A DNA stretch of 64,000 bases. It comes from a bacterium (GTDB lineage Bacteria; Hinthialibacterota; Hinthialibacteria; Hinthialibacterales; Hinthialibacteraceae). The notes beneath the pieces are model-generated. The model searched no databases, was not told the origin of the DNA, and saw only the letters and a program-made list of their open reading frames with translations. The stretch covers positions 1,248,001 through 1,312,000 of the forward strand of contig CAXXMV010000002.1 in assembly GCA_963662285.2 (NCBI GenBank). Reading direction: 5' to 3'. Shown one piece after another: positions 1 through 64,000 of this stretch (within the stretch, counting starts at the first letter, position 1; each line of letters starts with the position of its first letter). Both the position numbers and the translations under genes were made by a program.

Positions 1-2516
1 AATCTACTGTATCGGATGGATTGACTCGCGGGATATCTTCCGGTGCTGCACCAGGCCGGGCATTTGGCGTTCTGACTTATTTTGTTCAGGAAATTCAGTT
101 TAAGGATCGCGCCGCTCCCTATTCGATGGTTGCGGCGATAGACGCCAGTAAAGCGGGTAATACACTGTTCCCAAGTTTACAAGGCTTGCAGGATAATGAA
201 ATTATTCTCAATGACTGGTTAGCGCAGGATTTACAAGTCCAAAAGGGCGATGAACTGACATTGGTCTACAACGTATTAGGTCCCATGCGCAAATTGATAG
301 AGCGAAAACGTTCTTTTATGGTTCGCGACATTGTTGCAATGTCCGATCCGCTTAATGATCCATCCCTGATGCCTGATTTTCCCGGTATCACAAAAAGCGA
401 ACACTGCCGGGAATGGGACCCCGGTTTTACTATCGATCTGGATAAAATCCGCGACAAAGACGAAGACTATTGGGATCAATACAAAGGAACTCCCAAGGCG
501 TTTATTTCCCTGCAAACCGGACAAGAGATGTGGGCGAACCGTTTTGGAAATTTAACGGCCATCCGTTTTCAACACTCTGTCGCCCCGGATGCTCTAATAG
601 AAAAAGATATTGCCGCATTTCTGCAACCTTCCACAATGGGATTCGATTTTATCCCGGTGCGGGAATTAGCCCTTCGGGCGGTTAACCAGGCGATGAGTTT
701 CGGCCCGTTGTTTATCTCGCTCAGTTTCTTTTTGATCGTATCGGCTTTGATTCTAACCTCGCTGCTCTTTCTCTTCGGTCTGGAACAGCGCGCCAGCCAC
801 ACCGGTTTATTGTTCGCTTTGGGATACTCCAAAGCATTGATTCGAAAATTATATTTCTATGAAGTTATAGTACTCACGGTACTCGGAGGCGCCATCGGCG
901 TCTGGTTGGCGGCTCTCTACTCTCAGGGCATGATCTGGGCTTTATCGACAATCTGGAAAGACGCCGTTGCGGGGATCGAATTTGAAACGACGATTTCTCC
1001 GGCTACTATGATTTACGGCTTTTTAGCCAGCGTTATTACAACCATTCTGGTTATTTGGATTGGCATACGCCGTCAATCGAGGCTGCCGATTCCTTCTTTG
1101 CTCACCGCCAAAGCTGGCAGCATTATCGTAAATCAACAACCGTCGAATCGAGGTATATGGATTGCGTCGGCATCGTTTACCGGCGCGATCCTTTTATATT
1201 TTTTTTCATCACAAAACAGCGTTGCCGCCGCGACGGGGACATTCTTCGGAATTGGCGCTTTGCTGCTTATCACAGGCTTAGGTCTTAGCCACGCCTGCTT
1301 CTTCCGTTTCATGATGCAACAGGATGGCGCGAATCTTTCTCTTAAAAGTCTAGGCATCAGAAACACCGGAAGGAGACGCGGGCGCAGTTTGGCGGTTGTC
1401 GGATTACTGGCCAGCGGCGCCTTTCTCGTCATAGCGGTTGGCGCCAATCGTCAGGACGCATGGTTGGATGCGGAATTGGTCAATTCTGGAACGGGAGGAT
1501 TCGCCTATTACAGCGAAACCACCCTTCCGCTGATTCATGACTTGAATACCGAAGCGGGCTGTAATGAATTTGGATTATCCCTTTCCGATCTTCCCGGATT
1601 ACGGGTTTATCCGCTGCGTTTTCGTGAAGGAGACGATGCCAGTTGCTTGAACATGAACCGCGCCCAAAATCCCAAACTGCTTGGCGTTGATCCCCGGCTG
1701 TTCTCTTCACGCAAAGCGTTTTCTTTCGTGAGTACGGTTGATGGAGATACGAGTCCACAGCAAGCGTGGAAACTGCTTGACCGGAAATTCGATGATGGAT
1801 CGATCCCTGCGATTGTCGATCAATCGACCGCAATGTGGGCGCTAGGCAAATCGATTGGTGATACGCTTACTTATAAAGACGAGAGCGGCGCATCATTTCA
1901 GATTCGTCTGGTTGGATTTTTAGCCAATTCTATTTTCCAAGGCGCAGTGCTGATCTCTGATCAAAACTGCGTACAGAAATATCCCTCTGTCAGCGGATAC
2001 CGTGTTCTGCTGATGGATATCCCCAAACCGTTTCGAAGCGAATACCGTGGTATTTTGATGAATTCTCTGCAAGACCTGGGTATCGAGATGACGCCTTGCG
2101 GGGAACGTCTGGCTGCGTTTTTCGCCATTCAAAATGCGTATTTGTCGATCTTTCAGATACTAGGCGGCTTGGGGCTTATACTGGGAAGCATTGGCGTGGG
2201 AGTCGTGGTTATGCGGAATATCCTTGATCGGCGTTCTGAGTTCGCCTTGATGCGGGCGCTAGGTTTTTCTCATTCTTCCATCCGTTGGATGATTGTAACC
2301 GAGCACGCTTTTCTTTTGATTCTCGGTTTGGGGTGCGCAACGTTATCGGGTATTACGGCTTCTTTGCCTGCTTTACGTTTTCACTTGTCCACTTTTCCCT
2401 TTTTGTCGCTTACGTTAACCCTTATATTAATACTACTTAGCGGCTTGTTCTGGATTTACCTGTCAACGTTAATTGCTCTGCGGGAAAATCTCCTTACTTC
2501 ACTTCGCAGTGAGTAA
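1..2516 (+). CDS. FtsX/MacB-like ABC transporter permease (5'-truncated by window edge)
   Basis: Frame is open from base 3. Two FtsX-like TM blocks (LEQRASHTGLLFALGYS; LDRRSEFALMRALGFS) are separated by large extracytoplasmic domains. Confidence 0.85.
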   Translation, partial: STVSDGLTRGISSGAAPGRAFGVLTYFVQEIQFKDRAAPYSMVAAIDASKAGNTLFPSLQGLQDNEIILNDWLAQDLQVQKGDELTLVYNVLGPMRKLIERKRSFMVRDIVAMSDPLNDPSLMPDFPGITKSEHCREWDPGFTIDLDKIRDKDEDYWDQYKGTPKAFISLQTGQEMWANRFGNLTAIRFQHSVAPDALIEKDIAAFLQPSTMGFDFIPVRELALRAVNQAMSFGPLFISLSFFLIVSALILTSLLFLFGLEQRASHTGLLFALGYSKALIRKLYFYEVIVLTVLGGAIGVWLAALYSQGMIWALSTIWKDAVAGIEFETTISPATMIYGFLASVITTILVIWIGIRRQSRLPIPSLLTAKAGSIIVNQQPSNRGIWIASASFTGAILLYFFSSQNSVAAATGTFFGIGALLLITGLGLSHACFFRFMMQQDGANLSLKSLGIRNTGRRRGRSLAVVGLLASGAFLVIAVGANRQDAWLDAELVNSGTGGFAYYSETTLPLIHDLNTEAGCNEFGLSLSDLPGLRVYPLRFREGDDASCLNMNRAQNPKLLGVDPRLFSSRKAFSFVSTVDGDTSPQQAWKLLDRKFDDGSIPAIVDQSTAMWALGKSIGDTLTYKDESGASFQIRLVGFLANSIFQGAVLISDQNCVQKYPSVSGYRVLLMDIPKPFRSEYRGILMNSLQDLGIEMTPCGERLAAFFAIQNAYLSIFQILGGLGLILGSIGVGVVVMRNILDRRSEFALMRALGFSHSSIRWMIVTEHAFLLILGLGCATLSGITASLPALRFHLSTFPFLSLTLTLILILLSGLFWIYLSTLIALRENLLTSLRSE

Positions 2517-2539
2517 TTTGATCCTGATCTACAAAAGAA

Positions 2540-2566
2540 TTTTTCAGGAACAATATTCCTGAAAAA
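2540..2566. terminator. inverted repeat, possible terminator or operator
   Basis: TTTTTCAGGAA-caata-TTCCTGAAAAA just after the permease stop. Confidence 0.45.
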
Positions 2567-2681
2567 AACGACCTATTAAACAATTGTTGAATGGATAACT
2601 ATTTTTAATTCATTGGATAGAATAATAGTATTCAGTAAAATCATTATAGAAATACACAAACCACTAGGAGGATTTCAGTAG

Positions 2682-4007
2682 ATGAAGAGAAATTGTATAG
2701 CCTTACTTGTTATGCTAACCGTTTGGTCTGTTAGTGTATGCGGCGCCGATTGGCCGCAGTTTTTAGGTCCGGATAGAAACGCCGTATCACCGGAAACCGG
2801 ATTAGCCCGCAGTTGGCCTGAAAGCGGTCCACAAGTGAATTGGACTTTTCCTTTAGGCAGCGGATATGGCGCCCCGGCGGTTTTTAACGGTAAGGTCTAT
2901 GTTTTGGATAGAGTTGACAGCAGCCAGGATGTGTTGCGCTGCCTCGATCTGGGCACGGGTAAAGAAGAATGGTCTTTTGCTTATGATGCTCCGGGACGCG
3001 TCAGCCACTCTGGTTCACGATCCGTACCCTCAGTAGATGAACAGCGGATTTACACCTGTGGACCTCATGGGGACGTTTATTGCATTGACAAGACAACGCA
3101 TAAATCGCTTTGGAACAAGAATTTTAAAACCGATTTCGGAGAAGGCGCGAGATTAGGCTGGGGTTTCGGTCAGAATCCTTTACTTTATAAAGACATGCTG
3201 ATTGTGGCGCCGATGGCTTCAGAAGCAGGTGTGGTGGCGCTGGATAAGGTGACTGGCGAGATTCGCTGGAAGACGCCGCCGATGCCGGGAGGCGCAAGCT
3301 ACGTTTCTCCCACTATAATTAGTGTCGACGGGGTCGAACAGGTTGTCATGATAAGCGCTGCTGAACGATCCAGAAGACGTGGACGGGATCGTGATAGTGC
3401 GCCAAGTAGTGGAGACAATCCGGCGCCGGGCGCAAATAAAGGAAGCATTATAGGGTATGATCCCGCTACTGGACGGCAATTATGGATTTATAATGGCGGT
3501 TGGCAGTGTCAAATCCCTATCCCGAATTTAGTTTCTATCGGAGATGGCCGCTTTTTTATCACGGGCGGCTACGAAGCCGGTTCGGCTATGATTAAGATCA
3601 CAAAAACCGACCAGACTTACGCTGTTGAAGAATTATATACAACCCAAAATTTCGGCGCTCACATCCATCCACCTTTGCTGATTAAAGATAACCTTTACGG
3701 CCATTGCACCACCAATTCACGCCGTGATGGAATGGTGTGCATGAATGTGGATGGTAAACTTCAGTGGAAAACTGAACGATCACCTGTTTTCGATAAAGGT
3801 GGATTCATTTTAGCTGATGGGCTGATCTTCAGCGTTGACGGACGTGATGGATTTTTGTACTTGATCGATCCATCACCGGAAGGCTTCAAGCCTCTTGCCA
3901 AAGCGAAACTGCTCGAACCAGGCGAAGTCTGGTCACCCCTGGCGCTGGTCGATGGCAAATTATTGATCCGCGATCAGACCCAGATGAAATGCGTTACCGT
4001 CCGCTAA
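2682..4007 (+). CDS. secreted PQQ-binding-like (BamB-type) beta-propeller protein
   Basis: AGGAGG RBS, signal peptide, ADWPQFLGPDRN start, repeated LDxxTGxxxW blades, C-terminal LLIRDQ. Confidence 0.85.
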   Translation: MKRNCIALLVMLTVWSVSVCGADWPQFLGPDRNAVSPETGLARSWPESGPQVNWTFPLGSGYGAPAVFNGKVYVLDRVDSSQDVLRCLDLGTGKEEWSFAYDAPGRVSHSGSRSVPSVDEQRIYTCGPHGDVYCIDKTTHKSLWNKNFKTDFGEGARLGWGFGQNPLLYKDMLIVAPMASEAGVVALDKVTGEIRWKTPPMPGGASYVSPTIISVDGVEQVVMISAAERSRRRGRDRDSAPSSGDNPAPGANKGSIIGYDPATGRQLWIYNGGWQCQIPIPNLVSIGDGRFFITGGYEAGSAMIKITKTDQTYAVEELYTTQNFGAHIHPPLLIKDNLYGHCTTNSRRDGMVCMNVDGKLQWKTERSPVFDKGGFILADGLIFSVDGRDGFLYLIDPSPEGFKPLAKAKLLEPGEVWSPLALVDGKLLIRDQTQMKCVTVR

Positions 4008-4068
4008 TTGGCATGGATAATAATATGCCATAGCTAATAAATATATTTGGCTGGATTGTAATAATAAT

Positions 4069-4115
4069 CGGAATTGATCCTGGAACGGTTATATCCAGTG
4101 ATCAATTCCGTTTTT
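4069..4115 (+). terminator. Rho-independent terminator-like hairpin
   Basis: CGGAATTGATC-CTGGA ... TCCAG-T-GATCAATTCCG followed by TTTTT. Confidence 0.6.
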
Positions 4116-4203
4116 ATCATTACAATTATCATATAAGTTTTATGTTTATGATGGATCTGAATAAATCCTGTGCTGTGCTTTTGTCTAAGGATATTCTAGT
4201 AAT

Positions 4204-5427
4204 ATGGGTAAATGGTTGAAAATTGCGATTGCCACGGTTTTATTGCTTCTTCTTATCGGTCTCCTCGCGGGTCTGTTGATGATGAAAAGAGGTAATCAAT
4301 CCGGAGCAGTCCAGCAGGATATTCTCCAAAAAGAGAACAATGTCATAGGATCGTCGCAACAGCCTGCAAAAAAGTATGCGCCATGGCCGATGTTCCACGG
4401 TGATCCTCGCTTAACCGGGATTACCAATTGCGCTTTACCGGATGAACCTGTTTTTTACTGGAAATTTAAGACCGATGCGGCAATCATATCTTCAGCAGTT
4501 ATTAGCGATGGCCGCGTCTATATAGGATCGAAGGACTCAAACCTATATGCTTTAGACCTGTATAACGGAGAAGAAATCTGGCGCTTTACTACAGGGAAAT
4601 CGATTGAAGGTTCACCATGCCTGTTGGATGATACGGTTTATGTCGGCTCATCCGATTCGTTGGTTTATGCTGTCGACGCCTCGACTGGAGTCTTAAAATG
4701 GAAATACGATACCAGAGGCCGGATTTTAGGAGGCGTGAATTGGACTCGTGTTGCTGGTGAAGAGAACGCACGGATATTGGTAGGCAGTTATGACGCCAAA
4801 CTCCACTGCCTGAACTCAGAAACTGGAAAGCCGGTCTGGGTTTATAAATCAAATCACTACATACACGGTACGCCTGCTGTAGTGGATGGTCAGGTGGTTT
4901 TTGGCGGGTGCGACGCTCATGTCCATTTTGTTTCCGTTGATAACGGCGGGTTGAATGCCAAGGTAGATGTCGGTTCCTATATTGCCGCTTCGGCGGCGCT
5001 AGCAGACCAAAAGGTTTTTATCGGGCACTATGAAGGAAAGTTTCTATGCGTCGACGCTGAACAGAAGAAGGTCATCTGGGAGTACGAATTATCGAAACCC
5101 ATTTGTTCCACCGCCGCCTTGTCAGGCGACCGGATTGTCTTCGGCAGCCGAGACAATCGTCTGCATTGTATTGACCGGAATGCGGGAACCATGATATGGA
5201 CCTTCCGTACCCGCGACGACGTGGATTCAAGCCCGGTAATAGCTATCGACAAGGTCATTGTCGGTTCCGATGATGGCTATTTGTATATAGTAAGACTTGA
5301 TGATGGCAAGGAAATTTGGAAATACCAGATCGGCGCCTCTATAAAAGCATCTCCCGCTGTGGCCTATGATCGGATTGTCATTGGTGCGGAGGATGGTTAT
5401 ATCTATGCCTTCGGGCCGGAAATTTAA
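4204..5427 (+). CDS. membrane-anchored PQQ-like repeat (BamB-like) beta-propeller protein
   Basis: N-terminal TM helix, WPMFHGD, about 8 regular SSPxxxDGxVYxGSxDxxLYALD repeats. Confidence 0.85.
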   Translation: MGKWLKIAIATVLLLLLIGLLAGLLMMKRGNQSGAVQQDILQKENNVIGSSQQPAKKYAPWPMFHGDPRLTGITNCALPDEPVFYWKFKTDAAIISSAVISDGRVYIGSKDSNLYALDLYNGEEIWRFTTGKSIEGSPCLLDDTVYVGSSDSLVYAVDASTGVLKWKYDTRGRILGGVNWTRVAGEENARILVGSYDAKLHCLNSETGKPVWVYKSNHYIHGTPAVVDGQVVFGGCDAHVHFVSVDNGGLNAKVDVGSYIAASAALADQKVFIGHYEGKFLCVDAEQKKVIWEYELSKPICSTAALSGDRIVFGSRDNRLHCIDRNAGTMIWTFRTRDDVDSSPVIAIDKVIVGSDDGYLYIVRLDDGKEIWKYQIGASIKASPAVAYDRIVIGAEDGYIYAFGPEI

Positions 5428-5471
5428 CAATATTAAAAAGAACTGAATGTTTTCAGTGGCAGGAACAAGTA

Positions 5472-6893
5472 ATGGCGGATTCAGGATTGAAAAGAGTATA
5501 CGAGAAAGACTTTGTAATCGATAAGATAATTATCGGCAGTTTCGCCATAGCTGCGATTCTGTCTTTATGGCTTTGGCTCAGCGCCGGTCTGCCAATGCTT
5601 CTTAAGGAACGCGTTCCGGGAATGGATAATGCTGGCCAGAATTCTGCAACGGGCGGCAGCCGCACCGGGCCGGTTGGAGTCCTGACTACAGCGACGGGAA
5701 TCCCCGCTGATCTGAAGGGCGCATGGCCATGCTTTCGCGGTGAAAACTTAGACAATATCAGTAAGGATGTTTTTACGCCCCTCCCGGTCGGCGCAGGTTT
5801 TCCTGAACTTTGGGCTATTGATGTCGGCGAGGGACATGCCGGGGCGACAATCTGGGATGGCCGTGTTTATCTGATGGATTATGATCGAGAGAATAGCTCA
5901 GATGCTTTGCGTTGTCTTTCTCTGGCGGATGGTCAGGAAATCTGGCGTTATGCTTATCCGGTAAGGGTAAAACGCAATCATGGCATGAGCCGGACCACGC
6001 CTTATGTAACAGAAAATTTCGTGGTTTCACTGGGTCCCAAATGTCATGTCACTTGCCTGAATTCCATAAGCGGAGAGAAAAAATGGAGTTTGGATCTGGT
6101 GCAAGCATACGGCGCCAAAGTTCCACCCTGGTATGCCGGACAGTGTCCCCTGGTTGATCAGAATCGGGTTATCCTTGCGCCGGGCGGCTCTTCGCTTATG
6201 ATTGCTGTTGATCCTGAAACGGGGGAAACAATCTGGGAAACGCCCAATCCCAATGACTGGAAAATGACTCATACCTCCATCATGCCGATGGATTTCAAGG
6301 GAAAACGTATATACGTATACTGCGCCAGCGGCGGGATTACCGGCGTCTCCGCTGAAGATGGAAGCATCTTGTGGGAAAGTTCTGAATGGAAAATCCGCAT
6401 TGCCAATGTGCCTTCTCCAGTTGTGGTGGGAGAAGGATTGATCTTTCTCTGCGGAGGTTATGAGGCTGGCAGTATGATGATGCAACTGGAAGAGAAAGAT
6501 GGGCGCATCATTCCTAAATCTCTTTTCCGTATGCCTCCGGAGCGTTTCGGCTCAGCCCAGCAGACGCCGATTTTCTATAAAGGTTATATCTACGGAGTAA
6601 GGCCGGATGGCCAATTGGTTTGTTTTGATCTGGAAGGTAATGAAAAATGGACCAGCACCAGCGCTTACAAATTTGGTATGGGGCCTTACGCCATCGTCGG
6701 TTCACAGATTTACGTTATGAACGACTCTGGACTCTTAAGCCGGGTGGCGGCTGATTCAAAGGAGTTTCGTCTGCTCGATCAAACTCAGGTGTTGCACGGT
6801 CATGATTCATGGGGGCCGATAGCCTATGCCTCAGGCCGGATGATTCTTCGCGACCTTACTAAAATGGTCTGCCTGGATACGGTTGCTAGATGA
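5472..6893 (+). CDS. membrane-anchored PQQ-binding-like beta-propeller protein
   Basis: N-terminal TM, WPCFRG, GxxxW blades, C-terminal MILRDLTKMVCL; similar in layout to 2682..4007. Confidence 0.85.
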   Translation: MADSGLKRVYEKDFVIDKIIIGSFAIAAILSLWLWLSAGLPMLLKERVPGMDNAGQNSATGGSRTGPVGVLTTATGIPADLKGAWPCFRGENLDNISKDVFTPLPVGAGFPELWAIDVGEGHAGATIWDGRVYLMDYDRENSSDALRCLSLADGQEIWRYAYPVRVKRNHGMSRTTPYVTENFVVSLGPKCHVTCLNSISGEKKWSLDLVQAYGAKVPPWYAGQCPLVDQNRVILAPGGSSLMIAVDPETGETIWETPNPNDWKMTHTSIMPMDFKGKRIYVYCASGGITGVSAEDGSILWESSEWKIRIANVPSPVVVGEGLIFLCGGYEAGSMMMQLEEKDGRIIPKSLFRMPPERFGSAQQTPIFYKGYIYGVRPDGQLVCFDLEGNEKWTSTSAYKFGMGPYAIVGSQIYVMNDSGLLSRVAADSKEFRLLDQTQVLHGHDSWGPIAYASGRMILRDLTKMVCLDTVAR

Positions 6894-6921
6894 AGCATCG
6901 AATAGCAAGGAGCATGTGATA

Positions 6922-7932
6922 ATGAATACGCAACGGTCTTTTCATGCACAGAAACTGATCGTCCCCGTCATCGCATTGGCTGTTATATGCGCTCTCCTGT
7001 CGCTTTTCTTTTCGGATATCTTCGGTGAAAAGGGCAGCGGTTTAAGTGAGGAATTCACCTATGATTTAACGGAATTTCAAAAAACCGATCCGGCGCTGAT
7101 CCTATACGAAGAAACCGGGTCCAGGATTAAGGCTGGATTTGAACGGGCGCGCGCCATAGCGGTGAATTCCAAGGATCAGATTTATGTCGCCGGAGGCAAG
7201 GCCGTACATGCTTTCACTTCGAGTGGTAAACCATTACCTCTCGAGATCGAGTGTGAGCAGGAAATAACAGCCATAACAGTCGCGGATGACGATTCTATAT
7301 ATATTGGCGCCGGGGATCACATTGAAATCTTTGACCCGTCCGGCGCCTTGAAAAAACGATGGGAGCCTATTGATCCTAAAGCCCTGCTAACCTCAATCGC
7401 AATTTATAAAGAAGATGTATTTATCGCAGATGCCGGAAATCGGGTGGTGCACCATTTCAACATCTCAGGCGGCAAGAAAGAATCGTTTGGAGATTTCGTG
7501 ATTCCCAGCGCATATTTTGATCTGGCTATTTCTGCTGATGGTCTAATCCATCTGACTCACACCGGGGAACACCGTATTGAAACTTATGGCTTTGATGGCA
7601 ATTTGATATCCTGGTGGGGCGGGTTTTCCAATGATGATTACAAAGATTTTTGTGGATGCTGCAACCCTGTCAATTTCGCCATTCTTCCTGACGGCGGCGG
7701 TTACGTAACGTGTGAAAAGGGTCTTACCCGGATCAAACTTTATGATAATAAAGGCGTCTTCAAGGGATTCGTGGCTGGCCCCGAACAGTTTGAGCAGCAC
7801 GACGCTCTATGCGTTACTCCAGCGTATTGCTATGACCGGGTTGGGCTGGATACGGCGGTTGATTCAAAAGGCCGGGTATTAGCGCTAGACCCGATCTTGG
7901 CGGAAATACGTATATTCGAACTAAAAAAGTAA
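6922..7932 (+). CDS. membrane-anchored NHL-like beta-propeller with CGCCNP motif
   Basis: ATG at 6922 after AAGGAG; TM anchor; NHL-like repeats (AIAVNSKDQIYVAG, VFIADAGNRVV, AVDSKGRVLALD). Confidence 0.75.
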   Translation: MNTQRSFHAQKLIVPVIALAVICALLSLFFSDIFGEKGSGLSEEFTYDLTEFQKTDPALILYEETGSRIKAGFERARAIAVNSKDQIYVAGGKAVHAFTSSGKPLPLEIECEQEITAITVADDDSIYIGAGDHIEIFDPSGALKKRWEPIDPKALLTSIAIYKEDVFIADAGNRVVHHFNISGGKKESFGDFVIPSAYFDLAISADGLIHLTHTGEHRIETYGFDGNLISWWGGFSNDDYKDFCGCCNPVNFAILPDGGGYVTCEKGLTRIKLYDNKGVFKGFVAGPEQFEQHDALCVTPAYCYDRVGLDTAVDSKGRVLALDPILAEIRIFELKK

Positions 7933-7955
7933 TGAAGTAATACCGGAGATTTAAT

Positions 7956-8186
7956 ATGAGTCGACTAACAGAAGAAATCAAAAGCCGGCGTGATCTGCTG
8001 CGGGCTATAGGCCGCGCCATCTCCCTGGGTTGTCTGGCGATTATAGGAGGCGTGGTTATGTTAAGGAAAAGCAATTCTCAACAAGGGCAGGCCTGCCGGA
8101 ATCTCGATCTCTGCCAGGGATGCAAGGTTTTCGAGCGCTGCGCATTACCTCAGCGCTTAACTCTGGGAAAAAATGACAAGGAATAG
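7956..8186 (+). CDS. small Cys-rich protein with twin-arginine-like signal/anchor
   Basis: GGAG RBS, SRRDLL plus hydrophobic stretch, C-x5-C-x2-C-x5-C; overlaps the next gene. Confidence 0.65.
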   Translation: MSRLTEEIKSRRDLLRAIGRAISLGCLAIIGGVVMLRKSNSQQGQACRNLDLCQGCKVFERCALPQRLTLGKNDKE

Positions 8187-8787
8187 AAGCATGGATAAGC
8201 CCGATAAAGATATAACGAAGAAAGATATAACGAAGAAAGATATAACCAGGCGCAGCCTCTTGAACGGCGGCATTCGAGGCGCCTGTTTTTTAGGCGTAAG
8301 CGGTGTGGTTGGTATGCTGATGAAGGGTGGTCAGGCGCAGTCGACCTGCTGGCAGATTGACCCCGCCAAGTGCGTCGCTTGCGGCAATTGCGCCACCTAT
8401 TGCGTGCTCGAAGAATCTGCGGTCAAGTGTGTTCACACTTATTCCATGTGTGGATACTGCGAACTTTGCACCGGATTTTTCGATCCAGCTCCCAAGGCGC
8501 TCAATACCGGCGCCGAAAACCAACTCTGTCCCACTGGCGCTATCATTCGTACATTTATAGAAGACCCCTACTACGAGTATACCATTGACGAAAGTCTGTG
8601 CATCGGCTGCGGCAAATGCGTCAAAGGCTGCAAGGCTTTTGGCAACGGCTCTCTTTATCTTCAGGTGCGGCATGACCGGTGCGTGAACTGCAACGTGTGC
8701 GCCATTGCGCTGGCCTGTCCATCCGATGCTTTCAAACGTGTGCCGTTGGATCAGCCCTACTTACTGAAAGGAACCAACCACAGCTGA
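8173..8787 (+). CDS. Tat-signal polyferredoxin (about 4x[4Fe-4S])
   Basis: TRRSLL plus hydrophobic segment; CVACGNCATYC, CGYCELC, LCPTGAI, CIGCGKCVKGC, CVNCNVC...ACP. Confidence 0.85.
   Translation: MTRNRSMDKPDKDITKKDITKKDITRRSLLNGGIRGACFLGVSGVVGMLMKGGQAQSTCWQIDPAKCVACGNCATYCVLEESAVKCVHTYSMCGYCELCTGFFDPAPKALNTGAENQLCPTGAIIRTFIEDPYYEYTIDESLCIGCGKCVKGCKAFGNGSLYLQVRHDRCVNCNVCAIALACPSDAFKRVPLDQPYLLKGTNHS
8206..8247 (+). repeat. 15-bp tandem repeat (about 2.8 copies) in the ferredoxin signal peptide
   Basis: AAAGATATAACGAAG x2 + AAAGATATAACC, encoding KDITK-KDITK-KDIT. Confidence 0.9.
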
Positions 8788-10097
8788 TGATTGCTCATAC
8801 CATGCCGTTCCTTATGTCGCTCATAGGTCTGGCCGCTCCAGCCGGGGATGTAGAGCGGTTTCCACCGCCGGATTTTGATGGTGGACATATTCTGCCCTCT
8901 ACTCAAATCCCTCTGCCCAGGGCTGAACTGTGGAACTACCTGGATGTGGCAGTGCTGTTTCTCGCGCTTTCTTTGGCCTCTTATTTAGTCATTAAAAAGC
9001 GCAGCCGCCGCGGCATCTTTATGCTCACTATTTTCTCCTTGGTCTATTTCGGATTCATCAGACAAGGATGCATCTGTTCCATTGGCGCCATTCAGAATAT
9101 TACGCTGGCTCTTTTTGATCAAACCTACGCCATCCCTTTTGCTGCGGCTGCTTTTTTTCTATTGCCGCTGCTCTTCAGCCTTTTCTTCGGGCGGGTATTT
9201 TGTTCGGGGGTCTGTCCATTGGGAGCGATTCAAGACCTGGTGTTAATCAAACCTGTTAAAATTCCCCGGTGGCTCCAGCATTCTCTTGGTTTACTGCCCT
9301 ACCTTTATCTTGGCGCGGCGGTGCTGTTCGCCGCAATGGGTAGTGTGTTCATTATCTGTAAATACGATCCCTTTGTGGCCTTTTTTCGCCTGTCGGGTAA
9401 TGCAAACATTATTGTATTGAGTATATCCATGCTTGTGATTAGCATGTTTGTCGGGCGGCCATACTGCCTTTTCCTCTGTCCTTATAGCGTACTGCTGCGG
9501 TTTCTTTCCCGTTTTTCCCAATGGCGGGTGACGGTTGCTCCGGATGAGTGCTTAAAGTGCCGGTTGTGCGAGGCGGCGTGTCCCTTCGGCGCCATTACCG
9601 ATCCCACGCCGGAAGATATGCGCCCTCCTGATACCACAGACCGGAGACGTCTGGCCGGGTTGCTGCTCTCTGCGCCGTTGATCATCATTCTCTGTGGATG
9701 GATTTTCTCGTATGCCGGAGATCCTTTTTCCCGCATGCATTTCACGGTCCGCTTAGCCGAGAGGATTGTTCTCGAAGACAGTGGTAAAGTAGACCTGATA
9801 TCCGATGCCAGCAAAGCGTTTCGGGATACCGGAAAATCCAAAGAAATCCTTTTTGAAGAAGCCAAAATTTTACGGCGCCAATTTTCGTTTGCCGGATGGC
9901 TTCTGGGATGTTTTATGGGATTGGTGATTATCGGCAAATTAATCGGGCTGTCAGTGTTTAGAAAACGAATCGATTACGAAGCTGATCGCGCCGGATGTCT
10001 GGCTTGTGGCCGTTGTTTTGTTTACTGCCCCCTTGAACCTGAGCGGCTGCACGAGTGCCAATATGCGCAGGTGGATCGAGTATTAGAAGAAAAATGA
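8787..10097 (+). CDS. NapH/MauN-like polytopic membrane 4Fe-4S binding protein
   Basis: ATG overlaps the upstream stop (TGATG); many TM helices; CSGVCP and CLFLCP motifs; CLKCRLCEAACP and CLACGRCFVYCP ferredoxin motifs. Confidence 0.85.
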   Translation: MIAHTMPFLMSLIGLAAPAGDVERFPPPDFDGGHILPSTQIPLPRAELWNYLDVAVLFLALSLASYLVIKKRSRRGIFMLTIFSLVYFGFIRQGCICSIGAIQNITLALFDQTYAIPFAAAAFFLLPLLFSLFFGRVFCSGVCPLGAIQDLVLIKPVKIPRWLQHSLGLLPYLYLGAAVLFAAMGSVFIICKYDPFVAFFRLSGNANIIVLSISMLVISMFVGRPYCLFLCPYSVLLRFLSRFSQWRVTVAPDECLKCRLCEAACPFGAITDPTPEDMRPPDTTDRRRLAGLLLSAPLIIILCGWIFSYAGDPFSRMHFTVRLAERIVLEDSGKVDLISDASKAFRDTGKSKEILFEEAKILRRQFSFAGWLLGCFMGLVIIGKLIGLSVFRKRIDYEADRAGCLACGRCFVYCPLEPERLHECQYAQVDRVLEEK

Positions 10098-11857
10098 ATC
10101 AGACAATGAATGACAATAATAAACATGACATGCGTTGGTATTCCACTGTCAGGGGAATCGCCGTTGTTTCAGGCGTCTTCTCTCTGATTGTAGCTGGTTT
10201 GCTTATGCAAAACTACATAGCCGATCAGCGGGGGCTTCCAGAGAAAGAAGCCCTCTATTCAGCAAAACTGGTGCAGCAGAAAGAACTGCTCAGCCAAAAT
10301 CCGCGTAGTGAAGAGATAAAAAATGAGCTGCGGGGCCTGGACCTTGAACTAAGACAGGGATATTTCCAGCGCAAGGCTTTCGCCCGGCGGGGAAAGTATC
10401 TTCTTCTGGTAAGCATCGCGGTTTTCTTGCTGGCCATGAAAAAAGCAATATCCCTGAAGCAGGCGCTGGCGATGCTCGAACCTGAATTCCGGGATCAGGA
10501 TATCGAAGCGAAAAGCAGGATGCAGGCGCGATGGGCGGTGGGTATGCTTGGAATTATCATAGTCGGCGGCATCCTGGCTTTGGCTTTCACGCCCGGAATT
10601 GAACTGGTCTCTACTCCTATAGATTCAGGTGAAGATTCTACTCCTCCTCAACCGGAATATCCCACTGATGAAGAGTATCAAAATAACTGGCCTATATTCC
10701 GTGGTCATGGTGGGATGGGGATTTCCACTCATAGCGATGCGCCTACATCCTGGAATGGAGAGAACGGTGAAGGCATCCTGTGGAAAACCAAGACGCTGCT
10801 GCCGGGTAACAACTCTCCCATCGTCTGGGGTGACCGGATATTCATTTCTGGAGCCAATGAGACGGAAAAAGTGGTTTATTGCTATTCAACCGATTCCGGC
10901 GAACTGCTGTGGCAAGAACGGGTTGAAACGCCCCAAAGCACTGCTGCCAAAGATGATCTACAGATTTTTGAAGATACTGGTTATGCGGCTTCCACCATGG
11001 CTTGTGATGGCTCGCGGGTCTATGCGGTGTTCATTGATGGCGATATCGCCTGTTTCGATTTAGAAGGGCGTAGAGTCTGGGTAAAAAACCTGGGAATACC
11101 GGATAGTATTTACGGGTATGCAACCTCTCTTGTGGTGTATAATACTCTTGTGTTGGTGCAATACGACCAGGGCGAAGCCGATGACGACAAATCGGCGCTC
11201 TTTGCCCTGGAAGGAAAAACCGGGCAGATCGTATGGCGCAAGCAACGGCCTGTCGCCAATACATGGACCTCTCCGATTCTTATCGATACCGGCGCAGGAA
11301 AGCAATTTGTTACATGCTCAGAACCGTGGGTGATCGCCTATGATCCCGACACGGGAGATGAACTCTGGAAAGCCCAGCTGATGGGCGTGGATCTCGCCCC
11401 TTCTCCTATCTATGCCAATGGTTTGGTCTTCGTGATTCAGCCCAACGAAACATTGTTCGCAATCCGCCCTGATGGCCGGGGGGATGTGACGGAAACTCAT
11501 GTGGCTTGGACCGTCGATTGCATTGCGCCTGACATTTGCAGCCCGGTAAGCAACGGGAAACTGATCTTCCTGCTTACCACGCCAGGCGTTCTCACATGCT
11601 ACGACGCGACCAGCGGCGATATGATCTGGGAGCATGAAATGGATGACGCATTTCAGTCGTCTCCCAGTATTGCGGGGGAGTGGATTTATCTGTTAAGCGA
11701 AGAAGGCGTGACATACCGGATCAAAGCCTCTGACAAGTACGAGGAAGCCGAAAGCAAATCCTATTTGGACGAATGGCTGAAAGCCTCACCCGCCTTCATG
11801 GATGGCCGGATATTTATTCGAGGCGATATGCATTTGTACGGCATCGGGGAAAAATGA
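10094..11857 (+). CDS. PQQ-binding-like beta-propeller fused to an N-terminal 3-TM domain
   Basis: ATGA overlap at 10094; three hydrophobic helices, then NWPIFRG...GNNSPIVWGDRIF...SPAFMDGRIFIRG. Confidence 0.85.
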   Translation: MNQTMNDNNKHDMRWYSTVRGIAVVSGVFSLIVAGLLMQNYIADQRGLPEKEALYSAKLVQQKELLSQNPRSEEIKNELRGLDLELRQGYFQRKAFARRGKYLLLVSIAVFLLAMKKAISLKQALAMLEPEFRDQDIEAKSRMQARWAVGMLGIIIVGGILALAFTPGIELVSTPIDSGEDSTPPQPEYPTDEEYQNNWPIFRGHGGMGISTHSDAPTSWNGENGEGILWKTKTLLPGNNSPIVWGDRIFISGANETEKVVYCYSTDSGELLWQERVETPQSTAAKDDLQIFEDTGYAASTMACDGSRVYAVFIDGDIACFDLEGRRVWVKNLGIPDSIYGYATSLVVYNTLVLVQYDQGEADDDKSALFALEGKTGQIVWRKQRPVANTWTSPILIDTGAGKQFVTCSEPWVIAYDPDTGDELWKAQLMGVDLAPSPIYANGLVFVIQPNETLFAIRPDGRGDVTETHVAWTVDCIAPDICSPVSNGKLIFLLTTPGVLTCYDATSGDMIWEHEMDDAFQSSPSIAGEWIYLLSEEGVTYRIKASDKYEEAESKSYLDEWLKASPAFMDGRIFIRGDMHLYGIGEK

Positions 11858-11895
11858 TTTCCGGTTAAGCGCGATTCTATAAATAAGCGAACTTA

Positions 11896-14307
11896 ATGAC
11901 TCAACAATCCTCTATTAGGAACACGTTATTGCCAATGGATAGTATGATAGATCAAAATACCATAAATCTGAATCAGGCGGTTGATCAAGCAGTCGCGCAT
12001 CATGGCCGCGATTCGGAAGCGGTTATACCGATTCTGCAAGAGTTGCAGAAGCAATTCCGCTATCTGCCTGAAGACGCCTTGCGCAGAGTGTGCGAGATTA
12101 CAGATATCACCCCTGCTGACTTGACCGGAGTGTCTACGTTTTTTGATCAGTTTCGCCATCGTCCGGTAGGGCGTCATATGATTAGCGTCTGTCATGGAAC
12201 CGCGTGTCACGTAAAAGGCGCAGACCGGATCACCGAAGCGATACAACGCCATTTGGGGCTTGATGACGATAATGACACTGACGTCGATGCATGTTTCACC
12301 CTTCAAAAAGTGGCTTGCCTGGGATGCTGCACGCTGGCGCCAGCCGTTCAGATTGATGATGTGACCTATGGGCACATGCTCCCTGAGCGGACGCCCCGTA
12401 TGCTGATGGATTTTCTCGAACTCAAAAAACAAAATCCATCAACGCCAGTCAATAAATCTTCGCTCCATAATGGCGGTAGCGCCGGTGAACTCAGGATCAG
12501 CCTGGGGTCTTGCTGCGTCGCCAGAGGCAGCGGCAAGATACTTGAGGCGCTTGAGGAAGTCATGCTGCGATACGGCATTCAAGCCAACGTCAAACCGGTC
12601 GGGTGCGTCGGTATGTGTCATCAGACGCCGCTTCTGGAAGTGATCCCCCCGGAAGGCGACGCCCACTTTTACGCCCGTGTTCTTCCCGAAGACGCGGAAG
12701 CCATTCTGCTAAACCATTTCAAGCCGCAGAGTTATTTCAAAAAACTACAGGGATCGATTTCAAGAACCTTGAACTTTCTTTTGACTGGAGAATCACAACA
12801 TCCTATTAGTCAGCGAATGATTCATCTTCAGGATGAGCCGGTCGCTGCTTTTCTTCATAAACAACAACATATTGCCACGGCCTACAGTGGACAACTCGAT
12901 CCCACCGATCTTGATGAATACAGAAGCCATGACGGCTTCACCGCTCTCGAACAGGCCATACAAAGTTCTACGCCGGAAGAGATAATCGCCCGTATCACGG
13001 CCAGTGGTCTGAGAGGCCGGGGCGGCGCCGGTTATCTGACCGGCCTTAAATGGTCCAAAGTTCAACAGACCGCTGAGCAAACACGGTATGTGATATGCAA
13101 TGGCGATGAAGGCGACCCTGGAGCATTTATGGATCGCATGCTGATGGAGTCATACCCTTATCGCGTTATTGAGGGGATGATCATCGCCGCTTATGCAGTT
13201 GGCGCTCAACAAGGCTATTTCTATATACGTGCCGAGTATCCCCTGGCGGTGAGCAGAATCAAGCAAGCCTTGAAGCAATGTCGGGAGCATGGACTGCTGG
13301 GTGAGCGGATATTGGGCAGCGCGTTTAACTTTGATCTAGAGATCAAGGAGGGGGCGGGCGCTTTTGTCTGTGGAGAAGAATCTGCATTGATTGCTTCAAT
13401 CGAAGGTCAGCGGGGAATGCCCCGGCTTCGACCCCCATATCCTGCTGAATGTGGTCTTCGGGAAAAACCGACTTTAGTGAATAACGTTGAAACCTGCACG
13501 CTTATCCCGGCTATCTTGCGTGACGGCCAGGAGACATTTCTCTCGCTGGGCACAAAATCGAGCGCGGGAACCAAAGTCTTTTCATTAGCAGGAAAAGTGG
13601 TTCGGGGTGGATTGATTGAAGTGCCGATGGGCATCAGTTTAAGAGAATTAGTGGAAGAGATCGGCGGGGGAGTGCGGGAAGGAAGGCGTTTCAAAGCTAT
13701 CCAGGTGGGCGGCCCTTCAGGCGGCTGCATCCCGGCGGAACAGACCGATGTCCCCATTGATTACGAATCGCTCTCCAGTCATGGAGCGATCATGGGATCA
13801 GGCGGTCTGGTCGTACTCGACGATGAAGATTGCATGGTGGATATGGCGCGGTATTTTCTGGAATTCACCCGGGAACAGTCATGCGGCAAATGCACATTCT
13901 GCCGGGTCGGTTCATTGCGGATGTTGGACATTCTCGAAAAACTTTGTGAGGGAAAAGCATCCCGTGGCGATTTGGAAAAACTGGAATCCTTGGCTGGTTT
14001 GGTTCAGCAGGGCAGCCTCTGCGGGCTGGGCAAGACGGCGCCTAATCCAGTGTTAACTACTCTCAGGCATTTTCGCAGTGAATACGAAGCTCATCTTGAG
14101 GGACGGTGTCCGGCTGGCAGGTGCCGTTCCTTGATTACATATTCCATAACCAGTGAATGCGTGGGCTGTACGCTTTGCGCTCAGAATTGTCCGACGCAGG
14201 CCATTGCCGTGAAGCCTTATGAACGGCAGGTGATTGATGTAGACCGTTGCGTCCGGTGCGGCGCGTGTCTCAATGTGTGCCCGGTTCAGGCAGTCAGGAA
14301 GGAATAG
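11896..14307 (+). CDS. fused HydC/NuoE + HydB/NuoF-like NAD(H)/FMN Fe-S flavoprotein
   Basis: NuoE motifs CHGTAC and CLGCC; second thioredoxin-like [2Fe-2S] domain (GSCC...GCVGMC); GLRGRGGAG, CNGDEGDPGAFMDR, GAGAFVCGEE, SCGKCTFC, SLCGLG, HLEGRCPAGRC; C-terminal 2x[4Fe-4S]. Confidence 0.9.
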   Translation: MTQQSSIRNTLLPMDSMIDQNTINLNQAVDQAVAHHGRDSEAVIPILQELQKQFRYLPEDALRRVCEITDITPADLTGVSTFFDQFRHRPVGRHMISVCHGTACHVKGADRITEAIQRHLGLDDDNDTDVDACFTLQKVACLGCCTLAPAVQIDDVTYGHMLPERTPRMLMDFLELKKQNPSTPVNKSSLHNGGSAGELRISLGSCCVARGSGKILEALEEVMLRYGIQANVKPVGCVGMCHQTPLLEVIPPEGDAHFYARVLPEDAEAILLNHFKPQSYFKKLQGSISRTLNFLLTGESQHPISQRMIHLQDEPVAAFLHKQQHIATAYSGQLDPTDLDEYRSHDGFTALEQAIQSSTPEEIIARITASGLRGRGGAGYLTGLKWSKVQQTAEQTRYVICNGDEGDPGAFMDRMLMESYPYRVIEGMIIAAYAVGAQQGYFYIRAEYPLAVSRIKQALKQCREHGLLGERILGSAFNFDLEIKEGAGAFVCGEESALIASIEGQRGMPRLRPPYPAECGLREKPTLVNNVETCTLIPAILRDGQETFLSLGTKSSAGTKVFSLAGKVVRGGLIEVPMGISLRELVEEIGGGVREGRRFKAIQVGGPSGGCIPAEQTDVPIDYESLSSHGAIMGSGGLVVLDDEDCMVDMARYFLEFTREQSCGKCTFCRVGSLRMLDILEKLCEGKASRGDLEKLESLAGLVQQGSLCGLGKTAPNPVLTTLRHFRSEYEAHLEGRCPAGRCRSLITYSITSECVGCTLCAQNCPTQAIAVKPYERQVIDVDRCVRCGACLNVCPVQAVRKE

Positions 14308-14309
14308 GG

Positions 14310-15890
14310 ATGGTTCGAGTAATCATAGATAGACAGGAAATCGATATGCCGGATGGCGCCACGATTCTCGATGCGGCATGCAAATTGGGAATTTCCATCC
14401 CCACCATGTGCTTTCTCGAAGGGAGGAAGCCACAGACGTCCTGTATGGTTTGCCTGGTGAAGACCCGGAATCCAGACCGGCTGGTTCCCGCCTGCGGCAC
14501 TCCGGTGCATGATGGTTTGGAAGTAGAAAGCGAAACGGAAGAAGTCCATCAAGCCAGAAAGGCCGCGCTGGAACTCTTGTTGAGCGAACACGTCGGAGAA
14601 TGTCTGGCGCCTTGTCATACCATCTGTCCTGCCGGGATGAATGTCCCCCGTATGATTCGACAGATAGAAGCAGGAGAAATGGCGCAAGCCATCTGTACGG
14701 TCAAAGCGGATCTGGCGCTGCCTGCCGTGTTAGGCCGGATTTGCGAGGCGCCGTGTGAGAACGGTTGTCGTCGAAAGGCTCATGATGACGCCGTGTCGAT
14801 CTGTTTGCTTGAACGTCATGTCGCAGACTGGGACCTGGCGCAAGATGAATCCTACTTGCCCCCATGCAAGCCGGATCAGAACAAGCGGGTAGCCATAGTG
14901 GGCGCCGGTCCAGCCGGATTGGCGGCGGCGTATCAGCTCCAGCAGGAAGGCTATGGATGCACGGTATTCGATGATCATGACCAGCCGGGAGGCAGCCTGC
15001 GGTATGAGGTTTCAGAGAGTGTTCTTTCCCGTGATGTTCTTCAGGCTGAAATCGGATTGATCGGGAAAATCGGCGTACGGTTTCTTATGGAGACGCGGAT
15101 TGGCGACCAGCTTTCTTTCGAGGATTTGCAGAGAGATTATGATGCCGTGCTTGTAACGGCAGGGGCGGTTCAACCAGATGCTGCTGAGGAATGGACGCGG
15201 ATTTTTGGACCGGGTGGAATCGAAGCGGATAGGAAAACATTCGAAACCCGCTTGCCGGGAGTCTTTGCCGCAGGCAGCGTACTTCGTCCTGAAAAGTATG
15301 CTGTGCGAGCGCTTGCCCAGGGCAAGAAGGCTGCTTTTTCCATAGCGCAGTATCTTAGCGGTGAACCTGTCACTGGTTATGCCAAAGAATTCACCACCAG
15401 CATCGGTAAGTTGACTGAAAGAGAGATGGATTGCTTCCTCTCGCTTGCCAGCCCGGTCGGACAGGTTGTTCCTGCCAATGGAATCGAAGAGGGCTTGCAA
15501 GAAAACGAGGCCCGCGAGGAAGCCATGCGCTGCTGCAAGTGCGGTTGCGACAGTCCATCTGACTGTAAATTAAGACTATACTCCGCCGCTTATGATGCGC
15601 GGCCGGGTCGGTTCAAAGGAGAGCGTAAGGAATTCTTGACGCTGCTTCAGCACCCAAACGTAATACACAACCCGGGTAAATGCATCCTATGCGGATTATG
15701 CATACAAATCACGAAGGATGCTGCTGAAGAACTTGGTCTGGCTTTCGCGGGTCGTGGATTTGAGGTAAAGGTTGTCGTGCCGTTTGGCGGTTCGATGAAA
15801 GACGGGTTAGCCCGTGTTGCATCGGAATGCGTCGAGGCATGTCCAACTGGAGCATTAGTTTTCAAAGAAGAAGATGATTGCCGCGAATAG
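14310..15890 (+). CDS. NuoG/HydA-N-terminal Fe-S domain + GltD/NfnB-like FAD/Fe-S domain + C-terminal 2x[4Fe-4S] (StnC/NsoC-like, shortened)
   Basis: ATG 14310; IPTMC..SCMVC..LVPAC [2Fe-2S]; APCHTICP and LGRICEAPCENGC; VAIVGAGPAG; C-terminal KCILCGLC and ECVEACPTGAL. Confidence 0.85.
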   Translation: MVRVIIDRQEIDMPDGATILDAACKLGISIPTMCFLEGRKPQTSCMVCLVKTRNPDRLVPACGTPVHDGLEVESETEEVHQARKAALELLLSEHVGECLAPCHTICPAGMNVPRMIRQIEAGEMAQAICTVKADLALPAVLGRICEAPCENGCRRKAHDDAVSICLLERHVADWDLAQDESYLPPCKPDQNKRVAIVGAGPAGLAAAYQLQQEGYGCTVFDDHDQPGGSLRYEVSESVLSRDVLQAEIGLIGKIGVRFLMETRIGDQLSFEDLQRDYDAVLVTAGAVQPDAAEEWTRIFGPGGIEADRKTFETRLPGVFAAGSVLRPEKYAVRALAQGKKAAFSIAQYLSGEPVTGYAKEFTTSIGKLTEREMDCFLSLASPVGQVVPANGIEEGLQENEAREEAMRCCKCGCDSPSDCKLRLYSAAYDARPGRFKGERKEFLTLLQHPNVIHNPGKCILCGLCIQITKDAAEELGLAFAGRGFEVKVVVPFGGSMKDGLARVASECVEACPTGALVFKEEDDCRE

Positions 15891-15921
15891 AAATTCAAAG
15901 ATGAAATTCATCACAAATAGG

Positions 15922-17466
15922 TTATTTTGTTTGATACCAATGGCGGTTGTCTTGCGCCAGGAGAGCGGCTGATTCTGCTGGGCCGCTGCTGTCTTTTTCG
16001 TAGGATGATATTGGTAAAGACTTATCGTTTTCTATTGAATCAAGAATCGGGTCGATGAATTCCCAGGCCTTTTCGATAGAATCCTTGCGGGCGAATAGAG
16101 TCTGCTCTCTCCGGACGCAATCCAATAATAATTTTTCATAGGCTTCGGCTGATCGTTTTTGGAATCCGGCGGTGTATTGGAAATTCATATTGACATTGCC
16201 GATGCTGAGTGAGTCGCCCGGTTCTTTACATACAAACCGCATGGAAATTCCTTCGTCGGGCTGAATGCGAATCAACAAAACATTGGGATCGATCATCTGG
16301 CAAACTTCTTCGCGTCCAAACAGGCAAAAAGGAATGGTTTTGTAATGAATGGCGATTTCGGTCGAACGGGGATGCAAGGCTTTACCCGCCCGAAGGTAAA
16401 AAGGCGTTCCCTGCCAACGCCAATTGTCGATCATCACTTTCATGGCGGCGAAAGTCGGCGTGCGCGATTCTGCGGGGATGCCTTCTTCATTCAGGTAGCC
16501 GGAATATTGCCCGCAAACCACGTTGGTTTTAATATTGGCGCCGGAGAGAGGACGAATACTCCGTAATAAATGGTGTTTTTGATCGCGGATATCATCGGCC
16601 TTGAATGTAACCGGCGCCTCCATAGCGCATAATGATAATAATTCCAGCAAGTGATTTTGAACGACGTCGCGGAAGACTCCAGTGTTGTCGTAAAAATTGC
16701 CCCGTCCCTCGATACCAATATCTTCTAATGCCGTGATTTGAACGTGATCAATATATTTCCGGTTCCATAGCGGTTCAAAGATCGAATTGCCAAAGCGGAA
16801 GACCAGAATATTCTGAACCGTCTCTTTGCCCAGATAATGATCGATGCGGAAAACCTGGTCTTCGTTCATTATTTCCGTAATGGTTTGGTTGAGTTGTTGG
16901 GCTGAAGACAAATTCCGGCCAAATGGTTTTTCAACGATAATACGAGACCACGGTTGTTTTGAGTGTGGATTATGTTTTTGGATTAAACCTGCTTGCGACA
17001 GATTGGTGATAATAGTCGAGAAGACATTGGAGGGCGTGGAAAAATAGAATATGCGGTTGCCTTTGGTTCCAAGTTCGAGGTCAATTTTGTCTAGTTGTTT
17101 TTTTAGGTTGATATAGGTTTCTTCTTTATGTACATCACCACTCATGCAAAACAGTGATTGCGAGAGACGATCCAAGGTAGCATTATCAATCGGTTGAGAG
17201 CGGGAAAATTTGGTTACGGATTCCCGGTGCAAAGCGCGGAAATCGTCGATCGATGACATGCTGCGGCTGACTCCCATGATTGCGAAAGGGGCTTGCAGGC
17301 AATTATCGTGTAGCAGGTTGTAGATAGCCGGGACCAATTTCCGTTTGGCTAAATCACCGGAGCCGCCGAAAATAATCATGATGAATGGTTCATCGTTTTG
17401 TTGGTTCATTACCAGGTCTATTTGGGTTGATTGGTTATTTAAATTCTGGTCTGACATTTTTATCAC
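15922..17466 (-). CDS. zwf: glucose-6-phosphate 1-dehydrogenase
   Basis: IFGGSGDLAKRKL, VEKPFG, RIDHYLGKE, RDVVQNHLL, RWQGTPFYLRAGK. Confidence 0.97.
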   Translation of the reverse strand: MIKMSDQNLNNQSTQIDLVMNQQNDEPFIMIIFGGSGDLAKRKLVPAIYNLLHDNCLQAPFAIMGVSRSMSSIDDFRALHRESVTKFSRSQPIDNATLDRLSQSLFCMSGDVHKEETYINLKKQLDKIDLELGTKGNRIFYFSTPSNVFSTIITNLSQAGLIQKHNPHSKQPWSRIIVEKPFGRNLSSAQQLNQTITEIMNEDQVFRIDHYLGKETVQNILVFRFGNSIFEPLWNRKYIDHVQITALEDIGIEGRGNFYDNTGVFRDVVQNHLLELLSLCAMEAPVTFKADDIRDQKHHLLRSIRPLSGANIKTNVVCGQYSGYLNEEGIPAESRTPTFAAMKVMIDNWRWQGTPFYLRAGKALHPRSTEIAIHYKTIPFCLFGREEVCQMIDPNVLLIRIQPDEGISMRFVCKEPGDSLSIGNVNMNFQYTAGFQKRSAEAYEKLLLDCVRREQTLFARKDSIEKAWEFIDPILDSIENDKSLPISSYEKDSSGPAESAALLAQDNRHWYQTK

Positions 17467-17484
17467 CTATTGGTAATTCATCTT

Positions 17485-18300
17485 TCAGCGCCATATTGTT
17501 ATTCCCGAAGTGGTGGAGCGCAACTGATACAAACCAGTCCGGGCTGCAATAAACAAGGTTTTATAATCATATCCCCCAAAAGCCAGGTTGGCAGGTCGTT
17601 GAGGCAATTGGACGGTCTCTATTCGATTGCCAGCGGGATCAAAAATCACCACGCCTTCGGTTGATGCGACGTATAGGCAACCATTGATATCAACTTTCAT
17701 ACCATCAGGGCGACCGACAGGGGCGAATACCCGACCGTCGCTAATGTCACCATTGGGCGAAACACGGTAAATCATAACCAGTTCTTTTTCTGTATCAGCG
17801 ATGTAGATTTCCGTCTCATCCGGGTTCAGCGCCAAGCCATTGGGTTTATTGAAATCCTCTGATAACAGGACTGGCGTTTCACCGGGAGTTACTCGAAAAA
17901 CGCCATTGAATGATAGTTCTTTTTGGTGTTCTTCTATGCCATAGGGCGGATCGGTGAAATAGATAACGCCATCGGAGCGCACTATACAATCATTGGGGCT
18001 GTTAAGGCGTTTGCCATTATACTGTTCGACTACAGGGATTATGGCGCCTTTGGGATCAGTCATGCTGACGCGGCGGTTGGCGTGTTCGCAGGCCAGCAGG
18101 TTTCCCATACGGTCAAAGGCTAATCCATTGGATTGTCCGGTCTCTGAACGCCAGACGGATACGCCATCATTTTCATTGAACCGGTAAATCTTGCTTTCGG
18201 GGATATCACTGAATAGCAGGTAGCCATCCTTATGCCAGGTTGGACCTTCGGTGAAAGTGAATTGGTCTGTGATTAGTTTTAGTTCTGATAAGATAGTCAT
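17485..18300 (-). CDS. SMP-30/gluconolactonase/LRE family protein
   Basis: FTEGPTW, LNSPND, YFTDPPYG, PNGLA, PDGMKVD; co-oriented immediately upstream of zwf. Confidence 0.9.
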   Translation of the reverse strand: MTILSELKLITDQFTFTEGPTWHKDGYLLFSDIPESKIYRFNENDGVSVWRSETGQSNGLAFDRMGNLLACEHANRRVSMTDPKGAIIPVVEQYNGKRLNSPNDCIVRSDGVIYFTDPPYGIEEHQKELSFNGVFRVTPGETPVLLSEDFNKPNGLALNPDETEIYIADTEKELVMIYRVSPNGDISDGRVFAPVGRPDGMKVDINGCLYVASTEGVVIFDPAGNRIETVQLPQRPANLAFGGYDYKTLFIAARTGLYQLRSTTSGITIWR

Positions 18301-18326
18301 GGTTAGTATATTGTGATTTATATATC

Positions 18327-18360
18327 ACCCTCACTCTAGCCTTTCTCGCGGAAGGGGGGG
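18327..18360. repeat. degenerate copy of CCCTCACC..CTCTC..GGGAGAGG repeat family
   Basis: CCCTCACTCTAGCCTTTCTCGCGGAAGGGGGG resembles the copies at 49221 and 52378. Confidence 0.5.
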
Positions 18361-18379
18361 TGAGATACGTAGGTGATCT

Positions 18380-18438
18380 CATCAAGGGCTGACCGCAATG
18401 CGGTCTTGCCCTTGCCACCCGCCTTACCCTTGGCGCCC
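18380..18438. repeat. palindromic dispersed repeat (CAAGGG...CCCTTG family), copy 1
   Basis: 18380-18420 matches 48130-48170 at 39/41 nt; followed by a second half-site TACCCTTGGCGCCC. Confidence 0.85.
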
Positions 18439-18476
18439 GCGTCTGACATTGATGTTTTATCTCTTTCATAACTGAA

Positions 18477-20114
18477 TTACTTTGGTGCGATTTCCTGGCG
18501 CGTTACTATGGGGACGTAGCCGACTTCCAGCCCCTGCGGCGGCGTTACGAGCAGGGCTGGATCTAGCGTGGCTAATGTTCCACTGGTGGGCGGCGCCATG
18601 TAATCTCTATCGATAGACCAGTTTTTATGGATTTTTTCTACGAAGGCTTGCAGTTTTGCTTTCTTATCCTTGCTCCAATTATATTGCTGAAAAGAAGGTT
18701 GATCAACGAAACGGTACCAGGAATATGTGACCATTGAACCATCGGTTAGATTGACGGTGAACGGCCCTTTTTGTGGGCCGGGTTTTGTCCAGGCGCCGCT
18801 GGTCGGTGAGGTATAAGGCTGGCCGGGATTGGCTAGTTTGAATTCCTGCGAGCGGAGCGGTCCCGGAACATCTGATGAGGATACTGCTACCTTCTCATCA
18901 CCGACATGCTTGTAGTATTGCGGGAAGAATCCCTTGGGGCTGATGTTGCTATCATACCATTCGAGTCCCCAGACATTGTCGCTATGTACTTTTACATCAA
19001 AGACCTTATTGATGCCGGTCATCTTTTTGCCATCCTGATCGAAACGGGGCGAGCGCGTGGTCAGTTTGGATTTCCAGGCGCCGTCTTGGTCGAATTCGCC
19101 TGAGCAGGTTGAACCACCGTCACGCCATGATTTGAATGAGTTATAGAGCGCCTTTTTGGAGTAATAGGTCACATCCTGCACTAGCAAAGTTCTGTTTTGT
19201 TGGTCTACTGGAAACTGTAACTTGGGTATCTTGGAATAAAGCACGCCTTGGTCGTCTTTGAAATCGAAGCGCGGCACGGTATTGATCTCCATAGCGCCGC
19301 CGCCCATTTTGCCGGGGCGGGCGTCGAGGCCGCGTCCGTAGATGAAGGGGTAACTGAAAATCTTGCCGATTTTGCTCCAGGTTTCGGGGATGTAGTAGGC
19401 GATGGGGCCTTTAAAATTAGCTGCGCTTATAAAGCAGGTCCAACTCTGGTCTCCAGTCGGTGGATCGCATGTGGTTGGATCGGTGAATGGCAGAGCCATG
19501 TAGGAGTATCCAAGGAACTTGCCATTGGGATTTCCCTGGAAAGGCAGAGCATCCGGCGGAATAAGCAGACGGTTGCTTAGTTGGGCGATTCCCAGGCGAT
19601 TATCGGGCAGAGCGGTAGTGCTGTAGAAAAACGACCAACCCGGCGAGCCGATTTCGTAGTCGTAGCATTGCGGAGTGGCGTTCATGCTGAACTTGGGAGG
19701 TCCATAACGGAAGCGGTTGCCCGCCCAATAGCCCAGGCCGCCTTCGAGAGTTTGAAAGACGCTGCTGTAAGTCGGGCCTCGTTCCGGCCAGTTGTCCCGT
19801 GCGAGAGTTCCGACTGGAGCTAGAGGTTTATCCTTGTTATCGGAGTTGTCGGGCGAGATCCATGAGCCAGCCAGGCCGATCTGGAAATTAGCCAGCGGCT
19901 TATCGATCAGCGGCCAGATGGCGGAATAGAAGCCCATGCCCGCGCTGTATTCAGAACGATCCTGCGGTCGGGTTGCATCGTAACTTATATAACCGTGTAG
20001 GCCGCTTGAATGCGAAGTGACAATACCTATGTCGTCTTGCTTTTGGCTCTCTTCACTTATGCATATTACAGGAGTGATGATTAGCGCTAATAGAATTAGT
20101 GGAATTCTTTTCAT
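18477..20114 (-). CDS. secreted hypothetical protein
   Basis: Long ORF, GGAGAG RBS before ATG at 20114, signal peptide MKRIPLILLALII; no family recognised. Confidence 0.75.
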   Translation of the reverse strand: MKRIPLILLALIITPVICISEESQKQDDIGIVTSHSSGLHGYISYDATRPQDRSEYSAGMGFYSAIWPLIDKPLANFQIGLAGSWISPDNSDNKDKPLAPVGTLARDNWPERGPTYSSVFQTLEGGLGYWAGNRFRYGPPKFSMNATPQCYDYEIGSPGWSFFYSTTALPDNRLGIAQLSNRLLIPPDALPFQGNPNGKFLGYSYMALPFTDPTTCDPPTGDQSWTCFISAANFKGPIAYYIPETWSKIGKIFSYPFIYGRGLDARPGKMGGGAMEINTVPRFDFKDDQGVLYSKIPKLQFPVDQQNRTLLVQDVTYYSKKALYNSFKSWRDGGSTCSGEFDQDGAWKSKLTTRSPRFDQDGKKMTGINKVFDVKVHSDNVWGLEWYDSNISPKGFFPQYYKHVGDEKVAVSSSDVPGPLRSQEFKLANPGQPYTSPTSGAWTKPGPQKGPFTVNLTDGSMVTYSWYRFVDQPSFQQYNWSKDKKAKLQAFVEKIHKNWSIDRDYMAPPTSGTLATLDPALLVTPPQGLEVGYVPIVTRQEIAPK

Positions 20115-21205
20115 GTTACTCTCCAATTGCTAACTTTGCTTAATTCATATTCAATCCAAGAAGCATTTGGCTTGGGTATTAATGATTTAATTTCTTTTAT
20201 AATATCGCGAAAGATACCAAACATGTGAAACAATGTATGAGTATTATTGCTTAATACATCAAATACATCATGATCTATATCATCTAGGAAATCATTTAGA
20301 AAGATACCCAATATATTACTTAGTTCTTGACGATAAATTGTATGTAAATTTTTACATCTATCGGATGGAGAGGGATGGGTATCCGATGAGTGATTGTTAA
20401 ATAAAGAACAAACAGCAAGAGCTAAAAAAGGTCCCAATAACATAAATTTAGTATGATATGTATCGCCCTTAATAGCTAAAGTTTTAACTAAGGAATGGCG
20501 AAGCATTATAGATAAGCCACATCGATCTGCATCATATTCCATCTTATGATTCTTTATTCTATCGGTACCGTATCCTCTGTGATCATGTAGAACATGACCA
20601 ATTTCATGTCCAATAATAAAAGAAATTGCAGACATAACGAGACATTGATCAAGATCCCATGAATCTTTTGTTTTAGGATAGATATCTGGAAGTTTATTAT
20701 TATATGGTAATCCTTGCCAAGAATGAATTATATAATTTAATGAATTGTATAAATTACTATCAGTAAAAAAATCCCAATTTTTTTCTTCCCAGGAACGAAC
20801 GTAGACATGTGTCCAAAATCCTAAAGTATGTACAAGCGCAAAATGTAATATTACAGTTCTATCGCCTTTAGGAGTAAATCCTGCATATGCATTAAATTGA
20901 TATGTAGGCATAATTCCAAAGAATGTTTTATCTGTGATTTCCTTTTCTATTGGATTTAAAATTGGTTTAATTTGTTTTAGATACGTATCGATCATTTCAT
21001 CGTGAATTATAGGAGAAATCTTATTACGTCTTTCTAGCCATATTTTTTTTGCTTTTTTTCTTTCAGTTGATGGTAATCGTTGTAAAAAATCTTCCAGCCA
21101 GTTATCGGGTAAATCATATTTATTATTCAAGCCATGCTTTTTTCGCATATAATCAAGCCATTCATTTGGAGCCATATCTTCAATTTTTTTTTGTACATTA
21201 TTCAT
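20111..21205 (-). CDS. HExxH zinc metallopeptidase (Lit/U49- or M48-like), AT-rich
   Basis: FNAYA, FIIGHEIGHVLHDH, MEYDAD, THPSPSDR. Confidence 0.7.
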   Translation of the reverse strand: MNNVQKKIEDMAPNEWLDYMRKKHGLNNKYDLPDNWLEDFLQRLPSTERKKAKKIWLERRNKISPIIHDEMIDTYLKQIKPILNPIEKEITDKTFFGIMPTYQFNAYAGFTPKGDRTVILHFALVHTLGFWTHVYVRSWEEKNWDFFTDSNLYNSLNYIIHSWQGLPYNNKLPDIYPKTKDSWDLDQCLVMSAISFIIGHEIGHVLHDHRGYGTDRIKNHKMEYDADRCGLSIMLRHSLVKTLAIKGDTYHTKFMLLGPFLALAVCSLFNNHSSDTHPSPSDRCKNLHTIYRQELSNILGIFLNDFLDDIDHDVFDVLSNNTHTLFHMFGIFRDIIKEIKSLIPKPNASWIEYELSKVSNWRVT

Positions 21206-21291
21206 AAAATCATTCTCCTCAGACTGGTATTATTTTCAAAATTGTACTTCAGATTTGAAACCGCCTGACATAATCTGCGCAAAAATATATT

Positions 21292-22500
21292 TTATGGATT
21301 GGTAGGCGCGGGGTGTTGTTGCGGCGCTGAGCCGTTAAACAAGTTATTGTTAATAGTCATATCTTGGACTCCTTCAGCCAGGAAAATCGCCGCTGTCTGG
21401 TGGGCTTTAGTATAAAAGATATTACCTGTGATGAGTATATCAGCTGGAATGGTCAGGAATCTCTCTTCGTCATCGATGCGGATTTCGCAATCTTTTTGGG
21501 CGTCATCTTTCTGTCCGTTTTCTTTGAAGATGTTGGATGTCACAATGACGCATTTCACGTCGGGCGCCCAGAGTCCCTCGCGACCGCTGTAGGCGATCAG
21601 GTTGTCATTGAGGGTGCAGAAACTGCTGTCTCTTTCGATGGTAACGCCGCGTGAGCCGTTGCGCAGGATGGTGTTTTCCGCGGCCAATACATGTCGGCAG
21701 CCCTCCAGGAAATAGCCTCCCATCTGGCTGTCGGCCACGACGCTGTTAACGAACTTGCCATTGTGGCTGTGGTAGAAGTGGGTTCCGTCTGATTGGGAGT
21801 GCTCGAAGCGGCATCCATCGACCAGCCAGCCGTCTACATAATAGAAGGCCACTGTTCCCTGGTCGCGGCGGTGGCTGTTTGGCGCAGGACCAGCCTTGGC
21901 GTCGAGGTAGTCTCCATAGTAATTGCAGCAGTTGATTCCGGTGACATTTATAATTGTCACATTGCGGATTGGTTGCTCGTCGCTTTCGCCGAACACGCCG
22001 ATAGCGTTGCTGGTCAGGTTTTCGAATCTTATATTAGATATGTGAATGTCATTGACCTGGCCATGAATCCTGATGCCTGCCAGGTTGGTTCCGGGGTCCC
22101 ATGCGTTGCGCTGGCCTATGATTTTTCCTCCACGAAAAGATACATGAGACGCGTTCTCGACGATGAAGCATTGGCCATCCTGCTGCATATCCTTGGATAA
22201 AACGAAGCAGGCGCCTTCCATAACCAGTTTGGCGCCGTTGGGTACGCGCAATCCCCGTGGATCGGTAATAGCGTATTCTCCAGGAGCGAATAGAAAGATG
22301 TGAGGAGAACCGGAAGCGGCATCCAGGGATTGCTGAATCCATTGTTGATGAGATGCGGCGTCTTGTTTGGCGTATGGACCGATGGCGGTGACGGACGAAT
22401 TGGCTGCGCTGCTATTGAATGAATTTGATGATGAGACGTCAACCGAAGAGCAACCCGATAAGAGACATGCGAAGATTAGAAGCAGAGGCGCCTTGTGCAT
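21292..22500 (-). CDS. lipoprotein with right-handed parallel beta-helix (pectin-lyase-like fold)
   Basis: Lipobox LSGC; IQQSLDAA..FAPGEY N-terminus; repeated N-x-I-x-x-N beta-helix coils. Confidence 0.75.
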   Translation of the reverse strand: MHKAPLLLIFACLLSGCSSVDVSSSNSFNSSAANSSVTAIGPYAKQDAASHQQWIQQSLDAASGSPHIFLFAPGEYAITDPRGLRVPNGAKLVMEGACFVLSKDMQQDGQCFIVENASHVSFRGGKIIGQRNAWDPGTNLAGIRIHGQVNDIHISNIRFENLTSNAIGVFGESDEQPIRNVTIINVTGINCCNYYGDYLDAKAGPAPNSHRRDQGTVAFYYVDGWLVDGCRFEHSQSDGTHFYHSHNGKFVNSVVADSQMGGYFLEGCRHVLAAENTILRNGSRGVTIERDSSFCTLNDNLIAYSGREGLWAPDVKCVIVTSNIFKENGQKDDAQKDCEIRIDDEERFLTIPADILITGNIFYTKAHQTAAIFLAEGVQDMTINNNLFNGSAPQQHPAPTNP

Positions 22501-22697
22501 TGTGATTTCCCCGATTTGACTAAATTTGTTTTTTGCATCCTTTATATAATGACATAATAATCTGTTATTGTCCTATGTAGGGTATCAAATTTTTGATTTT
22601 TGATGATTCTGATTGATGCGCGGGCATAGATATACCTATGAGAACAGCGCGTTTGAACCCGTTCTAGTTTTTTTCCTGTTTTGTGATTATCTCAGGG

Positions 22698-23072
22698 CTA
22701 CTGTTTTATTAGCAAACCACTTTTCAGGTGCTCTGGACGTATGGGGTGTTCATAATCTTTACCAGTTTTTTTGGGAATCGGGAAAGAGAGCGCCTTATCA
22801 ACCGGAATTGAACCAAATTTTGGTTTGGCTGAGCCATTAGTTTTACTGACGGGGCTGTTTTGATTAGCCGATTTTTTGCCGTCGCCCTTAATCATGCTTT
22901 TGAGCCATAAGTTTCTGGTCTTGATGGATGAGCAGAACAAACGAAACAATGAAACGCATTTAGGTTTCAGCGGATCAAAGTCTTTGTTCAATACTCCAGC
23001 GATTTTTCTCAAGCAGTTTTCGAGAACCAATGAAACTTCTACTTCAAATTCACGCGTGGCTGTTGCATCCAT
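22698..23072 (-). CDS. hypothetical protein (basic, 124 aa)
   Basis: Strong AGGAGG RBS before the ATG and a consensus sigma54 promoter upstream. Confidence 0.65.
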   Translation of the reverse strand: MDATATREFEVEVSLVLENCLRKIAGVLNKDFDPLKPKCVSLFRLFCSSIKTRNLWLKSMIKGDGKKSANQNSPVSKTNGSAKPKFGSIPVDKALSFPIPKKTGKDYEHPIRPEHLKSGLLIKQ

Positions 23073-23108
23073 GATAGCCTCCTGGAAAAAAGATTTGCAA
23101 CGTTAATA

Positions 23109-23125
23109 GGCAAGATGCGTGCCAA
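23109..23125 (-). promoter_or_regulatory. sigma54 (-24/-12) promoter
   Basis: Minus strand reads TTGGCACGCATCTTGCC (GG-N10-GC), about 36 nt upstream of the 23072 ATG. Confidence 0.75.
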
Positions 23126-23157
23126 AAGTGAACTTTTGAGCAAGATGTGTTCTGTAA

Positions 23158-23218
23158 TCCCTCTCCAACTAGCCCTCTCCCGGCGAGCTACTCTCCAGAC
23201 AGAAATAAGGAGAGGAGA
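23158..23218. repeat. degenerate CCCTCTCC..AGCCCTCTCCC..GGAGAGG repeat copy
   Basis: CCCTCTCCAACTAGCCCTCTCCC ... GGAGAGGAG; resembles 49221 and 52378. Confidence 0.5.
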
Positions 23219-23259
23219 ATAAAACGGGGAGCATTATAGAGCGGACAGCATCATGAAGC

Positions 23260-23479
23260 GGGGAGCATCGGCTTCTAGCCGGTGTGTCAAATAGAATAGA
23301 ATGAACCCCATTATGCATAAAAAGTTATTCATCAATAGAAGCATACCGGTTGATGAATAGGCAGGGAGTATTTCGACCGGATAATCCGTTTGGAATCGTA
23401 TTTATTCTAAAATGGAATTATATTTGATCCAATCCGGCTAGAAAGGGATTAGTGCACCGGCTAGAAGCCGATGCTCCCC
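23260..23479. repeat. REPIN/MITE-like element with 25-bp perfect terminal inverted repeats
   Basis: GGGGAGCATCGGCTTCTAGCCGGTG (23260-23284) and its exact reverse complement (23455-23479); partial inner copy CCGGCTAGAA near 23434. Confidence 0.8.
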
Positions 23480-23528
23480 TGTGTGATGGAATAGGCGAAT
23501 TTTTATTGATAACTTAAGATGAGCGCTA

Positions 23529-24356
23529 TTATTTAGGAGTGTAATTTGGCCCGATAATCAGAAGTGGATTTGGTAAATTTTCTTGAACAATCTCTAATTT
23601 ACTGCCAAAGATTTTTTCTTTAAGATTTTTATGTCCGACCGCTCCGATTACGGCTAATGAATCATAGGGGATATTAAATAAGTTATCTTCCAATGTTCCC
23701 TTTTCGAAGATATCCCATTTTATTTCACCCGATTGGATTTTATCATTAAAGGAACTATTTTTTAATTTCGCGTAATAAGAATTTTTATACCGGCTTTCGA
23801 CTTGAGTAAAGATAGATAATGGCAATCCACTTTTTTGAGACAAAGTATAAGCGAGATTGAGCGCTTTTAAGGAGAGTTTAGAACCTCCAAAAAAACATAC
23901 AATGCTCTTCCATTCCTTAAAGACAGGAGTTGTGATCAAGACGGGGTAATTGGCATTCATTATAATTTGGCGTACTCTTGCGCCTAAATAGCCAATACGT
24001 ATTCTGGCAACCGGCTCGATGATGCTTCGGGGACATGTCATAAAATCAAAATTGGTTGGAATATTAGGAAGGGTGCTTGCGGTGAATTCATCAGGTTTGT
24101 ATATATTATAATTAATTTTGAATTTATCCAGAATATCTGATAATCTTTGGGCTGTTAAACTTGGCTGCTCAACAATATAGGACGAATCTAAATCTACTGT
24201 TATTACGTTGAATTCATAATATAAAAGGAATTGTTTTTGCTGTGGGATATAAATATTTAATTGCGTGTCTGGGATAGTTTTGCAAAACAAGGCGGATTGT
24301 AATAGAGTTTCGCGTCCGAAAAGATTATCCCGGTAAATGTGAATCAAACTGTTCAT
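23529..24356 (-). CDS. universal-stress-protein-like protein
   Basis: LGARVRQIIMNANYPVLI, IVCFFGGSKLSLKAL, IGAVGH...IFGSKLEIVQENLPNPLLII (two USP-like ends); AGGAGA RBS. Confidence 0.7.
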   Translation of the reverse strand: MNSLIHIYRDNLFGRETLLQSALFCKTIPDTQLNIYIPQQKQFLLYYEFNVITVDLDSSYIVEQPSLTAQRLSDILDKFKINYNIYKPDEFTASTLPNIPTNFDFMTCPRSIIEPVARIRIGYLGARVRQIIMNANYPVLITTPVFKEWKSIVCFFGGSKLSLKALNLAYTLSQKSGLPLSIFTQVESRYKNSYYAKLKNSSFNDKIQSGEIKWDIFEKGTLEDNLFNIPYDSLAVIGAVGHKNLKEKIFGSKLEIVQENLPNPLLIIGPNYTPK

Positions 24357-24414
24357 GATAAATTCTCCTGTGATCATATATTGGTTAAGAATTGTAATTG
24401 GAAAATAAATAAGG

Positions 24415-26154
24415 TTAATAACGATTACTTGTTTGTAGAATCAATTCTTTACGGTATTGTGAAAAAATATCATTTTTTCTAATAACGCCTATGTATATCT
24501 CATTTTCAGTGATAGGAACAATATCAACAAATTCATGCTCAAAATATTGGACAATATCAATGAGAGAATCGTTGGGAGAAAACTCATCAATTGAACCGCT
24601 CACAATTTCTTCAGCCAAAATTACATCATATAATTCTTTTTGTTGGATTAAATAGAATATCTTTTCTACATGAATAAAACCGATGAATTTTTTTGAGTGT
24701 TGGTCAACGACAGGATATACAGTTAAATTGTTTTTCTTGATTAAATCGATAATTTTTCGGAGTTTCATGTGAGGAGAGATAGTAACATGAGGATGAAATA
24801 ATATGTCTTTAACACGAGTATCAGCAAGGATGCGTTGATCAGTTCCGGGCCGTAAAAGCTGATTGTGTTTAACAAGTTCGTAATGATAGATTGATGCCTT
24901 TAAATAGAAGCGGGAAATTAATGAGGATAGAATGGAAACAAGTATCAAGGGTACCATTACTTCATACTCACCGGTTATTTCGACAATCAGGAAAACTCCT
25001 GTTAGAGGAGCCAAGAGAACGCCGCTGATTGTTCCTGCCATACCAATCAGTGCAAAGCAACCACCGCTGGCCCATATATTACCGGGGAATAAGATGTGAA
25101 GAATATGAGAAAACCCATGTCCTACAATACAACCTATTACAAGAGATGGCGCGAAAACGCCGCCGGCGCTTCCTGTTCCAAGAGTTAAAGATGTAGCTAG
25201 GATTTTTGCAGCGAGGAGCATTACCAGATAGTCGAGGGTGGAGTATGAGGAGTTTTCTATAAGATTATGGACGAATTCATATCCTTCACCAAAGATTTCA
25301 GGATATAGCATTCCAATAATGCCTACTCCCAATCCTCCCAGGATAGCTTTGAAAAAAGTATTGGGGATGTAACTGCATGCACGTTCGATTTTTCGCATGC
25401 TTATAGAGAAGATAATAGCGCTAATCGAACATAAAATTGCCAGTAAAATGCAGGCTAATACGTCCCAGGTATCAATAGAGAAGGTGATATGATCGAATGG
25501 AATCTGGTTGCCATTAAAAATATGACTGATTTGATTGGCGGTGATTGAGGCCATGGCGATGGGGACTATATTGATAGTCAGCCAGTCGCCCAGGACGATT
25601 TCTAATGCAAAAATTAATCCAGTGATTGGAGCATTAAAGATTGCTGATATGGCAGATGCGATTCCTCCTCCCAATAAAATGATGCGCTGACGTTCTTTCA
25701 ACTTAAAAAAACATGCAATGTTTGATCCGAATGATGCTCCGCTAACTACAATAGGACCTTCCGGGCCAGCCGAACCTCCAGATGCAATTGTTGCTATGCA
25801 GCTCAGCAAGTGAGAGATTGACGAGCGGAAGCGTAAAAGGCCTCCTTTGCGGAATACGCTGTATATAACGATGGGAACGGAGTGCCCGGAACCTTCGCGA
25901 AAAAAAACGCTGAGTATGAAAACCGATAAAAATGCTCCAATGGAAGGGAAAAAGATGTAGTAATAATATTCTTGAAAGTTGTTGAGATAAGATGAGAGGA
26001 ATACGATAGTGCGATTAAATAGAATGGTGACAAGACCCACGCAGAGACCAACCGGGATGCTTAGAAGAATTAAATAAAAGTGTTCATCAAAAAAAGGGAA
26101 TAAGGTTTCTCTGCTTAAAAGAGTCTTTTTTTTACTTGCGGGAGGATTTGACAT
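24415..26154 (-). CDS. CLC chloride channel/transporter with C-terminal CBS domains
   Basis: GGSAGPEGP, FNAPITG, GGVFAP, LAPLTG; multi-TM; CBS pair (YPVVD, VPITE). Confidence 0.92.
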   Translation of the reverse strand: MSNPPASKKKTLLSRETLFPFFDEHFYLILLSIPVGLCVGLVTILFNRTIVFLSSYLNNFQEYYYYIFFPSIGAFLSVFILSVFFREGSGHSVPIVIYSVFRKGGLLRFRSSISHLLSCIATIASGGSAGPEGPIVVSGASFGSNIACFFKLKERQRIILLGGGIASAISAIFNAPITGLIFALEIVLGDWLTINIVPIAMASITANQISHIFNGNQIPFDHITFSIDTWDVLACILLAILCSISAIIFSISMRKIERACSYIPNTFFKAILGGLGVGIIGMLYPEIFGEGYEFVHNLIENSSYSTLDYLVMLLAAKILATSLTLGTGSAGGVFAPSLVIGCIVGHGFSHILHILFPGNIWASGGCFALIGMAGTISGVLLAPLTGVFLIVEITGEYEVMVPLILVSILSSLISRFYLKASIYHYELVKHNQLLRPGTDQRILADTRVKDILFHPHVTISPHMKLRKIIDLIKKNNLTVYPVVDQHSKKFIGFIHVEKIFYLIQQKELYDVILAEEIVSGSIDEFSPNDSLIDIVQYFEHEFVDIVPITENEIYIGVIRKNDIFSQYRKELILQTSNRY

Positions 26155-26182
26155 TGTTTAAATAAAACCTAAATTATACTGT

Positions 26183-26878
26183 TTATAGCCATTTTTCTTC
26201 TAATTTATCCACATAATCCACGATATCAGCAACTGTTCGTTTCTGATATATCATTTCGAGAATTTGTTTCTCTTGAATGATCATTCCTAATTTAGAAAGT
26301 AAATGCAGGTGGATTTTTGTATTTGAGGATAACAATAACATTATTATTGATACCGGTTTGTCATCTATCGCATTGAAAGGGATGGCGGTTTCAAAAGACC
26401 AAATACTGATGATAGGCGCAGGTAAAATATTTCCGATAGGTTTTCTGGGGTGAGGTATTGCGATGCCATTTCCAAGACCGGTAGACGCCACTTTTTCTCT
26501 TTCGAGAATTTTGTTTAGTAGTTTGTCGCGGTCGATTTCTTCGGGTATTTTTATGTTGTTCACAATGTGATTAAGAGCTGTTTGAGCATCGACGATCTTC
26601 GTGCAGTGATGTACTCCTCCGCGCTCTATGGCTTTGCTCAATAAATCAATGCCGGAATTTTGTGTATTAGGTTGCAGGGTTGGTTCGATCCATGAAAAAT
26701 TGTTTTTTTTAACCCATGTTTTCAAATCTTGTTTGTTGAATTGAAGGACGCCGTTGGTTTGCTTTCCCGGTAAAGAACCATTTCGATACCATCTTTCGAG
26801 AACATGTTTTGACACGCCTAAATATTGGGCCGCTTGATCGCAACTAAAGGTATTTTCAATTTTATTATCAGGATGCAT
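26183..26878 (-). CDS. excisionase-like HTH + PTS EIIA (Fru/Ntr-type) fusion
   Basis: AAQYLGVS...WYRNGSLP HTH; EREKVASTGLGNGIAIPHPR with the phospho-His; FNAIDDKPV, HLHLLSKL. Confidence 0.88.
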   Translation of the reverse strand: MHPDNKIENTFSCDQAAQYLGVSKHVLERWYRNGSLPGKQTNGVLQFNKQDLKTWVKKNNFSWIEPTLQPNTQNSGIDLLSKAIERGGVHHCTKIVDAQTALNHIVNNIKIPEEIDRDKLLNKILEREKVASTGLGNGIAIPHPRKPIGNILPAPIISIWSFETAIPFNAIDDKPVSIIMLLLSSNTKIHLHLLSKLGMIIQEKQILEMIYQKRTVADIVDYVDKLEEKWL

Positions 26879-27216
26879 GGACTCTCCGTCCTTGAGTCTT
26901 TTAATTGTAAACGGCCAGTTATCTAAATTATAATTTTATAAAGCTTATTATAACCATGAGACTACGAGCAGCGTCAATTATTTTGTTGCTGGAAGCGTTA
27001 TCATCGTAAGGTATTGAATATAAGAGAGATAGACGTATTTCCGCTTTATCAGTATGACCGTTTAATATAAATTATACTTAGTAAAACCAAAAACAGGAGT
27101 CTTATGTAATAAATTTTATTTTAAGCTATGCGGAGTCGGCAAAAAGCGGAGTAATGACGAAATATAGCGTTGAGAATCAAGATTTTAAGCTATTTTTGAT
27201 GGATTAAATGAAAAAT

Positions 27217-27248
27217 AGGCTACGCTGGCGCTTTTCAGCCGAGCCTGC
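27217..27248. repeat. degenerate GTAG-type REP-like hairpin overlapping the brnA 3' end
   Basis: AGGCTACGCTGGCGCTTTTCAGCCGAGCCTGC, similar to and same orientation as 28980-29018. Confidence 0.55.
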
Positions 27249-27441
27249 TTTTCGTCTTGGCGTTTTTCCAGAAATCTTTACCAAGCAAAGGAGCGGCGTC
27301 GGGATCGTTCTTGACGGCTTGCTCGATATCTTCATCGGTCAGAGCCGCGATGCGCGCCCAGTCGGCGCCGGTGGGCACGCCTTTGATACGGCGTTCTTCC
27401 AGTTCTTGGGCTGTGTATTTAGTAATCTTCGATTCGCTCAT
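27235..27441 (-). pseudogene. BrnA-like antitoxin, C-terminally truncated
   Basis: ADWARIAALTDEDIEQAVKNDPDAAPL..DFWKNA is the BrnA-type N-part; the ORF stops before the usual C-terminal RHH segment; overlaps the brnT 3' end. Confidence 0.65.
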
Positions 27442-27682
27442 TTTTCCGCGCCTTCCGTACTGAAATAATCCTGAATACATCGCCGCGGATAGTGAAAACT
27501 ACGGCTATCCAATGGTACCCGTATTGACCAACCGCAACCCATCGATCTTCATCATACCTTGGTGAGAACTTGGCGTATTCATATTCGCCAACACGAATCA
27601 ACTCGGCGCCATCTTCCAAGGAAAAACCGTGCTTCTCGATATTGATCCTGTTTTTGTTCTCGTCCCATTCGAATTCTATCAT
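27419..27682 (-). CDS. BrnT family type II toxin
   Basis: FEWDENKNRINIEKHG...RWVAVG...VVFTIRG..RIISVRKARKNE. Confidence 0.9.
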   Translation of the reverse strand: MIEFEWDENKNRINIEKHGFSLEDGAELIRVGEYEYAKFSPRYDEDRWVAVGQYGYHWIAVVFTIRGDVFRIISVRKARKNERIEDY

Positions 27683-27830
27683 ATTATACACATTTTCTGT
27701 TAATATGGCAATTCAAGATTAAAGATAAGGTTAAAAAGAGCATCATATAGCCGTTACCCAGGTCAAACAATTACATTGGTCTCTTTCTTATATACCTTGA
27801 TTTATGTTGAGCAGTTTTATGAGTAAAAAT

Positions 27831-28922
27831 TCAGGATAATTCTTTAAGATAACTAAGATAACTATCGGCTGTTTTGAAATAAAATAATTTATCTCTTCCT
27901 GTTAAATCAACGTACCTTTGAAATATTAATGGATTGGGATCAATAATACTAAACTCTTTTAAATTATTGTTTTTCCTGATAGTTCTTCTAAATAAATTAG
28001 CACTTTCAAAGTCATTTGAGGGGCAAGAGTAACCAAAGACTACGATTTTACTAGCAAATTTTAAGGCGGTTTCGGCTTCATTCCATAATGGCTTTAAATC
28101 ATTGTGTAGAATTCCTGCCTTGTGTGTAACTGGAGGTATGACAATAGGAAATGTTAACTTTCTTGAGCTTGATTTCATCTTCATATCAGTATCGATTATA
28201 GTTCTTGGTGTAATCAAAAAAGCACGATTTTGATCAAAAATAGATTCTTTTGATAATTCTCTTTCAGTGTGTAATGAATTCCAATTTAGAGAACCATGAA
28301 GTTTAAACAAACGAATTCCTTGATCATTTGAGTCTCCTGCCAGGAATTTTTTAAATCCTTCAGGTGGTTTACTGAGTTTACAATTGGAATCAGAAAGCCC
28401 ATAACAATAAGGGAAATTAAATATCTGCCCATATCGTTCTTTTCTTTTAGTTGATTGAATTTCATTAAGTATTTTCTCTATTTGAATATCTTGATTAAAC
28501 GTAATAATAGTGATTTCTTTTGGGAGTATACCACTATCAATAGCATTTGTAATAATCCTATAAAGTTTGAAATAGCAAGTTGGTTTGAGATTATTTGTTG
28601 TATCAGCAATTCTTTTATTGAGGATTCTGATTAAATCACGAAACGCGGGAAATGCCTGATCACTTAATCCTGAGTTAAATATATCTGCATAAATAATTGA
28701 CATTATTGATTCTAAACTATCTAGGTCGGGATTAGTAGGATCAAAACCGTAAGTCTTGTCAAGATATTTTTTAATATTATCGTAATATTTATAACGAGAT
28801 ACTCCTTTGAAAAAACCTTGATCAAGAGGTGGTTGAATTCGATTAGGTTTATTCGTTGCTTCACAGCGAGTGGCTCCTGCTCCCACTATTACTAATAATT
28901 TTGTTGTCCGAATTTTTCTCAT
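27831..28922 (-). CDS. SIR2-like domain protein, AT-rich
   Basis: VIVGAGAT, ITFNQD, KLHGSLNW, IVIPP, IVVFGYS, IIDPN. Confidence 0.8.
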   Translation of the reverse strand: MRKIRTTKLLVIVGAGATRCEATNKPNRIQPPLDQGFFKGVSRYKYYDNIKKYLDKTYGFDPTNPDLDSLESIMSIIYADIFNSGLSDQAFPAFRDLIRILNKRIADTTNNLKPTCYFKLYRIITNAIDSGILPKEITIITFNQDIQIEKILNEIQSTKRKERYGQIFNFPYCYGLSDSNCKLSKPPEGFKKFLAGDSNDQGIRLFKLHGSLNWNSLHTERELSKESIFDQNRAFLITPRTIIDTDMKMKSSSRKLTFPIVIPPVTHKAGILHNDLKPLWNEAETALKFASKIVVFGYSCPSNDFESANLFRRTIRKNNNLKEFSIIDPNPLIFQRYVDLTGRDKLFYFKTADSYLSYLKELS

Positions 28923-28979
28923 TTTTCTATTATCTTATTTCTCCGTTGAACCTATTTTTACAAAAGAAATCTCATCAAA

Positions 28980-29018
28980 GGTGGGCTACGCCGCTTTGCG
29001 GCTTTTAGCCCACCCTAC
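28980..29018. repeat. GTAG-type REP hairpin
   Basis: Minus strand GTAGGGTGGGCTAAAAGCCGCAAAGCGGCGTAGCCCACC: GTAG tetramer plus GC-rich palindrome. Confidence 0.75.
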
Positions 29019-29028
29019 GATATAATCA

Positions 29029-29655
29029 TCACTGGTTGCTCCATCCGGCGTGGTAGAATTGTTCGAAGTATTCGGTGCCGCTGCCTTTGCGGAATTCCCA
29101 GATGTACCAGATATCGCCGTTGCTGGCTACGCCGTTGCTTGAAGCGTAGGCTGCTGGTCCCTGGCTGCGGTGCCAGTCGCCGCTGTCGCTGTCGGGTCCG
29201 GCGGCGGATAGAAGACCCCAGCCGCCGTCTTTGTTGGAGCATCCATAATCTTCATAAGAATAGAAAAGACCTTTAGCGAAGGGATCGACCGGAATGGAAC
29301 TTAAATAGGAGATCGGCGTAGTCAGCGGCTGGTATATCCGGCCATCGAATCGCATGGTTCCCTGACCAGCCACCATTGTTATACCGCTGTCAGATGCCGT
29401 TTTGCCGAAATATTCTCCAGTGGGGCAGCATTCAGGCGTCCCATCGCAGTCGTTGCTATCAATCAACCAGCGGTTTCGATCCAGATGCATCATCTCGGTG
29501 GCGTTTAGGATGGTTCGCATATCGGCCATAGTGCGTGAAACCTTGGCGCGGACTTGGGCGTTCAAGAAATTGGGTACGGCAATGGCGGCCAGGATTCCGA
29601 TGATTGCCACAACAATTAACAGTTCGATCAGAGTAAAGGCTTTGGCTTTGGTCAT
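29029..29655 (-). CDS. prepilin-type N-terminal cleavage/methylation domain protein
   Basis: KAFTLIELLIVVAIIGILAAIAVPNF (F+1, E+5). Confidence 0.9.
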   Translation of the reverse strand: MTKAKAFTLIELLIVVAIIGILAAIAVPNFLNAQVRAKVSRTMADMRTILNATEMMHLDRNRWLIDSNDCDGTPECCPTGEYFGKTASDSGITMVAGQGTMRFDGRIYQPLTTPISYLSSIPVDPFAKGLFYSYEDYGCSNKDGGWGLLSAAGPDSDSGDWHRSQGPAAYASSNGVASNGDIWYIWEFRKGSGTEYFEQFYHAGWSNQ

Positions 29656-29906
29656 GATTTCAACTCTTTCGTCTTTAGATATCGATATTCAAAGACATAT
29701 TACGGACTAATTGTTTAGTAATCATTAACTTATCATATTCGGAAACGAAGAAAAAGGGCGCTTCTTTGTTATAGGATTTGATCATCTATATCGCAGTGAA
29801 TGCTGATCAATCGTTGTACAGAGGTTGATATTATGTTGTGAAATGTATTATCTTTGGTATGGTTGCAAAATACAACCATATTTATGGGAAGGATAAAAAT
29901 ACTGCT

Positions 29907-31163
29907 ATGGGTCAATTATACCGCCTGAGTTTTATGGTGCTTTATTTGTCTATCGGTTTTGTTGAGGTTAACGCTGTTGAGCAATGGGAGGCGGAAGTTC
30001 TGCCATCAGAACGCTTTATTACTCAGGATGAAACATCCGGGGCTAAATTGATTTTCGTCACCCGTTCTGAGGCCAGCGACGTCAACGCCTATTTCCATCA
30101 ACGCGCATGGCTCAAGGATGAATCGGTGCTCTTTTTCTATAGCGACCGGACGGGGCGCAATGAGGTCTTCGGTTATCTCGAAGAGACCGGCGAATTGATC
30201 CGTTTGCAGCGCGACGGCGACGAGCATATAGATAATTTCACCGCCGGATTATTCGATAATGTATTGTATTTCGCGCGCGGTAAGAAAGTTTATCAATGGC
30301 GCTTGAAGGTTACGGTCTCTCCCAATCCCGCAGAGCAGAGATCGAAAATTGAGGTAACCGAGCTTTTAGTGGCCCATTTCCCCCCGGATGCGGGAGACCG
30401 GATGCTGGGCATCAGCGAGAGTAGCTGCGGCGAGGGCATCGTGGTGGCATTCAACAGCATCGGGCCTCATGCAAACCGGATAGTTTGGATTGATAAAAAG
30501 ATCGCAGAGGCTCATGAGATAGCGGCGGTTGATTATCCCATCACCCATATTCAGTGCAGCTGGGAGACGCCGGATTTGGTCAGTTTTGCCAGGGAGTATC
30601 CCGGAGAGGGAAGCGACCGGGCCATGAATATCCCCACCAATGGCGAGATGCGCGCGCGGATTCATTTAGCCGATTTAAGCGACCGCTGTCCGTGGCCCGT
30701 TTATCCACAAGTCAAAGGCGAACTGGTGACTCACGAATCATGGTGGGTGCATGATCAGATAATCTTCTGTTCGGGAGAGAACAATAATGGCCACGCCGAA
30801 GAGGCGCATGTCAAAGTTTATGATCCACGCATTAACCGCACTTATATCATTGGTCCCGGTTCATGGTGGGAAGGATGCACTCCCGAAGAGGTTTCCAAGG
30901 TCAACTACTGGCATTCATCCGGTTCGCCTGATGGAAGATTCGCGGCGGGAGACAACTGGCATGGCGATATTGCCCTGTTCAGCGCAAAAACAGCGCGCAC
31001 CAGGATACTAACCCAGGGACACCGCACCTACGGCAAAGGCGCTCATCCCCACGTCGGTTGGAGCCCCTCAAGCAGCAAACTGCTATTCGCCTCAAACCGT
31101 TTCGGCAATGTAGACGTCTGCATCGCTGTTATGCCGGATGAGTGGCTTAATACGAATTGGTGA
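29907..31163 (+). CDS. secreted oligogalacturonate-lyase-like / TolB-like beta-propeller
   Basis: Signal peptide; YFHQRAW, FYSDRTG, THESWW, WHSSGSPDGRF, HPHVGWSP..LLFASNRFG. Confidence 0.7.
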   Translation: MGQLYRLSFMVLYLSIGFVEVNAVEQWEAEVLPSERFITQDETSGAKLIFVTRSEASDVNAYFHQRAWLKDESVLFFYSDRTGRNEVFGYLEETGELIRLQRDGDEHIDNFTAGLFDNVLYFARGKKVYQWRLKVTVSPNPAEQRSKIEVTELLVAHFPPDAGDRMLGISESSCGEGIVVAFNSIGPHANRIVWIDKKIAEAHEIAAVDYPITHIQCSWETPDLVSFAREYPGEGSDRAMNIPTNGEMRARIHLADLSDRCPWPVYPQVKGELVTHESWWVHDQIIFCSGENNNGHAEEAHVKVYDPRINRTYIIGPGSWWEGCTPEEVSKVNYWHSSGSPDGRFAAGDNWHGDIALFSAKTARTRILTQGHRTYGKGAHPHVGWSPSSSKLLFASNRFGNVDVCIAVMPDEWLNTNW

Positions 31164-31254
31164 AAACCAAACAGGAATGAATGGAGCAAAGCGGAATTTC
31201 GTCTCATCTTTGGATAACAAAATTGAAAAAGGATTAATGGATATTAGAGAAGAG

Positions 31255-31284
31255 CCGGGGCGCAGAAAATATCCTGCGCCCCGG
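31255..31284. terminator. hairpin between convergent genes (likely bidirectional terminator)
   Basis: CCGGGGCGCAG-N8-CTGCGCCCCGG. Confidence 0.7.
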
Positions 31285-31306
31285 TTTATATTTTGCGCCC
31301 TATTTG

Positions 31307-32818
31307 CTATTGCCGTCCACCTCTAATTTTCATTAGTTTTTTCAATAGGCGTTTAGCGGTTATGGGGTGTTGCGCGATTACATCAGTCGTCTCGGATGGA
31401 TCGTTTTTTAGGTCGAACAGGGTATATGGTTTTTGGAATGGCTTGCCGCCGGGTTTTTCGCGTCCGCCGGAGCCGTTGCTGAATACCATTTTCCAGCGTC
31501 CCTCACGCAACGCGAATGTGCCGTTGACTGAATGATGAATGACTGGCGGTCTGTTGATATCCTTAGTTCTGCCTTCGATGATGGGCAGCAGGCTGAAACT
31601 GTCTTCGCCGACGTTGTGAGGCTTTGCGTATCCGGTTATCTCTGAGCAGGTGGCGAAGAAATCGGTCAGACATATCGTCGCGTCGCTTTTGGTATCGGCT
31701 TGGGCGACTCCCGGCCAGCGCACTATAAATGGTACGCGATGACCCGCTTCCCAGATGTCGGCTTTGGTGCCGCGTAAACGTCCATTGGGCTGGTGGTTGG
31801 ATGGCTTAAAGCCTTGAATGGCTGGCTGATCAACATGATCCGGCTCGTTCTCGTTTTTGCGGAACATATAGGAGCCGTTATCGCTGCTGTAGATCACCAG
31901 CGTTTCATCTGCCACGCCCATCTTATCCAGCGCCTTCATCACCTGACCGACTGACCAATCCACCTGATGTACGAAATCGCCATAAGGGCCTTGCGCGGTT
32001 GAGTTCTTGAAGCGGTCTTCGGGCCATACCGGTTTATGCGGCGCGGTCAGCGGGAAATAGAGGAAGAATGGATTGCTCCTAGGAGCGCTGCGCTCGATAT
32101 AATCAACCGCCTTTCCTGTCAGTGTATCCAAAACCTTACCCGGATCGAAATCCTTGGCTTTGGGGCCTTGGCGCACGTACTTGGGGAAATCTAATTTCTC
32201 TTGAGTCTCGGTGACTGGCTGCACCAGTTCATGGTTGTGCAGGAATGTATAGGGAATCATATCCAGAGATGCGGCCACTCCGAAATACTCATCGAAGCCG
32301 ACGTCGGTCGGACCATGGTTAATCGGTTTATTGAAATCGACCTCGCCTTGCGCGTCACGTCCCCATCCAATGCCCAGATGCCACTTGCCGATGCAGGCGG
32401 TATTGTAACTGTATTTTTTCAACATACCCGCCACTGTCAAACGCTTATTTTCGATCAGCGGCTCGTCATTGGGAGGGAAGAGTACGCCGCTCTTCAACCG
32501 TGAGCGCCAGCAGTAGCGTCCGGTCAACAGACCATAGCGGGTGGGAGTGCAAACCGCTGAACCTGAATGGGCATCGGTGAATTGGATACCCTGCTTGACC
32601 AGAAGATTGAGGTTTGGCGTGGGTACTTTAGATTTTGGATTGTAGGCCTGGATATCGCCATACCCCATATCATCCGCCAGGATAAAGACGATATTGGGCA
32701 ACGATTTCGGTTTCCACCCACCAGCCGTCTTGCATTGCGGCCCGGAGCATCCAGCAACGCTCACCGCGCCCAGCGATAACATAAGATTCTGTAAAAAATT
32801 CCGCCGCTCCATAATCAT
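31307..32818 (-). CDS. arylsulfatase (S1, Cys-type), Tat-exported, possible lipoprotein
   Basis: RRNFL Tat motif, VAGC, PNIVFILADDMGYGD, CTPTRYGLLTG, GKWHLG, SSDNG. Confidence 0.95.
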   Translation of the reverse strand: MIMERRNFLQNLMLSLGAVSVAGCSGPQCKTAGGWKPKSLPNIVFILADDMGYGDIQAYNPKSKVPTPNLNLLVKQGIQFTDAHSGSAVCTPTRYGLLTGRYCWRSRLKSGVLFPPNDEPLIENKRLTVAGMLKKYSYNTACIGKWHLGIGWGRDAQGEVDFNKPINHGPTDVGFDEYFGVAASLDMIPYTFLHNHELVQPVTETQEKLDFPKYVRQGPKAKDFDPGKVLDTLTGKAVDYIERSAPRSNPFFLYFPLTAPHKPVWPEDRFKNSTAQGPYGDFVHQVDWSVGQVMKALDKMGVADETLVIYSSDNGSYMFRKNENEPDHVDQPAIQGFKPSNHQPNGRLRGTKADIWEAGHRVPFIVRWPGVAQADTKSDATICLTDFFATCSEITGYAKPHNVGEDSFSLLPIIEGRTKDINRPPVIHHSVNGTFALREGRWKMVFSNGSGGREKPGGKPFQKPYTLFDLKNDPSETTDVIAQHPITAKRLLKKLMKIRGGRQ

Positions 32819-32959
32819 TCTTCCCTTTCTACGATCATATCACTTGTCATATATATGGATTTGGACAGAAACATTATGGCATAGAATTGGCGGTTTGTTG
32901 GGTGGAATCTAAAAAAAAAGGTTTTAACTATATCAAAAATAAAAAAAAGAATTTTTTTC

Positions 32960-32999
32960 TTGACACCTACTACGATTTGTTGTACTACTATATGTAGTA
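32960..32999 (+). promoter_or_regulatory. sigma70-type promoter with tandem BlaI-type operators
   Basis: TTGACA at 32960; TACTAC-N5-GTTGTA (32968-32984) and perfect TACTAC-N5-GTAGTA (32983-32999) directly upstream of blaI. Confidence 0.75.
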
Positions 33000-33010
33000 T
33001 ATAGGGAAGG

Positions 33011-33412
33011 ATGGGTTGTGACATGACTAGAAAAGGTTTTGATGATCTCAGTGACATGCAAAAAGAAGTGTTGGATATCTTGTGGAATTTAGAGGAGGCT
33101 ACTGTTCACGATGTAATCGCCAAACTAAATCGAAAGAAAGCGCCAGCCTATACAACCGTTCTCACAGTCTTGCAACGATTGGAGAAAATTGGCTGGTTGA
33201 AACACCGTATCGAAGGGAAATCTAATGTGTATCATCCTACCCGGGCCCGTGAACAAGAAGCCTCCCGTTCTATCAAGCGCCTGGTAAACCAGATTTTTCA
33301 TGGCGATTCCAGTTTGCTATTTCAGCATCTTATTGAAGAAGAACTCAGCAGTAACCAACTCGATAATCTACGCAAGATGATCGACAAAAAACGCAAGGGA
33401 GATGAAAAATGA
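33011..33412 (+). CDS. BlaI/MecI/CopY family repressor
   Basis: LSDMQKEVLDILW...AYTTVLTVLQRLEKIGWL...LVNQIFHGD. Confidence 0.92.
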   Translation: MGCDMTRKGFDDLSDMQKEVLDILWNLEEATVHDVIAKLNRKKAPAYTTVLTVLQRLEKIGWLKHRIEGKSNVYHPTRAREQEASRSIKRLVNQIFHGDSSLLFQHLIEEELSSNQLDNLRKMIDKKRKGDEK

Positions 33413-36033
33413 GTATGGAATTGTTAGGCAATAACATCATTGGAGATATTATAATCCGCTCATCACTGTTCCTTATAGCAGGATTGGCAATAAGCTGGCT
33501 TTACATGCGCAGGCCTTCTCAGGCGCACCGGATATTGCTTTTGACTTTGCTGGCCGCTCTATTGTTTCCCATTATTCAGTCAATTGCCTGGTTGACGCCC
33601 TTGCAAAATTATGTCACCGCGGTTGAAATCCCGACTCCAAAACTGGAAATCCAATGGAACGCTGACAAAGCGGTGTCGCCGAACCAGTTTGCGATCAACC
33701 AACTTCCCCAATCGACGCAAAAATCCAATTCTATGCCTAGTCTTAATAATCCGTGGAAAAGCGCTTCGATAAATACACATGACGTTATTCCAAGCAGTAC
33801 TCCACAATATTTTTCTACCTTTTTCTGGGTCATAGTGATTTGGGGATTGCTTTCACTCTTTGTCAGCATACGCGCCATAGCGGCGTTGGTGCATTCACTC
33901 AAAATTTTCAAATCACTAGTCCCGATGCATTCAGTGGAAATCGAATCGGCTTCCAGGAGAGCGTTAAAACAATTAGGGTTATCGAATACGCCCTGTTTTT
34001 ATCAGTCCAATGTCATACGTTGTCCCGTAATCCTCTGTTGGAGAAAAATTCCACAGGTTGTCTTTCCTACGGCTATGCTGGAAGATGGCAAAACTCACGA
34101 TTGGTATGGAGTGCTGCTGCATGAATACGCCCATTTGAAGCGCGGCGATCATCTGGCGGAACTCATTGCGCTGCTCACCACAATAGCGTTTCCCTGGAAT
34201 CCTTTGGTCTGGTGGGTCAAAAACCGGCTTGGTTGTTATAGCGAACAATCCTGCGATGATTGGGCCTTGGCTAACGGCAGTGATTCAGCCGAATACGCTG
34301 AGACGTTGCTTAATCTTTTTCCGCAGCCCAAACATGCTTTTTCACTTCCTGCGGTAGGGCATCGTAATAATATTGAACGCCGCATTGTGCGTATTCTCGA
34401 ATCCACCTCTCCTTCACCTTTTCTAAACTTACGGTGGTCGCTTTCGACCGTTTCGCTGACTATGGTTTTGCTTGTAGTTTGTTCTCTCTTTCAACCCATA
34501 TACGCCAGCATCACCAGCGGTAATTCGACTTTCGATTATTCTGCGTGGGAATACCTCCAACTGACAGACGCTCCTCCGGTGCTCATGCCTATGGTGATCA
34601 ACCTGGTTGAATCGACGGCGCCTGATGTAAAAGATAGCGGGGTGTGGAACGGAAGCCCCCAATCAACCAAATTACAACTCAATATCCAAACCGAGGAAGA
34701 TAAGTTGAAAGGCGACATCATCGTAGGATTTTTCGATTCGGTAGACAGAATTAACCCGCCGCTGCACGTCCGCTCATTCTCACAAGCGGGAAGCCATATT
34801 CTTAACGATATCCCTGCTGGAGAATATCACATTGGCGCAATGATCTATCAAGCCAATGATTTGTTTGAGAATGACTGGTATGAAAATCCTTCCGCCATTG
34901 GCGTTATAAATAATTGGCCCAATCCGCTTCGAATACAAAGCGATGTTGCTTTGAATGTCGACCTTCATTTGTCATCGGAAATGTATGAGCGGCATCGAAG
35001 TACGAATGTTGGAGTTACAATAGACGACTATTTCAATAGCCGACGCATGAAAACTGAAGAAAGCGTGAATCCGCTGGTTATGATTCAAACCGTGGATAGT
35101 CAGGGCGCCCCGGTTCCCTATTGCAGCGTTGTTTTTACCAGCAAGGATGAAGAGGGCAATAACCGTTTTTTTTATAAAGTTCTTACAGACCGTCTGGGTT
35201 TCGGCTATACCACCAAACTTGATTCATATTATGCGGTCAGCGCCCAACGTTACATTATGATATATGAACAGATGATTGATTTATATCAATATCGAAGCGA
35301 CAGCCGGGTTTATAAGGTGGGAGAAGATAATGTAATTCAATTCGTGTGGGAACCGTTTCCTGAAGGGGAAGGGCGAATTGAAGGAAATGTTTTTGATCAG
35401 CATGATGATCCATTGGATGGATACTATATCACATTGAAGCAGGAAAAAGGCGAACGTTTGAATGAAAAGGTGGATTATCTCTATATGCATGTCCACATTC
35501 CGGTTGCTAATCCCAGCGGGAAATTTGAGATTGCCGGATTGCCGTTGGGGCATTATTACGGACTGGTGCGGGCGCTTGATTATCCCCTTTATGTTTGTGA
35601 TGCTCCTGAGCAGATATTCCCGGAATTCGACCTGGTTGCCAATGAACCATTTTCACTGAATGTCGAAGTGGAAAAGAAGCAAGCCTATTATGGAAGAATG
35701 CTTTACCCGAATGGCGAACCATTGTCTGGTGGATCATATTGCGTGTGGTTCAGGAAATACTCGCAAGAAGAAATGAACGAACATGGCAACTTTTTTCCAG
35801 GTGAATTATTCTCCCAACACTTGAATAATGATGGCTCATTTCGCGTGGCGCTTTCAGGAACAGAACTGGCTAAAGTGAACCAGAACTTTAATGGAAAAAT
35901 TGAAATCAAAGATCAAAATGATAATTTATTCGAGGTCGCGTTGAACGATCTTTCGCGGGATGCGGAAAACCCTGCGGATATTGTTTTCCTTAATGCCAGC
36001 ATGGTTGAAGAGCCTACAAGTCTGCACCAATGA
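33409..36033 (+). CDS. BlaR1-like M56 metallopeptidase with large extracytoplasmic C-terminal region
   Basis: ATGA overlap with blaI; TM helices; LLHEYAHLKRGD, FPWNPLVWW, EQSCDD, YAETLL; C-terminal beta-rich domains without a penicillin-binding signature that I could see. Confidence 0.88.
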   Translation: MSMELLGNNIIGDIIIRSSLFLIAGLAISWLYMRRPSQAHRILLLTLLAALLFPIIQSIAWLTPLQNYVTAVEIPTPKLEIQWNADKAVSPNQFAINQLPQSTQKSNSMPSLNNPWKSASINTHDVIPSSTPQYFSTFFWVIVIWGLLSLFVSIRAIAALVHSLKIFKSLVPMHSVEIESASRRALKQLGLSNTPCFYQSNVIRCPVILCWRKIPQVVFPTAMLEDGKTHDWYGVLLHEYAHLKRGDHLAELIALLTTIAFPWNPLVWWVKNRLGCYSEQSCDDWALANGSDSAEYAETLLNLFPQPKHAFSLPAVGHRNNIERRIVRILESTSPSPFLNLRWSLSTVSLTMVLLVVCSLFQPIYASITSGNSTFDYSAWEYLQLTDAPPVLMPMVINLVESTAPDVKDSGVWNGSPQSTKLQLNIQTEEDKLKGDIIVGFFDSVDRINPPLHVRSFSQAGSHILNDIPAGEYHIGAMIYQANDLFENDWYENPSAIGVINNWPNPLRIQSDVALNVDLHLSSEMYERHRSTNVGVTIDDYFNSRRMKTEESVNPLVMIQTVDSQGAPVPYCSVVFTSKDEEGNNRFFYKVLTDRLGFGYTTKLDSYYAVSAQRYIMIYEQMIDLYQYRSDSRVYKVGEDNVIQFVWEPFPEGEGRIEGNVFDQHDDPLDGYYITLKQEKGERLNEKVDYLYMHVHIPVANPSGKFEIAGLPLGHYYGLVRALDYPLYVCDAPEQIFPEFDLVANEPFSLNVEVEKKQAYYGRMLYPNGEPLSGGSYCVWFRKYSQEEMNEHGNFFPGELFSQHLNNDGSFRVALSGTELAKVNQNFNGKIEIKDQNDNLFEVALNDLSRDAENPADIVFLNASMVEEPTSLHQ

Positions 36034-36050
36034 TTTAACGGGGGAAACGT

Positions 36051-36668
36051 ATGAATCGTTTTGCCTTTACTTTGGTTGAGTTGCTAATTGTAGTCGCCAT
36101 TATCTCTATACTGTTGGCAATAGCGATCCCTGCTTATCGCAATGCAGTGGTTAATACTAAACTTGCCCGCGCCAAAGCAGATATGGAGGCCATTCACAAA
36201 GCTGTAACTATGGAATTTTTAGACGATCCTCAAAGAAAAAAAGTCGACAGGGGGCCATATTGCGGTATTTATAAATCTTTAACCTCACCCATTCCATATT
36301 TAACCAGTGTGGATCAAGCCTTTGATGTCTTCGGGAAGAAAAAACTGAAACAATACATTGATAATCCTTTTGAAGAGGCGCTTACAGATAATCTATGCTA
36401 CCAATTCTACTGGGGATTATTTGGAATAACGAAGATGAATCTCACGCCGCCCGATAATAATATTCAATGGATCCAGTACAGGATTGCCCTGGGGCCGGAT
36501 GAAATTTGGCGGCGTGGAATAGTAGGAGATATAGACCGTGTCCCTTATATGTTTTACTATCGCGGCGATGCTTATGATCCCAGCAATGGGATCATATCCC
36601 GTGGCGATCTGATGTATACCAACTATGATTTAGACCGAATTTTTGTTGATTACGACCAATTTCCTTAG
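36051..36668 (+). CDS. prepilin-type N-terminal cleavage/methylation domain protein
   Basis: AFTLVELLIVVAIISILLAIAIPAY; starts 17 nt after the M56 gene. Confidence 0.88.
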   Translation: MNRFAFTLVELLIVVAIISILLAIAIPAYRNAVVNTKLARAKADMEAIHKAVTMEFLDDPQRKKVDRGPYCGIYKSLTSPIPYLTSVDQAFDVFGKKKLKQYIDNPFEEALTDNLCYQFYWGLFGITKMNLTPPDNNIQWIQYRIALGPDEIWRRGIVGDIDRVPYMFYYRGDAYDPSNGIISRGDLMYTNYDLDRIFVDYDQFP

Positions 36669-36673
36669 AGGGA

Positions 36674-36835
36674 TTATAGTAGTCGTATTCGTTTGATTAC
36701 ATCGGCGGCAGGCTGGACTTTACTTTGTTTGTCACCGAGGGTGAGGATTTTGAGGGGAGCCATGGTTTGCTGCATTTGCTGATAGTTTTCATCATCCTGT
36801 ATAATCACTATGGTTTCTCCTGTTTGAGTTTTAAT
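36674..36835 (-). pseudogene. Phd/YefM-family antitoxin remnant (N-terminus lost)
   Basis: IKTQTGETIVIIQDDENYQQMQQTMAPLKILTLG..KVQPAADVIKRI resembles the C-terminal part of Phd/YefM antitoxins (ITQNGEAKxVxQDxxSYE...LLKILALG...KVxPAxDV); recognised from memory. Confidence 0.55.
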
Positions 36836-36843
36836 ACAAGAAC

Positions 36844-36873
36844 CGCCCGGTAGGATTTGCATCCCGCCGGGCG
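36844..36873 (-). terminator. terminator hairpin after the glycine-zipper lipoprotein gene
   Basis: Minus strand CGCCCGGCGGGAT-GCAA-ATCCTACCGGGCG followed by GTTCTT. Confidence 0.6.
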
Positions 36874-36899
36874 ATTTATATTTGGTATTGCTGGTTCGA

Positions 36900-37241
36900 T
36901 TAACGCGGGGCGGTGTTGTATTGCGGTTGTTGCTGGACAACCGGGGTGTAGCCTTTGGGCGCTGTACTCTGGGCTGCTCCTGCGTTATATCCTGCGTTGT
37001 AACCTTCCTGGCGTCCTGCTTCCTTTTGGCTGTTCAGGCCGTCGTTCAATAAGGCGCCGCCTAAAGCGCCTACTCCAGCGCCGATCAGGGTGGATTCAGT
37101 ATTGCCGCCAATCAGCTGACCTGCGATGGCGCCAGCGCCGCCGCCCCACATGGCGCCGCTCTGCGCTGCGGTGGTCTGGCATCCTGATGCTAATAATCCG
37201 ATACTTGCTACCAGCATTAAACCTTTCCAGTATTTCAACAT
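36900..37241 (-). CDS. glycine-zipper lipoprotein
   Basis: Lipobox LASGC; GAMWGGGAGAIAG and GAGVGALGGAL zippers; AGGAG RBS. Confidence 0.85.
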   Translation of the reverse strand: MLKYWKGLMLVASIGLLASGCQTTAAQSGAMWGGGAGAIAGQLIGGNTESTLIGAGVGALGGALLNDGLNSQKEAGRQEGYNAGYNAGAAQSTAPKGYTPVVQQQPQYNTAPR

Positions 37242-37468
37242 TGCGTAATCTCCTTTATAAATGGAAAATAATTTTAGGTCTTAATTATTACTTTTTGTTC
37301 GACGAGATATTTTAGAGAAAAATTCCCTTCTGGATTTTTCTATATAAATTTTATGTATTACGAATAATCCTGTTGGTCATATATTATATCGCTATTTAAA
37401 CGTTTTCGGCTAGAAAAAGAAACGCATGAATCGATAATGAAGATTATCCATAATTAAGGAAGAATACA

Positions 37469-38827
37469 ATGACCTTTGGATTAAATTTTAGCCTGGCTCA
37501 TATAACGGAACTGTTCGATTCGCATAAACTGTTGATTTTCTTTGTTCCCTTTCTGATATATGTGGTTAATGGACGGGAAATAAGCAGCGGCGACCCGACG
37601 CCGACCGTGTTTACTTCCATTAATCTGGTCAAAAAAGGCACAGTTTTTCTCGACGATTTGCATGATTACATTCCCTACCACAACATGCCATATTACGTGT
37701 CAGAGCAATGCGGTCATATCGTCTCCAATTATCCTGTTTTTCCGGGGGTCATGGCGGCGCCGGTTTTTGCGCCTTTCGTGTGGTTGGGGATGGTTGAGCC
37801 GGGTGATGGCGACCTGGTGTGGAATTATCTATCCAAACTGAGTGGAGCGTTCTATAGTTCACTGGCGGTGCTGGTGATGTTTTTGGCGCTTAAGTTGTTG
37901 ATTGATAAAGAGAACGCTCTGCTGTTGGCTATGGCTTATGGCTTGGGAACGGCGTTGTGGCCTATCGCCTCGCAAAGCCTGTGGCAGCATGGCCCCAGCG
38001 TATTCTGGTGGAGCGTCTGTTTTTACGCCATAATCCGCGCAGAACAATCGGATGAATCCTGCGTTATGAAGCGTTTCCTGTTTTTCGCCGGAATGGCCGC
38101 CGGATGTGCGGTTCTATGCCGTACCGTAAATGGAGTCTGCATGGCGGTGATGTGCGGAGCGATTTTGCTGCGCCATAGACGATGCGCTATGTATTTTATA
38201 GTTCCCGCCGCCGTATTAAGCGCATTGTTAATTATATATAACGTGGCGCTGTTCGACTCGTGGAAGGGCGGCGATACCGTATTACATGCGTTGCATTGGG
38301 AACTGGATCGCGTCGAGGGTGATTCTTGGTCGACGCCACTATATATCGGGTTGCCCGGACAATTAATCAGCCCCAGCCGCGGGCTGTTGATTTTCAGTCC
38401 ATTTCTGATTTTTTCGTTTATCGGGATGATTGTAATTTGGCGTAAGGAAGAATCGGTTTGGAGAACCATTGCCTTAACTATTCCCGCGCCTCTGCTGATG
38501 TTGCTGCTATTTTCAAAATACGCCGTATGGTGGGGAGGGAACTCTCATTTCGGGCCTCGTTACCAGATTGAAACCTATCCGTTTTTAATTATATATATGG
38601 CAGCGATTCTTCCTGCATTGCGAAAGCATAGATTATTCAATGTTTTATTTATTGTTTTATTAATATATTCTGTAATAGTGCAATGGGTTGGCGCGTTTTG
38701 TTATCCAGGTGGATGGACCGTTGAACCAGTAGATTTGGCTCATGATAAAGCCAGATTCTGGAGTTGGTCTTACAACCAGATATGGACCTGTTTGAAGAGC
38801 GGGATTAAGTTTCCAGGGCTTTGGTAG
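37469..38827 (+). CDS. polytopic membrane protein, GT-C (PMT/ArnT-like) glycosyltransferase candidate
   Basis: About 11 TM; SGD after TM1, SQSLWQH, SPSRGLLIFSP, WWGG..FGPRY. Confidence 0.65.
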   Translation: MTFGLNFSLAHITELFDSHKLLIFFVPFLIYVVNGREISSGDPTPTVFTSINLVKKGTVFLDDLHDYIPYHNMPYYVSEQCGHIVSNYPVFPGVMAAPVFAPFVWLGMVEPGDGDLVWNYLSKLSGAFYSSLAVLVMFLALKLLIDKENALLLAMAYGLGTALWPIASQSLWQHGPSVFWWSVCFYAIIRAEQSDESCVMKRFLFFAGMAAGCAVLCRTVNGVCMAVMCGAILLRHRRCAMYFIVPAAVLSALLIIYNVALFDSWKGGDTVLHALHWELDRVEGDSWSTPLYIGLPGQLISPSRGLLIFSPFLIFSFIGMIVIWRKEESVWRTIALTIPAPLLMLLLFSKYAVWWGGNSHFGPRYQIETYPFLIIYMAAILPALRKHRLFNVLFIVLLIYSVIVQWVGAFCYPGGWTVEPVDLAHDKARFWSWSYNQIWTCLKSGIKFPGLW

Positions 38828-38846
38828 TAACCATGCTCAAAAAACA

Positions 38847-38953
38847 TGGTTTGCATAATAAGGTTCTGATGCGTGGTTTGCACAAGCCATAAAAAATTTG
38901 GCTTGCTCAAATAACAAACGTGAAAATAAAAGAATATTTTTTGAGCACTGCTC
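38847..38953. repeat. about 100-bp dispersed repeat, copy A (MITE/IS-end-like)
   Basis: Starts TGGTTTGCATAATAAGGTTCTGAT and ends TTTTTGAGCACTGCTC; copy B at 39195-39293. Confidence 0.7.
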
Positions 38954-38983
38954 TGACAAGAAAATCATTAAAAAAATAAATAG

Positions 38984-38997
38984 GTGCAAATTTGCAC
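38984..38997. promoter_or_regulatory. perfect 14-bp palindrome, candidate operator
   Basis: GTGCAAATTTGCAC just upstream of TTGACT (39004) and TATTAT (39028). Confidence 0.35.
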
Positions 38998-39194
38998 ATA
39001 CACTTGACTCCATGTATAATTATTGTTTATTATAGCAACAGGCTAAAACAATAATTATTTCATTTAACCGATTACATTTATAAGATTTAATGCATCTATT
39101 TAAACAATTATAGGTGCTTATAATTTCTGCTTTGCGCTACATAAGATTAATGATAACTGTAGATTAACACTTATTTTTGATCAATTAGTTAGGG

Positions 39195-39293
39195 TGGTTT
39201 GCATAATAAAGTTCTGATTCGCGATTTGGAAAAGCTGGGCTTTTCCGGATAAAAAAAGGCGATTATAAACGGACAAATTTTTGAGAACCGCTC
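39195..39293. repeat. about 100-bp dispersed repeat, copy B
   Basis: First 24 nt match copy A at 23/24; ends TTTTTGAGAACCGCTC. Confidence 0.7.
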
Positions 39294-39330
39294 CAGTATC
39301 CCATGAGTTGATTCCATAGGGAGTAATGAA

Positions 39331-39705
39331 ATGTCTAGACGCCGTGCGAAAATACTATCAGAACGAGAGCTGGAAGTAATGAACGCAGTTTGGACGTTGG
39401 GACGAGCGTCTGTAAAAGAAATCCGTTCAGAAATGGGAGGAGAAAAAGCCGGGGCCTATACATCAATAGCGACGATGCTTAAATTTCTGGAAAGCAAGGG
39501 CGTTCTGCGGCATGAACAAGAAGGACGAACTTTTTATTATATCTCATGCACCAGTAAGGAATACGAACAAAACAAAGCGATTCGCTATATATTGACCAAT
39601 TATTTTGGAGGTAATGTGAGCCGCATGATTAGGACTCTTAATTCTTCCATAGATTTAACCAGGGATGAACGTATAACCGTTGCTAAAGTAATGATGACCG
39701 AATAG
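39331..39705 (+). CDS. BlaI/MecI/CopY family repressor (no adjacent M56 gene)
   Basis: LSERELEVMNAVW..AYTSIATMLKFLESKG..GRTFYY..YFGG. Confidence 0.9.
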   Translation: MSRRRAKILSERELEVMNAVWTLGRASVKEIRSEMGGEKAGAYTSIATMLKFLESKGVLRHEQEGRTFYYISCTSKEYEQNKAIRYILTNYFGGNVSRMIRTLNSSIDLTRDERITVAKVMMTE

Positions 39706-39801
39706 TTATTGGAATTTTCCCACCTTCCCACATTTGGCTTTAGGCCATCTCCGTGTACAATAGCGCTTGTATCTTTCTATTAATAATTATGGAGAAAATG
39801 C

Positions 39802-40815
39802 ATGAAACGCATTTTTTTGCTGCTATTCACAGTAACTTCGCTGATTTCCATTTCAAACGCAATTGTTCTGGAAACTATTGACGCCACTATTAATGATGAG
39901 CTGGTTTTATCTGGTGAGGTTGACTCTCAGATAATGATGATTGCTGGAGAACAGAAACTATTTGTTCAAGAAGGCGGTCGCTATGTTCTGCCCAATGAGG
40001 TTTTCCAACAACTCCGCCCCCAGGTTCTGCAAAAAATCATTGACGAAATTCTGTTAATGCAGGTGGTTAGAGAGCGATTAACCGAAGAGGAGTTTGATAA
40101 CCTTAGAGATAGGTGTCTACGACAAACCGATATTGAAATGCTTAATTTTCAAAGTCAATTTAATACTCCGGCGAAAATAACTCAAAAAGAAAAAGAAATG
40201 CGCATGTCGTGGGAAGAATATCGCCAAGCCATATATAAACAAAAATTCGCATATTCAATTCAAGAAGTTATTCTATCTCAATTGTCAAATCTTAAAGCAG
40301 ATCCTCCTACCCAGCAGGAACTTGCGCAATATTCTATCGATTATCCCGGCAATCCTCCGACAAATCAAATTACGATTCAAGATATTCAGTTGAATTTTCC
40401 ACCCAATGCATCCGCTGAAGATAAAGAAGAAATCAGGAAAAAAGCGGAAGAAATTGTGCTTCAAGCTCGAGGCGGCGATCCTTTTGACACGCTGGTCAGA
40501 CTATTTTCACAAAATGAAAATTCCCGGAAGAATTTTGGCGAAATACCGCCCTTCGCCAAAGGCTCACTGCTTCCAGAATTTGATGTACTTTTCGATTATA
40601 AAATAGGAGAGATATCTAATCCGATTTATACGGCCAATGCATACCATATAGCCAAGGTAATCCATATAGACTCTTTGGAATCACGTGTAATGCAGATAAA
40701 GAAAAAGCGTAAATTGAACGAGTTGTTGACTAAAATGCGCGAGACGGCGGATATCGTGATTCGGGACAGGAAATACGCAAGTCGAATTATCCCAATTTCC
40801 AACAACAGCAAATAA
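39802..40815 (+). CDS. SurA/PpiC-type peptidyl-prolyl isomerase
   Basis: Signal peptide, IDATINDELVL, FDTLVRLFSQ...FGEIPPF...ISNPIYTANAYHIAKV. Confidence 0.8.
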   Translation: MKRIFLLLFTVTSLISISNAIVLETIDATINDELVLSGEVDSQIMMIAGEQKLFVQEGGRYVLPNEVFQQLRPQVLQKIIDEILLMQVVRERLTEEEFDNLRDRCLRQTDIEMLNFQSQFNTPAKITQKEKEMRMSWEEYRQAIYKQKFAYSIQEVILSQLSNLKADPPTQQELAQYSIDYPGNPPTNQITIQDIQLNFPPNASAEDKEEIRKKAEEIVLQARGGDPFDTLVRLFSQNENSRKNFGEIPPFAKGSLLPEFDVLFDYKIGEISNPIYTANAYHIAKVIHIDSLESRVMQIKKKRKLNELLTKMRETADIVIRDRKYASRIIPISNNSK

Positions 40816-40901
40816 CTGATAGTGCGTTAAGGTTGTTCGACATAATGAGTTAGTCAGAGTATTGGCATATCAACTGTTATACTGTTAAAAATTATTTAAT
40901 A

Positions 40902-40929
40902 AAAAAAGCCTGTATTTGCAGGCTTTTTT
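40902..40929. terminator. bidirectional Rho-independent terminator
   Basis: AAAAAAGCCTG-TATTTG-CAGGCTTTTTT between convergent genes. Confidence 0.8.
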
Positions 40930-40960
40930 GCGAATAATAATGTTTTTTTAAACAGATTTT

Positions 40961-41338
40961 CTAACTGATTATTTCCATGCGGTTTAACTCGGATTTCAGA
41001 TCGAATCCAACATCGAAATCATCGATACTGTCTTCATCGGTCTTTTTTACTTCGCCCATTTCGACCAGGTTAAAAACGATATTGCCGAAATCCCGTGAGG
41101 ATTCAACGCCCCATTCCTTGAAAACCAAGTATGCCATTTCACCATAACGTTTTTTTCCTAAACGAGCGATGCCAATCAATAATTCATGACCTGAAATATG
41201 GCGCGGCTTTTTGAAATAGCATTGAGTATAACGAAGCGCCTCGAGAACGAAAAAATAGACATTGGGATGATAGTGGGTATCTGATTGCGAAATCCACTCC
41301 AATAGGTGTTTTTCATTCATAGTACACATCCCTTTCAA
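40961..41338 (-). CDS. Minf_1886-like protein (family described from Verrucomicrobia/Planctomycetes)
   Basis: YFFVLEAL...RHISGHELL...WGVESSRDFGNIVFNLVE...DSIDDF; start may be 41320. Confidence 0.8.
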   Translation of the reverse strand: MKGMCTMNEKHLLEWISQSDTHYHPNVYFFVLEALRYTQCYFKKPRHISGHELLIGIARLGKKRYGEMAYLVFKEWGVESSRDFGNIVFNLVEMGEVKKTDEDSIDDFDVGFDLKSELNRMEIIS

Positions 41339-41519
41339 TCAAAAAAGAACTATATAAGTATCTGATGTTTTACATAAATTATACTTTCAAATATCCAAAC
41401 TAACAACAGATGTTATTATGAAAGAAGATTAATGTTATTCGTAAATCCTTGAATAGGCGTTTCCGCTCCCGCTACAATATATATAATGAAAACAGTAATC
41501 CAGTTTCCAGAGGTGTTTA

Positions 41520-42416
41520 ATGATAGATTCAAGGGCTTTTTCAGTTAAATCTGATGGAGTATCGATTATTGTTCCAATATTCAACGAAGAGAATAGCATA
41601 AAATCTTTTCTCGCAGAGCTGAAACAATATATAGATTCAGTTTCGTTTCCCGTCGAAGTGGTTCTGGTCGACGATGGTTCCACCGACCATACTCCGGAAT
41701 ATTTAGAAGAAACGTCCTTCACTGTGATTCGTCGTCATATTAACTGTGGATATGGGGCGGCAATCAAATGCGGGATAGATAACAGCCAATATGAAGCCAT
41801 AGTTATCATTGACGCAGATGGCACTTATCCGCCTCATGAGATTGGACCGATAGTTGAATTGCTGGAACATAACGACATGGTGGTCGGAGCGCGCACCGGG
41901 CCTGACGCCAAAATACCCTGGATTAGACGTCCTGCTAAATGGTTGATCCGGCTTTTCGCTGGTTGGATAGTGCGCTACCCGATTCCCGACCTGAATTCGG
42001 GGCTTCGAGCTATAAGAAGAACGCAGTTAAAACCGGTGCAGCGTTTGTTGCCGGATGGTTTTTCATTAACCACTACGCTTACGGTGGCCTTTCTCTCAAC
42101 CGGTAAACGGGTGCATTATCAACCTATTCAATACTTGAAAAGATCGGGTTCATCTAAATTCCATCCGATTCATGATACTTGGAACATGATATTGCTGATC
42201 TTGAGGACGGTGGTGTTATTACGCCCCTTAAATGTATTTATCCCTCTGAGTTTTACTCTAGCCATAATGGCAATAGGCGTATTGATTTACAGTAAATTAT
42301 TCACTGAACAATTCATGGACGCCACATTTATTGTTCTGATGATGGCCAGCGTTCAAATGTTCGTCCTGGGATTAATCGCTGATTTGATTGTTCGCATTAA
42401 CTTGTGGACTCATTAG
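41520..42416 (+). CDS. GT2 glycosyltransferase (DPM-synthase-like) with C-terminal TM helices
   Basis: SIIVPIFNEE, VDDGSTD, GYGAA, IDADG, DLNSGLR. Confidence 0.92.
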   Translation: MIDSRAFSVKSDGVSIIVPIFNEENSIKSFLAELKQYIDSVSFPVEVVLVDDGSTDHTPEYLEETSFTVIRRHINCGYGAAIKCGIDNSQYEAIVIIDADGTYPPHEIGPIVELLEHNDMVVGARTGPDAKIPWIRRPAKWLIRLFAGWIVRYPIPDLNSGLRAIRRTQLKPVQRLLPDGFSLTTTLTVAFLSTGKRVHYQPIQYLKRSGSSKFHPIHDTWNMILLILRTVVLLRPLNVFIPLSFTLAIMAIGVLIYSKLFTEQFMDATFIVLMMASVQMFVLGLIADLIVRINLWTH

Positions 42417-42465
42417 AACGCTATACATAAATATAATTCTGAAAATAGTTTGAAGAGTTAAAATA

Positions 42466-44334
42466 ATGACTAGGAAGGAACCTGCATCAATGCGAGATTT
42501 ATTGAGATGTGCAGTTCTCGGAATCATCATAATCAGCTGCGCTTTTGTGAATCAATGCGCCAAAAAAGATATCCCGATTAACCGGCCGGCGCAGGATCAG
42601 ATAGTGATGTCTATAGGCGATTATCAATTGACCGTCGGCGATTTGCTGGTTGCTTTTCAAGAAGAAAAATCTTTCGATTTCATACTTATCAATAAAGTGA
42701 ATAATAACTTGGCCCCAGCAATTATAGAATTTGGTACGGGCGTCATTTGTGAACATTTTTTTGCGGAACAAGCGCGGGAAGCGGGATTGGATAAAAAACC
42801 GGAATTCGAGGAAGCCCACAAGAATGCCGTCAAGGATGAACTTTATCAAAAAGTTATCCTGAATGACGTAATAAAAAAAATCCGTTTGACGGATCAGGAA
42901 ATAAAGCGCTATTACGATGAAAACCTTAAGAGCCTTTTTTTAAAGCCTAATACTAATGTGCTGCTTATAAGGGGTATCTGGATTTCTTATGAAAAGCGCA
43001 GTCGAGAGGAAGCGCAAGAACTGGCTCAGCAGGCTTACCAGAGGCTTCAAAAAGGCGATCCCTTTGAGGTGGTAGCCCTTAAATATTCGGAAGCTGAGTT
43101 ACATAAACGTGGAAAACCCAATAAGGTGCCTCCCGGAATGTTTGATCCGGAAATTGCTGCGCAGATTGAGCCATTGGAAGATGGAGAGTATACCGCACCG
43201 TTTGAATTTACGCAAAAAAAACGTTTTTATATTATGAAAAAAGTCCGCTTTATCGATGCGGAATATCATCCTTTTGAAAGTATGCGTAAGAATATTATTC
43301 AATCATTGGCGTCTAAAAGACAAAACGATGAAATATTTTTATTGAGTCAGCAATTACAGAAAAAACACCATCTACTGGTAAATTCCAGCTGGATCGAGAA
43401 TGCTGACGATGTGCAAGATGATGCAGTTATTATATCTGTTCCACCCATATACGAGTTAACTTTGGGAGAATTTAAAGAATACGCCAGACAACAAAACAAA
43501 TGGACTCCGCAGGATAAGAAGGATTATCTTTCGTTCCTGGGTAATAAAGCCGTTTATCTTGCTGAATCTTATAGCCGGAATTGGAGCGAAGCGGATGTCG
43601 CTAAGGCTATTGAATATTGGGATCGTAATAAATTGGCCAAGTTATGGATTAATCATATAATGGATGCAAAATATCCTATTACTGAACAACAAATACGTGA
43701 TATTTATGATAAGAATAAAAACCATCCCAATCTTTACACGCCTGCTTTATATGATCTAAGCCAATTACTATTCAGCATCCCGGTTACGCCTTCAACCTCA
43801 ATTTACCAGACTCAAATACTGTTTGCTCAAGCGAAAGCGCAGGCGGACAAAGCATATGAAGCAATACAGAATGGCATGTCGTTCGATGAAGCCGCGCTTC
43901 AATTCGCTCAACAGGATAATATAACAGTAATCCATAAACGTTTTAGAGATATTCCTCTCATTGGATTTAGTCCAAAAATCCAAGATTCTATAGCGCCGGG
44001 CGATGGTCCGGCAATGAAAGTTGGCGATATCAGTGAACCAGAGCGTCTTCATAATCTGACCAAGGAAGAATATGGATACGAGATATTTTATTTGAGGAAT
44101 GTTACTCCATCGGTACCAATGAATTATGAAGAAGCGCGAGTGGAGATTGGGCGGCGAGTAGCGAATAATTTGTCCTTGAAAATTCGACAGGATTTAGAAA
44201 AAGAGTTTATGAGCAAGCAGCAGTTATCTCTTAATCAAGAAGGGCTGCAATCAGTAATAGATTACCTGGCGACATTGGTTGACCGTCCTGATTGGCAGGC
44301 GGATATCACCCGGTACGAAGAACCGGATTCGTAA
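42466..44334 (+). CDS. large PpiC-type (parvulin) foldase, two rotamase-like domains
   Basis: N-terminal anchor; AYQRLQKGDPFEVVALKYSE; AYEAIQNGMSFDEAA..KVGDISEP. Confidence 0.75.
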   Translation: MTRKEPASMRDLLRCAVLGIIIISCAFVNQCAKKDIPINRPAQDQIVMSIGDYQLTVGDLLVAFQEEKSFDFILINKVNNNLAPAIIEFGTGVICEHFFAEQAREAGLDKKPEFEEAHKNAVKDELYQKVILNDVIKKIRLTDQEIKRYYDENLKSLFLKPNTNVLLIRGIWISYEKRSREEAQELAQQAYQRLQKGDPFEVVALKYSEAELHKRGKPNKVPPGMFDPEIAAQIEPLEDGEYTAPFEFTQKKRFYIMKKVRFIDAEYHPFESMRKNIIQSLASKRQNDEIFLLSQQLQKKHHLLVNSSWIENADDVQDDAVIISVPPIYELTLGEFKEYARQQNKWTPQDKKDYLSFLGNKAVYLAESYSRNWSEADVAKAIEYWDRNKLAKLWINHIMDAKYPITEQQIRDIYDKNKNHPNLYTPALYDLSQLLFSIPVTPSTSIYQTQILFAQAKAQADKAYEAIQNGMSFDEAALQFAQQDNITVIHKRFRDIPLIGFSPKIQDSIAPGDGPAMKVGDISEPERLHNLTKEEYGYEIFYLRNVTPSVPMNYEEARVEIGRRVANNLSLKIRQDLEKEFMSKQQLSLNQEGLQSVIDYLATLVDRPDWQADITRYEEPDS

Positions 44335-44363
44335 ACAAATATGGTAGTAAAAGAGAGATTGAC

Positions 44364-45806
44364 ATGAAGATATTATTTGCTGCATCGGAAATTGCGCCGC
44401 TCGCTCAAACTGGCGGTTTAGCCGCAGTTATGAAAAGTCTGCCCGCGGCTTTGAAGCAGAATGGCATTGAAACAGCTTTAGTAATGCCTAAATACCGCCA
44501 TATTGAGGCGGAAGAAGATGAATTGGCCCTGATAAATATTCCAGTTGAAGATAAATTGATTAAGGGACGCATTCAACGGACTACATTGCCAAATTCTAAC
44601 ATTCCCGTCTTCCTGATAGAACAAGACGATTATTACGACCGGGACGGATTATATACAGAACAAGGGCGCGACTATTCCGATAATCTGGAACGTTATACAT
44701 TCTTCTGCCGTGCGGTATTGGAGTTAATAGCGCGAGGTATATTTAAGGCCGATATCATCCACGCCAATGATTGGCAGACGGCGTTGATTCCGGTATATAT
44801 AAAGACTTTATTCAAAGACCATCTATTATTAAGCAAAATTAAAACCTTATATACCATGCACAATATGGCCTACCAAGGTCTTTTCCCCATATTCCATTAT
44901 CCAATTCTGGGCTTGGGGTGGGAGCATTTCAATATTGAAGAATTGGAATTTTATAATCAGATCAACCTGATGAAAGGCGGAATCGTCTGGGCAGACGCTA
45001 TCAATACAGTTAGTTCGACTTATGCCAAAGAAATTCAAACTATCGAATTTGGATACGGACTAGACGGTATAATTAAAGAAAATAATGCCCGATTGCATGG
45101 TATTTTGAATTGCATAGATTATAACGAATGGTCGCCTGACAAAGACTCATATATTTCGGCTAAGTATGATGTTGATACAGTTATAGACGGTAAAGCAAAA
45201 AATAAGATTGCTCTGCTTAAGGAATTCGGATTGCCCATTCCTAAGACTCGTAAACCACTTATGGGCATGGTTGCCAGGTTAACCCTCCAAAAAGGTTGTG
45301 ATCTGCTGATAGAGATATTGCCACAACTGATCCAGAACGGCGCTCAAGTAATCGTGCTGGGAACCGGCGACCCGAAACTGGAAGATCAGCTCATGTCATT
45401 GAAAAAGAAATTCCCCGAATCCTTCGGCGTCGTTATAGATTATGACACGCGTTTATCACATTGCATCGAAGCCGGATCAGATATCTTTCTAATGCCTTCG
45501 CGATTTGAACCGTGTGGATTAAACCAGATGTATTCACTGCGGTATGGCAGCATTCCCATAGTTCATTTAATTGGCGGGCTGGCCGACACGGTTACTGATA
45601 TTAATCTGTCGGATGAGGGCAATGGGTTTACTTTTGATCAGGAAACCCCGGAGGCCTTTTTGGGGACCTGCAATCGCGCCATGAAATTTTTCGAAGATCC
45701 ATCAGCCTGGAAAAAACTTATACAAAGGGCTATGAGAATTGATTTTTCATGGAATCGATCCGCGCAGGAGTACATAAGCATTTATAAGTCTTTACTGGAA
45801 GATTAG
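44364..45806 (+). CDS. glgA: glycogen synthase (GT5)
   Basis: ATG 44364; IHANDWQTAL, TMHNMAYQG, ARLTLQKG, MPSRFEPCGLNQ; motif QTGGLAAV in place of KTGGLADV. Confidence 0.92.
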   Translation: MKILFAASEIAPLAQTGGLAAVMKSLPAALKQNGIETALVMPKYRHIEAEEDELALINIPVEDKLIKGRIQRTTLPNSNIPVFLIEQDDYYDRDGLYTEQGRDYSDNLERYTFFCRAVLELIARGIFKADIIHANDWQTALIPVYIKTLFKDHLLLSKIKTLYTMHNMAYQGLFPIFHYPILGLGWEHFNIEELEFYNQINLMKGGIVWADAINTVSSTYAKEIQTIEFGYGLDGIIKENNARLHGILNCIDYNEWSPDKDSYISAKYDVDTVIDGKAKNKIALLKEFGLPIPKTRKPLMGMVARLTLQKGCDLLIEILPQLIQNGAQVIVLGTGDPKLEDQLMSLKKKFPESFGVVIDYDTRLSHCIEAGSDIFLMPSRFEPCGLNQMYSLRYGSIPIVHLIGGLADTVTDINLSDEGNGFTFDQETPEAFLGTCNRAMKFFEDPSAWKKLIQRAMRIDFSWNRSAQEYISIYKSLLED

Positions 45807-45933
45807 AAAAATTGCCATATAGTTATCGAGTAAGTAATATTAAGTTAAAGACAGGTTGTATGATTAACGCTCTACTCTAATTACGCCGTTATGCTGTAAA
45901 AGGTTTATAAAACCAAAGGGGAATCTTAATCAA

Positions 45934-48036
45934 ATGACCTCTTCCAAGCCGGTTTTTCTGCATATTATGTGGCATCAGCATCAACCTTGGTATGTCGAGC
46001 CGGGATCCAAGCGTTGCGTAATGCCTTGGGTGCGTTTGCATGGAGTTAAGGATTATTATGATATTGCATGGTTGAGTAAAGAATACGACGGCTGGAAGCA
46101 GACCATAAATCTGGTTCCGTCATTACTTGAACAATTGCAACGCTATAACAATGGTTCTTTGACTGACGAATATTGGGAACTGAGTTGTAAATCAGCCAAT
46201 CAACTTACCAACGAAGAAAAAGAGAAAATACTGACATGCTTTTTTGACGCCCATGCGCCGCGCATGATTCATCCCTTTCCCAGGTATGATGAACTTTTCC
46301 GTAAACGGGGACGTTTAGCGGCTAATGCGGTGGACCGTTTTTCAGAGCAGGATATCCGCGACCTGCAGGTATGGCATAATTTATCCTGGATTGATCCGAT
46401 ATGGCGAGAGAATCCAGACCTTCCGCTTCGCGCCCTGATTAAAAAACAGAAGAATTTTTCTGAAGAAGAGAAACATCAAGTACTGGATATTCAAAAAGAT
46501 ATTCTCAAAAAAATAATCCCCATCCATCAGGAGTTATATAATAAAGGCAAGATTCAGCTAACCTGTTCGCCTTACTATCATCCGATTCTTCCCTTATTGT
46601 GCAATACATCGATTGCGCAGGTTTCTAATCCACGCGATCCGGTGCCGGAACCGGCTTTTTCGAATCCAGAGGATGCCGAATGGCAGATAAGAGAAGGCGT
46701 TAAGGCTTTTAAGCGCATCATCGGAGCTGATCCGGTGGGTATGTGGCCTTCGGAAGGTTCGGTGTCAGATCAGGCATGCGCGATAATGGCGCAGGAAAAA
46801 GTCTCCTTCTTTGCAACGGATGAAGCGATACTGCTGCAATCTGAGTTCATTCATGGTAATAAGCCGGAACGTTCTGAACTATACCGCCTGCATCGTTTAG
46901 AGACCGCCAAAGGAGAAATTGACTGCGTTTTCAGGGATCATGGCTTGTCTGATCTTATTGGATTCGTTTATCAGAACCGCGATCCCAAAGATGCCGCCAA
47001 GGATTTTATTTCACATCTCAAAAACATTGGCAACGATTGGAAAGATAAAGCGCCTCCTCTGGTGAACGTTATCCTGGATGGCGAGAACTGTTGGGAATTT
47101 TACGCCCGCGATGGACATGACTTTCTGCGTTATTTTATCGAAGGAATATTAAAAGAGCCGCAGGTTATATCAACTACCGTGCCGGAATACCGGGCGCTTT
47201 ATCCTGCTGAACCGACCTTGAAATCGATTCATCCCGGTTCGTGGATCAACTCCAATTACCGCATCTGGATCGGTCATCAGGAAGATAACGCTGCATGGCA
47301 TTTCCTGCGCCAGGCCAGGGAAATACTGGTAGAAAAAGAAGCTGGATTGATTAAAGAAGTTAGGGCGACAGCCTGGGAAATGCTGCATATCTGTGAAGGC
47401 AGCGATTGGTTCTGGTGGTATGGTGATATTAATTCTTCGCAGCATGATATGTTGTTTGATCACCTGTTCCGCGTCCATCTGATTTACCTCTACGAACAGA
47501 TTGGTGAACCAGCGCCGCCGATGTTGCATCAACCGATTAAACAAACCAAAAAAGTATTCAAAGCGGGAGGCGTCCTTTTCCGCCAACCTGTGCTTGGCAG
47601 TGGGCGCAAGGGTTATTATAACTGGGTTGGTACGCAAGCCATATCAGCTAAAAGCGGTGGCGGGGCGATGCATCAAGCCGATGAATTCGAAGCGGATATT
47701 AGGTATGGCAGAATGAATAATTCTCTATCGCTGCTGGTGTCATTTAAGGATAAGGCGCCATTTGAGAATAAATGCCAAATCCGGCTGAATATCACTAAAC
47801 CCGTGAGTAAAACGATCACTATCACGCCAGAAACAAAACAAAATGCGGTGATAGGCGATAACTCGCTTGAAGCAATCATCGACCTTAATGAAATTGGTCT
47901 CGAAGAGAAGCAGGAAGCATGGTTTTATCTTGAATTTGAACCAAACCAGGAGCCGGCCTTCATGCTGCCGCATGGCGGTGAATTGTATCTGCATGGATAT
48001 AGCGCTTCTAACGCCAGTTTGCATTGGTTTTTATAA
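45934..48036 (+). CDS. GH57 glycoside hydrolase (amylopullulanase-like)
   Basis: WHQHQP, PWVRLHGVKDY, PYYHPILPL, MWPSEGS, LDGENCWE, EGSDWFWWY. Confidence 0.92.
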   Translation: MTSSKPVFLHIMWHQHQPWYVEPGSKRCVMPWVRLHGVKDYYDIAWLSKEYDGWKQTINLVPSLLEQLQRYNNGSLTDEYWELSCKSANQLTNEEKEKILTCFFDAHAPRMIHPFPRYDELFRKRGRLAANAVDRFSEQDIRDLQVWHNLSWIDPIWRENPDLPLRALIKKQKNFSEEEKHQVLDIQKDILKKIIPIHQELYNKGKIQLTCSPYYHPILPLLCNTSIAQVSNPRDPVPEPAFSNPEDAEWQIREGVKAFKRIIGADPVGMWPSEGSVSDQACAIMAQEKVSFFATDEAILLQSEFIHGNKPERSELYRLHRLETAKGEIDCVFRDHGLSDLIGFVYQNRDPKDAAKDFISHLKNIGNDWKDKAPPLVNVILDGENCWEFYARDGHDFLRYFIEGILKEPQVISTTVPEYRALYPAEPTLKSIHPGSWINSNYRIWIGHQEDNAAWHFLRQAREILVEKEAGLIKEVRATAWEMLHICEGSDWFWWYGDINSSQHDMLFDHLFRVHLIYLYEQIGEPAPPMLHQPIKQTKKVFKAGGVLFRQPVLGSGRKGYYNWVGTQAISAKSGGGAMHQADEFEADIRYGRMNNSLSLLVSFKDKAPFENKCQIRLNITKPVSKTITITPETKQNAVIGDNSLEAIIDLNEIGLEEKQEAWFYLEFEPNQEPAFMLPHGGELYLHGYSASNASLHWFL

Positions 48037-48129
48037 TTTGCGTGTACAAGGTTTTTTTCCATTTTTAAGTTAAATATGCTTTGAACAATTAGCGTCTAAC
48101 ATTGTGATATAGATTATAAAAAGTTATTG

Positions 48130-48170
48130 CATCAAGGGCTGACCGCATTGCGGTCTTGCCCTTGGCACCC
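48130..48170. repeat. palindromic dispersed repeat (CAAGGG...CCCTTG family), copy 2
   Basis: CATCAAGGGCTGACCGCATTGCGGTCTTGCCCTTGGCACCC. Confidence 0.85.
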
Positions 48171-48212
48171 ATGCTTTGGATTAATATTTGACAAAATAGT
48201 ATTCAGATAGGT

Positions 48213-49019
48213 ATGAATGACAAAACAATGAAAACTATAAATACAAAACAGATAAATTCTCTGGTTTTATACATAGCATGGTTTGGCGCATTGGCTATTC
48301 TGGCGGTATTTCTGTTTTTGAATGATGCCCAAGCGGAGCAGAAACTCAGTAAAGCCCGTATTCCAGGAGGCCAGGCGATAGATAAGGCGGCCAAGGTATG
48401 GGATGTTATATATGACTATCAGGCGGTTCTGCAACATACCGCCAAGTATCAAAATGGCAGAGTTAAGCAATTTTCGGCGCGGGCTTTTATGACCCGGCCC
48501 ATCAAAGAGAAAAGCGATGTGGAATCATCTTTTTTGTTAGAATTGTTTGAGGGAGAATCCGGTATACCTAAAGATGCTACTCCAACCAAAATTTATTACG
48601 CCGACGCTGGACAAAATTTCTATACCATTAATCCCAAAACCAACACTATCACTATAGAAAAAATGAATGAGCAAACCAGCCCGTTGCCGGAAGAATTCAT
48701 GTATCTGGCGGGTTTTCTGGATTTTGATATCAAAGAGTTTAAAGAGAAAGCCTATATTCATAGCGATGTATATCAGGAAACTATTGATGAAGTTTCTACC
48801 TATAGGATTTTGATTAAACCGCGTAAGGCTAAAAGCGATATCGAACCGCCCCGTTATCTGTGGATCGACCGTGAAACCAGTCTGCCCAAGCAGTTTTTGA
48901 TTGAGGGCGACGTCGAAGCGACCATACTCTTTTCTGATACTTTGATTAATCAGGGATTAAAGAGTGAGGAATTGGTTCCCGATGTTCCTAAGAATGCTAT
49001 TATTGATGATAAGAGGTGA
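48213..49019 (+). CDS. LolA-like exported protein
   Basis: N-terminal TM/signal; TYRILIKP..LWIDRETSLP..TILFSDTLINQGL C-terminal pattern. Confidence 0.55.
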   Translation: MNDKTMKTINTKQINSLVLYIAWFGALAILAVFLFLNDAQAEQKLSKARIPGGQAIDKAAKVWDVIYDYQAVLQHTAKYQNGRVKQFSARAFMTRPIKEKSDVESSFLLELFEGESGIPKDATPTKIYYADAGQNFYTINPKTNTITIEKMNEQTSPLPEEFMYLAGFLDFDIKEFKEKAYIHSDVYQETIDEVSTYRILIKPRKAKSDIEPPRYLWIDRETSLPKQFLIEGDVEATILFSDTLINQGLKSEELVPDVPKNAIIDDKR

Positions 49020-49047
49020 ATTGGATTTCATGTGATTGGGTTTTTGT

Positions 49048-49133
49048 GTAGGGGCGTCTCTTGTGGGCGCCCGGATCACGCATCAACCATAGGTGGAAAT
49101 CATATTCGGGTAACCACAAGGGATTACCCCTAC
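49048..49133. repeat. GTAG-type REP doublet (inverted pair)
   Basis: GTAGGGGCGTCTCTTGTGGGCGCCC ... GGGTAACCACAAGGGATTACCCCTAC; a decayed copy lies near 53901-53932. Confidence 0.75.
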
Positions 49134-49202
49134 GGCGGGTGGAAGGATTATCTGGATTCTATGTGATCCGGTTATTGTAATATTTAAGAATTGATCATTT
49201 GC

Positions 49203-49301
49203 TAAGGTGGTTCTTATCAACCCTCACCTAGCCTCTCCCAATCTTGGGAGAGGAATACTGTTCCACCCAACAACCTGCTTAAACCTAAAATCCCTCTCCC
49301 C
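49203..49301. repeat. CCCTC..CTCTCCCAA-TC-TTGGGAGAGG repeat, copy A
   Basis: Core 49221-49256 matches 52378-52413 at 34/36 nt; flanks also similar. Confidence 0.85.
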
Positions 49302-49337
49302 TTATAATCGAATTACCATTTTTTAAGGATCAACAAC

Positions 49338-50981
49338 TCATGTGGGGGTATGGATGCTGGGATCGAATTTCTCGAAAGCCCATGCTATGCATTGAACCAC
49401 CGCGAATCCGCAGCCGGTTAGCAGCGTGAAACTGATAGCTAAGAAGACCAATATGCTTTTGTTACTCAAGAAATAGCCGCCTACTCCAAGCCCGATGATG
49501 CTGCCCATGATTAATATGATGACTATGAATTTCAAGAAGAAAACCACCATCATTCTGCCGAAGCCTTGAAAATCTCCGGGGCCGACCTTGGCGATGCGTA
49601 CGGGATATAGCAGGAAAATTATATTTTCCAGCCCGAAAAGTAGAAGGTTGAAGGATGGCGCCAGCAGTATTCCGGCTAATAATAATGAGAAATTATTCTT
49701 CACGCCAATCGCCAAACCTCCAAATATAATCATTTCGAGCATGGATACAATCAATACTGGAGTTAAAACCTGACCTATGGCGATAGGCAGTGAATCAATC
49801 GGAATCATCTTTATCCAATCCATGCGGTCGATGTCGCTGCGGAAATCGAAGGGAAACCATTGAGTTAAGAAGATGCTGTACATAGTGATGATGATAAGAA
49901 AGAAAGGCACGCTTTCATCGGATACGCCTTTCATGACGATCATTGGTCCGATGCCCATGCTTACGATAAATAATAGAAGCAGTACGCCTTTGGAATTGCG
50001 CATGGCGGTGGTCAATTGGCGCCATAGTATTGGTCCAGCGCCGCCAAGCCAGGGAAGAAGGGGAAGGCTCCATTTGGCGGTTTTTCTATTGGAACTTATG
50101 GCCGCCACACCGCCTTGTCTCATGCGTTCTAACTTGGCGTATTTCTTTTCTGATACGGATAGAGAGGTTTCAAGGTAATTGGCGTCCAGCGAGATAACGC
50201 AGCAAAACAGCAATATATCTATACCGGCTGCGGCGGAACCCCAGATAAGTAGATCATAGAATGACGGCGCCATTACAGTACGTACAAACACATCGAAGGG
50301 CGCGAGGATTACGCCGCCGTACCAATTGTCTCTGACCATCTGCGCCAGAACCAGCGGTTTCAATAGAAGTTCCTGGGCAGCCTGCCAGTCGATTCCTTTC
50401 CATAATCCAATAATGATAAGCACGCCGATGGTTAACAGGATATTTTTTCTGGGAAGAGTATAGGCGTGTTTACTTACTATCAAACTTATAAAGGCGACTA
50501 TCATGCTGAAGAAATGCAGGAAAAGCAGGATGAAGAAAATCCCCAGATAACATGCGATATATAAATTAGTAAAACGCATAAAAAAACACGACATGAATAG
50601 CGCAACGAATATGATGTTCATCACACTGGTGATAATTTTATAGATCACCAGATCACGTCGCTTAAAAGGTCCGGGGAAAAGGAACTCAATTTCTCCGGCT
50701 GTAAAATAAATAGCTTTGGATTTGATCGCACTAGCTAAGGCGAGCAGGCAAAACACCAGAAGCAGGAAAGGCAAAAAGGCGCTGATATATGGCGCGGCGA
50801 TCTCACGGGATTTTGTATCGGTGAAGGCCATTAATATTGATGGCCCGATCCATAAGATGAATACGATAAGGCCAACCAGAAAGTACATCACGCCGCGCAA
50901 TGTTTTTAAGCTGCGTAGGGCGCGCCGGATTTTGCTCATGTATTGAGATTTAATCAGTAATGGAAGCGCGGGATGTATCAT
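49338..50981 (-). CDS. putative ABC exporter permease
   Basis: About 12 TM; FTAGEIEFLFPGP, DFRSDIDRM; coupled to the ATPase gene. Confidence 0.8.
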   Translation of the reverse strand: MIHPALPLLIKSQYMSKIRRALRSLKTLRGVMYFLVGLIVFILWIGPSILMAFTDTKSREIAAPYISAFLPFLLLVFCLLALASAIKSKAIYFTAGEIEFLFPGPFKRRDLVIYKIITSVMNIIFVALFMSCFFMRFTNLYIACYLGIFFILLFLHFFSMIVAFISLIVSKHAYTLPRKNILLTIGVLIIIGLWKGIDWQAAQELLLKPLVLAQMVRDNWYGGVILAPFDVFVRTVMAPSFYDLLIWGSAAAGIDILLFCCVISLDANYLETSLSVSEKKYAKLERMRQGGVAAISSNRKTAKWSLPLLPWLGGAGPILWRQLTTAMRNSKGVLLLLFIVSMGIGPMIVMKGVSDESVPFFLIIITMYSIFLTQWFPFDFRSDIDRMDWIKMIPIDSLPIAIGQVLTPVLIVSMLEMIIFGGLAIGVKNNFSLLLAGILLAPSFNLLLFGLENIIFLLYPVRIAKVGPGDFQGFGRMMVVFFLKFIVIILIMGSIIGLGVGGYFLSNKSILVFLAISFTLLTGCGFAVVQCIAWAFEKFDPSIHTPT

Positions 50982-51793
50982 TATTTATTATCCAATGGTT
51001 TCTCAGCCGTATAGTTATCTTCGGTGGCGCGGAAGAAGACTTCTTCGAGCGAGGCGTCGCCTTCCTGATCTTTGAATTGCCGCCGCGCTTCATCGACGCT
51101 GCCGAAGAAGATGCGCTGGCCGCGATGCAGAATGAGCAGGTGAGAGCAGAGGTCTTCGACCAGCGACAACAGATGCGAACTGATTATTACGGCGGCGCCG
51201 GATTGGGCATGTTCGACGATAGAGGCTTTTAATGAGCGGATAGCCCGCGGGTCGAGACCAGTCAGCGGCTCGTCGAACAGGATGATGCGCGGGTCGTGCA
51301 GGTAAGCGCAGCAGATGGCGACCTTCTGTCTCATGCCGCGTGATAATTCCACCGCGATGGAATCGCGCTTTTCTTCTAAATCGAAGCGTTGCAGCAGCTG
51401 ATTCGCTTTATCTTCATAATCTTTCACCCTATAGGCCGATGCGATGAACTTTATGTGTTCCCAGATGGTGAGCGAATCGAATAAGCGGGGATCATCGGGT
51501 ACGTAGGCCAGTTGACGCTTAGCTGCTACCGGGTCTGACAGTATATCGTTGCCGGAGATTAATAGTTCGCCTCGTGTGGGGGTGATGATGCCGCACACCG
51601 CCCGAAGGGTGGTGGTTTTGCCCGCGCCATTGGGGCCTACCAATCCCAGGATGTCACCTGCACGCACCTCAAAACTGAGGTCTTCGACCGCTACTGTTTC
51701 GCGATATTGTTTATGATAGTTTTTGACATCGACCAAGGCGTGGTTTTGAGGGCGGTCAGTATTAATATGCTGCTCGGTATGATTATTTGTCAT
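50981..51793 (-). CDS. ABC transporter ATP-binding protein
   Basis: GPNGAGKT, LSRGM, LFDEP, SSH. Confidence 0.95.
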   Translation of the reverse strand: MTNNHTEQHINTDRPQNHALVDVKNYHKQYRETVAVEDLSFEVRAGDILGLVGPNGAGKTTTLRAVCGIITPTRGELLISGNDILSDPVAAKRQLAYVPDDPRLFDSLTIWEHIKFIASAYRVKDYEDKANQLLQRFDLEEKRDSIAVELSRGMRQKVAICCAYLHDPRIILFDEPLTGLDPRAIRSLKASIVEHAQSGAAVIISSHLLSLVEDLCSHLLILHRGQRIFFGSVDEARRQFKDQEGDASLEEVFFRATEDNYTAEKPLDNK

Positions 51794-51850
51794 ATTTATC
51801 TCTCGTATAGCTCTCGTGCGTTTGGCGTGACATCATTGCTTCGGGTTATG

Positions 51851-52330
51851 CTATTCTCTTCCTTCAGGTTTAGGGCGCAGTTTTTTGCCGTCCAGCCAAC
51901 CTTCAGAGGCATTGTCGATATGATCGAATTTTGGAGCATAGGGCTTTATGTCGATCAATGGAGAACCATCTAATATATCTATACGACTCACATCAATGAT
52001 ATTTTTATTGCGTCCTTCAAGTTTGACGATTGAGAGGCCGATTTTATTCGGCCTGAATGGGTGTCTCATGGCGAAGATACCGTGAGGAGCATCATCCATG
52101 AAGGGATACCGGACTAATGTTGTCTCATCAGCCCGGTCAAAATGGTAGAGCAGAATGAGGTGAGAGAACATCTCAATATCCAGTAAGCCCTCTTCGTATT
52201 CAGGAAATACTTCGATTCGCCCTTTACCTTCAGGCTTGGCGCAGCCCTGGATGGGGCACTCTTCCTTAGTCTTGTATGGTGAGTGGATTATTCCAATGGG
52301 TTGAATGATGTGTTGTGTTTTTTTATTCAT
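51851..52330 (-). CDS. tsaA: TrmO/TsaA-family SAM-binding protein (tRNA m6t6A methyltransferase family)
   Basis: PIGIIHSPY, FSHLILLYHF, GIFAMRHPFRPNKIGLS, DGSPLIDIKPY. Confidence 0.88.
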   Translation of the reverse strand: MNKKTQHIIQPIGIIHSPYKTKEECPIQGCAKPEGKGRIEVFPEYEEGLLDIEMFSHLILLYHFDRADETTLVRYPFMDDAPHGIFAMRHPFRPNKIGLSIVKLEGRNKNIIDVSRIDILDGSPLIDIKPYAPKFDHIDNASEGWLDGKKLRPKPEGRE

Positions 52331-52358
52331 GGTATCTTTCTGGTTGGTGATTTCTGTA

Positions 52359-52510
52359 TAAGGGTGGTCGCAATCAATCCTCTCCTAGCCTCTCCCAATC
52401 TTGGGAGAGGAATGTTTTGCTACAGTGTTTTATACGACTAAAAAAAACAATATATCTGGTTATTTTTCCAAAATCCCTCTCCGCCAAGTTGGGGGAGAAT
52501 TCAAGAGGGG
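52359..52510. repeat. CCCTC..CTCTCCCAA-TC-TTGGGAGAGG repeat, copy B with second hairpin
   Basis: Core 52378-52413; second arm AATCCCTCTCCGCCAAGTTGGGGGAG..GAGGGG. Confidence 0.85.
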
Positions 52511-52553
52511 ATTGTTTTCAAAACATTGGATATTCCAATTGATACTATAACAA

Positions 52554-53096
52554 TTATTTGTGGTTAGAGAAATAGTTCTCGATCCATTGGGCCGCGTCAT
52601 CGATATTATCAACCATGGTTAACATGTCGAGTTGCTTTTGTTTAATTTCGGTATGTTCTTGTAAGGCTAAAACGGCCTGTTTCATGTTATCACCGACTAT
52701 CAGAACAGGTTTATCCCATCCGGTAACTACCAGGTTCCAGGCCAGCAGCAGTTCAGCCATTGTGCCGATGCTGCCATCTAGGACGATATAGGCATCTGCC
52801 AGACGCATCAGGGTGGTTATTCGCTCTATCAGATCATTAGTGTTAATAGTATCAGTAAGATATGGGTTGGGAGAACGTTTTGTGAAAGCTGCGCAGATTA
52901 CTCCGGTAATTTGTCCGTTCACTGAATGGGCGCCCCTGCTGCATGCTTCCATGACGCCGGTGTATCCGCCGTTGCAGATTTTGAATTGCGCTTCGGTCAA
53001 GAGTTTGCCTAATTGCTCAGCCTGTTGCGCTTCATGGCTGTCTTGAGAAATGGCGGAACTGCCGTAAACTGCTATGGTTTTACTGAATGGTTCCAT
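52554..53096 (-). CDS. LOG family (Rossmann-fold nucleotide-binding) protein
   Basis: IAVYGSS, NGGYTGVMEA, ERITTL, GSIGTMAEL. Confidence 0.85.
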   Translation of the reverse strand: MEPFSKTIAVYGSSAISQDSHEAQQAEQLGKLLTEAQFKICNGGYTGVMEACSRGAHSVNGQITGVICAAFTKRSPNPYLTDTINTNDLIERITTLMRLADAYIVLDGSIGTMAELLLAWNLVVTGWDKPVLIVGDNMKQAVLALQEHTEIKQKQLDMLTMVDNIDDAAQWIENYFSNHK

Positions 53097-53167
53097 AATG
53101 AGTATCTACCCTTTTTTATTGAATTGTTTATATGGGAATTAAAATACCGGTATTATTGAAATAAAAT

Positions 53168-53212
53168 AGGTGAACTCAATCAAGGGTAGAAACTACACTA
53201 CCCTTGGCGCCC
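53168..53212. repeat. CAAGGG...CCCTTG family, copy 3 (variant loop)
   Basis: AGGTGAACTCAATCAAGGGTAG-AAACTACA-CTACCCTTGGCGCCC; flanks match 18371-18438. Confidence 0.65.
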
Positions 53213-53398
53213 TGTATATTGAACATAATTTCAACTAAAATTTTAATTAAGACATAATATCATTATGCTTTATATAATGGAATTGGCTTTATGCTTGAAA
53301 TAGCGATTAGCTATACTATAATTAAAGAGTAGTTCATTTTCGATATAAGACCGAGAAAATGAAAGTTGTAAGAGATAGATTATTTGGAGCAACTCATC

Positions 53399-53896
53399 AT
53401 GGCGACTATGCAAATCACAATTTATGGCAATGAAGTTTTACGAAAAAAAACGCGTTTTATAAAAGTATTTGATAAACGTCTTAATAAAGTAATCCAGGAT
53501 ATGTTTCATACCATGTATGAAGCCAATGGCATTGGGTTGGCGGCGCCGCAGGTTGGACTATCAAGAAAAATAATTGTACTGGATACCCAGGAGGGTGATA
53601 AGTACGCAATGACCAATCCCAAGATCGTTTGGACCAGCGAAGAGGAAGACACCATGAATGAGGGATGTCTATCTGTTCCTGATGTTGAGGGAGATGTGAC
53701 TCGTCCTGAATCGATCAGAGTGAGATTCAATGATCCTGATACCGGTGAAGAGAAAGAGATGGAAGCATCCGGTCTTCTGGCGCGAGTTATTCAGCATGAA
53801 ACCGATCATTTGAACGGCATTTTATTTGTTGATCACCTGTCAGAAAAAGACAAACGCGCCCAAGCCAGAAAATTACAGGAAATGGCAGTTGTATAG
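53399..53896 (+). CDS. def: peptide deformylase
   Basis: GIGLAAPQVG, EGCLS, QHETDHLNG. Confidence 0.97.
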   Translation: MATMQITIYGNEVLRKKTRFIKVFDKRLNKVIQDMFHTMYEANGIGLAAPQVGLSRKIIVLDTQEGDKYAMTNPKIVWTSEEEDTMNEGCLSVPDVEGDVTRPESIRVRFNDPDTGEEKEMEASGLLARVIQHETDHLNGILFVDHLSEKDKRAQARKLQEMAVV

Positions 53897-54177
53897 AATG
53901 CTCTTGTGGACGATGCTCTTGATTACCCCTACCCCATAGGCTTTTGTCAAATAGTAATTTAACCGTATTTAAATCTCTTGTAATCAGATGTTTATCGTGA
54001 TTTCCGAAGACTCTTGCCATGAATTGCGCTTAATTTTGGTAAATCAACATAAAACTATTTGAGTGGATATGCGTTATATTGAGATATTAGAAATATAACG
54101 CTAGAGCGGTTAATAAGAGATTAAACAGTTTTTGTATTCGCTCTAAACCAATTTATGCAAAATTTAAGGAGAGAGTA

Positions 54178-55851
54178 ATGAAACGAATTACGCATTGCTT
54201 GATTATTATGGTAGGTTTTATGTTTATAGCGGGAAGCGCTGTTTGGAGCGAAGAGGCCTCCAGCACGCCGTTGCAGGCTGCGCCTAAGTATGCTGCGTTG
54301 TTTAAGAATGGCGTTGGGCTGGTTATATCTGAAATTGATGGCATCAATCAACCGGGGACATATCAGATAACTCCATTGCCTTCGGCTACATTCGGGAGCC
54401 TATGGTTCAGTTGGGAAGACGGGATTGAGTTTGATGGTATTATCGCCACCCAGGCTGAGACTATCGAGAAAATCCCCGCATCCAGCATCCCCGAACTTTT
54501 GGAAGCTAATATCGGCCATGAAGTTGAATTGTGGATCACTAAAAGAGATAAATGGGAAAAATTCAAAATTCTTGATGTACCCAAACGCCGGGAATCTCCT
54601 ATCCTTACGCCGCATCCTGAAAATGAAATTCCGCTTCTTCCTCCACGGGATAGGGGCGAAATTGTTGTGTTACAGGGCGGCGAATCCAAAGAAGCAATTC
54701 CCTTGCATTGGATTGAATCAATCCGCATGTTTCCCGGTGAGCAAATTTTGATGATTGAACGTCCCAAAATGGAGAATGTAGTTCAGGTTAATGTAAAAGA
54801 TGGAAAATCAGGTAAATCAAAAAAAGCGTCAATGACATATATGGCTAAGGGGATTTCCTGGTCGCCCAGTTATATAGTGGATATCAGCAACGATGATAAG
54901 GCGGTCTTTTCTGCTAAAGCCATTATTATTAATGATTTAATTCCGCTTAAAAATACTAATCTAGAACTGATCGCCGGATATCCCCATATCGCGTTCAGTG
55001 AAGCCAACAGCGCTTTTTCGCTGTTACCGTTGAATCAGATACTTGAGCGGATTCGTAGTAGTGGAGATAGAGGAAGAAAGATGGCATTTCCTATGGCGAG
55101 CAATGTGGCTGTTCTATCTCAAAGATCGTATGCTTATGCGGATGCTGCTCCCGCGCCTAATATGCCCTCGACTCCGGTAATGGGTGAGAGTTCGGAAGAC
55201 TTGTATTTTTATCAGGTCAATGATGTGACGCTTAAAAAAGGCGAGCGGGGATATTATCCGCTTTTTGCCGGAGAGATTCCCTATGAGCATATCTATACCT
55301 GGGATATCCCTAATTATATCAACGAAGATACTAATTATAATAACCGGAATGATCAGGAATCGCCTCAGCAGGTGGTGTGGCATTCGTTGAAACTTACCAA
55401 TGTTTTGGATTCCCCTTGGACCACGGCGCCTGCCACCACTATGAAGGATGGGCGTATTATGGGGCAGGACACGGTTAACTTTACTCCCCAAAAGGCTTCG
55501 ACTGATCTGAAAATTACCCAGGCGGCATCAATTACAGCGGAACAGAATGAATATGAAACCAAGCGTCAGCGTGCTGCAGCCCAATTTTATGGGCGGAATT
55601 ATGATTTGGTCACGGTCAGCGGCAAACTTCAAGTCACCAATTATAAGAGTGAATCGGCGTCTATCAGGATAACCAAGAAATTGAGTGGTGAAATTCTAGA
55701 TCGTGATGGAGAACCTGAAGAAACCAAACTGGCTAAAGGTTTGCGGTCGGTTAATCCTGAATCACAGTTAATCTGGATAGTGGATGTTAAACCAGCTAAG
55801 GATAATGCGATTGAATTGAATTATACGTATCAGGTTTATGTTCGGGGATAG
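54178..55851 (+). CDS. secreted DUF4139/DUF4140-like protein
   Basis: Signal peptide; ALFKNGVG, TYMAKGISWSPSY, EDLYFY..VTLKKGE, terminal LNYTYQV. Confidence 0.65.
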   Translation: MKRITHCLIIMVGFMFIAGSAVWSEEASSTPLQAAPKYAALFKNGVGLVISEIDGINQPGTYQITPLPSATFGSLWFSWEDGIEFDGIIATQAETIEKIPASSIPELLEANIGHEVELWITKRDKWEKFKILDVPKRRESPILTPHPENEIPLLPPRDRGEIVVLQGGESKEAIPLHWIESIRMFPGEQILMIERPKMENVVQVNVKDGKSGKSKKASMTYMAKGISWSPSYIVDISNDDKAVFSAKAIIINDLIPLKNTNLELIAGYPHIAFSEANSAFSLLPLNQILERIRSSGDRGRKMAFPMASNVAVLSQRSYAYADAAPAPNMPSTPVMGESSEDLYFYQVNDVTLKKGERGYYPLFAGEIPYEHIYTWDIPNYINEDTNYNNRNDQESPQQVVWHSLKLTNVLDSPWTTAPATTMKDGRIMGQDTVNFTPQKASTDLKITQAASITAEQNEYETKRQRAAAQFYGRNYDLVTVSGKLQVTNYKSESASIRITKKLSGEILDRDGEPEETKLAKGLRSVNPESQLIWIVDVKPAKDNAIELNYTYQVYVRG

Positions 55852-55883
55852 ATTGGATTGAATTTGCAGGTTAAATTAATATA

Positions 55884-55920
55884 TAAAGAAGCCAGACGTT
55901 AATCGCGTCCGGCTTCTTTA
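55884..55920. terminator. bidirectional terminator
   Basis: TAAAGAAGCCAGACG-N7-CGTCCGGCTTCTTTA between convergent genes. Confidence 0.75.
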
Positions 55921-55945
55921 ATGTTTGCGTACTTTTTAATAATGA

Positions 55946-57370
55946 TTACTGAACTGATTGTTTACAGCAAGGAGCTGCCTTGGCGCTTGCCGTAAATTTA
56001 GGGCATGTCGCTGCCTTGTCGCAAGCGGCTGCTTTGTCGCAAGCGGCTGTCTTGGCGCAAGCGGCTGCATTGGCGCAAGTCGCTGCATTAGCGCAAGCGG
56101 TTTTTTTTGCGCAGGCGGCTGCTTTGGGGCAGTTAGCGCATGATAAATCTCGGATGCGGATATTGCGCCAGGCGACGCTGACCGGATTATCGCCATTGTA
56201 ACCATGTACTTGCAGGGCGATGAAGCCTTCTTTGGTCATGCCGTCTTCCAGATCAGCGGCGGGAACGTCGTTGACCCATGTCATGATCTTGTCGCCGACT
56301 GCCAGAACGCGGAATTTGTTCCACTGGCCGTTTTTGAAGGCTTGCTGGGCTTTGGGATTATCTTTCAGATCGTACAGCCAACCACGGCGGGCTTCATCAT
56401 AGATGCCACCGCTCCAGGCGCGTTCGGATGGATCGATTTCGACCTGATATCCATGCACCCGGCCATTTTGGTATTCTTTAAGGCTGTGGCTGCGAATCTG
56501 AACGCCGGAATTCATGGTTGGATCGACTTTGGCTTCATATTCCAACTCGAAGTCGGAGTACATTTTCTTGGTGCACATGAAAGAGTTGGGGCTGCCTTTA
56601 GCGGTTGTACCGATGACGACGCCGTCTTTCACTTCATAAGTAGCCGTGCCGTTGATTTGTTCCCAATTATCTAAATTCTCGCCATTGAACAATGGTTCCC
56701 ATTGTGGAGCGCAGGGCAGGGGTTTTACTCGGATGTTGGAATAAGCGATATAACTGCCGGGATCGTGACCCTGGAGCGCGAAAGTTCCACTGGAGAGGCA
56801 TTTGGGCGGTTTGGCGTCTTTTTCGATATAATTGACTACCGTTTTGCCATCAACTTTGATGACGACATGATCTTCCCAGACGGTGATGTGTTCGGTGAAC
56901 CATTTGTCGTCTTGGGCATATTGCTCCATGACGTCGTTGGTGTTATAAAGGCTGCCGGTTTTGCGGGGATCAGGGGCGTAGGTGTTGTTGACCTGAACTT
57001 CGTAACCCTGGCTGGGCCATCCTTCTTTGAGGTAGGCCGTATGGAAAAAGATGCCGCCATTGGCGTTAGGCTTGGTCTTGACGTCGACTTTCAACTCAAA
57101 ATTCCTGAAGTTATTGTCGAGGACGCCGCCAGTGTAGAATATATGGCTGCGTGAACCGTTAGCTATGATCTGGCCGTCTTTGAAAGAAAATGTTTCAGGG
57201 TGGTCTTCATTTACTTTCCAGTCATCGTAGTTAAGCCCATCGAATAACTGAATCCATCCGCCGCCGCATCCACTGCTTTTAGCGCAGCATTGGGCGCTGG
57301 ATGTCATGGGGATAAGGGCTAGGCATAGAATACTAGCAAGCGCGATAGTGATTCCAACTCTTCTGGTCAT
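55946..57370 (-). CDS. tandem DUF1080 (3-keto-disaccharide hydrolase-like) protein with Cys-repeat tail
   Basis: Two WxxLFxG...NxGI/V...GYEVQ/GYQVE...ALQGH/ALQVH...NIRV/I domains; signal peptide. Confidence 0.88.
   Translation of the reverse strand: MTRRVGITIALASILCLALIPMTSSAQCCAKSSGCGGGWIQLFDGLNYDDWKVNEDHPETFSFKDGQIIANGSRSHIFYTGGVLDNNFRNFELKVDVKTKPNANGGIFFHTAYLKEGWPSQGYEVQVNNTYAPDPRKTGSLYNTNDVMEQYAQDDKWFTEHITVWEDHVVIKVDGKTVVNYIEKDAKPPKCLSSGTFALQGHDPGSYIAYSNIRVKPLPCAPQWEPLFNGENLDNWEQINGTATYEVKDGVVIGTTAKGSPNSFMCTKKMYSDFELEYEAKVDPTMNSGVQIRSHSLKEYQNGRVHGYQVEIDPSERAWSGGIYDEARRGWLYDLKDNPKAQQAFKNGQWNKFRVLAVGDKIMTWVNDVPAADLEDGMTKEGFIALQVHGYNGDNPVSVAWRNIRIRDLSCANCPKAAACAKKTACANAATCANAAACAKTAACDKAAACDKAATCPKFTASAKAAPCCKQSVQ
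56003..56131 (-). repeat. 18-bp coding tandem repeat (7 units) encoding C-x5 repeats
   Basis: Plus-strand units such as GCAAGCGGCTGCTTTGTC; protein CPKAAA-CAKKTA-CANAAT-CANAAA-CAKTAA-CDKAAA-CDKAAT-C. Confidence 0.9.
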
Positions 57371-57631
57371 GCTTTAATTCTCCTTGTTTAATAATTTGAG
57401 TGCTTTACGGCAGTTTTGGTAATAAACTCCAAAAACGCTATAGTAAAACAATATCATGCTTGATTATTAAGGGAAGGTTAAGTGGATGGCGTATTGAATT
57501 TTTCGTGAAAGGGGAATATACCATTTATTGAGATGTTTTGATAATAGCTACATAACTAATAAAATTATTAAAACTGAAATAAACTATGCCTTATCCCCGT
57601 TAAACTAAATGGAACAATTTGGAGGTTTCTT

Positions 57632-58666
57632 GTGTTTTCTTTATATCGACCCAAAAACAGCATAGGCTTTATTGTTTGCATCGTATTATCTTTAGTAATA
57701 GCCGGGTGCGGTGGAGCGCCATCAAACCAAGTGACCATCTATACATCGGTGGATCGTGATTATTCTGAGCCGATCATTGCAGTGTTTCAAAAGAATAATC
57801 CAGAGCTAAGCGTCAAGGTGGTTTATGATTCTGAATTGACCAAGACGACCGGTTTGTATCAGCGTTTGTTGCAGGAAAAGCAGAATCCACAAGCTGATGT
57901 GTTTTGGAATAACGAAATCGTTCGAACTATCCAACTGAAGAAGGCTGATGTATTGGCGCCGTATAAATCTGCTGCTGCGGGAGATATTCCAGACGCTTAC
58001 AAAGATGCTGATAGTTATTGGACCGGTTTTTCGGCCCGCGCCCGCGTAATGATTATTAATAATGATCTTGTTCCAGAGACAGTTACCGAGACTCCCGCCA
58101 GCATTCCGGCATTAGCTGTTGAGAAATTCAGGGGGAAAACAGGTATGGCCAAGCCGGAATTCGGGACTACCGTAACCCACATGGCGGCGTTGTATACATA
58201 TAATAAAGGCGCTTTAGGTTTTACAATGAACCGGGCGAAATCCAATCAGATGAAATTGTATCCCGGTAACGCCTCGGTGCGTGATGCTGTCGTACGTGGT
58301 GATATCGCCTATGGTATGACTGATACTGATGATGTTTTCGCGGCGTTGGATGAAGGCAAAGCCGTTCGGATGGCCTTTTTGGATCAAAAACAAAATGGCG
58401 CGCTGCTGATCCCTAATACTGTGGCATTGATTAAAAACAGCCCCAATCAGGATGGCGGGGAAAAATTGGTTGATTTCCTGCTTTCGCATGAGGTGGAATC
58501 GAAACTGGCGCAATGCCGTGCGCGTCAGATTCCATTGCGCCCGGCGGTATCGCGTCCTGACGGCGTTCCCGATATCAGTTCCATAAAGATCATGGAAGTA
58601 GATTACAACAAAGTTGCGGAAAATGTTGAACCGTGTCTCGAACTTATGCGCACTATCTTTCCATAA
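57632..58666 (+). CDS. Fe3+/thiamine-class ABC transporter substrate-binding lipoprotein
   Basis: Lipobox IAGC; IYTSVD, NPQADVFWNNE, WTGFSARARV, TDTDD. Confidence 0.88.
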   Translation: MFSLYRPKNSIGFIVCIVLSLVIAGCGGAPSNQVTIYTSVDRDYSEPIIAVFQKNNPELSVKVVYDSELTKTTGLYQRLLQEKQNPQADVFWNNEIVRTIQLKKADVLAPYKSAAAGDIPDAYKDADSYWTGFSARARVMIINNDLVPETVTETPASIPALAVEKFRGKTGMAKPEFGTTVTHMAALYTYNKGALGFTMNRAKSNQMKLYPGNASVRDAVVRGDIAYGMTDTDDVFAALDEGKAVRMAFLDQKQNGALLIPNTVALIKNSPNQDGGEKLVDFLLSHEVESKLAQCRARQIPLRPAVSRPDGVPDISSIKIMEVDYNKVAENVEPCLELMRTIFP

Positions 58667-60222
58667 GCCGAACCGGCGCATTGGTTCGCGCTCTGTTCTG
58701 CATGATTTTATTATTACCCATCATTTTATTGGGCGTTTCAGCCTATCCCGGCTGGGACGCCTTTTTAATGTCATGGCAAGTTTTTGACCGCATCGCGCTT
58801 TACCGGTTGTCAGGCAGCATAATATTGGCCTGCTGGACCATCTTCTTTTCATGGCTGCTGGCTTTTCCGGTTTATGCTGCATATCTGGGCTTATCTAAAA
58901 GGCGTCGGCAGTGGCTTCTCCTACTGTCGCTGGCGCCATTGTCGTATCCCCCTTTTGGTGCGGCGTCGGCCTGGATGACGGTGATCTCTTATATTGAGCA
59001 ATCCGGCGCCGGGCGTTTATTGTTTGAAAAACGGGGCATGGCTTCGCAGTTTCTTTATAGCCAAGCGGGTTGCGGGTGGATATTGGCGCTATGTTTCTGG
59101 CCGATAGTTTTTCTGCTTTTGGTTTTATCAGCTCAACCCATGCGGCGTCATGTTGAAGCGGCTCAAATATATCTGAGCCGGTGGAGCATGGTTCGATATG
59201 TCTTATGGCCTGCCTGGCGAGAGTCTCTGCTGATTGCATCAATGGTGATCGGCTGTCTGTGTATGCTTCAGTTTGAAACGCCTTCGTTGATGCAACTGCG
59301 GTCTTATCCGGAAGAGATATTTATGCGTTTTTCCATTCCCGAAAACGAATGGAAAGCGCTTTTGCTATGTCTACCGTATGTTGCGACGGCATTTGTGCTG
59401 GCTTTTGCGTTGCGCCGTGCGGGGCGGTGCATTGATTCCCGCGTTACAGACTTGCCTTTTTCTACTTTACCGCCGTTGGTTGTACGAATCTCTCTATGTA
59501 TTAGTTTTATGGTATTTTTGTTGTCAATCCTGATTCCATTGACGGCGCTGATATTGTATGTCGGTTCATCGGGAATTTTGTTTCAATTAATAGTTGATCA
59601 TAACGGACGGTTATGGCGCAGCGTTTTTTACGCCTTGGCGGGGGCGACGCTAATTGTATTACCCGGTATTTTGTATACCAGCAAATCCTCGCGGGTGCGC
59701 AGCGTAGCCGCTCCGGCCTTGTTTACCGCTCTTTTCGCCTGTCCGGGGATTCTTATTGCAGCGGGTTGGTTGAGGCTGCGCGGTTATTGGCCGGGGATGC
59801 TGCCTCCGGGCGTTGGCGTGGCTTCGATGTTGGGCGCTTATGCGACTCACCGTATGCTTTTGGGGTATGGCGCGGGCGTACTGTTATGGCGGACTTATGG
59901 TGAACGGCAGCGTGAGTTTGACGCTTTGATTCCATTGTCGTGGATTACGCGTCTATTGCGGCTTTATATCCCATCCCTGGTTAGACCGGTTGTCGTTGCC
60001 ATCATTCTAACTTCGCTTTTGATTTGGGGAGACGTGGCCATCACTATTTTGCTGCATCCCCCTGGCGGCGATTCGTTGGCCATCGAGTATTTCAATCTGT
60101 TGCATTATGGCAGCGAAACCAGGACGGCGGCGATTGGATTTCTGATGCTTTTTACGCCCGTAGTATTTATTGGGATAGTTTTTCTATTGATGGGATTTGG
60201 TGGATATAATCAAAATGACTGA
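58633..60222 (+). CDS. FbpB-like ABC permease
   Basis: About 12 TM, degenerate EAA loop, LHPPGGDSL..FNLLHYG; start uncertain. Confidence 0.8.
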   Translation: MSRTYAHYLSISRTGALVRALFCMILLLPIILLGVSAYPGWDAFLMSWQVFDRIALYRLSGSIILACWTIFFSWLLAFPVYAAYLGLSKRRRQWLLLLSLAPLSYPPFGAASAWMTVISYIEQSGAGRLLFEKRGMASQFLYSQAGCGWILALCFWPIVFLLLVLSAQPMRRHVEAAQIYLSRWSMVRYVLWPAWRESLLIASMVIGCLCMLQFETPSLMQLRSYPEEIFMRFSIPENEWKALLLCLPYVATAFVLAFALRRAGRCIDSRVTDLPFSTLPPLVVRISLCISFMVFLLSILIPLTALILYVGSSGILFQLIVDHNGRLWRSVFYALAGATLIVLPGILYTSKSSRVRSVAAPALFTALFACPGILIAAGWLRLRGYWPGMLPPGVGVASMLGAYATHRMLLGYGAGVLLWRTYGERQREFDALIPLSWITRLLRLYIPSLVRPVVVAIILTSLLIWGDVAITILLHPPGGDSLAIEYFNLLHYGSETRTAAIGFLMLFTPVVFIGIVFLLMGFGGYNQND

Positions 60223-61261
60223 TACCAACATGGCAGTACAAACCGGCGTATCCATGCGCAATGTTATGTTTAAGCGTGGTGAGCGCGATATTCTCAGGCA
60301 GATGGATTTATACGCCACGATGGGGGGGATAACTGTTCTGTTCGGTCCATCCGGGGCAGGGAAGACCACCTGTCTGCGGTTGATCGCCGGTTTGGAAACT
60401 CCTGATGCAGGCTGCATTTTTATTAACAGAAAAGAGGTATCTTCGGTTGATAAGTGCCAGCATCCCGCCAAGCGCCGTATCGGTTATTGCTTTCAGGATG
60501 ACGCCTTGTGGCCGGCGCTGACGGTAGTTAAACATCTCTCTGTAACGCTTAAATCTTATATGGTTGATGCATCACAGCGCCGAATGAAAATTGATGATCT
60601 ATTGCACCGTTTTGGTTTAGTTGACCTTGCAAACCGATATCCCGCCAATCTGTCGGGAGGCGAAAGAAAACGCCTGGCGCTAGCCCGTGCGTTAGCTGTT
60701 GAACCGGACGTCCTGCTGTTGGATGAACCTTTATCCAGCATAGATGGTCCAGCCCGTAATGAATTGATTACCTATTTACGTCAATGTAAAGCAAGTAACC
60801 GTACGGTTGTGGCGGTGACTCATCAGTTGGATGAAGTCTATGCCTTGGGAGATTATCTGGCCATTCTGATTGAAGGTAATCTGGTGCAGCAAGGCCTGAT
60901 CCGTGATGTGGTTTTGAATCCGCAGACGCGTCAGGCGGCGCTGCTCTTGGGGTACCGGAATTTCTTTTTGGTGAAAATTGAAAATGGAATGATAATTTCA
61001 GAGTTTGGTCGATGGCCGGTGGAAGATGATTATAATGGCCTGGCGTTGGCGGCCTGGTTTGCGGAAGATTTTGTCGCGGCGTCTGATGCTGATGGTCCGG
61101 CGCAGGTTGAATCATGCCGACCGGAAACGCGGCGTTATCGTATTGGACTTAGTTATGGCAATAATCTTTTTGAGTTATTGAGTGATGCAGCATTCCAACC
61201 GGGCGAAAAAATAAGTTTTCGCGTTGAACAAAGACCAGTAATCATAAAGGGTGATAGATGA
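60197..61261 (+). CDS. FbpC/PotA-like ABC ATP-binding protein
   Basis: GPSGAGKT, LSGGE, LLDEP, VTH; start uncertain. Confidence 0.92.
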   Translation: MVDIIKMTDTNMAVQTGVSMRNVMFKRGERDILRQMDLYATMGGITVLFGPSGAGKTTCLRLIAGLETPDAGCIFINRKEVSSVDKCQHPAKRRIGYCFQDDALWPALTVVKHLSVTLKSYMVDASQRRMKIDDLLHRFGLVDLANRYPANLSGGERKRLALARALAVEPDVLLLDEPLSSIDGPARNELITYLRQCKASNRTVVAVTHQLDEVYALGDYLAILIEGNLVQQGLIRDVVLNPQTRQAALLLGYRNFFLVKIENGMIISEFGRWPVEDDYNGLALAAWFAEDFVAASDADGPAQVESCRPETRRYRIGLSYGNNLFELLSDAAFQPGEKISFRVEQRPVIIKGDR

Positions 61262-62175
61262 TGAGAAATTATTGCTTAGCCTTATTTATTGGATTGCTTA
61301 TTCTTTCCGGCTGCGGAGGTGGAGATGGCGACTCGCGCGTTCTGTCTTGGGGATCGCGCGGCGGAATAAAAGGGAAATTCGCTTCGCCCCGCGCCATTGA
61401 CGTCTATAAAGAATTTGTTTATGTATCTGACCGGGTGGGCCGGGTGCAGAAATTTGATTTGCAGGGCAATTACATTCTTGAATGGCGCATCGAACCTTAT
61501 AAGGTCGGAACTGCCTCAAGTTTGTCGGTAGACCAGAATGGAGAGGTCTGGATTCCTGATACTCATAATCAGCGGATACTGCATTTCAACCCTGATGGAG
61601 AACTGTTGTCTTCTTTTGGCGAAAAAGGCGAGGCGCCTGGGCAACTGGGATTTCCCATCGCAATAACCTTTGGCAAGAATGGTGAATTATATATTACTGA
61701 GTATTCCATCAATGACCGGGTGCAGGTATTCTCGCGCGATGGAGAATACTTGAATATATGCTGGGGTGAACATGGCGATGGAGAAGAGCAGTTCAACCGT
61801 CCCATGGGCATCGAAATGGGACGGGATGGTATGCTTTATGTCGCCGATGCCATCAACCATCGCATAAAAGTTTATACCCCTGAGGGGAAATTGGTGCGTA
61901 ATATAGGAGAAAGAGGAACTGAGCCTGGTTATCTGCAATATCCCTATGATATTGATATTGATGAGCAAGGCAATCTTTATATTGCGGAATTTGGAAATCA
62001 CCGCATCCAGAAATTAACCCCTGAAGGAGTATCGTTGGGCGTATGGGGCAGCCCTGGTTCAGCCAAGGGGCAATTGACCGATCCATGGGGCGCGGCGGTG
62101 GATGGAGGTATGTTTTATATCGCGGATACCAAGAATCACCGTGTTCAGGCCGGGCCGGTATCGATTATAAAGTGA
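61258..62175 (+). CDS. NHL-repeat lipoprotein
   Basis: Lipobox LSGC; about 6 G..G..PG.F..P..I.....LYVAD..NHRI repeats; ATGA overlap. Confidence 0.9.
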   Translation: MMRNYCLALFIGLLILSGCGGGDGDSRVLSWGSRGGIKGKFASPRAIDVYKEFVYVSDRVGRVQKFDLQGNYILEWRIEPYKVGTASSLSVDQNGEVWIPDTHNQRILHFNPDGELLSSFGEKGEAPGQLGFPIAITFGKNGELYITEYSINDRVQVFSRDGEYLNICWGEHGDGEEQFNRPMGIEMGRDGMLYVADAINHRIKVYTPEGKLVRNIGERGTEPGYLQYPYDIDIDEQGNLYIAEFGNHRIQKLTPEGVSLGVWGSPGSAKGQLTDPWGAAVDGGMFYIADTKNHRVQAGPVSIIK

Positions 62176-62364
62176 AAACCTTATTATTGGAAAAAAGCAA
62201 ATATCGCTATATTACCCTTAATGAAATTGCTTGATTGTATATCATTGTTATGATATATGTTGTGTGAAGAATAGGTAGGAGGTTCTATTCTATTTATTTA
62301 ATTATGTCATATAATAATAATTTACCTGTGAGAAAAATGTGAAACAGAATAGTTATGGGAATAA

Positions 62365-63030
62365 TTGGTAATGAAGAGCGCCGCTTTTAATATTGCTTTT
62401 AAGGTACACCGAAACGAAATGCCTTTTGCGGAAGGCTTGTTGGGTTCGGTTGAAGCCGATTGTCAGCATGACTTTATTGAAGCATTAAACTCGCTCGCGG
62501 GGGAAGAGCGTTATGATGCGGCGCAAATCGAATCGCTTATCAATGAGGCTCAACAGAGTCAGCAACCATCTCAAAAACCTAAATATGATATCCAGGCTTT
62601 AAAAGACGAACTGAATCAGTTTAAGAAGAACCGCAACGAACTGCTTGAAACTGTTAAATCTCTTGAAGGCAGAATTAATTGTTTGAAGCCTAGCGTTATC
62701 CCCGGTATAAATGCCGTCTTTATCTTTATAGTGGGGATCGTTATTATAATGATTCTCTACCTGCTTGGTTTAACGATGGTTGGTTTGATCGGTTTGGCTT
62801 TGATGTTTATTGGATGCGTGTTGACGGTTATTCAGGATATGAGCGCTCTACAGAAACAACAGGCTGATATTGCGCAAAAGAAACTGCGTTATATGAATCA
62901 GATAAGTGAAACCAAGGAACAAATTGATCAAGTAGAGGCAACTATTGAAGAAAAGAAGGAATTTTTACGCTCTGTTTCACCCGGCGCAAGCAATTCGCCC
63001 CCTGCTCCAACTCCTGATATTGATCTCTAG
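62365..63030 (+). CDS. hypothetical 2-TM coiled-coil protein
   Basis: Coiled-coil segments flank a hydrophobic hairpin. Confidence 0.7.
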   Translation: MVMKSAAFNIAFKVHRNEMPFAEGLLGSVEADCQHDFIEALNSLAGEERYDAAQIESLINEAQQSQQPSQKPKYDIQALKDELNQFKKNRNELLETVKSLEGRINCLKPSVIPGINAVFIFIVGIVIIMILYLLGLTMVGLIGLALMFIGCVLTVIQDMSALQKQQADIAQKKLRYMNQISETKEQIDQVEATIEEKKEFLRSVSPGASNSPPAPTPDIDL

Positions 63031-63065
63031 AGTGATTCTCAAGATAACGTGCGTTTAGGCGGTAG

Positions 63066-63096
63066 TTAAAAATTCCCAAAAGATGGGAATTTTTAA
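63066..63096. terminator. inverted repeat after 62365..63030
   Basis: TTAAAAATTCCCA-N5-TGGGAATTTTTAA. Confidence 0.55.
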
Positions 63097-63237
63097 CAAA
63101 ACCAACGTTTTTAATGCGCATTTATTTTTGTCAATCGCTATAATACCTGAGTCGTTTTCATAATAATGTTCTTGAATTGAAAATAAACAAATATAATCGT
63201 TTTATTGATCTTAATTATAAATAATATGGATGGAAAT

Positions 63238-63510
63238 ATGTCGAACGAACCCAAAACTCCTGAAGCCAATGCTGGTGAAAACAATGAACCGTGGGATGAA
63301 AAAGAGATCAGTTTGAAGGATATCGTCCTGAGTAACAGTTGGGCGGTGCAATCTATTCTCAATTACCTGGAAGAAATTGATCCCAACGCCCGTGAACGAA
63401 TCTGGCATCATTATGAAGTGATGAAAGTGCAGCAAGAGGCGTCTGAGGCTAAGAAGCGCAAGCAATCTTCGTCTGAAGATGAACCGGATGTTATTCCCGA
63501 GAATAACTAG
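63238..63510 (+). CDS. small acidic hypothetical protein
   Basis: ORF fills the gap between genes; likely start MSNEPK. Confidence 0.6.
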   Translation: MSNEPKTPEANAGENNEPWDEKEISLKDIVLSNSWAVQSILNYLEEIDPNARERIWHHYEVMKVQQEASEAKKRKQSSSEDEPDVIPENN

Positions 63511-63557
63511 AACAGTATCGGAAGTGAAATGATGTTATTCTTTAATAAGGTATGATA

Positions 63558-64000
63558 ATGCAAACTGAGAAAAACGCAGAATTTAAACGTGCTTTTGTTG
63601 CAGAAAATATTGATCTAGGCGATTGGGATGCTCTTGAGCCGTTGTTCAAGGATTTGCTGGAACGCTCATTGAACTCAGTTGAGGATATCGAACGCTGGTT
63701 GTTGGATCAAAGCGAATTAGGCGCTTGTTTGTCTGAAGAACAGGCGCGGCGATATATCGATATGACCTGTCATACCGAGGATGAGGAAGCGGAAAAGAAA
63801 TATTTGCATTATGTCGAGAATATCGATCCAAAATGCAAACCTTATGATCATAAACTTAACGAGAAATACCTGGCCTCTCCTTATCGCAATGAACTTGACC
63901 GTGATAGATATATGGCGCTTGACCGCGCCATTGAAGCGGAGATAAAACTCTTCCGCGAAAAGAATATTCCGCTTCAAACCGAGACAGCCAAGCAGAGCCA
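63558..64000 (+). CDS. M3-family oligoendopeptidase (3'-truncated by window edge; absent from the ORF track)
   Basis: Manual translation MQTEKNAEFKRAFV..WDALEPLFKDLLER..RWLLDQSEL..ARRYIDMTCHTED..IKLFREKNIPL; frame open to the window end. Confidence 0.8.
   Translation, partial: MQTEKNAEFKRAFVAENIDLGDWDALEPLFKDLLERSLNSVEDIERWLLDQSELGACLSEEQARRYIDMTCHTEDEEAEKKYLHYVENIDPKCKPYDHKLNEKYLASPYRNELDRDRYMALDRAIEAEIKLFREKNIPLQTETAKQS

Follow-up and report, generated by a model that had tools for sequence, protein, structure and literature searches.

Membrane iron-sulfur proteins of the NapH type are found in NapGH, NosGH, MauMN, NosR/NirI and PceC, and in NapGH, NosGH and MauMN they are accompanied by a Tat-exported polyferredoxin. 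In the Nos system, NosR/NosGH and NosDFY serve the NosZ propeller, while in the Mau system MauM/MauN occur together with the MADH propeller and a small cysteine-rich subunit. NapGH-type modules serve periplasmic enzymes, several of which are propellers, according to the available part of the source (PMC8238504). A second group of relevance here is the electron-bifurcating BfuABC family with its Nfn-type members NfnABC and StnABC (9bov, 8oh5, 9n5u). The third port of the solved Bfu enzymes handles couples near -400 mV, as far as the available parts of these reports describe (PMC11829005, PMC12018979).

Parts resembling both groups are combined in the gene cluster described here. It is one copy of a widely conserved and apparently undescribed bacterial machine, in which electrons seem to cross the inner membrane via iron-sulfur proteins and to reach propeller proteins. 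A full-text literature search yielded no description of such a cluster, in agreement with the initial annotation of this DNA, which had proposed an undescribed system.

Gene content and extent of the cluster

The window, i.e., the whole stretch of 64,000 nucleotides that was analyzed, opens with the 11 co-directional genes that had been annotated at 1-15890, all of them on the + strand (Table 1). Domains were assigned with Pfam and with curated family models (TIGR) and their cut-offs. The reported overlaps and the tiny gap between genes were found again at the sequence level: the Tat ferredoxin and NapH-like genes meet in TGATG (8785-8789), the stop codon of the latter overlaps the start of TMprop in ATGA (10094-10097), and 2 bases separate the NuoE-NuoF fusion from the GltD-like gene (14307/14310).

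Table 1. Genes of the cluster within the window.
Feature	Position	Strand	Basis
FtsX/MacB-type (type VII ABC) permease, duplicated	1..2516 (to 2516)	+	Pfam FtsX twice, MacB_PCD
prop1, exported PQQ_2/BamB-like beta-propeller	2682-4007	+	PF13360 E 1.6e-17
prop2, membrane-anchored PQQ_2/BamB-like propeller	4204-5427	+	PF13570 E 1.8e-70, PF13360 E 2.6e-44
prop3, conserved membrane-anchored PQQ_2/BamB-like propeller	5472-6893	+	51 invariant columns
NHL six-blade propeller, 336 aa, N-terminal membrane anchor	6922-7932	+	structure model; no Pfam match
76-aa twin-arginine 4-Cys protein	7956..8186	+	C-x5-C-x2-C-x5-C-x2-P
Tat-exported ferredoxin	8173..8787	+	invariant RR at 26-27, 16 invariant Cys
NapH-like polytopic membrane Fe-S protein	8787..10097	+	PF12801 Fer4_5, Fer4_7
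TMprop, three predicted TM helices then PQQ_2 propeller	10094-11857	+	PF13360 E 1.4e-25
BfuC-BfuB (HydC-HydB / NuoE-NuoF) fusion	11896..14307	+	Pfam; best solved relatives NfnB/StnB
shortened BfuA (NfnA/StnC-like) subunit	14310..15890	+	alignment to 9bov_A

The cluster does, however, not begin inside the window. About 10 kb more of it lie upstream, where a LolD-like ABC ATPase, a GT4 glycosyltransferase and another five PQQ_2 propellers are encoded, together with a TsuA/YeeE-like transporter, ArsR and an FMN_red flavoprotein with a Tat signal. The ATPase, for which the initial annotation had suggested inspecting the upstream sequence, is located directly upstream of the permease and reached 260.6 bits against the LolD model TIGR02211 (cut-off 307.75). 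The permease has a full length of 1113 aa and starts 826 bases before the window, which holds its C-terminal 837 aa. In line with their reported absence, the surroundings of the cluster showed no hydrogenase, molybdopterin enzyme or cytochrome, and no standard catalytic subunit, whose possible presence just upstream had been considered before, was found there.

Conservation of the cluster

With the NapH-like gene as anchor, gene order was compared across the best 80 loci out of 583 confirmed stretches, each part being counted only in loci with room for it, and proved to be strongly conserved. Of these loci, 72 of 72 contain the Tat ferredoxin and 70 of 70 contain TMprop, followed by the NHL propeller (64/68), the NuoEF fusion (55/63), the GltD-like gene and prop3 (49/60 each) and the ABC permease (25/45), and a family HMM found the small Tat protein in 58 of 62 loci. 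A reciprocal set of 80 loci anchored on the shortened GltD-like protein (the best 80 of 560), which has about 16 contigs in common with the first set, contained the NuoEF fusion in 63/66, TMprop in 55/58 and the NapH-like gene in 49/51 loci. Going by these counts, the arrangement is far beyond chance. Propellers and HydBC/GltD genes are hence co-conserved elsewhere in both sets, a point on which the earlier proposal had been made to depend. In addition, two natural fusions join parts of the cluster. Two translated loci (L017 and L028) and, judged by the span of the open reading frame, a third one (L025) carry the small Tat protein as an N-terminal extension of the ferredoxin, and prop3 is fused to the NHL protein in one representative (P0263).

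GT4 and the LolD-like ATPase are members of the commonest gene order, from which prop1 and prop2 are missing. The presence of GT4 and the ATPase would fit a handling of envelope lipids or glycolipids, in which the type VII ABC system extracts a membrane lipid made with GT4 and the conduit reduces it, or modifies it in another way, on the outer side of the inner membrane. Polyprenyl synthase genes flank three loci and a DXP synthase gene flanks one. At the locus described here, however, 33 kb of upstream and 48 kb of downstream sequence contain no terpenoid gene, the NapH-like-anchored set shows an adjacent GT4 gene in only 18 of 42 loci, and no lipid-binding domain was recognized, which makes this reading very unlikely.

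Presence and absence of the parts were followed in 10 genomes of the window's phylum (93-99% complete). Both the permease and the NHL propeller are present in all five genomes with a NapH-like gene and in none of the five without it, although the permease is located on another contig in three of the former. The permease thus tracks the core and is not the mere add-on it had been taken for. The NADH module, in contrast, is present in only one of these five close relatives. The other four yielded no full-length match to it, nor did three Verrucomicrobiota genomes with the membrane and periplasmic core anywhere in their sequence. The HydBC/GltD module, previously regarded as a standing part of the system, is therefore optional, and NADH is not a universal donor. 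The overall distribution in the phylum is patchy, with a match in 22 of 35 genomes, one of them with in-frame stops, and the function is therefore dispensable.

The missing full-length Bfu matches, the distance of about 83 kb between the GltD-like gene and the core in Novipirellula, and the low number of loci with adjacent GT4 and ABC genes (only 18 and 24 of 42, respectively) would also fit three separate systems that are merely often neighbors: a soluble cytoplasmic oxidoreductase (the Bfu pair), a quinol dehydrogenase (NapH-like protein and ferredoxin) and an envelope-biogenesis unit (ABC, GT4 and propellers). Such an independence has little probability, as the BfuA-like protein has no substrate-binding domain of its own and neighbors the conduit in 49 of 51 loci, and as overlapping stop and start codons bridge the supposed boundaries. 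Moreover, the permease and the NHL propeller follow the NapH-like gene in presence and absence also where they are not linked to it.

The cytoplasmic module

The assignment of the NuoE-NuoF (HydC-HydB) fusion as a cytoplasmic part fits its Pfam domains, i.e., two thioredoxin-like [2Fe-2S] domains, the FMN/NADH site and a C-terminal 2x[4Fe-4S] domain. Its best match among solved structures is 9bov_B (E 4.3e-210), with 8oh5_B and 9n5u_B also being matched. The second subunit contains the [2Fe-2S] and Fer4_20 clusters, an FAD Rossmann motif and NuoG-type clusters. Its former description as NuoG/GltD-like is correct for the domains (NuoG N-terminus and GltD-like), but the protein is better identified as a BfuA of the NfnA/StnC type that has lost domains. 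Residues 1-288 align to 3-289 of 9bov_A and residues 296-520 to 445-675, leaving about 155 residues of the 9bov_A chain without a counterpart, and a single consistent GxGxxG motif is present in 48 of 48 family members. Neither the NAD(P)H subdomain nor the Fdh-like domain is present according to this alignment and the family motifs. Because of these losses, a function as Nfn transhydrogenase can be ruled out for this subunit, and an Nfn-type unit is present in ancestry, but not in function. The second FAD motif has the consensus GVFAAGxAV, and as the aspartate (GD in NfnA) is not conserved, FAD binding can only be presumed. Lacking a nicotinamide site of its own, the subunit needs a partner, and its almost invariable neighbor is the conduit.

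With such a module, electrons might also flow inward: a periplasmic propeller enzyme would oxidize a low-potential donor, the ferredoxin and the NapH-like protein would carry the electrons to the cytoplasm, and the Bfu core would bifurcate them to NAD+ and ferredoxin, like Bfu hydrogenases or NfnABC with a third substrate. The BfuBC core is indeed complete, including its C-terminal ferredoxin-facing dicluster domain. Furthermore, the available parts of the sources describe that, in solved relatives, the bifurcating site receives mid- or low-potential electrons from the A subunit (PMC11829005, PMC12018979) and propose NapH-like proteins as acceptors from periplasmic propeller oxidases, e.g., ExaA (PMC8238504). 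On the other hand, domain and family models and a fold search found no cofactor-binding signature of known oxidases in the cluster proteins, and the core occurs also without the Bfu module. To judge from record titles, the holders include aerobic Pirellulaceae isolates, in which a low-potential donor is not obvious, and this equally counts against an inward flow, which altogether appears unlikely.

Membrane and periplasmic parts

The NapH-like protein contains invariant cysteines and has 4316 relatives at E <= 1e-10 among 8000 scored; the 120 relatives listed among these are 55-70% identical. The 16 invariant cysteines of the Tat ferredoxin form four C-x2-C-x2-C...C groups and would be enough for four [4Fe-4S] clusters. 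Its twin-arginine motif is invariant, and that of the small Tat protein is conserved to at least 90%. The latter protein, with its invariant positions R20, C47, C53, C56, C62 and P65, probably provides the periplasmic ferredoxin with one more metal or cluster site.

All five propellers named in the initial annotation, four BamB/PQQ-like and one NHL-like, were recovered by Pfam or by fold. The NHL call stands on a structure model (pLDDT 91) with the NHL domains of TRIM2/TRIM3/Brat as top fold matches (E ~1e-15). The protein contains an invariant CxCCNP motif (C244, C246, C247, N248, P249), whose adjacent cysteines would be the most likely reactive site. As no Tat signal is present, it cannot carry a pre-assembled cluster. 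Prop3 is the propeller copy that travels with the NHL protein, and its 51 invariant columns include H170, H267, M265, D136-Y137-D138 and four cysteines. Prop1, which is flanked by AT-rich spacers of 165 and 196 bases with hairpins and has orthologues in three loci (L002, L173 and L174), is an additional copy in this lineage. Prop2 scored 154 bits against BamB (TIGR03300, cut-off 285.2). No cofactor site, substrate or terminal enzyme could be identified, the propellers matching only generic BamB/PQQ-type or NHL folds.

In a complex prediction, the NHL protein with ferredoxin plus small Tat protein reached 0.36 (median of three runs), compared to 0.00 for the best of three controls. Of 80 solved complexes, 58 reach the mark, as do 2 of 110 mismatched pairs; a score that reaches it but is <=0.60 is seen in only 7 of these 80 complexes and in both passing mismatches. 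The three runs agree in at least 43% of contacts with a partner pLDDT of at least 86, and no interface was obtained. Taken together, the models weakly suggest that the NHL protein binds these two partners.

The occurrence of the same types of parts (NapH-type protein, Tat ferredoxin, ABC, propellers and a small Tat Cys-protein) recalls the Nos and Mau systems. Conduit and ABC could accordingly assemble, or keep reduced, the site of one propeller, which would then be the real enzyme, acting on an unrelated substrate. The co-variation of the permease with the core and the invariant His, Met, Asp and Cys of prop3 point in the same direction. Yet such a maturation or maintenance role seems improbable, since no similarity to NosZ, NosD, NosL, MauA, MauB or MauG and no metal chaperone was found in the cluster, and the permease is of the MacB/FtsX and not of the NosY type.

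The topology proposed initially, with a cytoplasmic flavoprotein, a NapH-like membrane protein, a Tat ferredoxin and exported propellers, fits the domains and signal motifs. The term "trans-envelope", however, goes beyond what was seen, as all exported parts look as if attached to the inner membrane or located next to it, and a component of the outer membrane was not found.

Proposed electron path

Whether these parts form one multi-protein system rather than three neighbors, with an NADH-fed iron-sulfur conduit leading outward to periplasmic propellers, is in our view about an even call. The parts, motifs, conservation and co-variation described above were observed; from them we infer direction of flow, docking and chemistry as follows. 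The Bfu-type module (HydC-HydB fusion and shortened NfnA-like subunit) would take electrons from NADH at its FMN site, possibly with exchange with ferredoxin at the C-terminal dicluster domain, and would hand them to the cytoplasmic clusters of the NapH-like protein. The latter may move them across the inner membrane via its CX3CP-type and periplasm-side cysteine sites. The four-cluster Tat ferredoxin and the 4-Cys mini-subunit would lengthen this wire, which would end at the membrane-anchored NHL propeller. With the CxCCNP cysteines as most likely reactive site, we commit to a reduction of the dithiol/disulfide or persulfide type, thiol chemistry at this motif being our best guess for the end reaction. 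Prop3 and TMprop might act as partner or scaffold, and the LolD-like ATPase with its MacB-like permease could provide mechanical work on the periplasmic side. In relatives that lack the NADH module, another donor would be needed, either quinol, as in NapGH, or a soluble ferredoxin. The earlier idea of a transfer between NADH/ferredoxin and an extracytoplasmic propeller is partly supported, by the co-conserved parts but not with the NADH module as fixed donor. Judged by what the available parts of the Bfu reports describe, a simple disulfide reduction would not need a couple near -400 mV, which counts against our main proposal.

Comparison with known systems

The propellers share the PQQ_2-type eight-blade repeat signature with BamB and PQQ-dependent dehydrogenases; unlike these, all copies fall below the curated cut-offs and have either an inner-membrane anchor or a plain signal peptide. 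The LolD-like ATPase and the permease with MacB_PCD and FtsX domains resemble MacB/LolCDE/FtsEX (type VII), but the permease joins both halves in one chain, the scores against the LolD and LolCE models stay below the cut-offs, and the ABC system is tied to a redox conduit and propellers.

Among the BfuABC family, the fusion has NfnB/StnB as closest relatives along the entire chain, dicluster domain included, and the second subunit is closest to NfnA/StnC (E 3.1e-100), sharing the N-terminal [2Fe-2S], Fer4_20, the FAD motif and the NuoG-type clusters. In contrast to NfnABC/StnABC, B and C are fused, and the A subunit is without the NAD(P)H subdomain region and the whole Fdh/NuoG-like C-terminal domain. 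The neighboring genes encode membrane and exported proteins here, whereas the main text of PMC11829005 does not contain the word "membrane".

As in NapGH, a polytopic Fer4_5 protein with cytoplasmic ferredoxin clusters is encoded beside a Tat 16-Cys ferredoxin. Nevertheless, the membrane protein scores only 43.9 bits against TIGR02163 (cut-off 213), a TM hairpin interrupts its C-terminal ferredoxin domain, and no NapG/MauM match of the Tat ferredoxin is listed among the curated family models. Compared to the NapGH group, the cluster is without FMN-binding domain, ApbE and reductase, and its likely donor is a cytoplasmic flavoprotein and not only quinol.

Gene content and extent of the cluster

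The first 15.9 kb of the window carry eleven genes on the + strand (see table), and searches against Pfam and NCBIfam bear out the parts of the proposed trans-envelope redox cluster which the initial annotation had read from the sequence. Its picture is correct in outline; what did not stand is the make-up that it gave to the cytoplasmic module, which contains a truncated BfuA, and its set of core parts, as the Bfu module (the NuoE-NuoF fusion and the GltD-like protein) is not universal. The tight gene junctions it had pointed out are indeed present, with TGATG at 8785-8789, ATGA at 10094-10097 and a two-base gap at 14307/14310, and the ferredoxin gene starts 14 bases within the mini-protein gene. 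A scan of positions 1-16500 yielded 18 promoter-like sites versus 19.2 in shuffled sequences and 25 terminator-like sites versus 19.0, i.e., counts at the level of the shuffles. As the glucose-6-phosphate dehydrogenase gene lies on the opposite strand, the cluster ends at 15890. This gene and an SMP-30/gluconolactonase-like gene converge on the cluster end, an adjacency not seen at other loci. Further downstream the window encodes a 549-aa protein and two BlaI-type repressors, with PPIase-domain proteins near the latter.

Features of the cluster, its surroundings and related loci (positions in the window unless a locus, L, or genome, G, is named)
Feature	Position	Strand	Remarks
Tat-signal FMN_red/WrbA-like flavoprotein	L001:2175-2864	+	12.1-12.8 kb upstream of window start; heads the supercluster
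ArsR		+	upstream of window
TsuA/YeeE-like transporter		+	upstream of window
Five further PQQ_2 propellers		+	upstream of window
GT4 glycosyltransferase		+	upstream of window
LolD-like ABC ATPase		+	upstream of window
FtsX-type permease		+	full length 1113 aa; C-terminal 837 residues inside window
prop1, prop2, prop3		+	PQQ_2/BamB-like propellers
NHL protein	6922-7932	+	336 aa; no family match
Mini-protein	7956-8186	+	76 aa; twin-arginine; four Cys
Tat ferredoxin	8173-8787	+	
NapH-like membrane protein	8787-10097	+	Fer4_5 and ferredoxin domain
TMprop	10094-11857	+	three predicted TM helices and PQQ_2 propeller
NuoE-NuoF fusion	11896-14307	+	
GltD-like protein	14310-15890	+	NuoG-type N-terminus, GltD-type clusters, one FAD-type Rossmann motif, NuoG-type C-terminal clusters
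Glucose-6-phosphate dehydrogenase	15922-17466	-	
Same, with SMP-30/gluconolactonase-like gene	15922-18300	-	
549-aa protein	18477-20126	-	signal-peptide-like N-terminus; no Pfam/NCBIfam match
BlaI-type repressor, first	33011-36030		followed by 874-aa BlaR1/M56 protein
BlaI-type repressor, second	39331-39702		
PPIase-domain proteins	39802-40812; 42466-44331		
Gene row with second NHL-repeat protein	57632-62172	+	
rRNA operon (16S, two tRNAs, 23S, 5S)	L166:11369-16664		complete; about 16-22 kb upstream of window
NapH-like fragment	G010:C1:198904-199329		two in-frame stops
Four-TM Cys-rich proteins (examples)	L005:13815-14426; L016:18916-19419; L042:19400-19957		
FGE-sulfatase-domain genes	L172:6185-7081; L173:3924-4796; G013:C40:21052-21696		

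The cluster extends upstream of the window (G000:C2:1248001-1312000): within the 15 kb before the window start the genes listed in the table lie on the + strand, from the exported flavoprotein at the head of the supercluster to the ABC ATPase. The latter, for which the initial annotation had suggested looking upstream, is found directly before the permease, and its stop codon overlaps the permease start. The earlier statement that the cluster lacks a standard catalytic subunit holds upstream of the window as well. In a stretch reaching 33 kb upstream and 48 kb downstream, Pfam revealed among ORFs of at least 100-190 aa no standard terminal enzyme, such as a hydrogenase, a molybdopterin enzyme or a cytochrome c. 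The surroundings of the window contain no terpenoid cassette either. A complete rRNA operon lies just upstream of the supercluster, preceded by a B12-binding radical SAM gene and two WD40 propellers.

Conservation and distribution

The family of the NapH-like protein is well conserved and very large, with 4316 proteins at E ≤ 1e-10 among 8000 candidates scored, the 120 relatives listed being 55-70% identical. In contigs representing one genome per species, a relative is encoded at 583 of 588 pattern matches; of these 583 the best 80 were taken with 10-kb flanks, being thereby the closest relatives of the query and not a random sample. A tblastn comparison with the 21 cluster proteins exhibited a recurring order: propeller, GT4, ABC ATPase, permease, prop3, NHL protein, mini-protein, ferredoxin, NapH-like protein, TMprop, NuoEF, GltD-like protein, Tat FMN_red protein (on the other strand), propeller, propeller. 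Counting only loci with room at the expected place, the ferredoxin (72/72) and TMprop (70/70) were always present, followed by the NHL protein (64/68), NuoEF (55/63), the GltD-like protein and prop3 (49/60 each), the permease (25/45), the ATPase (24/42) and GT4 (18/42). The mini-protein was found by tblastn in 26 of 70 loci, and with an HMM built from 23 members it adjoins the ferredoxin in 58 of 62.

The reciprocal search, for which the GltD-like protein served as anchor (560 matches confirmed out of 593 from the pattern, best 80 of the 560 kept), gave NuoEF in 63/66 loci, TMprop in 55/58, the NapH-like protein in 49/51, the ferredoxin in 45/48 and the NHL protein in 42/47; as approximately 16 contigs are common to both sets, they are not independent. 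Co-conservation of the redox and propeller genes, on which the initial annotation had made its proposal depend, was thus found from both anchors. According to record titles, the 80 NapH-like loci stem mainly from Planctomycetota, and also from Verrucomicrobiota, Omnitrophota, Poribacteria, Armatimonadota and others, and the GltD-like set adds Aminicenantes, KSB1, Victivallales and Chthonomonadales. Together with the window's own phylum, the family by title spans Planctomycetota, Verrucomicrobiota, Omnitrophota, Poribacteria, Armatimonadota, Aminicenantes and KSB1, and the titles name cultured Pirellulaceae among the holders (Rhodopirellula sp. SM50, Novipirellula herctigrandis, Stieleria sedimenti and Aporhodopirellula aestuarii). 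The cluster is a real, conserved system. It is apparently undescribed, as full-text searches of openly available articles yielded no description of it.

The core of the system

Within the window's phylum a NapH-like match at E ≤ 1e-60 was obtained for 22 of 35 genomes and for 13 of the 18 high-quality ones; seven of the 22 matches are shorter and come from two other families of the same class. A genome of the same family, G010, contains only a fragment with in-frame stops, which suggests decay of the system there. With the gene present in 22 of the 35 genomes and one match being interrupted by stops, the system is therefore dispensable.

Two groups of genomes, set by the NapH-like gene alone, were compared: G013, G018, G022, G024 and G025 possess it (94-99% complete), G008, G009, G020, G021 and G028 do not (93-98% complete). 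Both the permease and the NHL protein were present in all five genomes of the first group and in none of the second, these genomes being kin and not independent samples. In G013, G018 and G025, permease and NapH-like gene are located on separate contigs. A full-length counterpart of the truncated GltD-like protein was found in one genome with the NapH-like gene (G013) and in none without it. Five more core-bearing genomes from other phyla contain a permease relative of 1130-1279 aa elsewhere. In three Verrucomicrobiota genomes (those of loci L045, L051 and L054), the NHL protein, mini-protein, ferredoxin, NapH-like protein and TMprop are all present, and a full-length GltD-like relative is absent from anywhere in these genomes; in Novipirellula and one Pirellulales MAG it is encoded at a separate place. 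The co-variation of permease and NHL protein and the missing GltD-like protein in core-bearing genomes therefore define the core as the membrane and periplasmic genes together with the ABC machine. The NADH module is a frequent input, not a universal one.

The cytoplasmic module

The NuoE-NuoF fusion has its closest solved relatives in NfnB/StnB (9bov_B, E 4.3e-210) and in HydB from bifurcating hydrogenases. Its residues 199-800 align with 9n5u_B, including the C-terminal 2x[4Fe-4S] domain, and residues 1-190 form the NuoE/HydC part. It has the FMN/NADH site and C-terminal 2x[4Fe-4S] domain of a BfuB and the [2Fe-2S] cluster of a BfuC: Pfam recognises 2Fe-2S_thioredx (in two stretches), Complex1_51K, NADH_4Fe-4S and, at the C-terminus, a pair of Fer4 domains, and NfnB and HydB match over the full length. 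By this domain make-up the fusion is a BfuBC-type core, with bifurcation being putative. Against the model of the respiratory NuoF (TIGR01959) it reaches 477.7 bits, below the cut-off of 558.65.

Among solved chains the GltD-like protein most resembles NfnA/StnC (9bov_A at E 3.1e-100, followed by 8oh5_C and 9n5u_A). Its residues 1-288 correspond to residues 3-289 of 9bov_A and its residues 296-520 to 445-675, so that approximately 155 residues of the solved chains (about 290-444; 9bov_A, 8oh5_C, 9n5u_A) have no counterpart. It ends at residue 526, aligned to residue 675 of 1178 of the chain, and the Fdh/NuoG-like C-terminal domain is absent. All 48 family members contain a dinucleotide-binding GxGxxG motif at position 198; in 39 of them it is the only one, and the second matches of the other nine are at inconsistent places. 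The possibility that the module is an NfnABC/StnABC transhydrogenase is ruled out by this BfuA lacking both the NADP(H)-binding subdomain and the Fdh-like domain. Cluster ligands and FAD motif are retained and the nicotinamide site is gone. The protein is therefore read as a BfuA in which the third port has ceased to accept NADPH and depends on a partner for electron exchange. Judging from the adjacency of their genes, this partner would be the NapH-like protein.

Membrane and periplasmic proteins

The NapH-like protein scores far below the curated cut-offs of the NapH/MauN models (43.9 bits versus 213.05 for TIGR02163; 36.3 versus 234 for NF007013), and a structure model from 21 sequences reached a pLDDT of only 53.4. 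The ferredoxin exhibits an invariant RR and 16 invariant Cys in four groups, i.e., a twin-arginine signal and four [4Fe-4S] motifs. By these motifs it resembles the NapG/MauM type, a family membership that sequence models do not support, as none of the 11 NCBIfam matches obtained at E ≤ 0.001 is to a NapG/MauM model. In the mini-protein RR is present in at least 90% of members, and C47, C53, C56, C62 and P65 are invariant. At two loci (L017 and L028), translation shows the mini-protein, Tat signal included, running straight into the mature ferredoxin within one frame, and at L025 an ORF has the same span (span only). This natural fusion argues that the two proteins form one unit, in which the four Cys would provide a fifth site.

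The NHL protein is a six-blade NHL propeller, modelled from 40 sequences with a pLDDT of 91 and a pTM of 0.83. The top Foldseek matches of the model were the NHL domains of TRIM3, Thin, TRIM2 and Brat (probability 1.00). Among 40-63 family members C246, C247, N248 and P249 are invariant and C244 is conserved in at least 90%, which yields a CxCCNP motif; D200, W232, T263, E265, K266 and K272 are invariant as well. A profile search of 1.84 billion representatives returned 2158 proteins at E ≤ 1e-30, the best 150 being almost all single-domain proteins of 320-370 aa, and the ESM Atlas offered only unnamed NHL clusters. In a single case, the 816-aa representative P0263, a prop3 orthologue (48% identity over 465 residues) is fused to an NHL domain, which could be real or an artefact of gene calling. 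A second NHL-repeat protein (305 aa) is encoded near the end of the window, in a row with a solute-binding protein, a 529-aa ORF without Pfam match and an ABC ATPase, the genes having overlapping ends. It is unrelated to the CxCCNP family, as NHL searches in the window's own phylum gave one match per genome.

An association of the exported iron-sulfur proteins with the NHL propeller gained weak support from complex prediction. The NHL domain with ferredoxin plus mini-protein scored 0.36, 0.41 and 0.01 in three runs (median 0.36, best of three controls 0.00), on a scale on which the mark was reached by 58 of 80 complexes of solved structure and by 2 of 110 mismatched pairs, with only 7 of the 80 solved complexes and both passing mismatches at 0.60 or below. 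The runs agreed in at least 43% of contacts and partner pLDDT was at least 86; no interface is reported.

All propellers remain below the curated cut-offs for BamB and PQQ dehydrogenases. Against the BamB model TIGR03300 prop2 was best (154 bits versus a cut-off of 285.2), the other copies scoring 40-69 bits. Searched against solved structures, the profile of prop3 gave generic matches only (designed 'Cake' propellers, BamB, quinoprotein dehydrogenases at E 1e-5 or weaker) and no alignable cofactor residues; tetrathionate hydrolase matched at E 0.002.

The LolD-like ATPase (260.6 bits versus 307.75) and the permease (19.8 bits versus 362.45 for LolC/E) also score below their cut-offs. Orthologues of the FMN_red flavoprotein (55-61% identity) adjoin the GltD-like gene in eight distinct Planctomycetota loci, and every N-terminus shown contains a TRR(D/N)FV twin-arginine motif. 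Exported to where NAD(P)H is lacking, this flavoprotein could be one of the conduit's clients.

Possible end reaction

Propeller family scores, the prop3 profile and flanking ORFs offered nothing recognisable as an end reaction. Neither did loci without the Bfu module, the Pfam scan of flanking ORFs or the clustering of 382 flanking ORFs unveil a recurring reductase as input or terminal enzyme. Of 181 ORFs within 500 bases of the conserved block, 70 co-directional and 23 others were scanned with Pfam. Recurrent flanking families were sulfatases and DUF5060/apiosidase-like proteins (8 loci each), GFO_IDH_MocA (6), Sde182-like proteins and a 260-aa dicluster protein (4 each); AhpC/TSA-redoxin proteins flank two loci. 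A family of Cys-rich four-TM proteins of approximately 180 aa (CPxC...CPCGYG...CxxCPx4CPW; no Pfam match) lies downstream in 17 loci, some of them on contigs shared by both sets, and has no match in the window's genome (tblastn, E ≤ 1e-5).

FGE-sulfatase-domain genes abut the core at L172 and L173, two of three relatives examined, and another lies approximately 2.5 kb from the permease in G013. The two FGE proteins had no match at E ≤ 1e-8 (tblastn) in about 160 other loci, nor was the domain found among the 70 Pfam-scanned neighbours, and each of these genomes has it in abundance (8 to 47 matches). The FGE-sulfatase link is kept as a lead only. In the window's lineage the substrate may have a connection with sulfatase maturation or with another FGE-type reaction in need of a periplasmic reductant, for which these three neighbours are the sole basis.

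No candidate for a reactive site emerged other than the invariant adjacent Cys in the NHL protein, so that thiol-based chemistry is favoured, a prediction from sequence made with low confidence. Plain disulfide reduction appears less likely, as the known Bfu enzymes handle couples near -400 mV (PMC11829005, PMC12018979). It is possible, if rather doubtful, that the system is an energy-coupled periplasmic machine of an unrecognised kind. A heme-free Fe-S wire, fed by a Bfu-type flavoenzyme with its third port rebuilt to dock a membrane protein, would bring low-potential electrons to cofactor-less vicinal-Cys propellers, while a type VII ABC motor would handle the substrate.

Comparison with known systems

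With regard to NapH, NuoF, BamB and LolCDE, the cluster proteins remain under the curated cut-offs for all four. NfnABC differs by its NADP(H) subdomain and Fdh-like domain, both of which are absent in the window's cluster. Flavinylated NapH-like systems, most of them with unknown reactions, have been described by Méheust et al. (PMC8238504); the clusters analysed there carry FMN-binding domains and ApbE, whereas the window's cluster is devoid of both. As the family is very large and extends over many phyla, the periplasmic redox reaction of this system may be common in sediments, soils and sponges. To our knowledge, the transmembrane electron path of NapH-type proteins is still unresolved, and the family offers a NapH-type version that is free of hemes and has a defined cytoplasmic donor. 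The Bfu family, whose members owe their function to the third reaction, would also gain a membrane-coupled member. Compared with NapGH, NosGH and MauMN, the window's cluster would work like such a conduit joined to a Bfu core.
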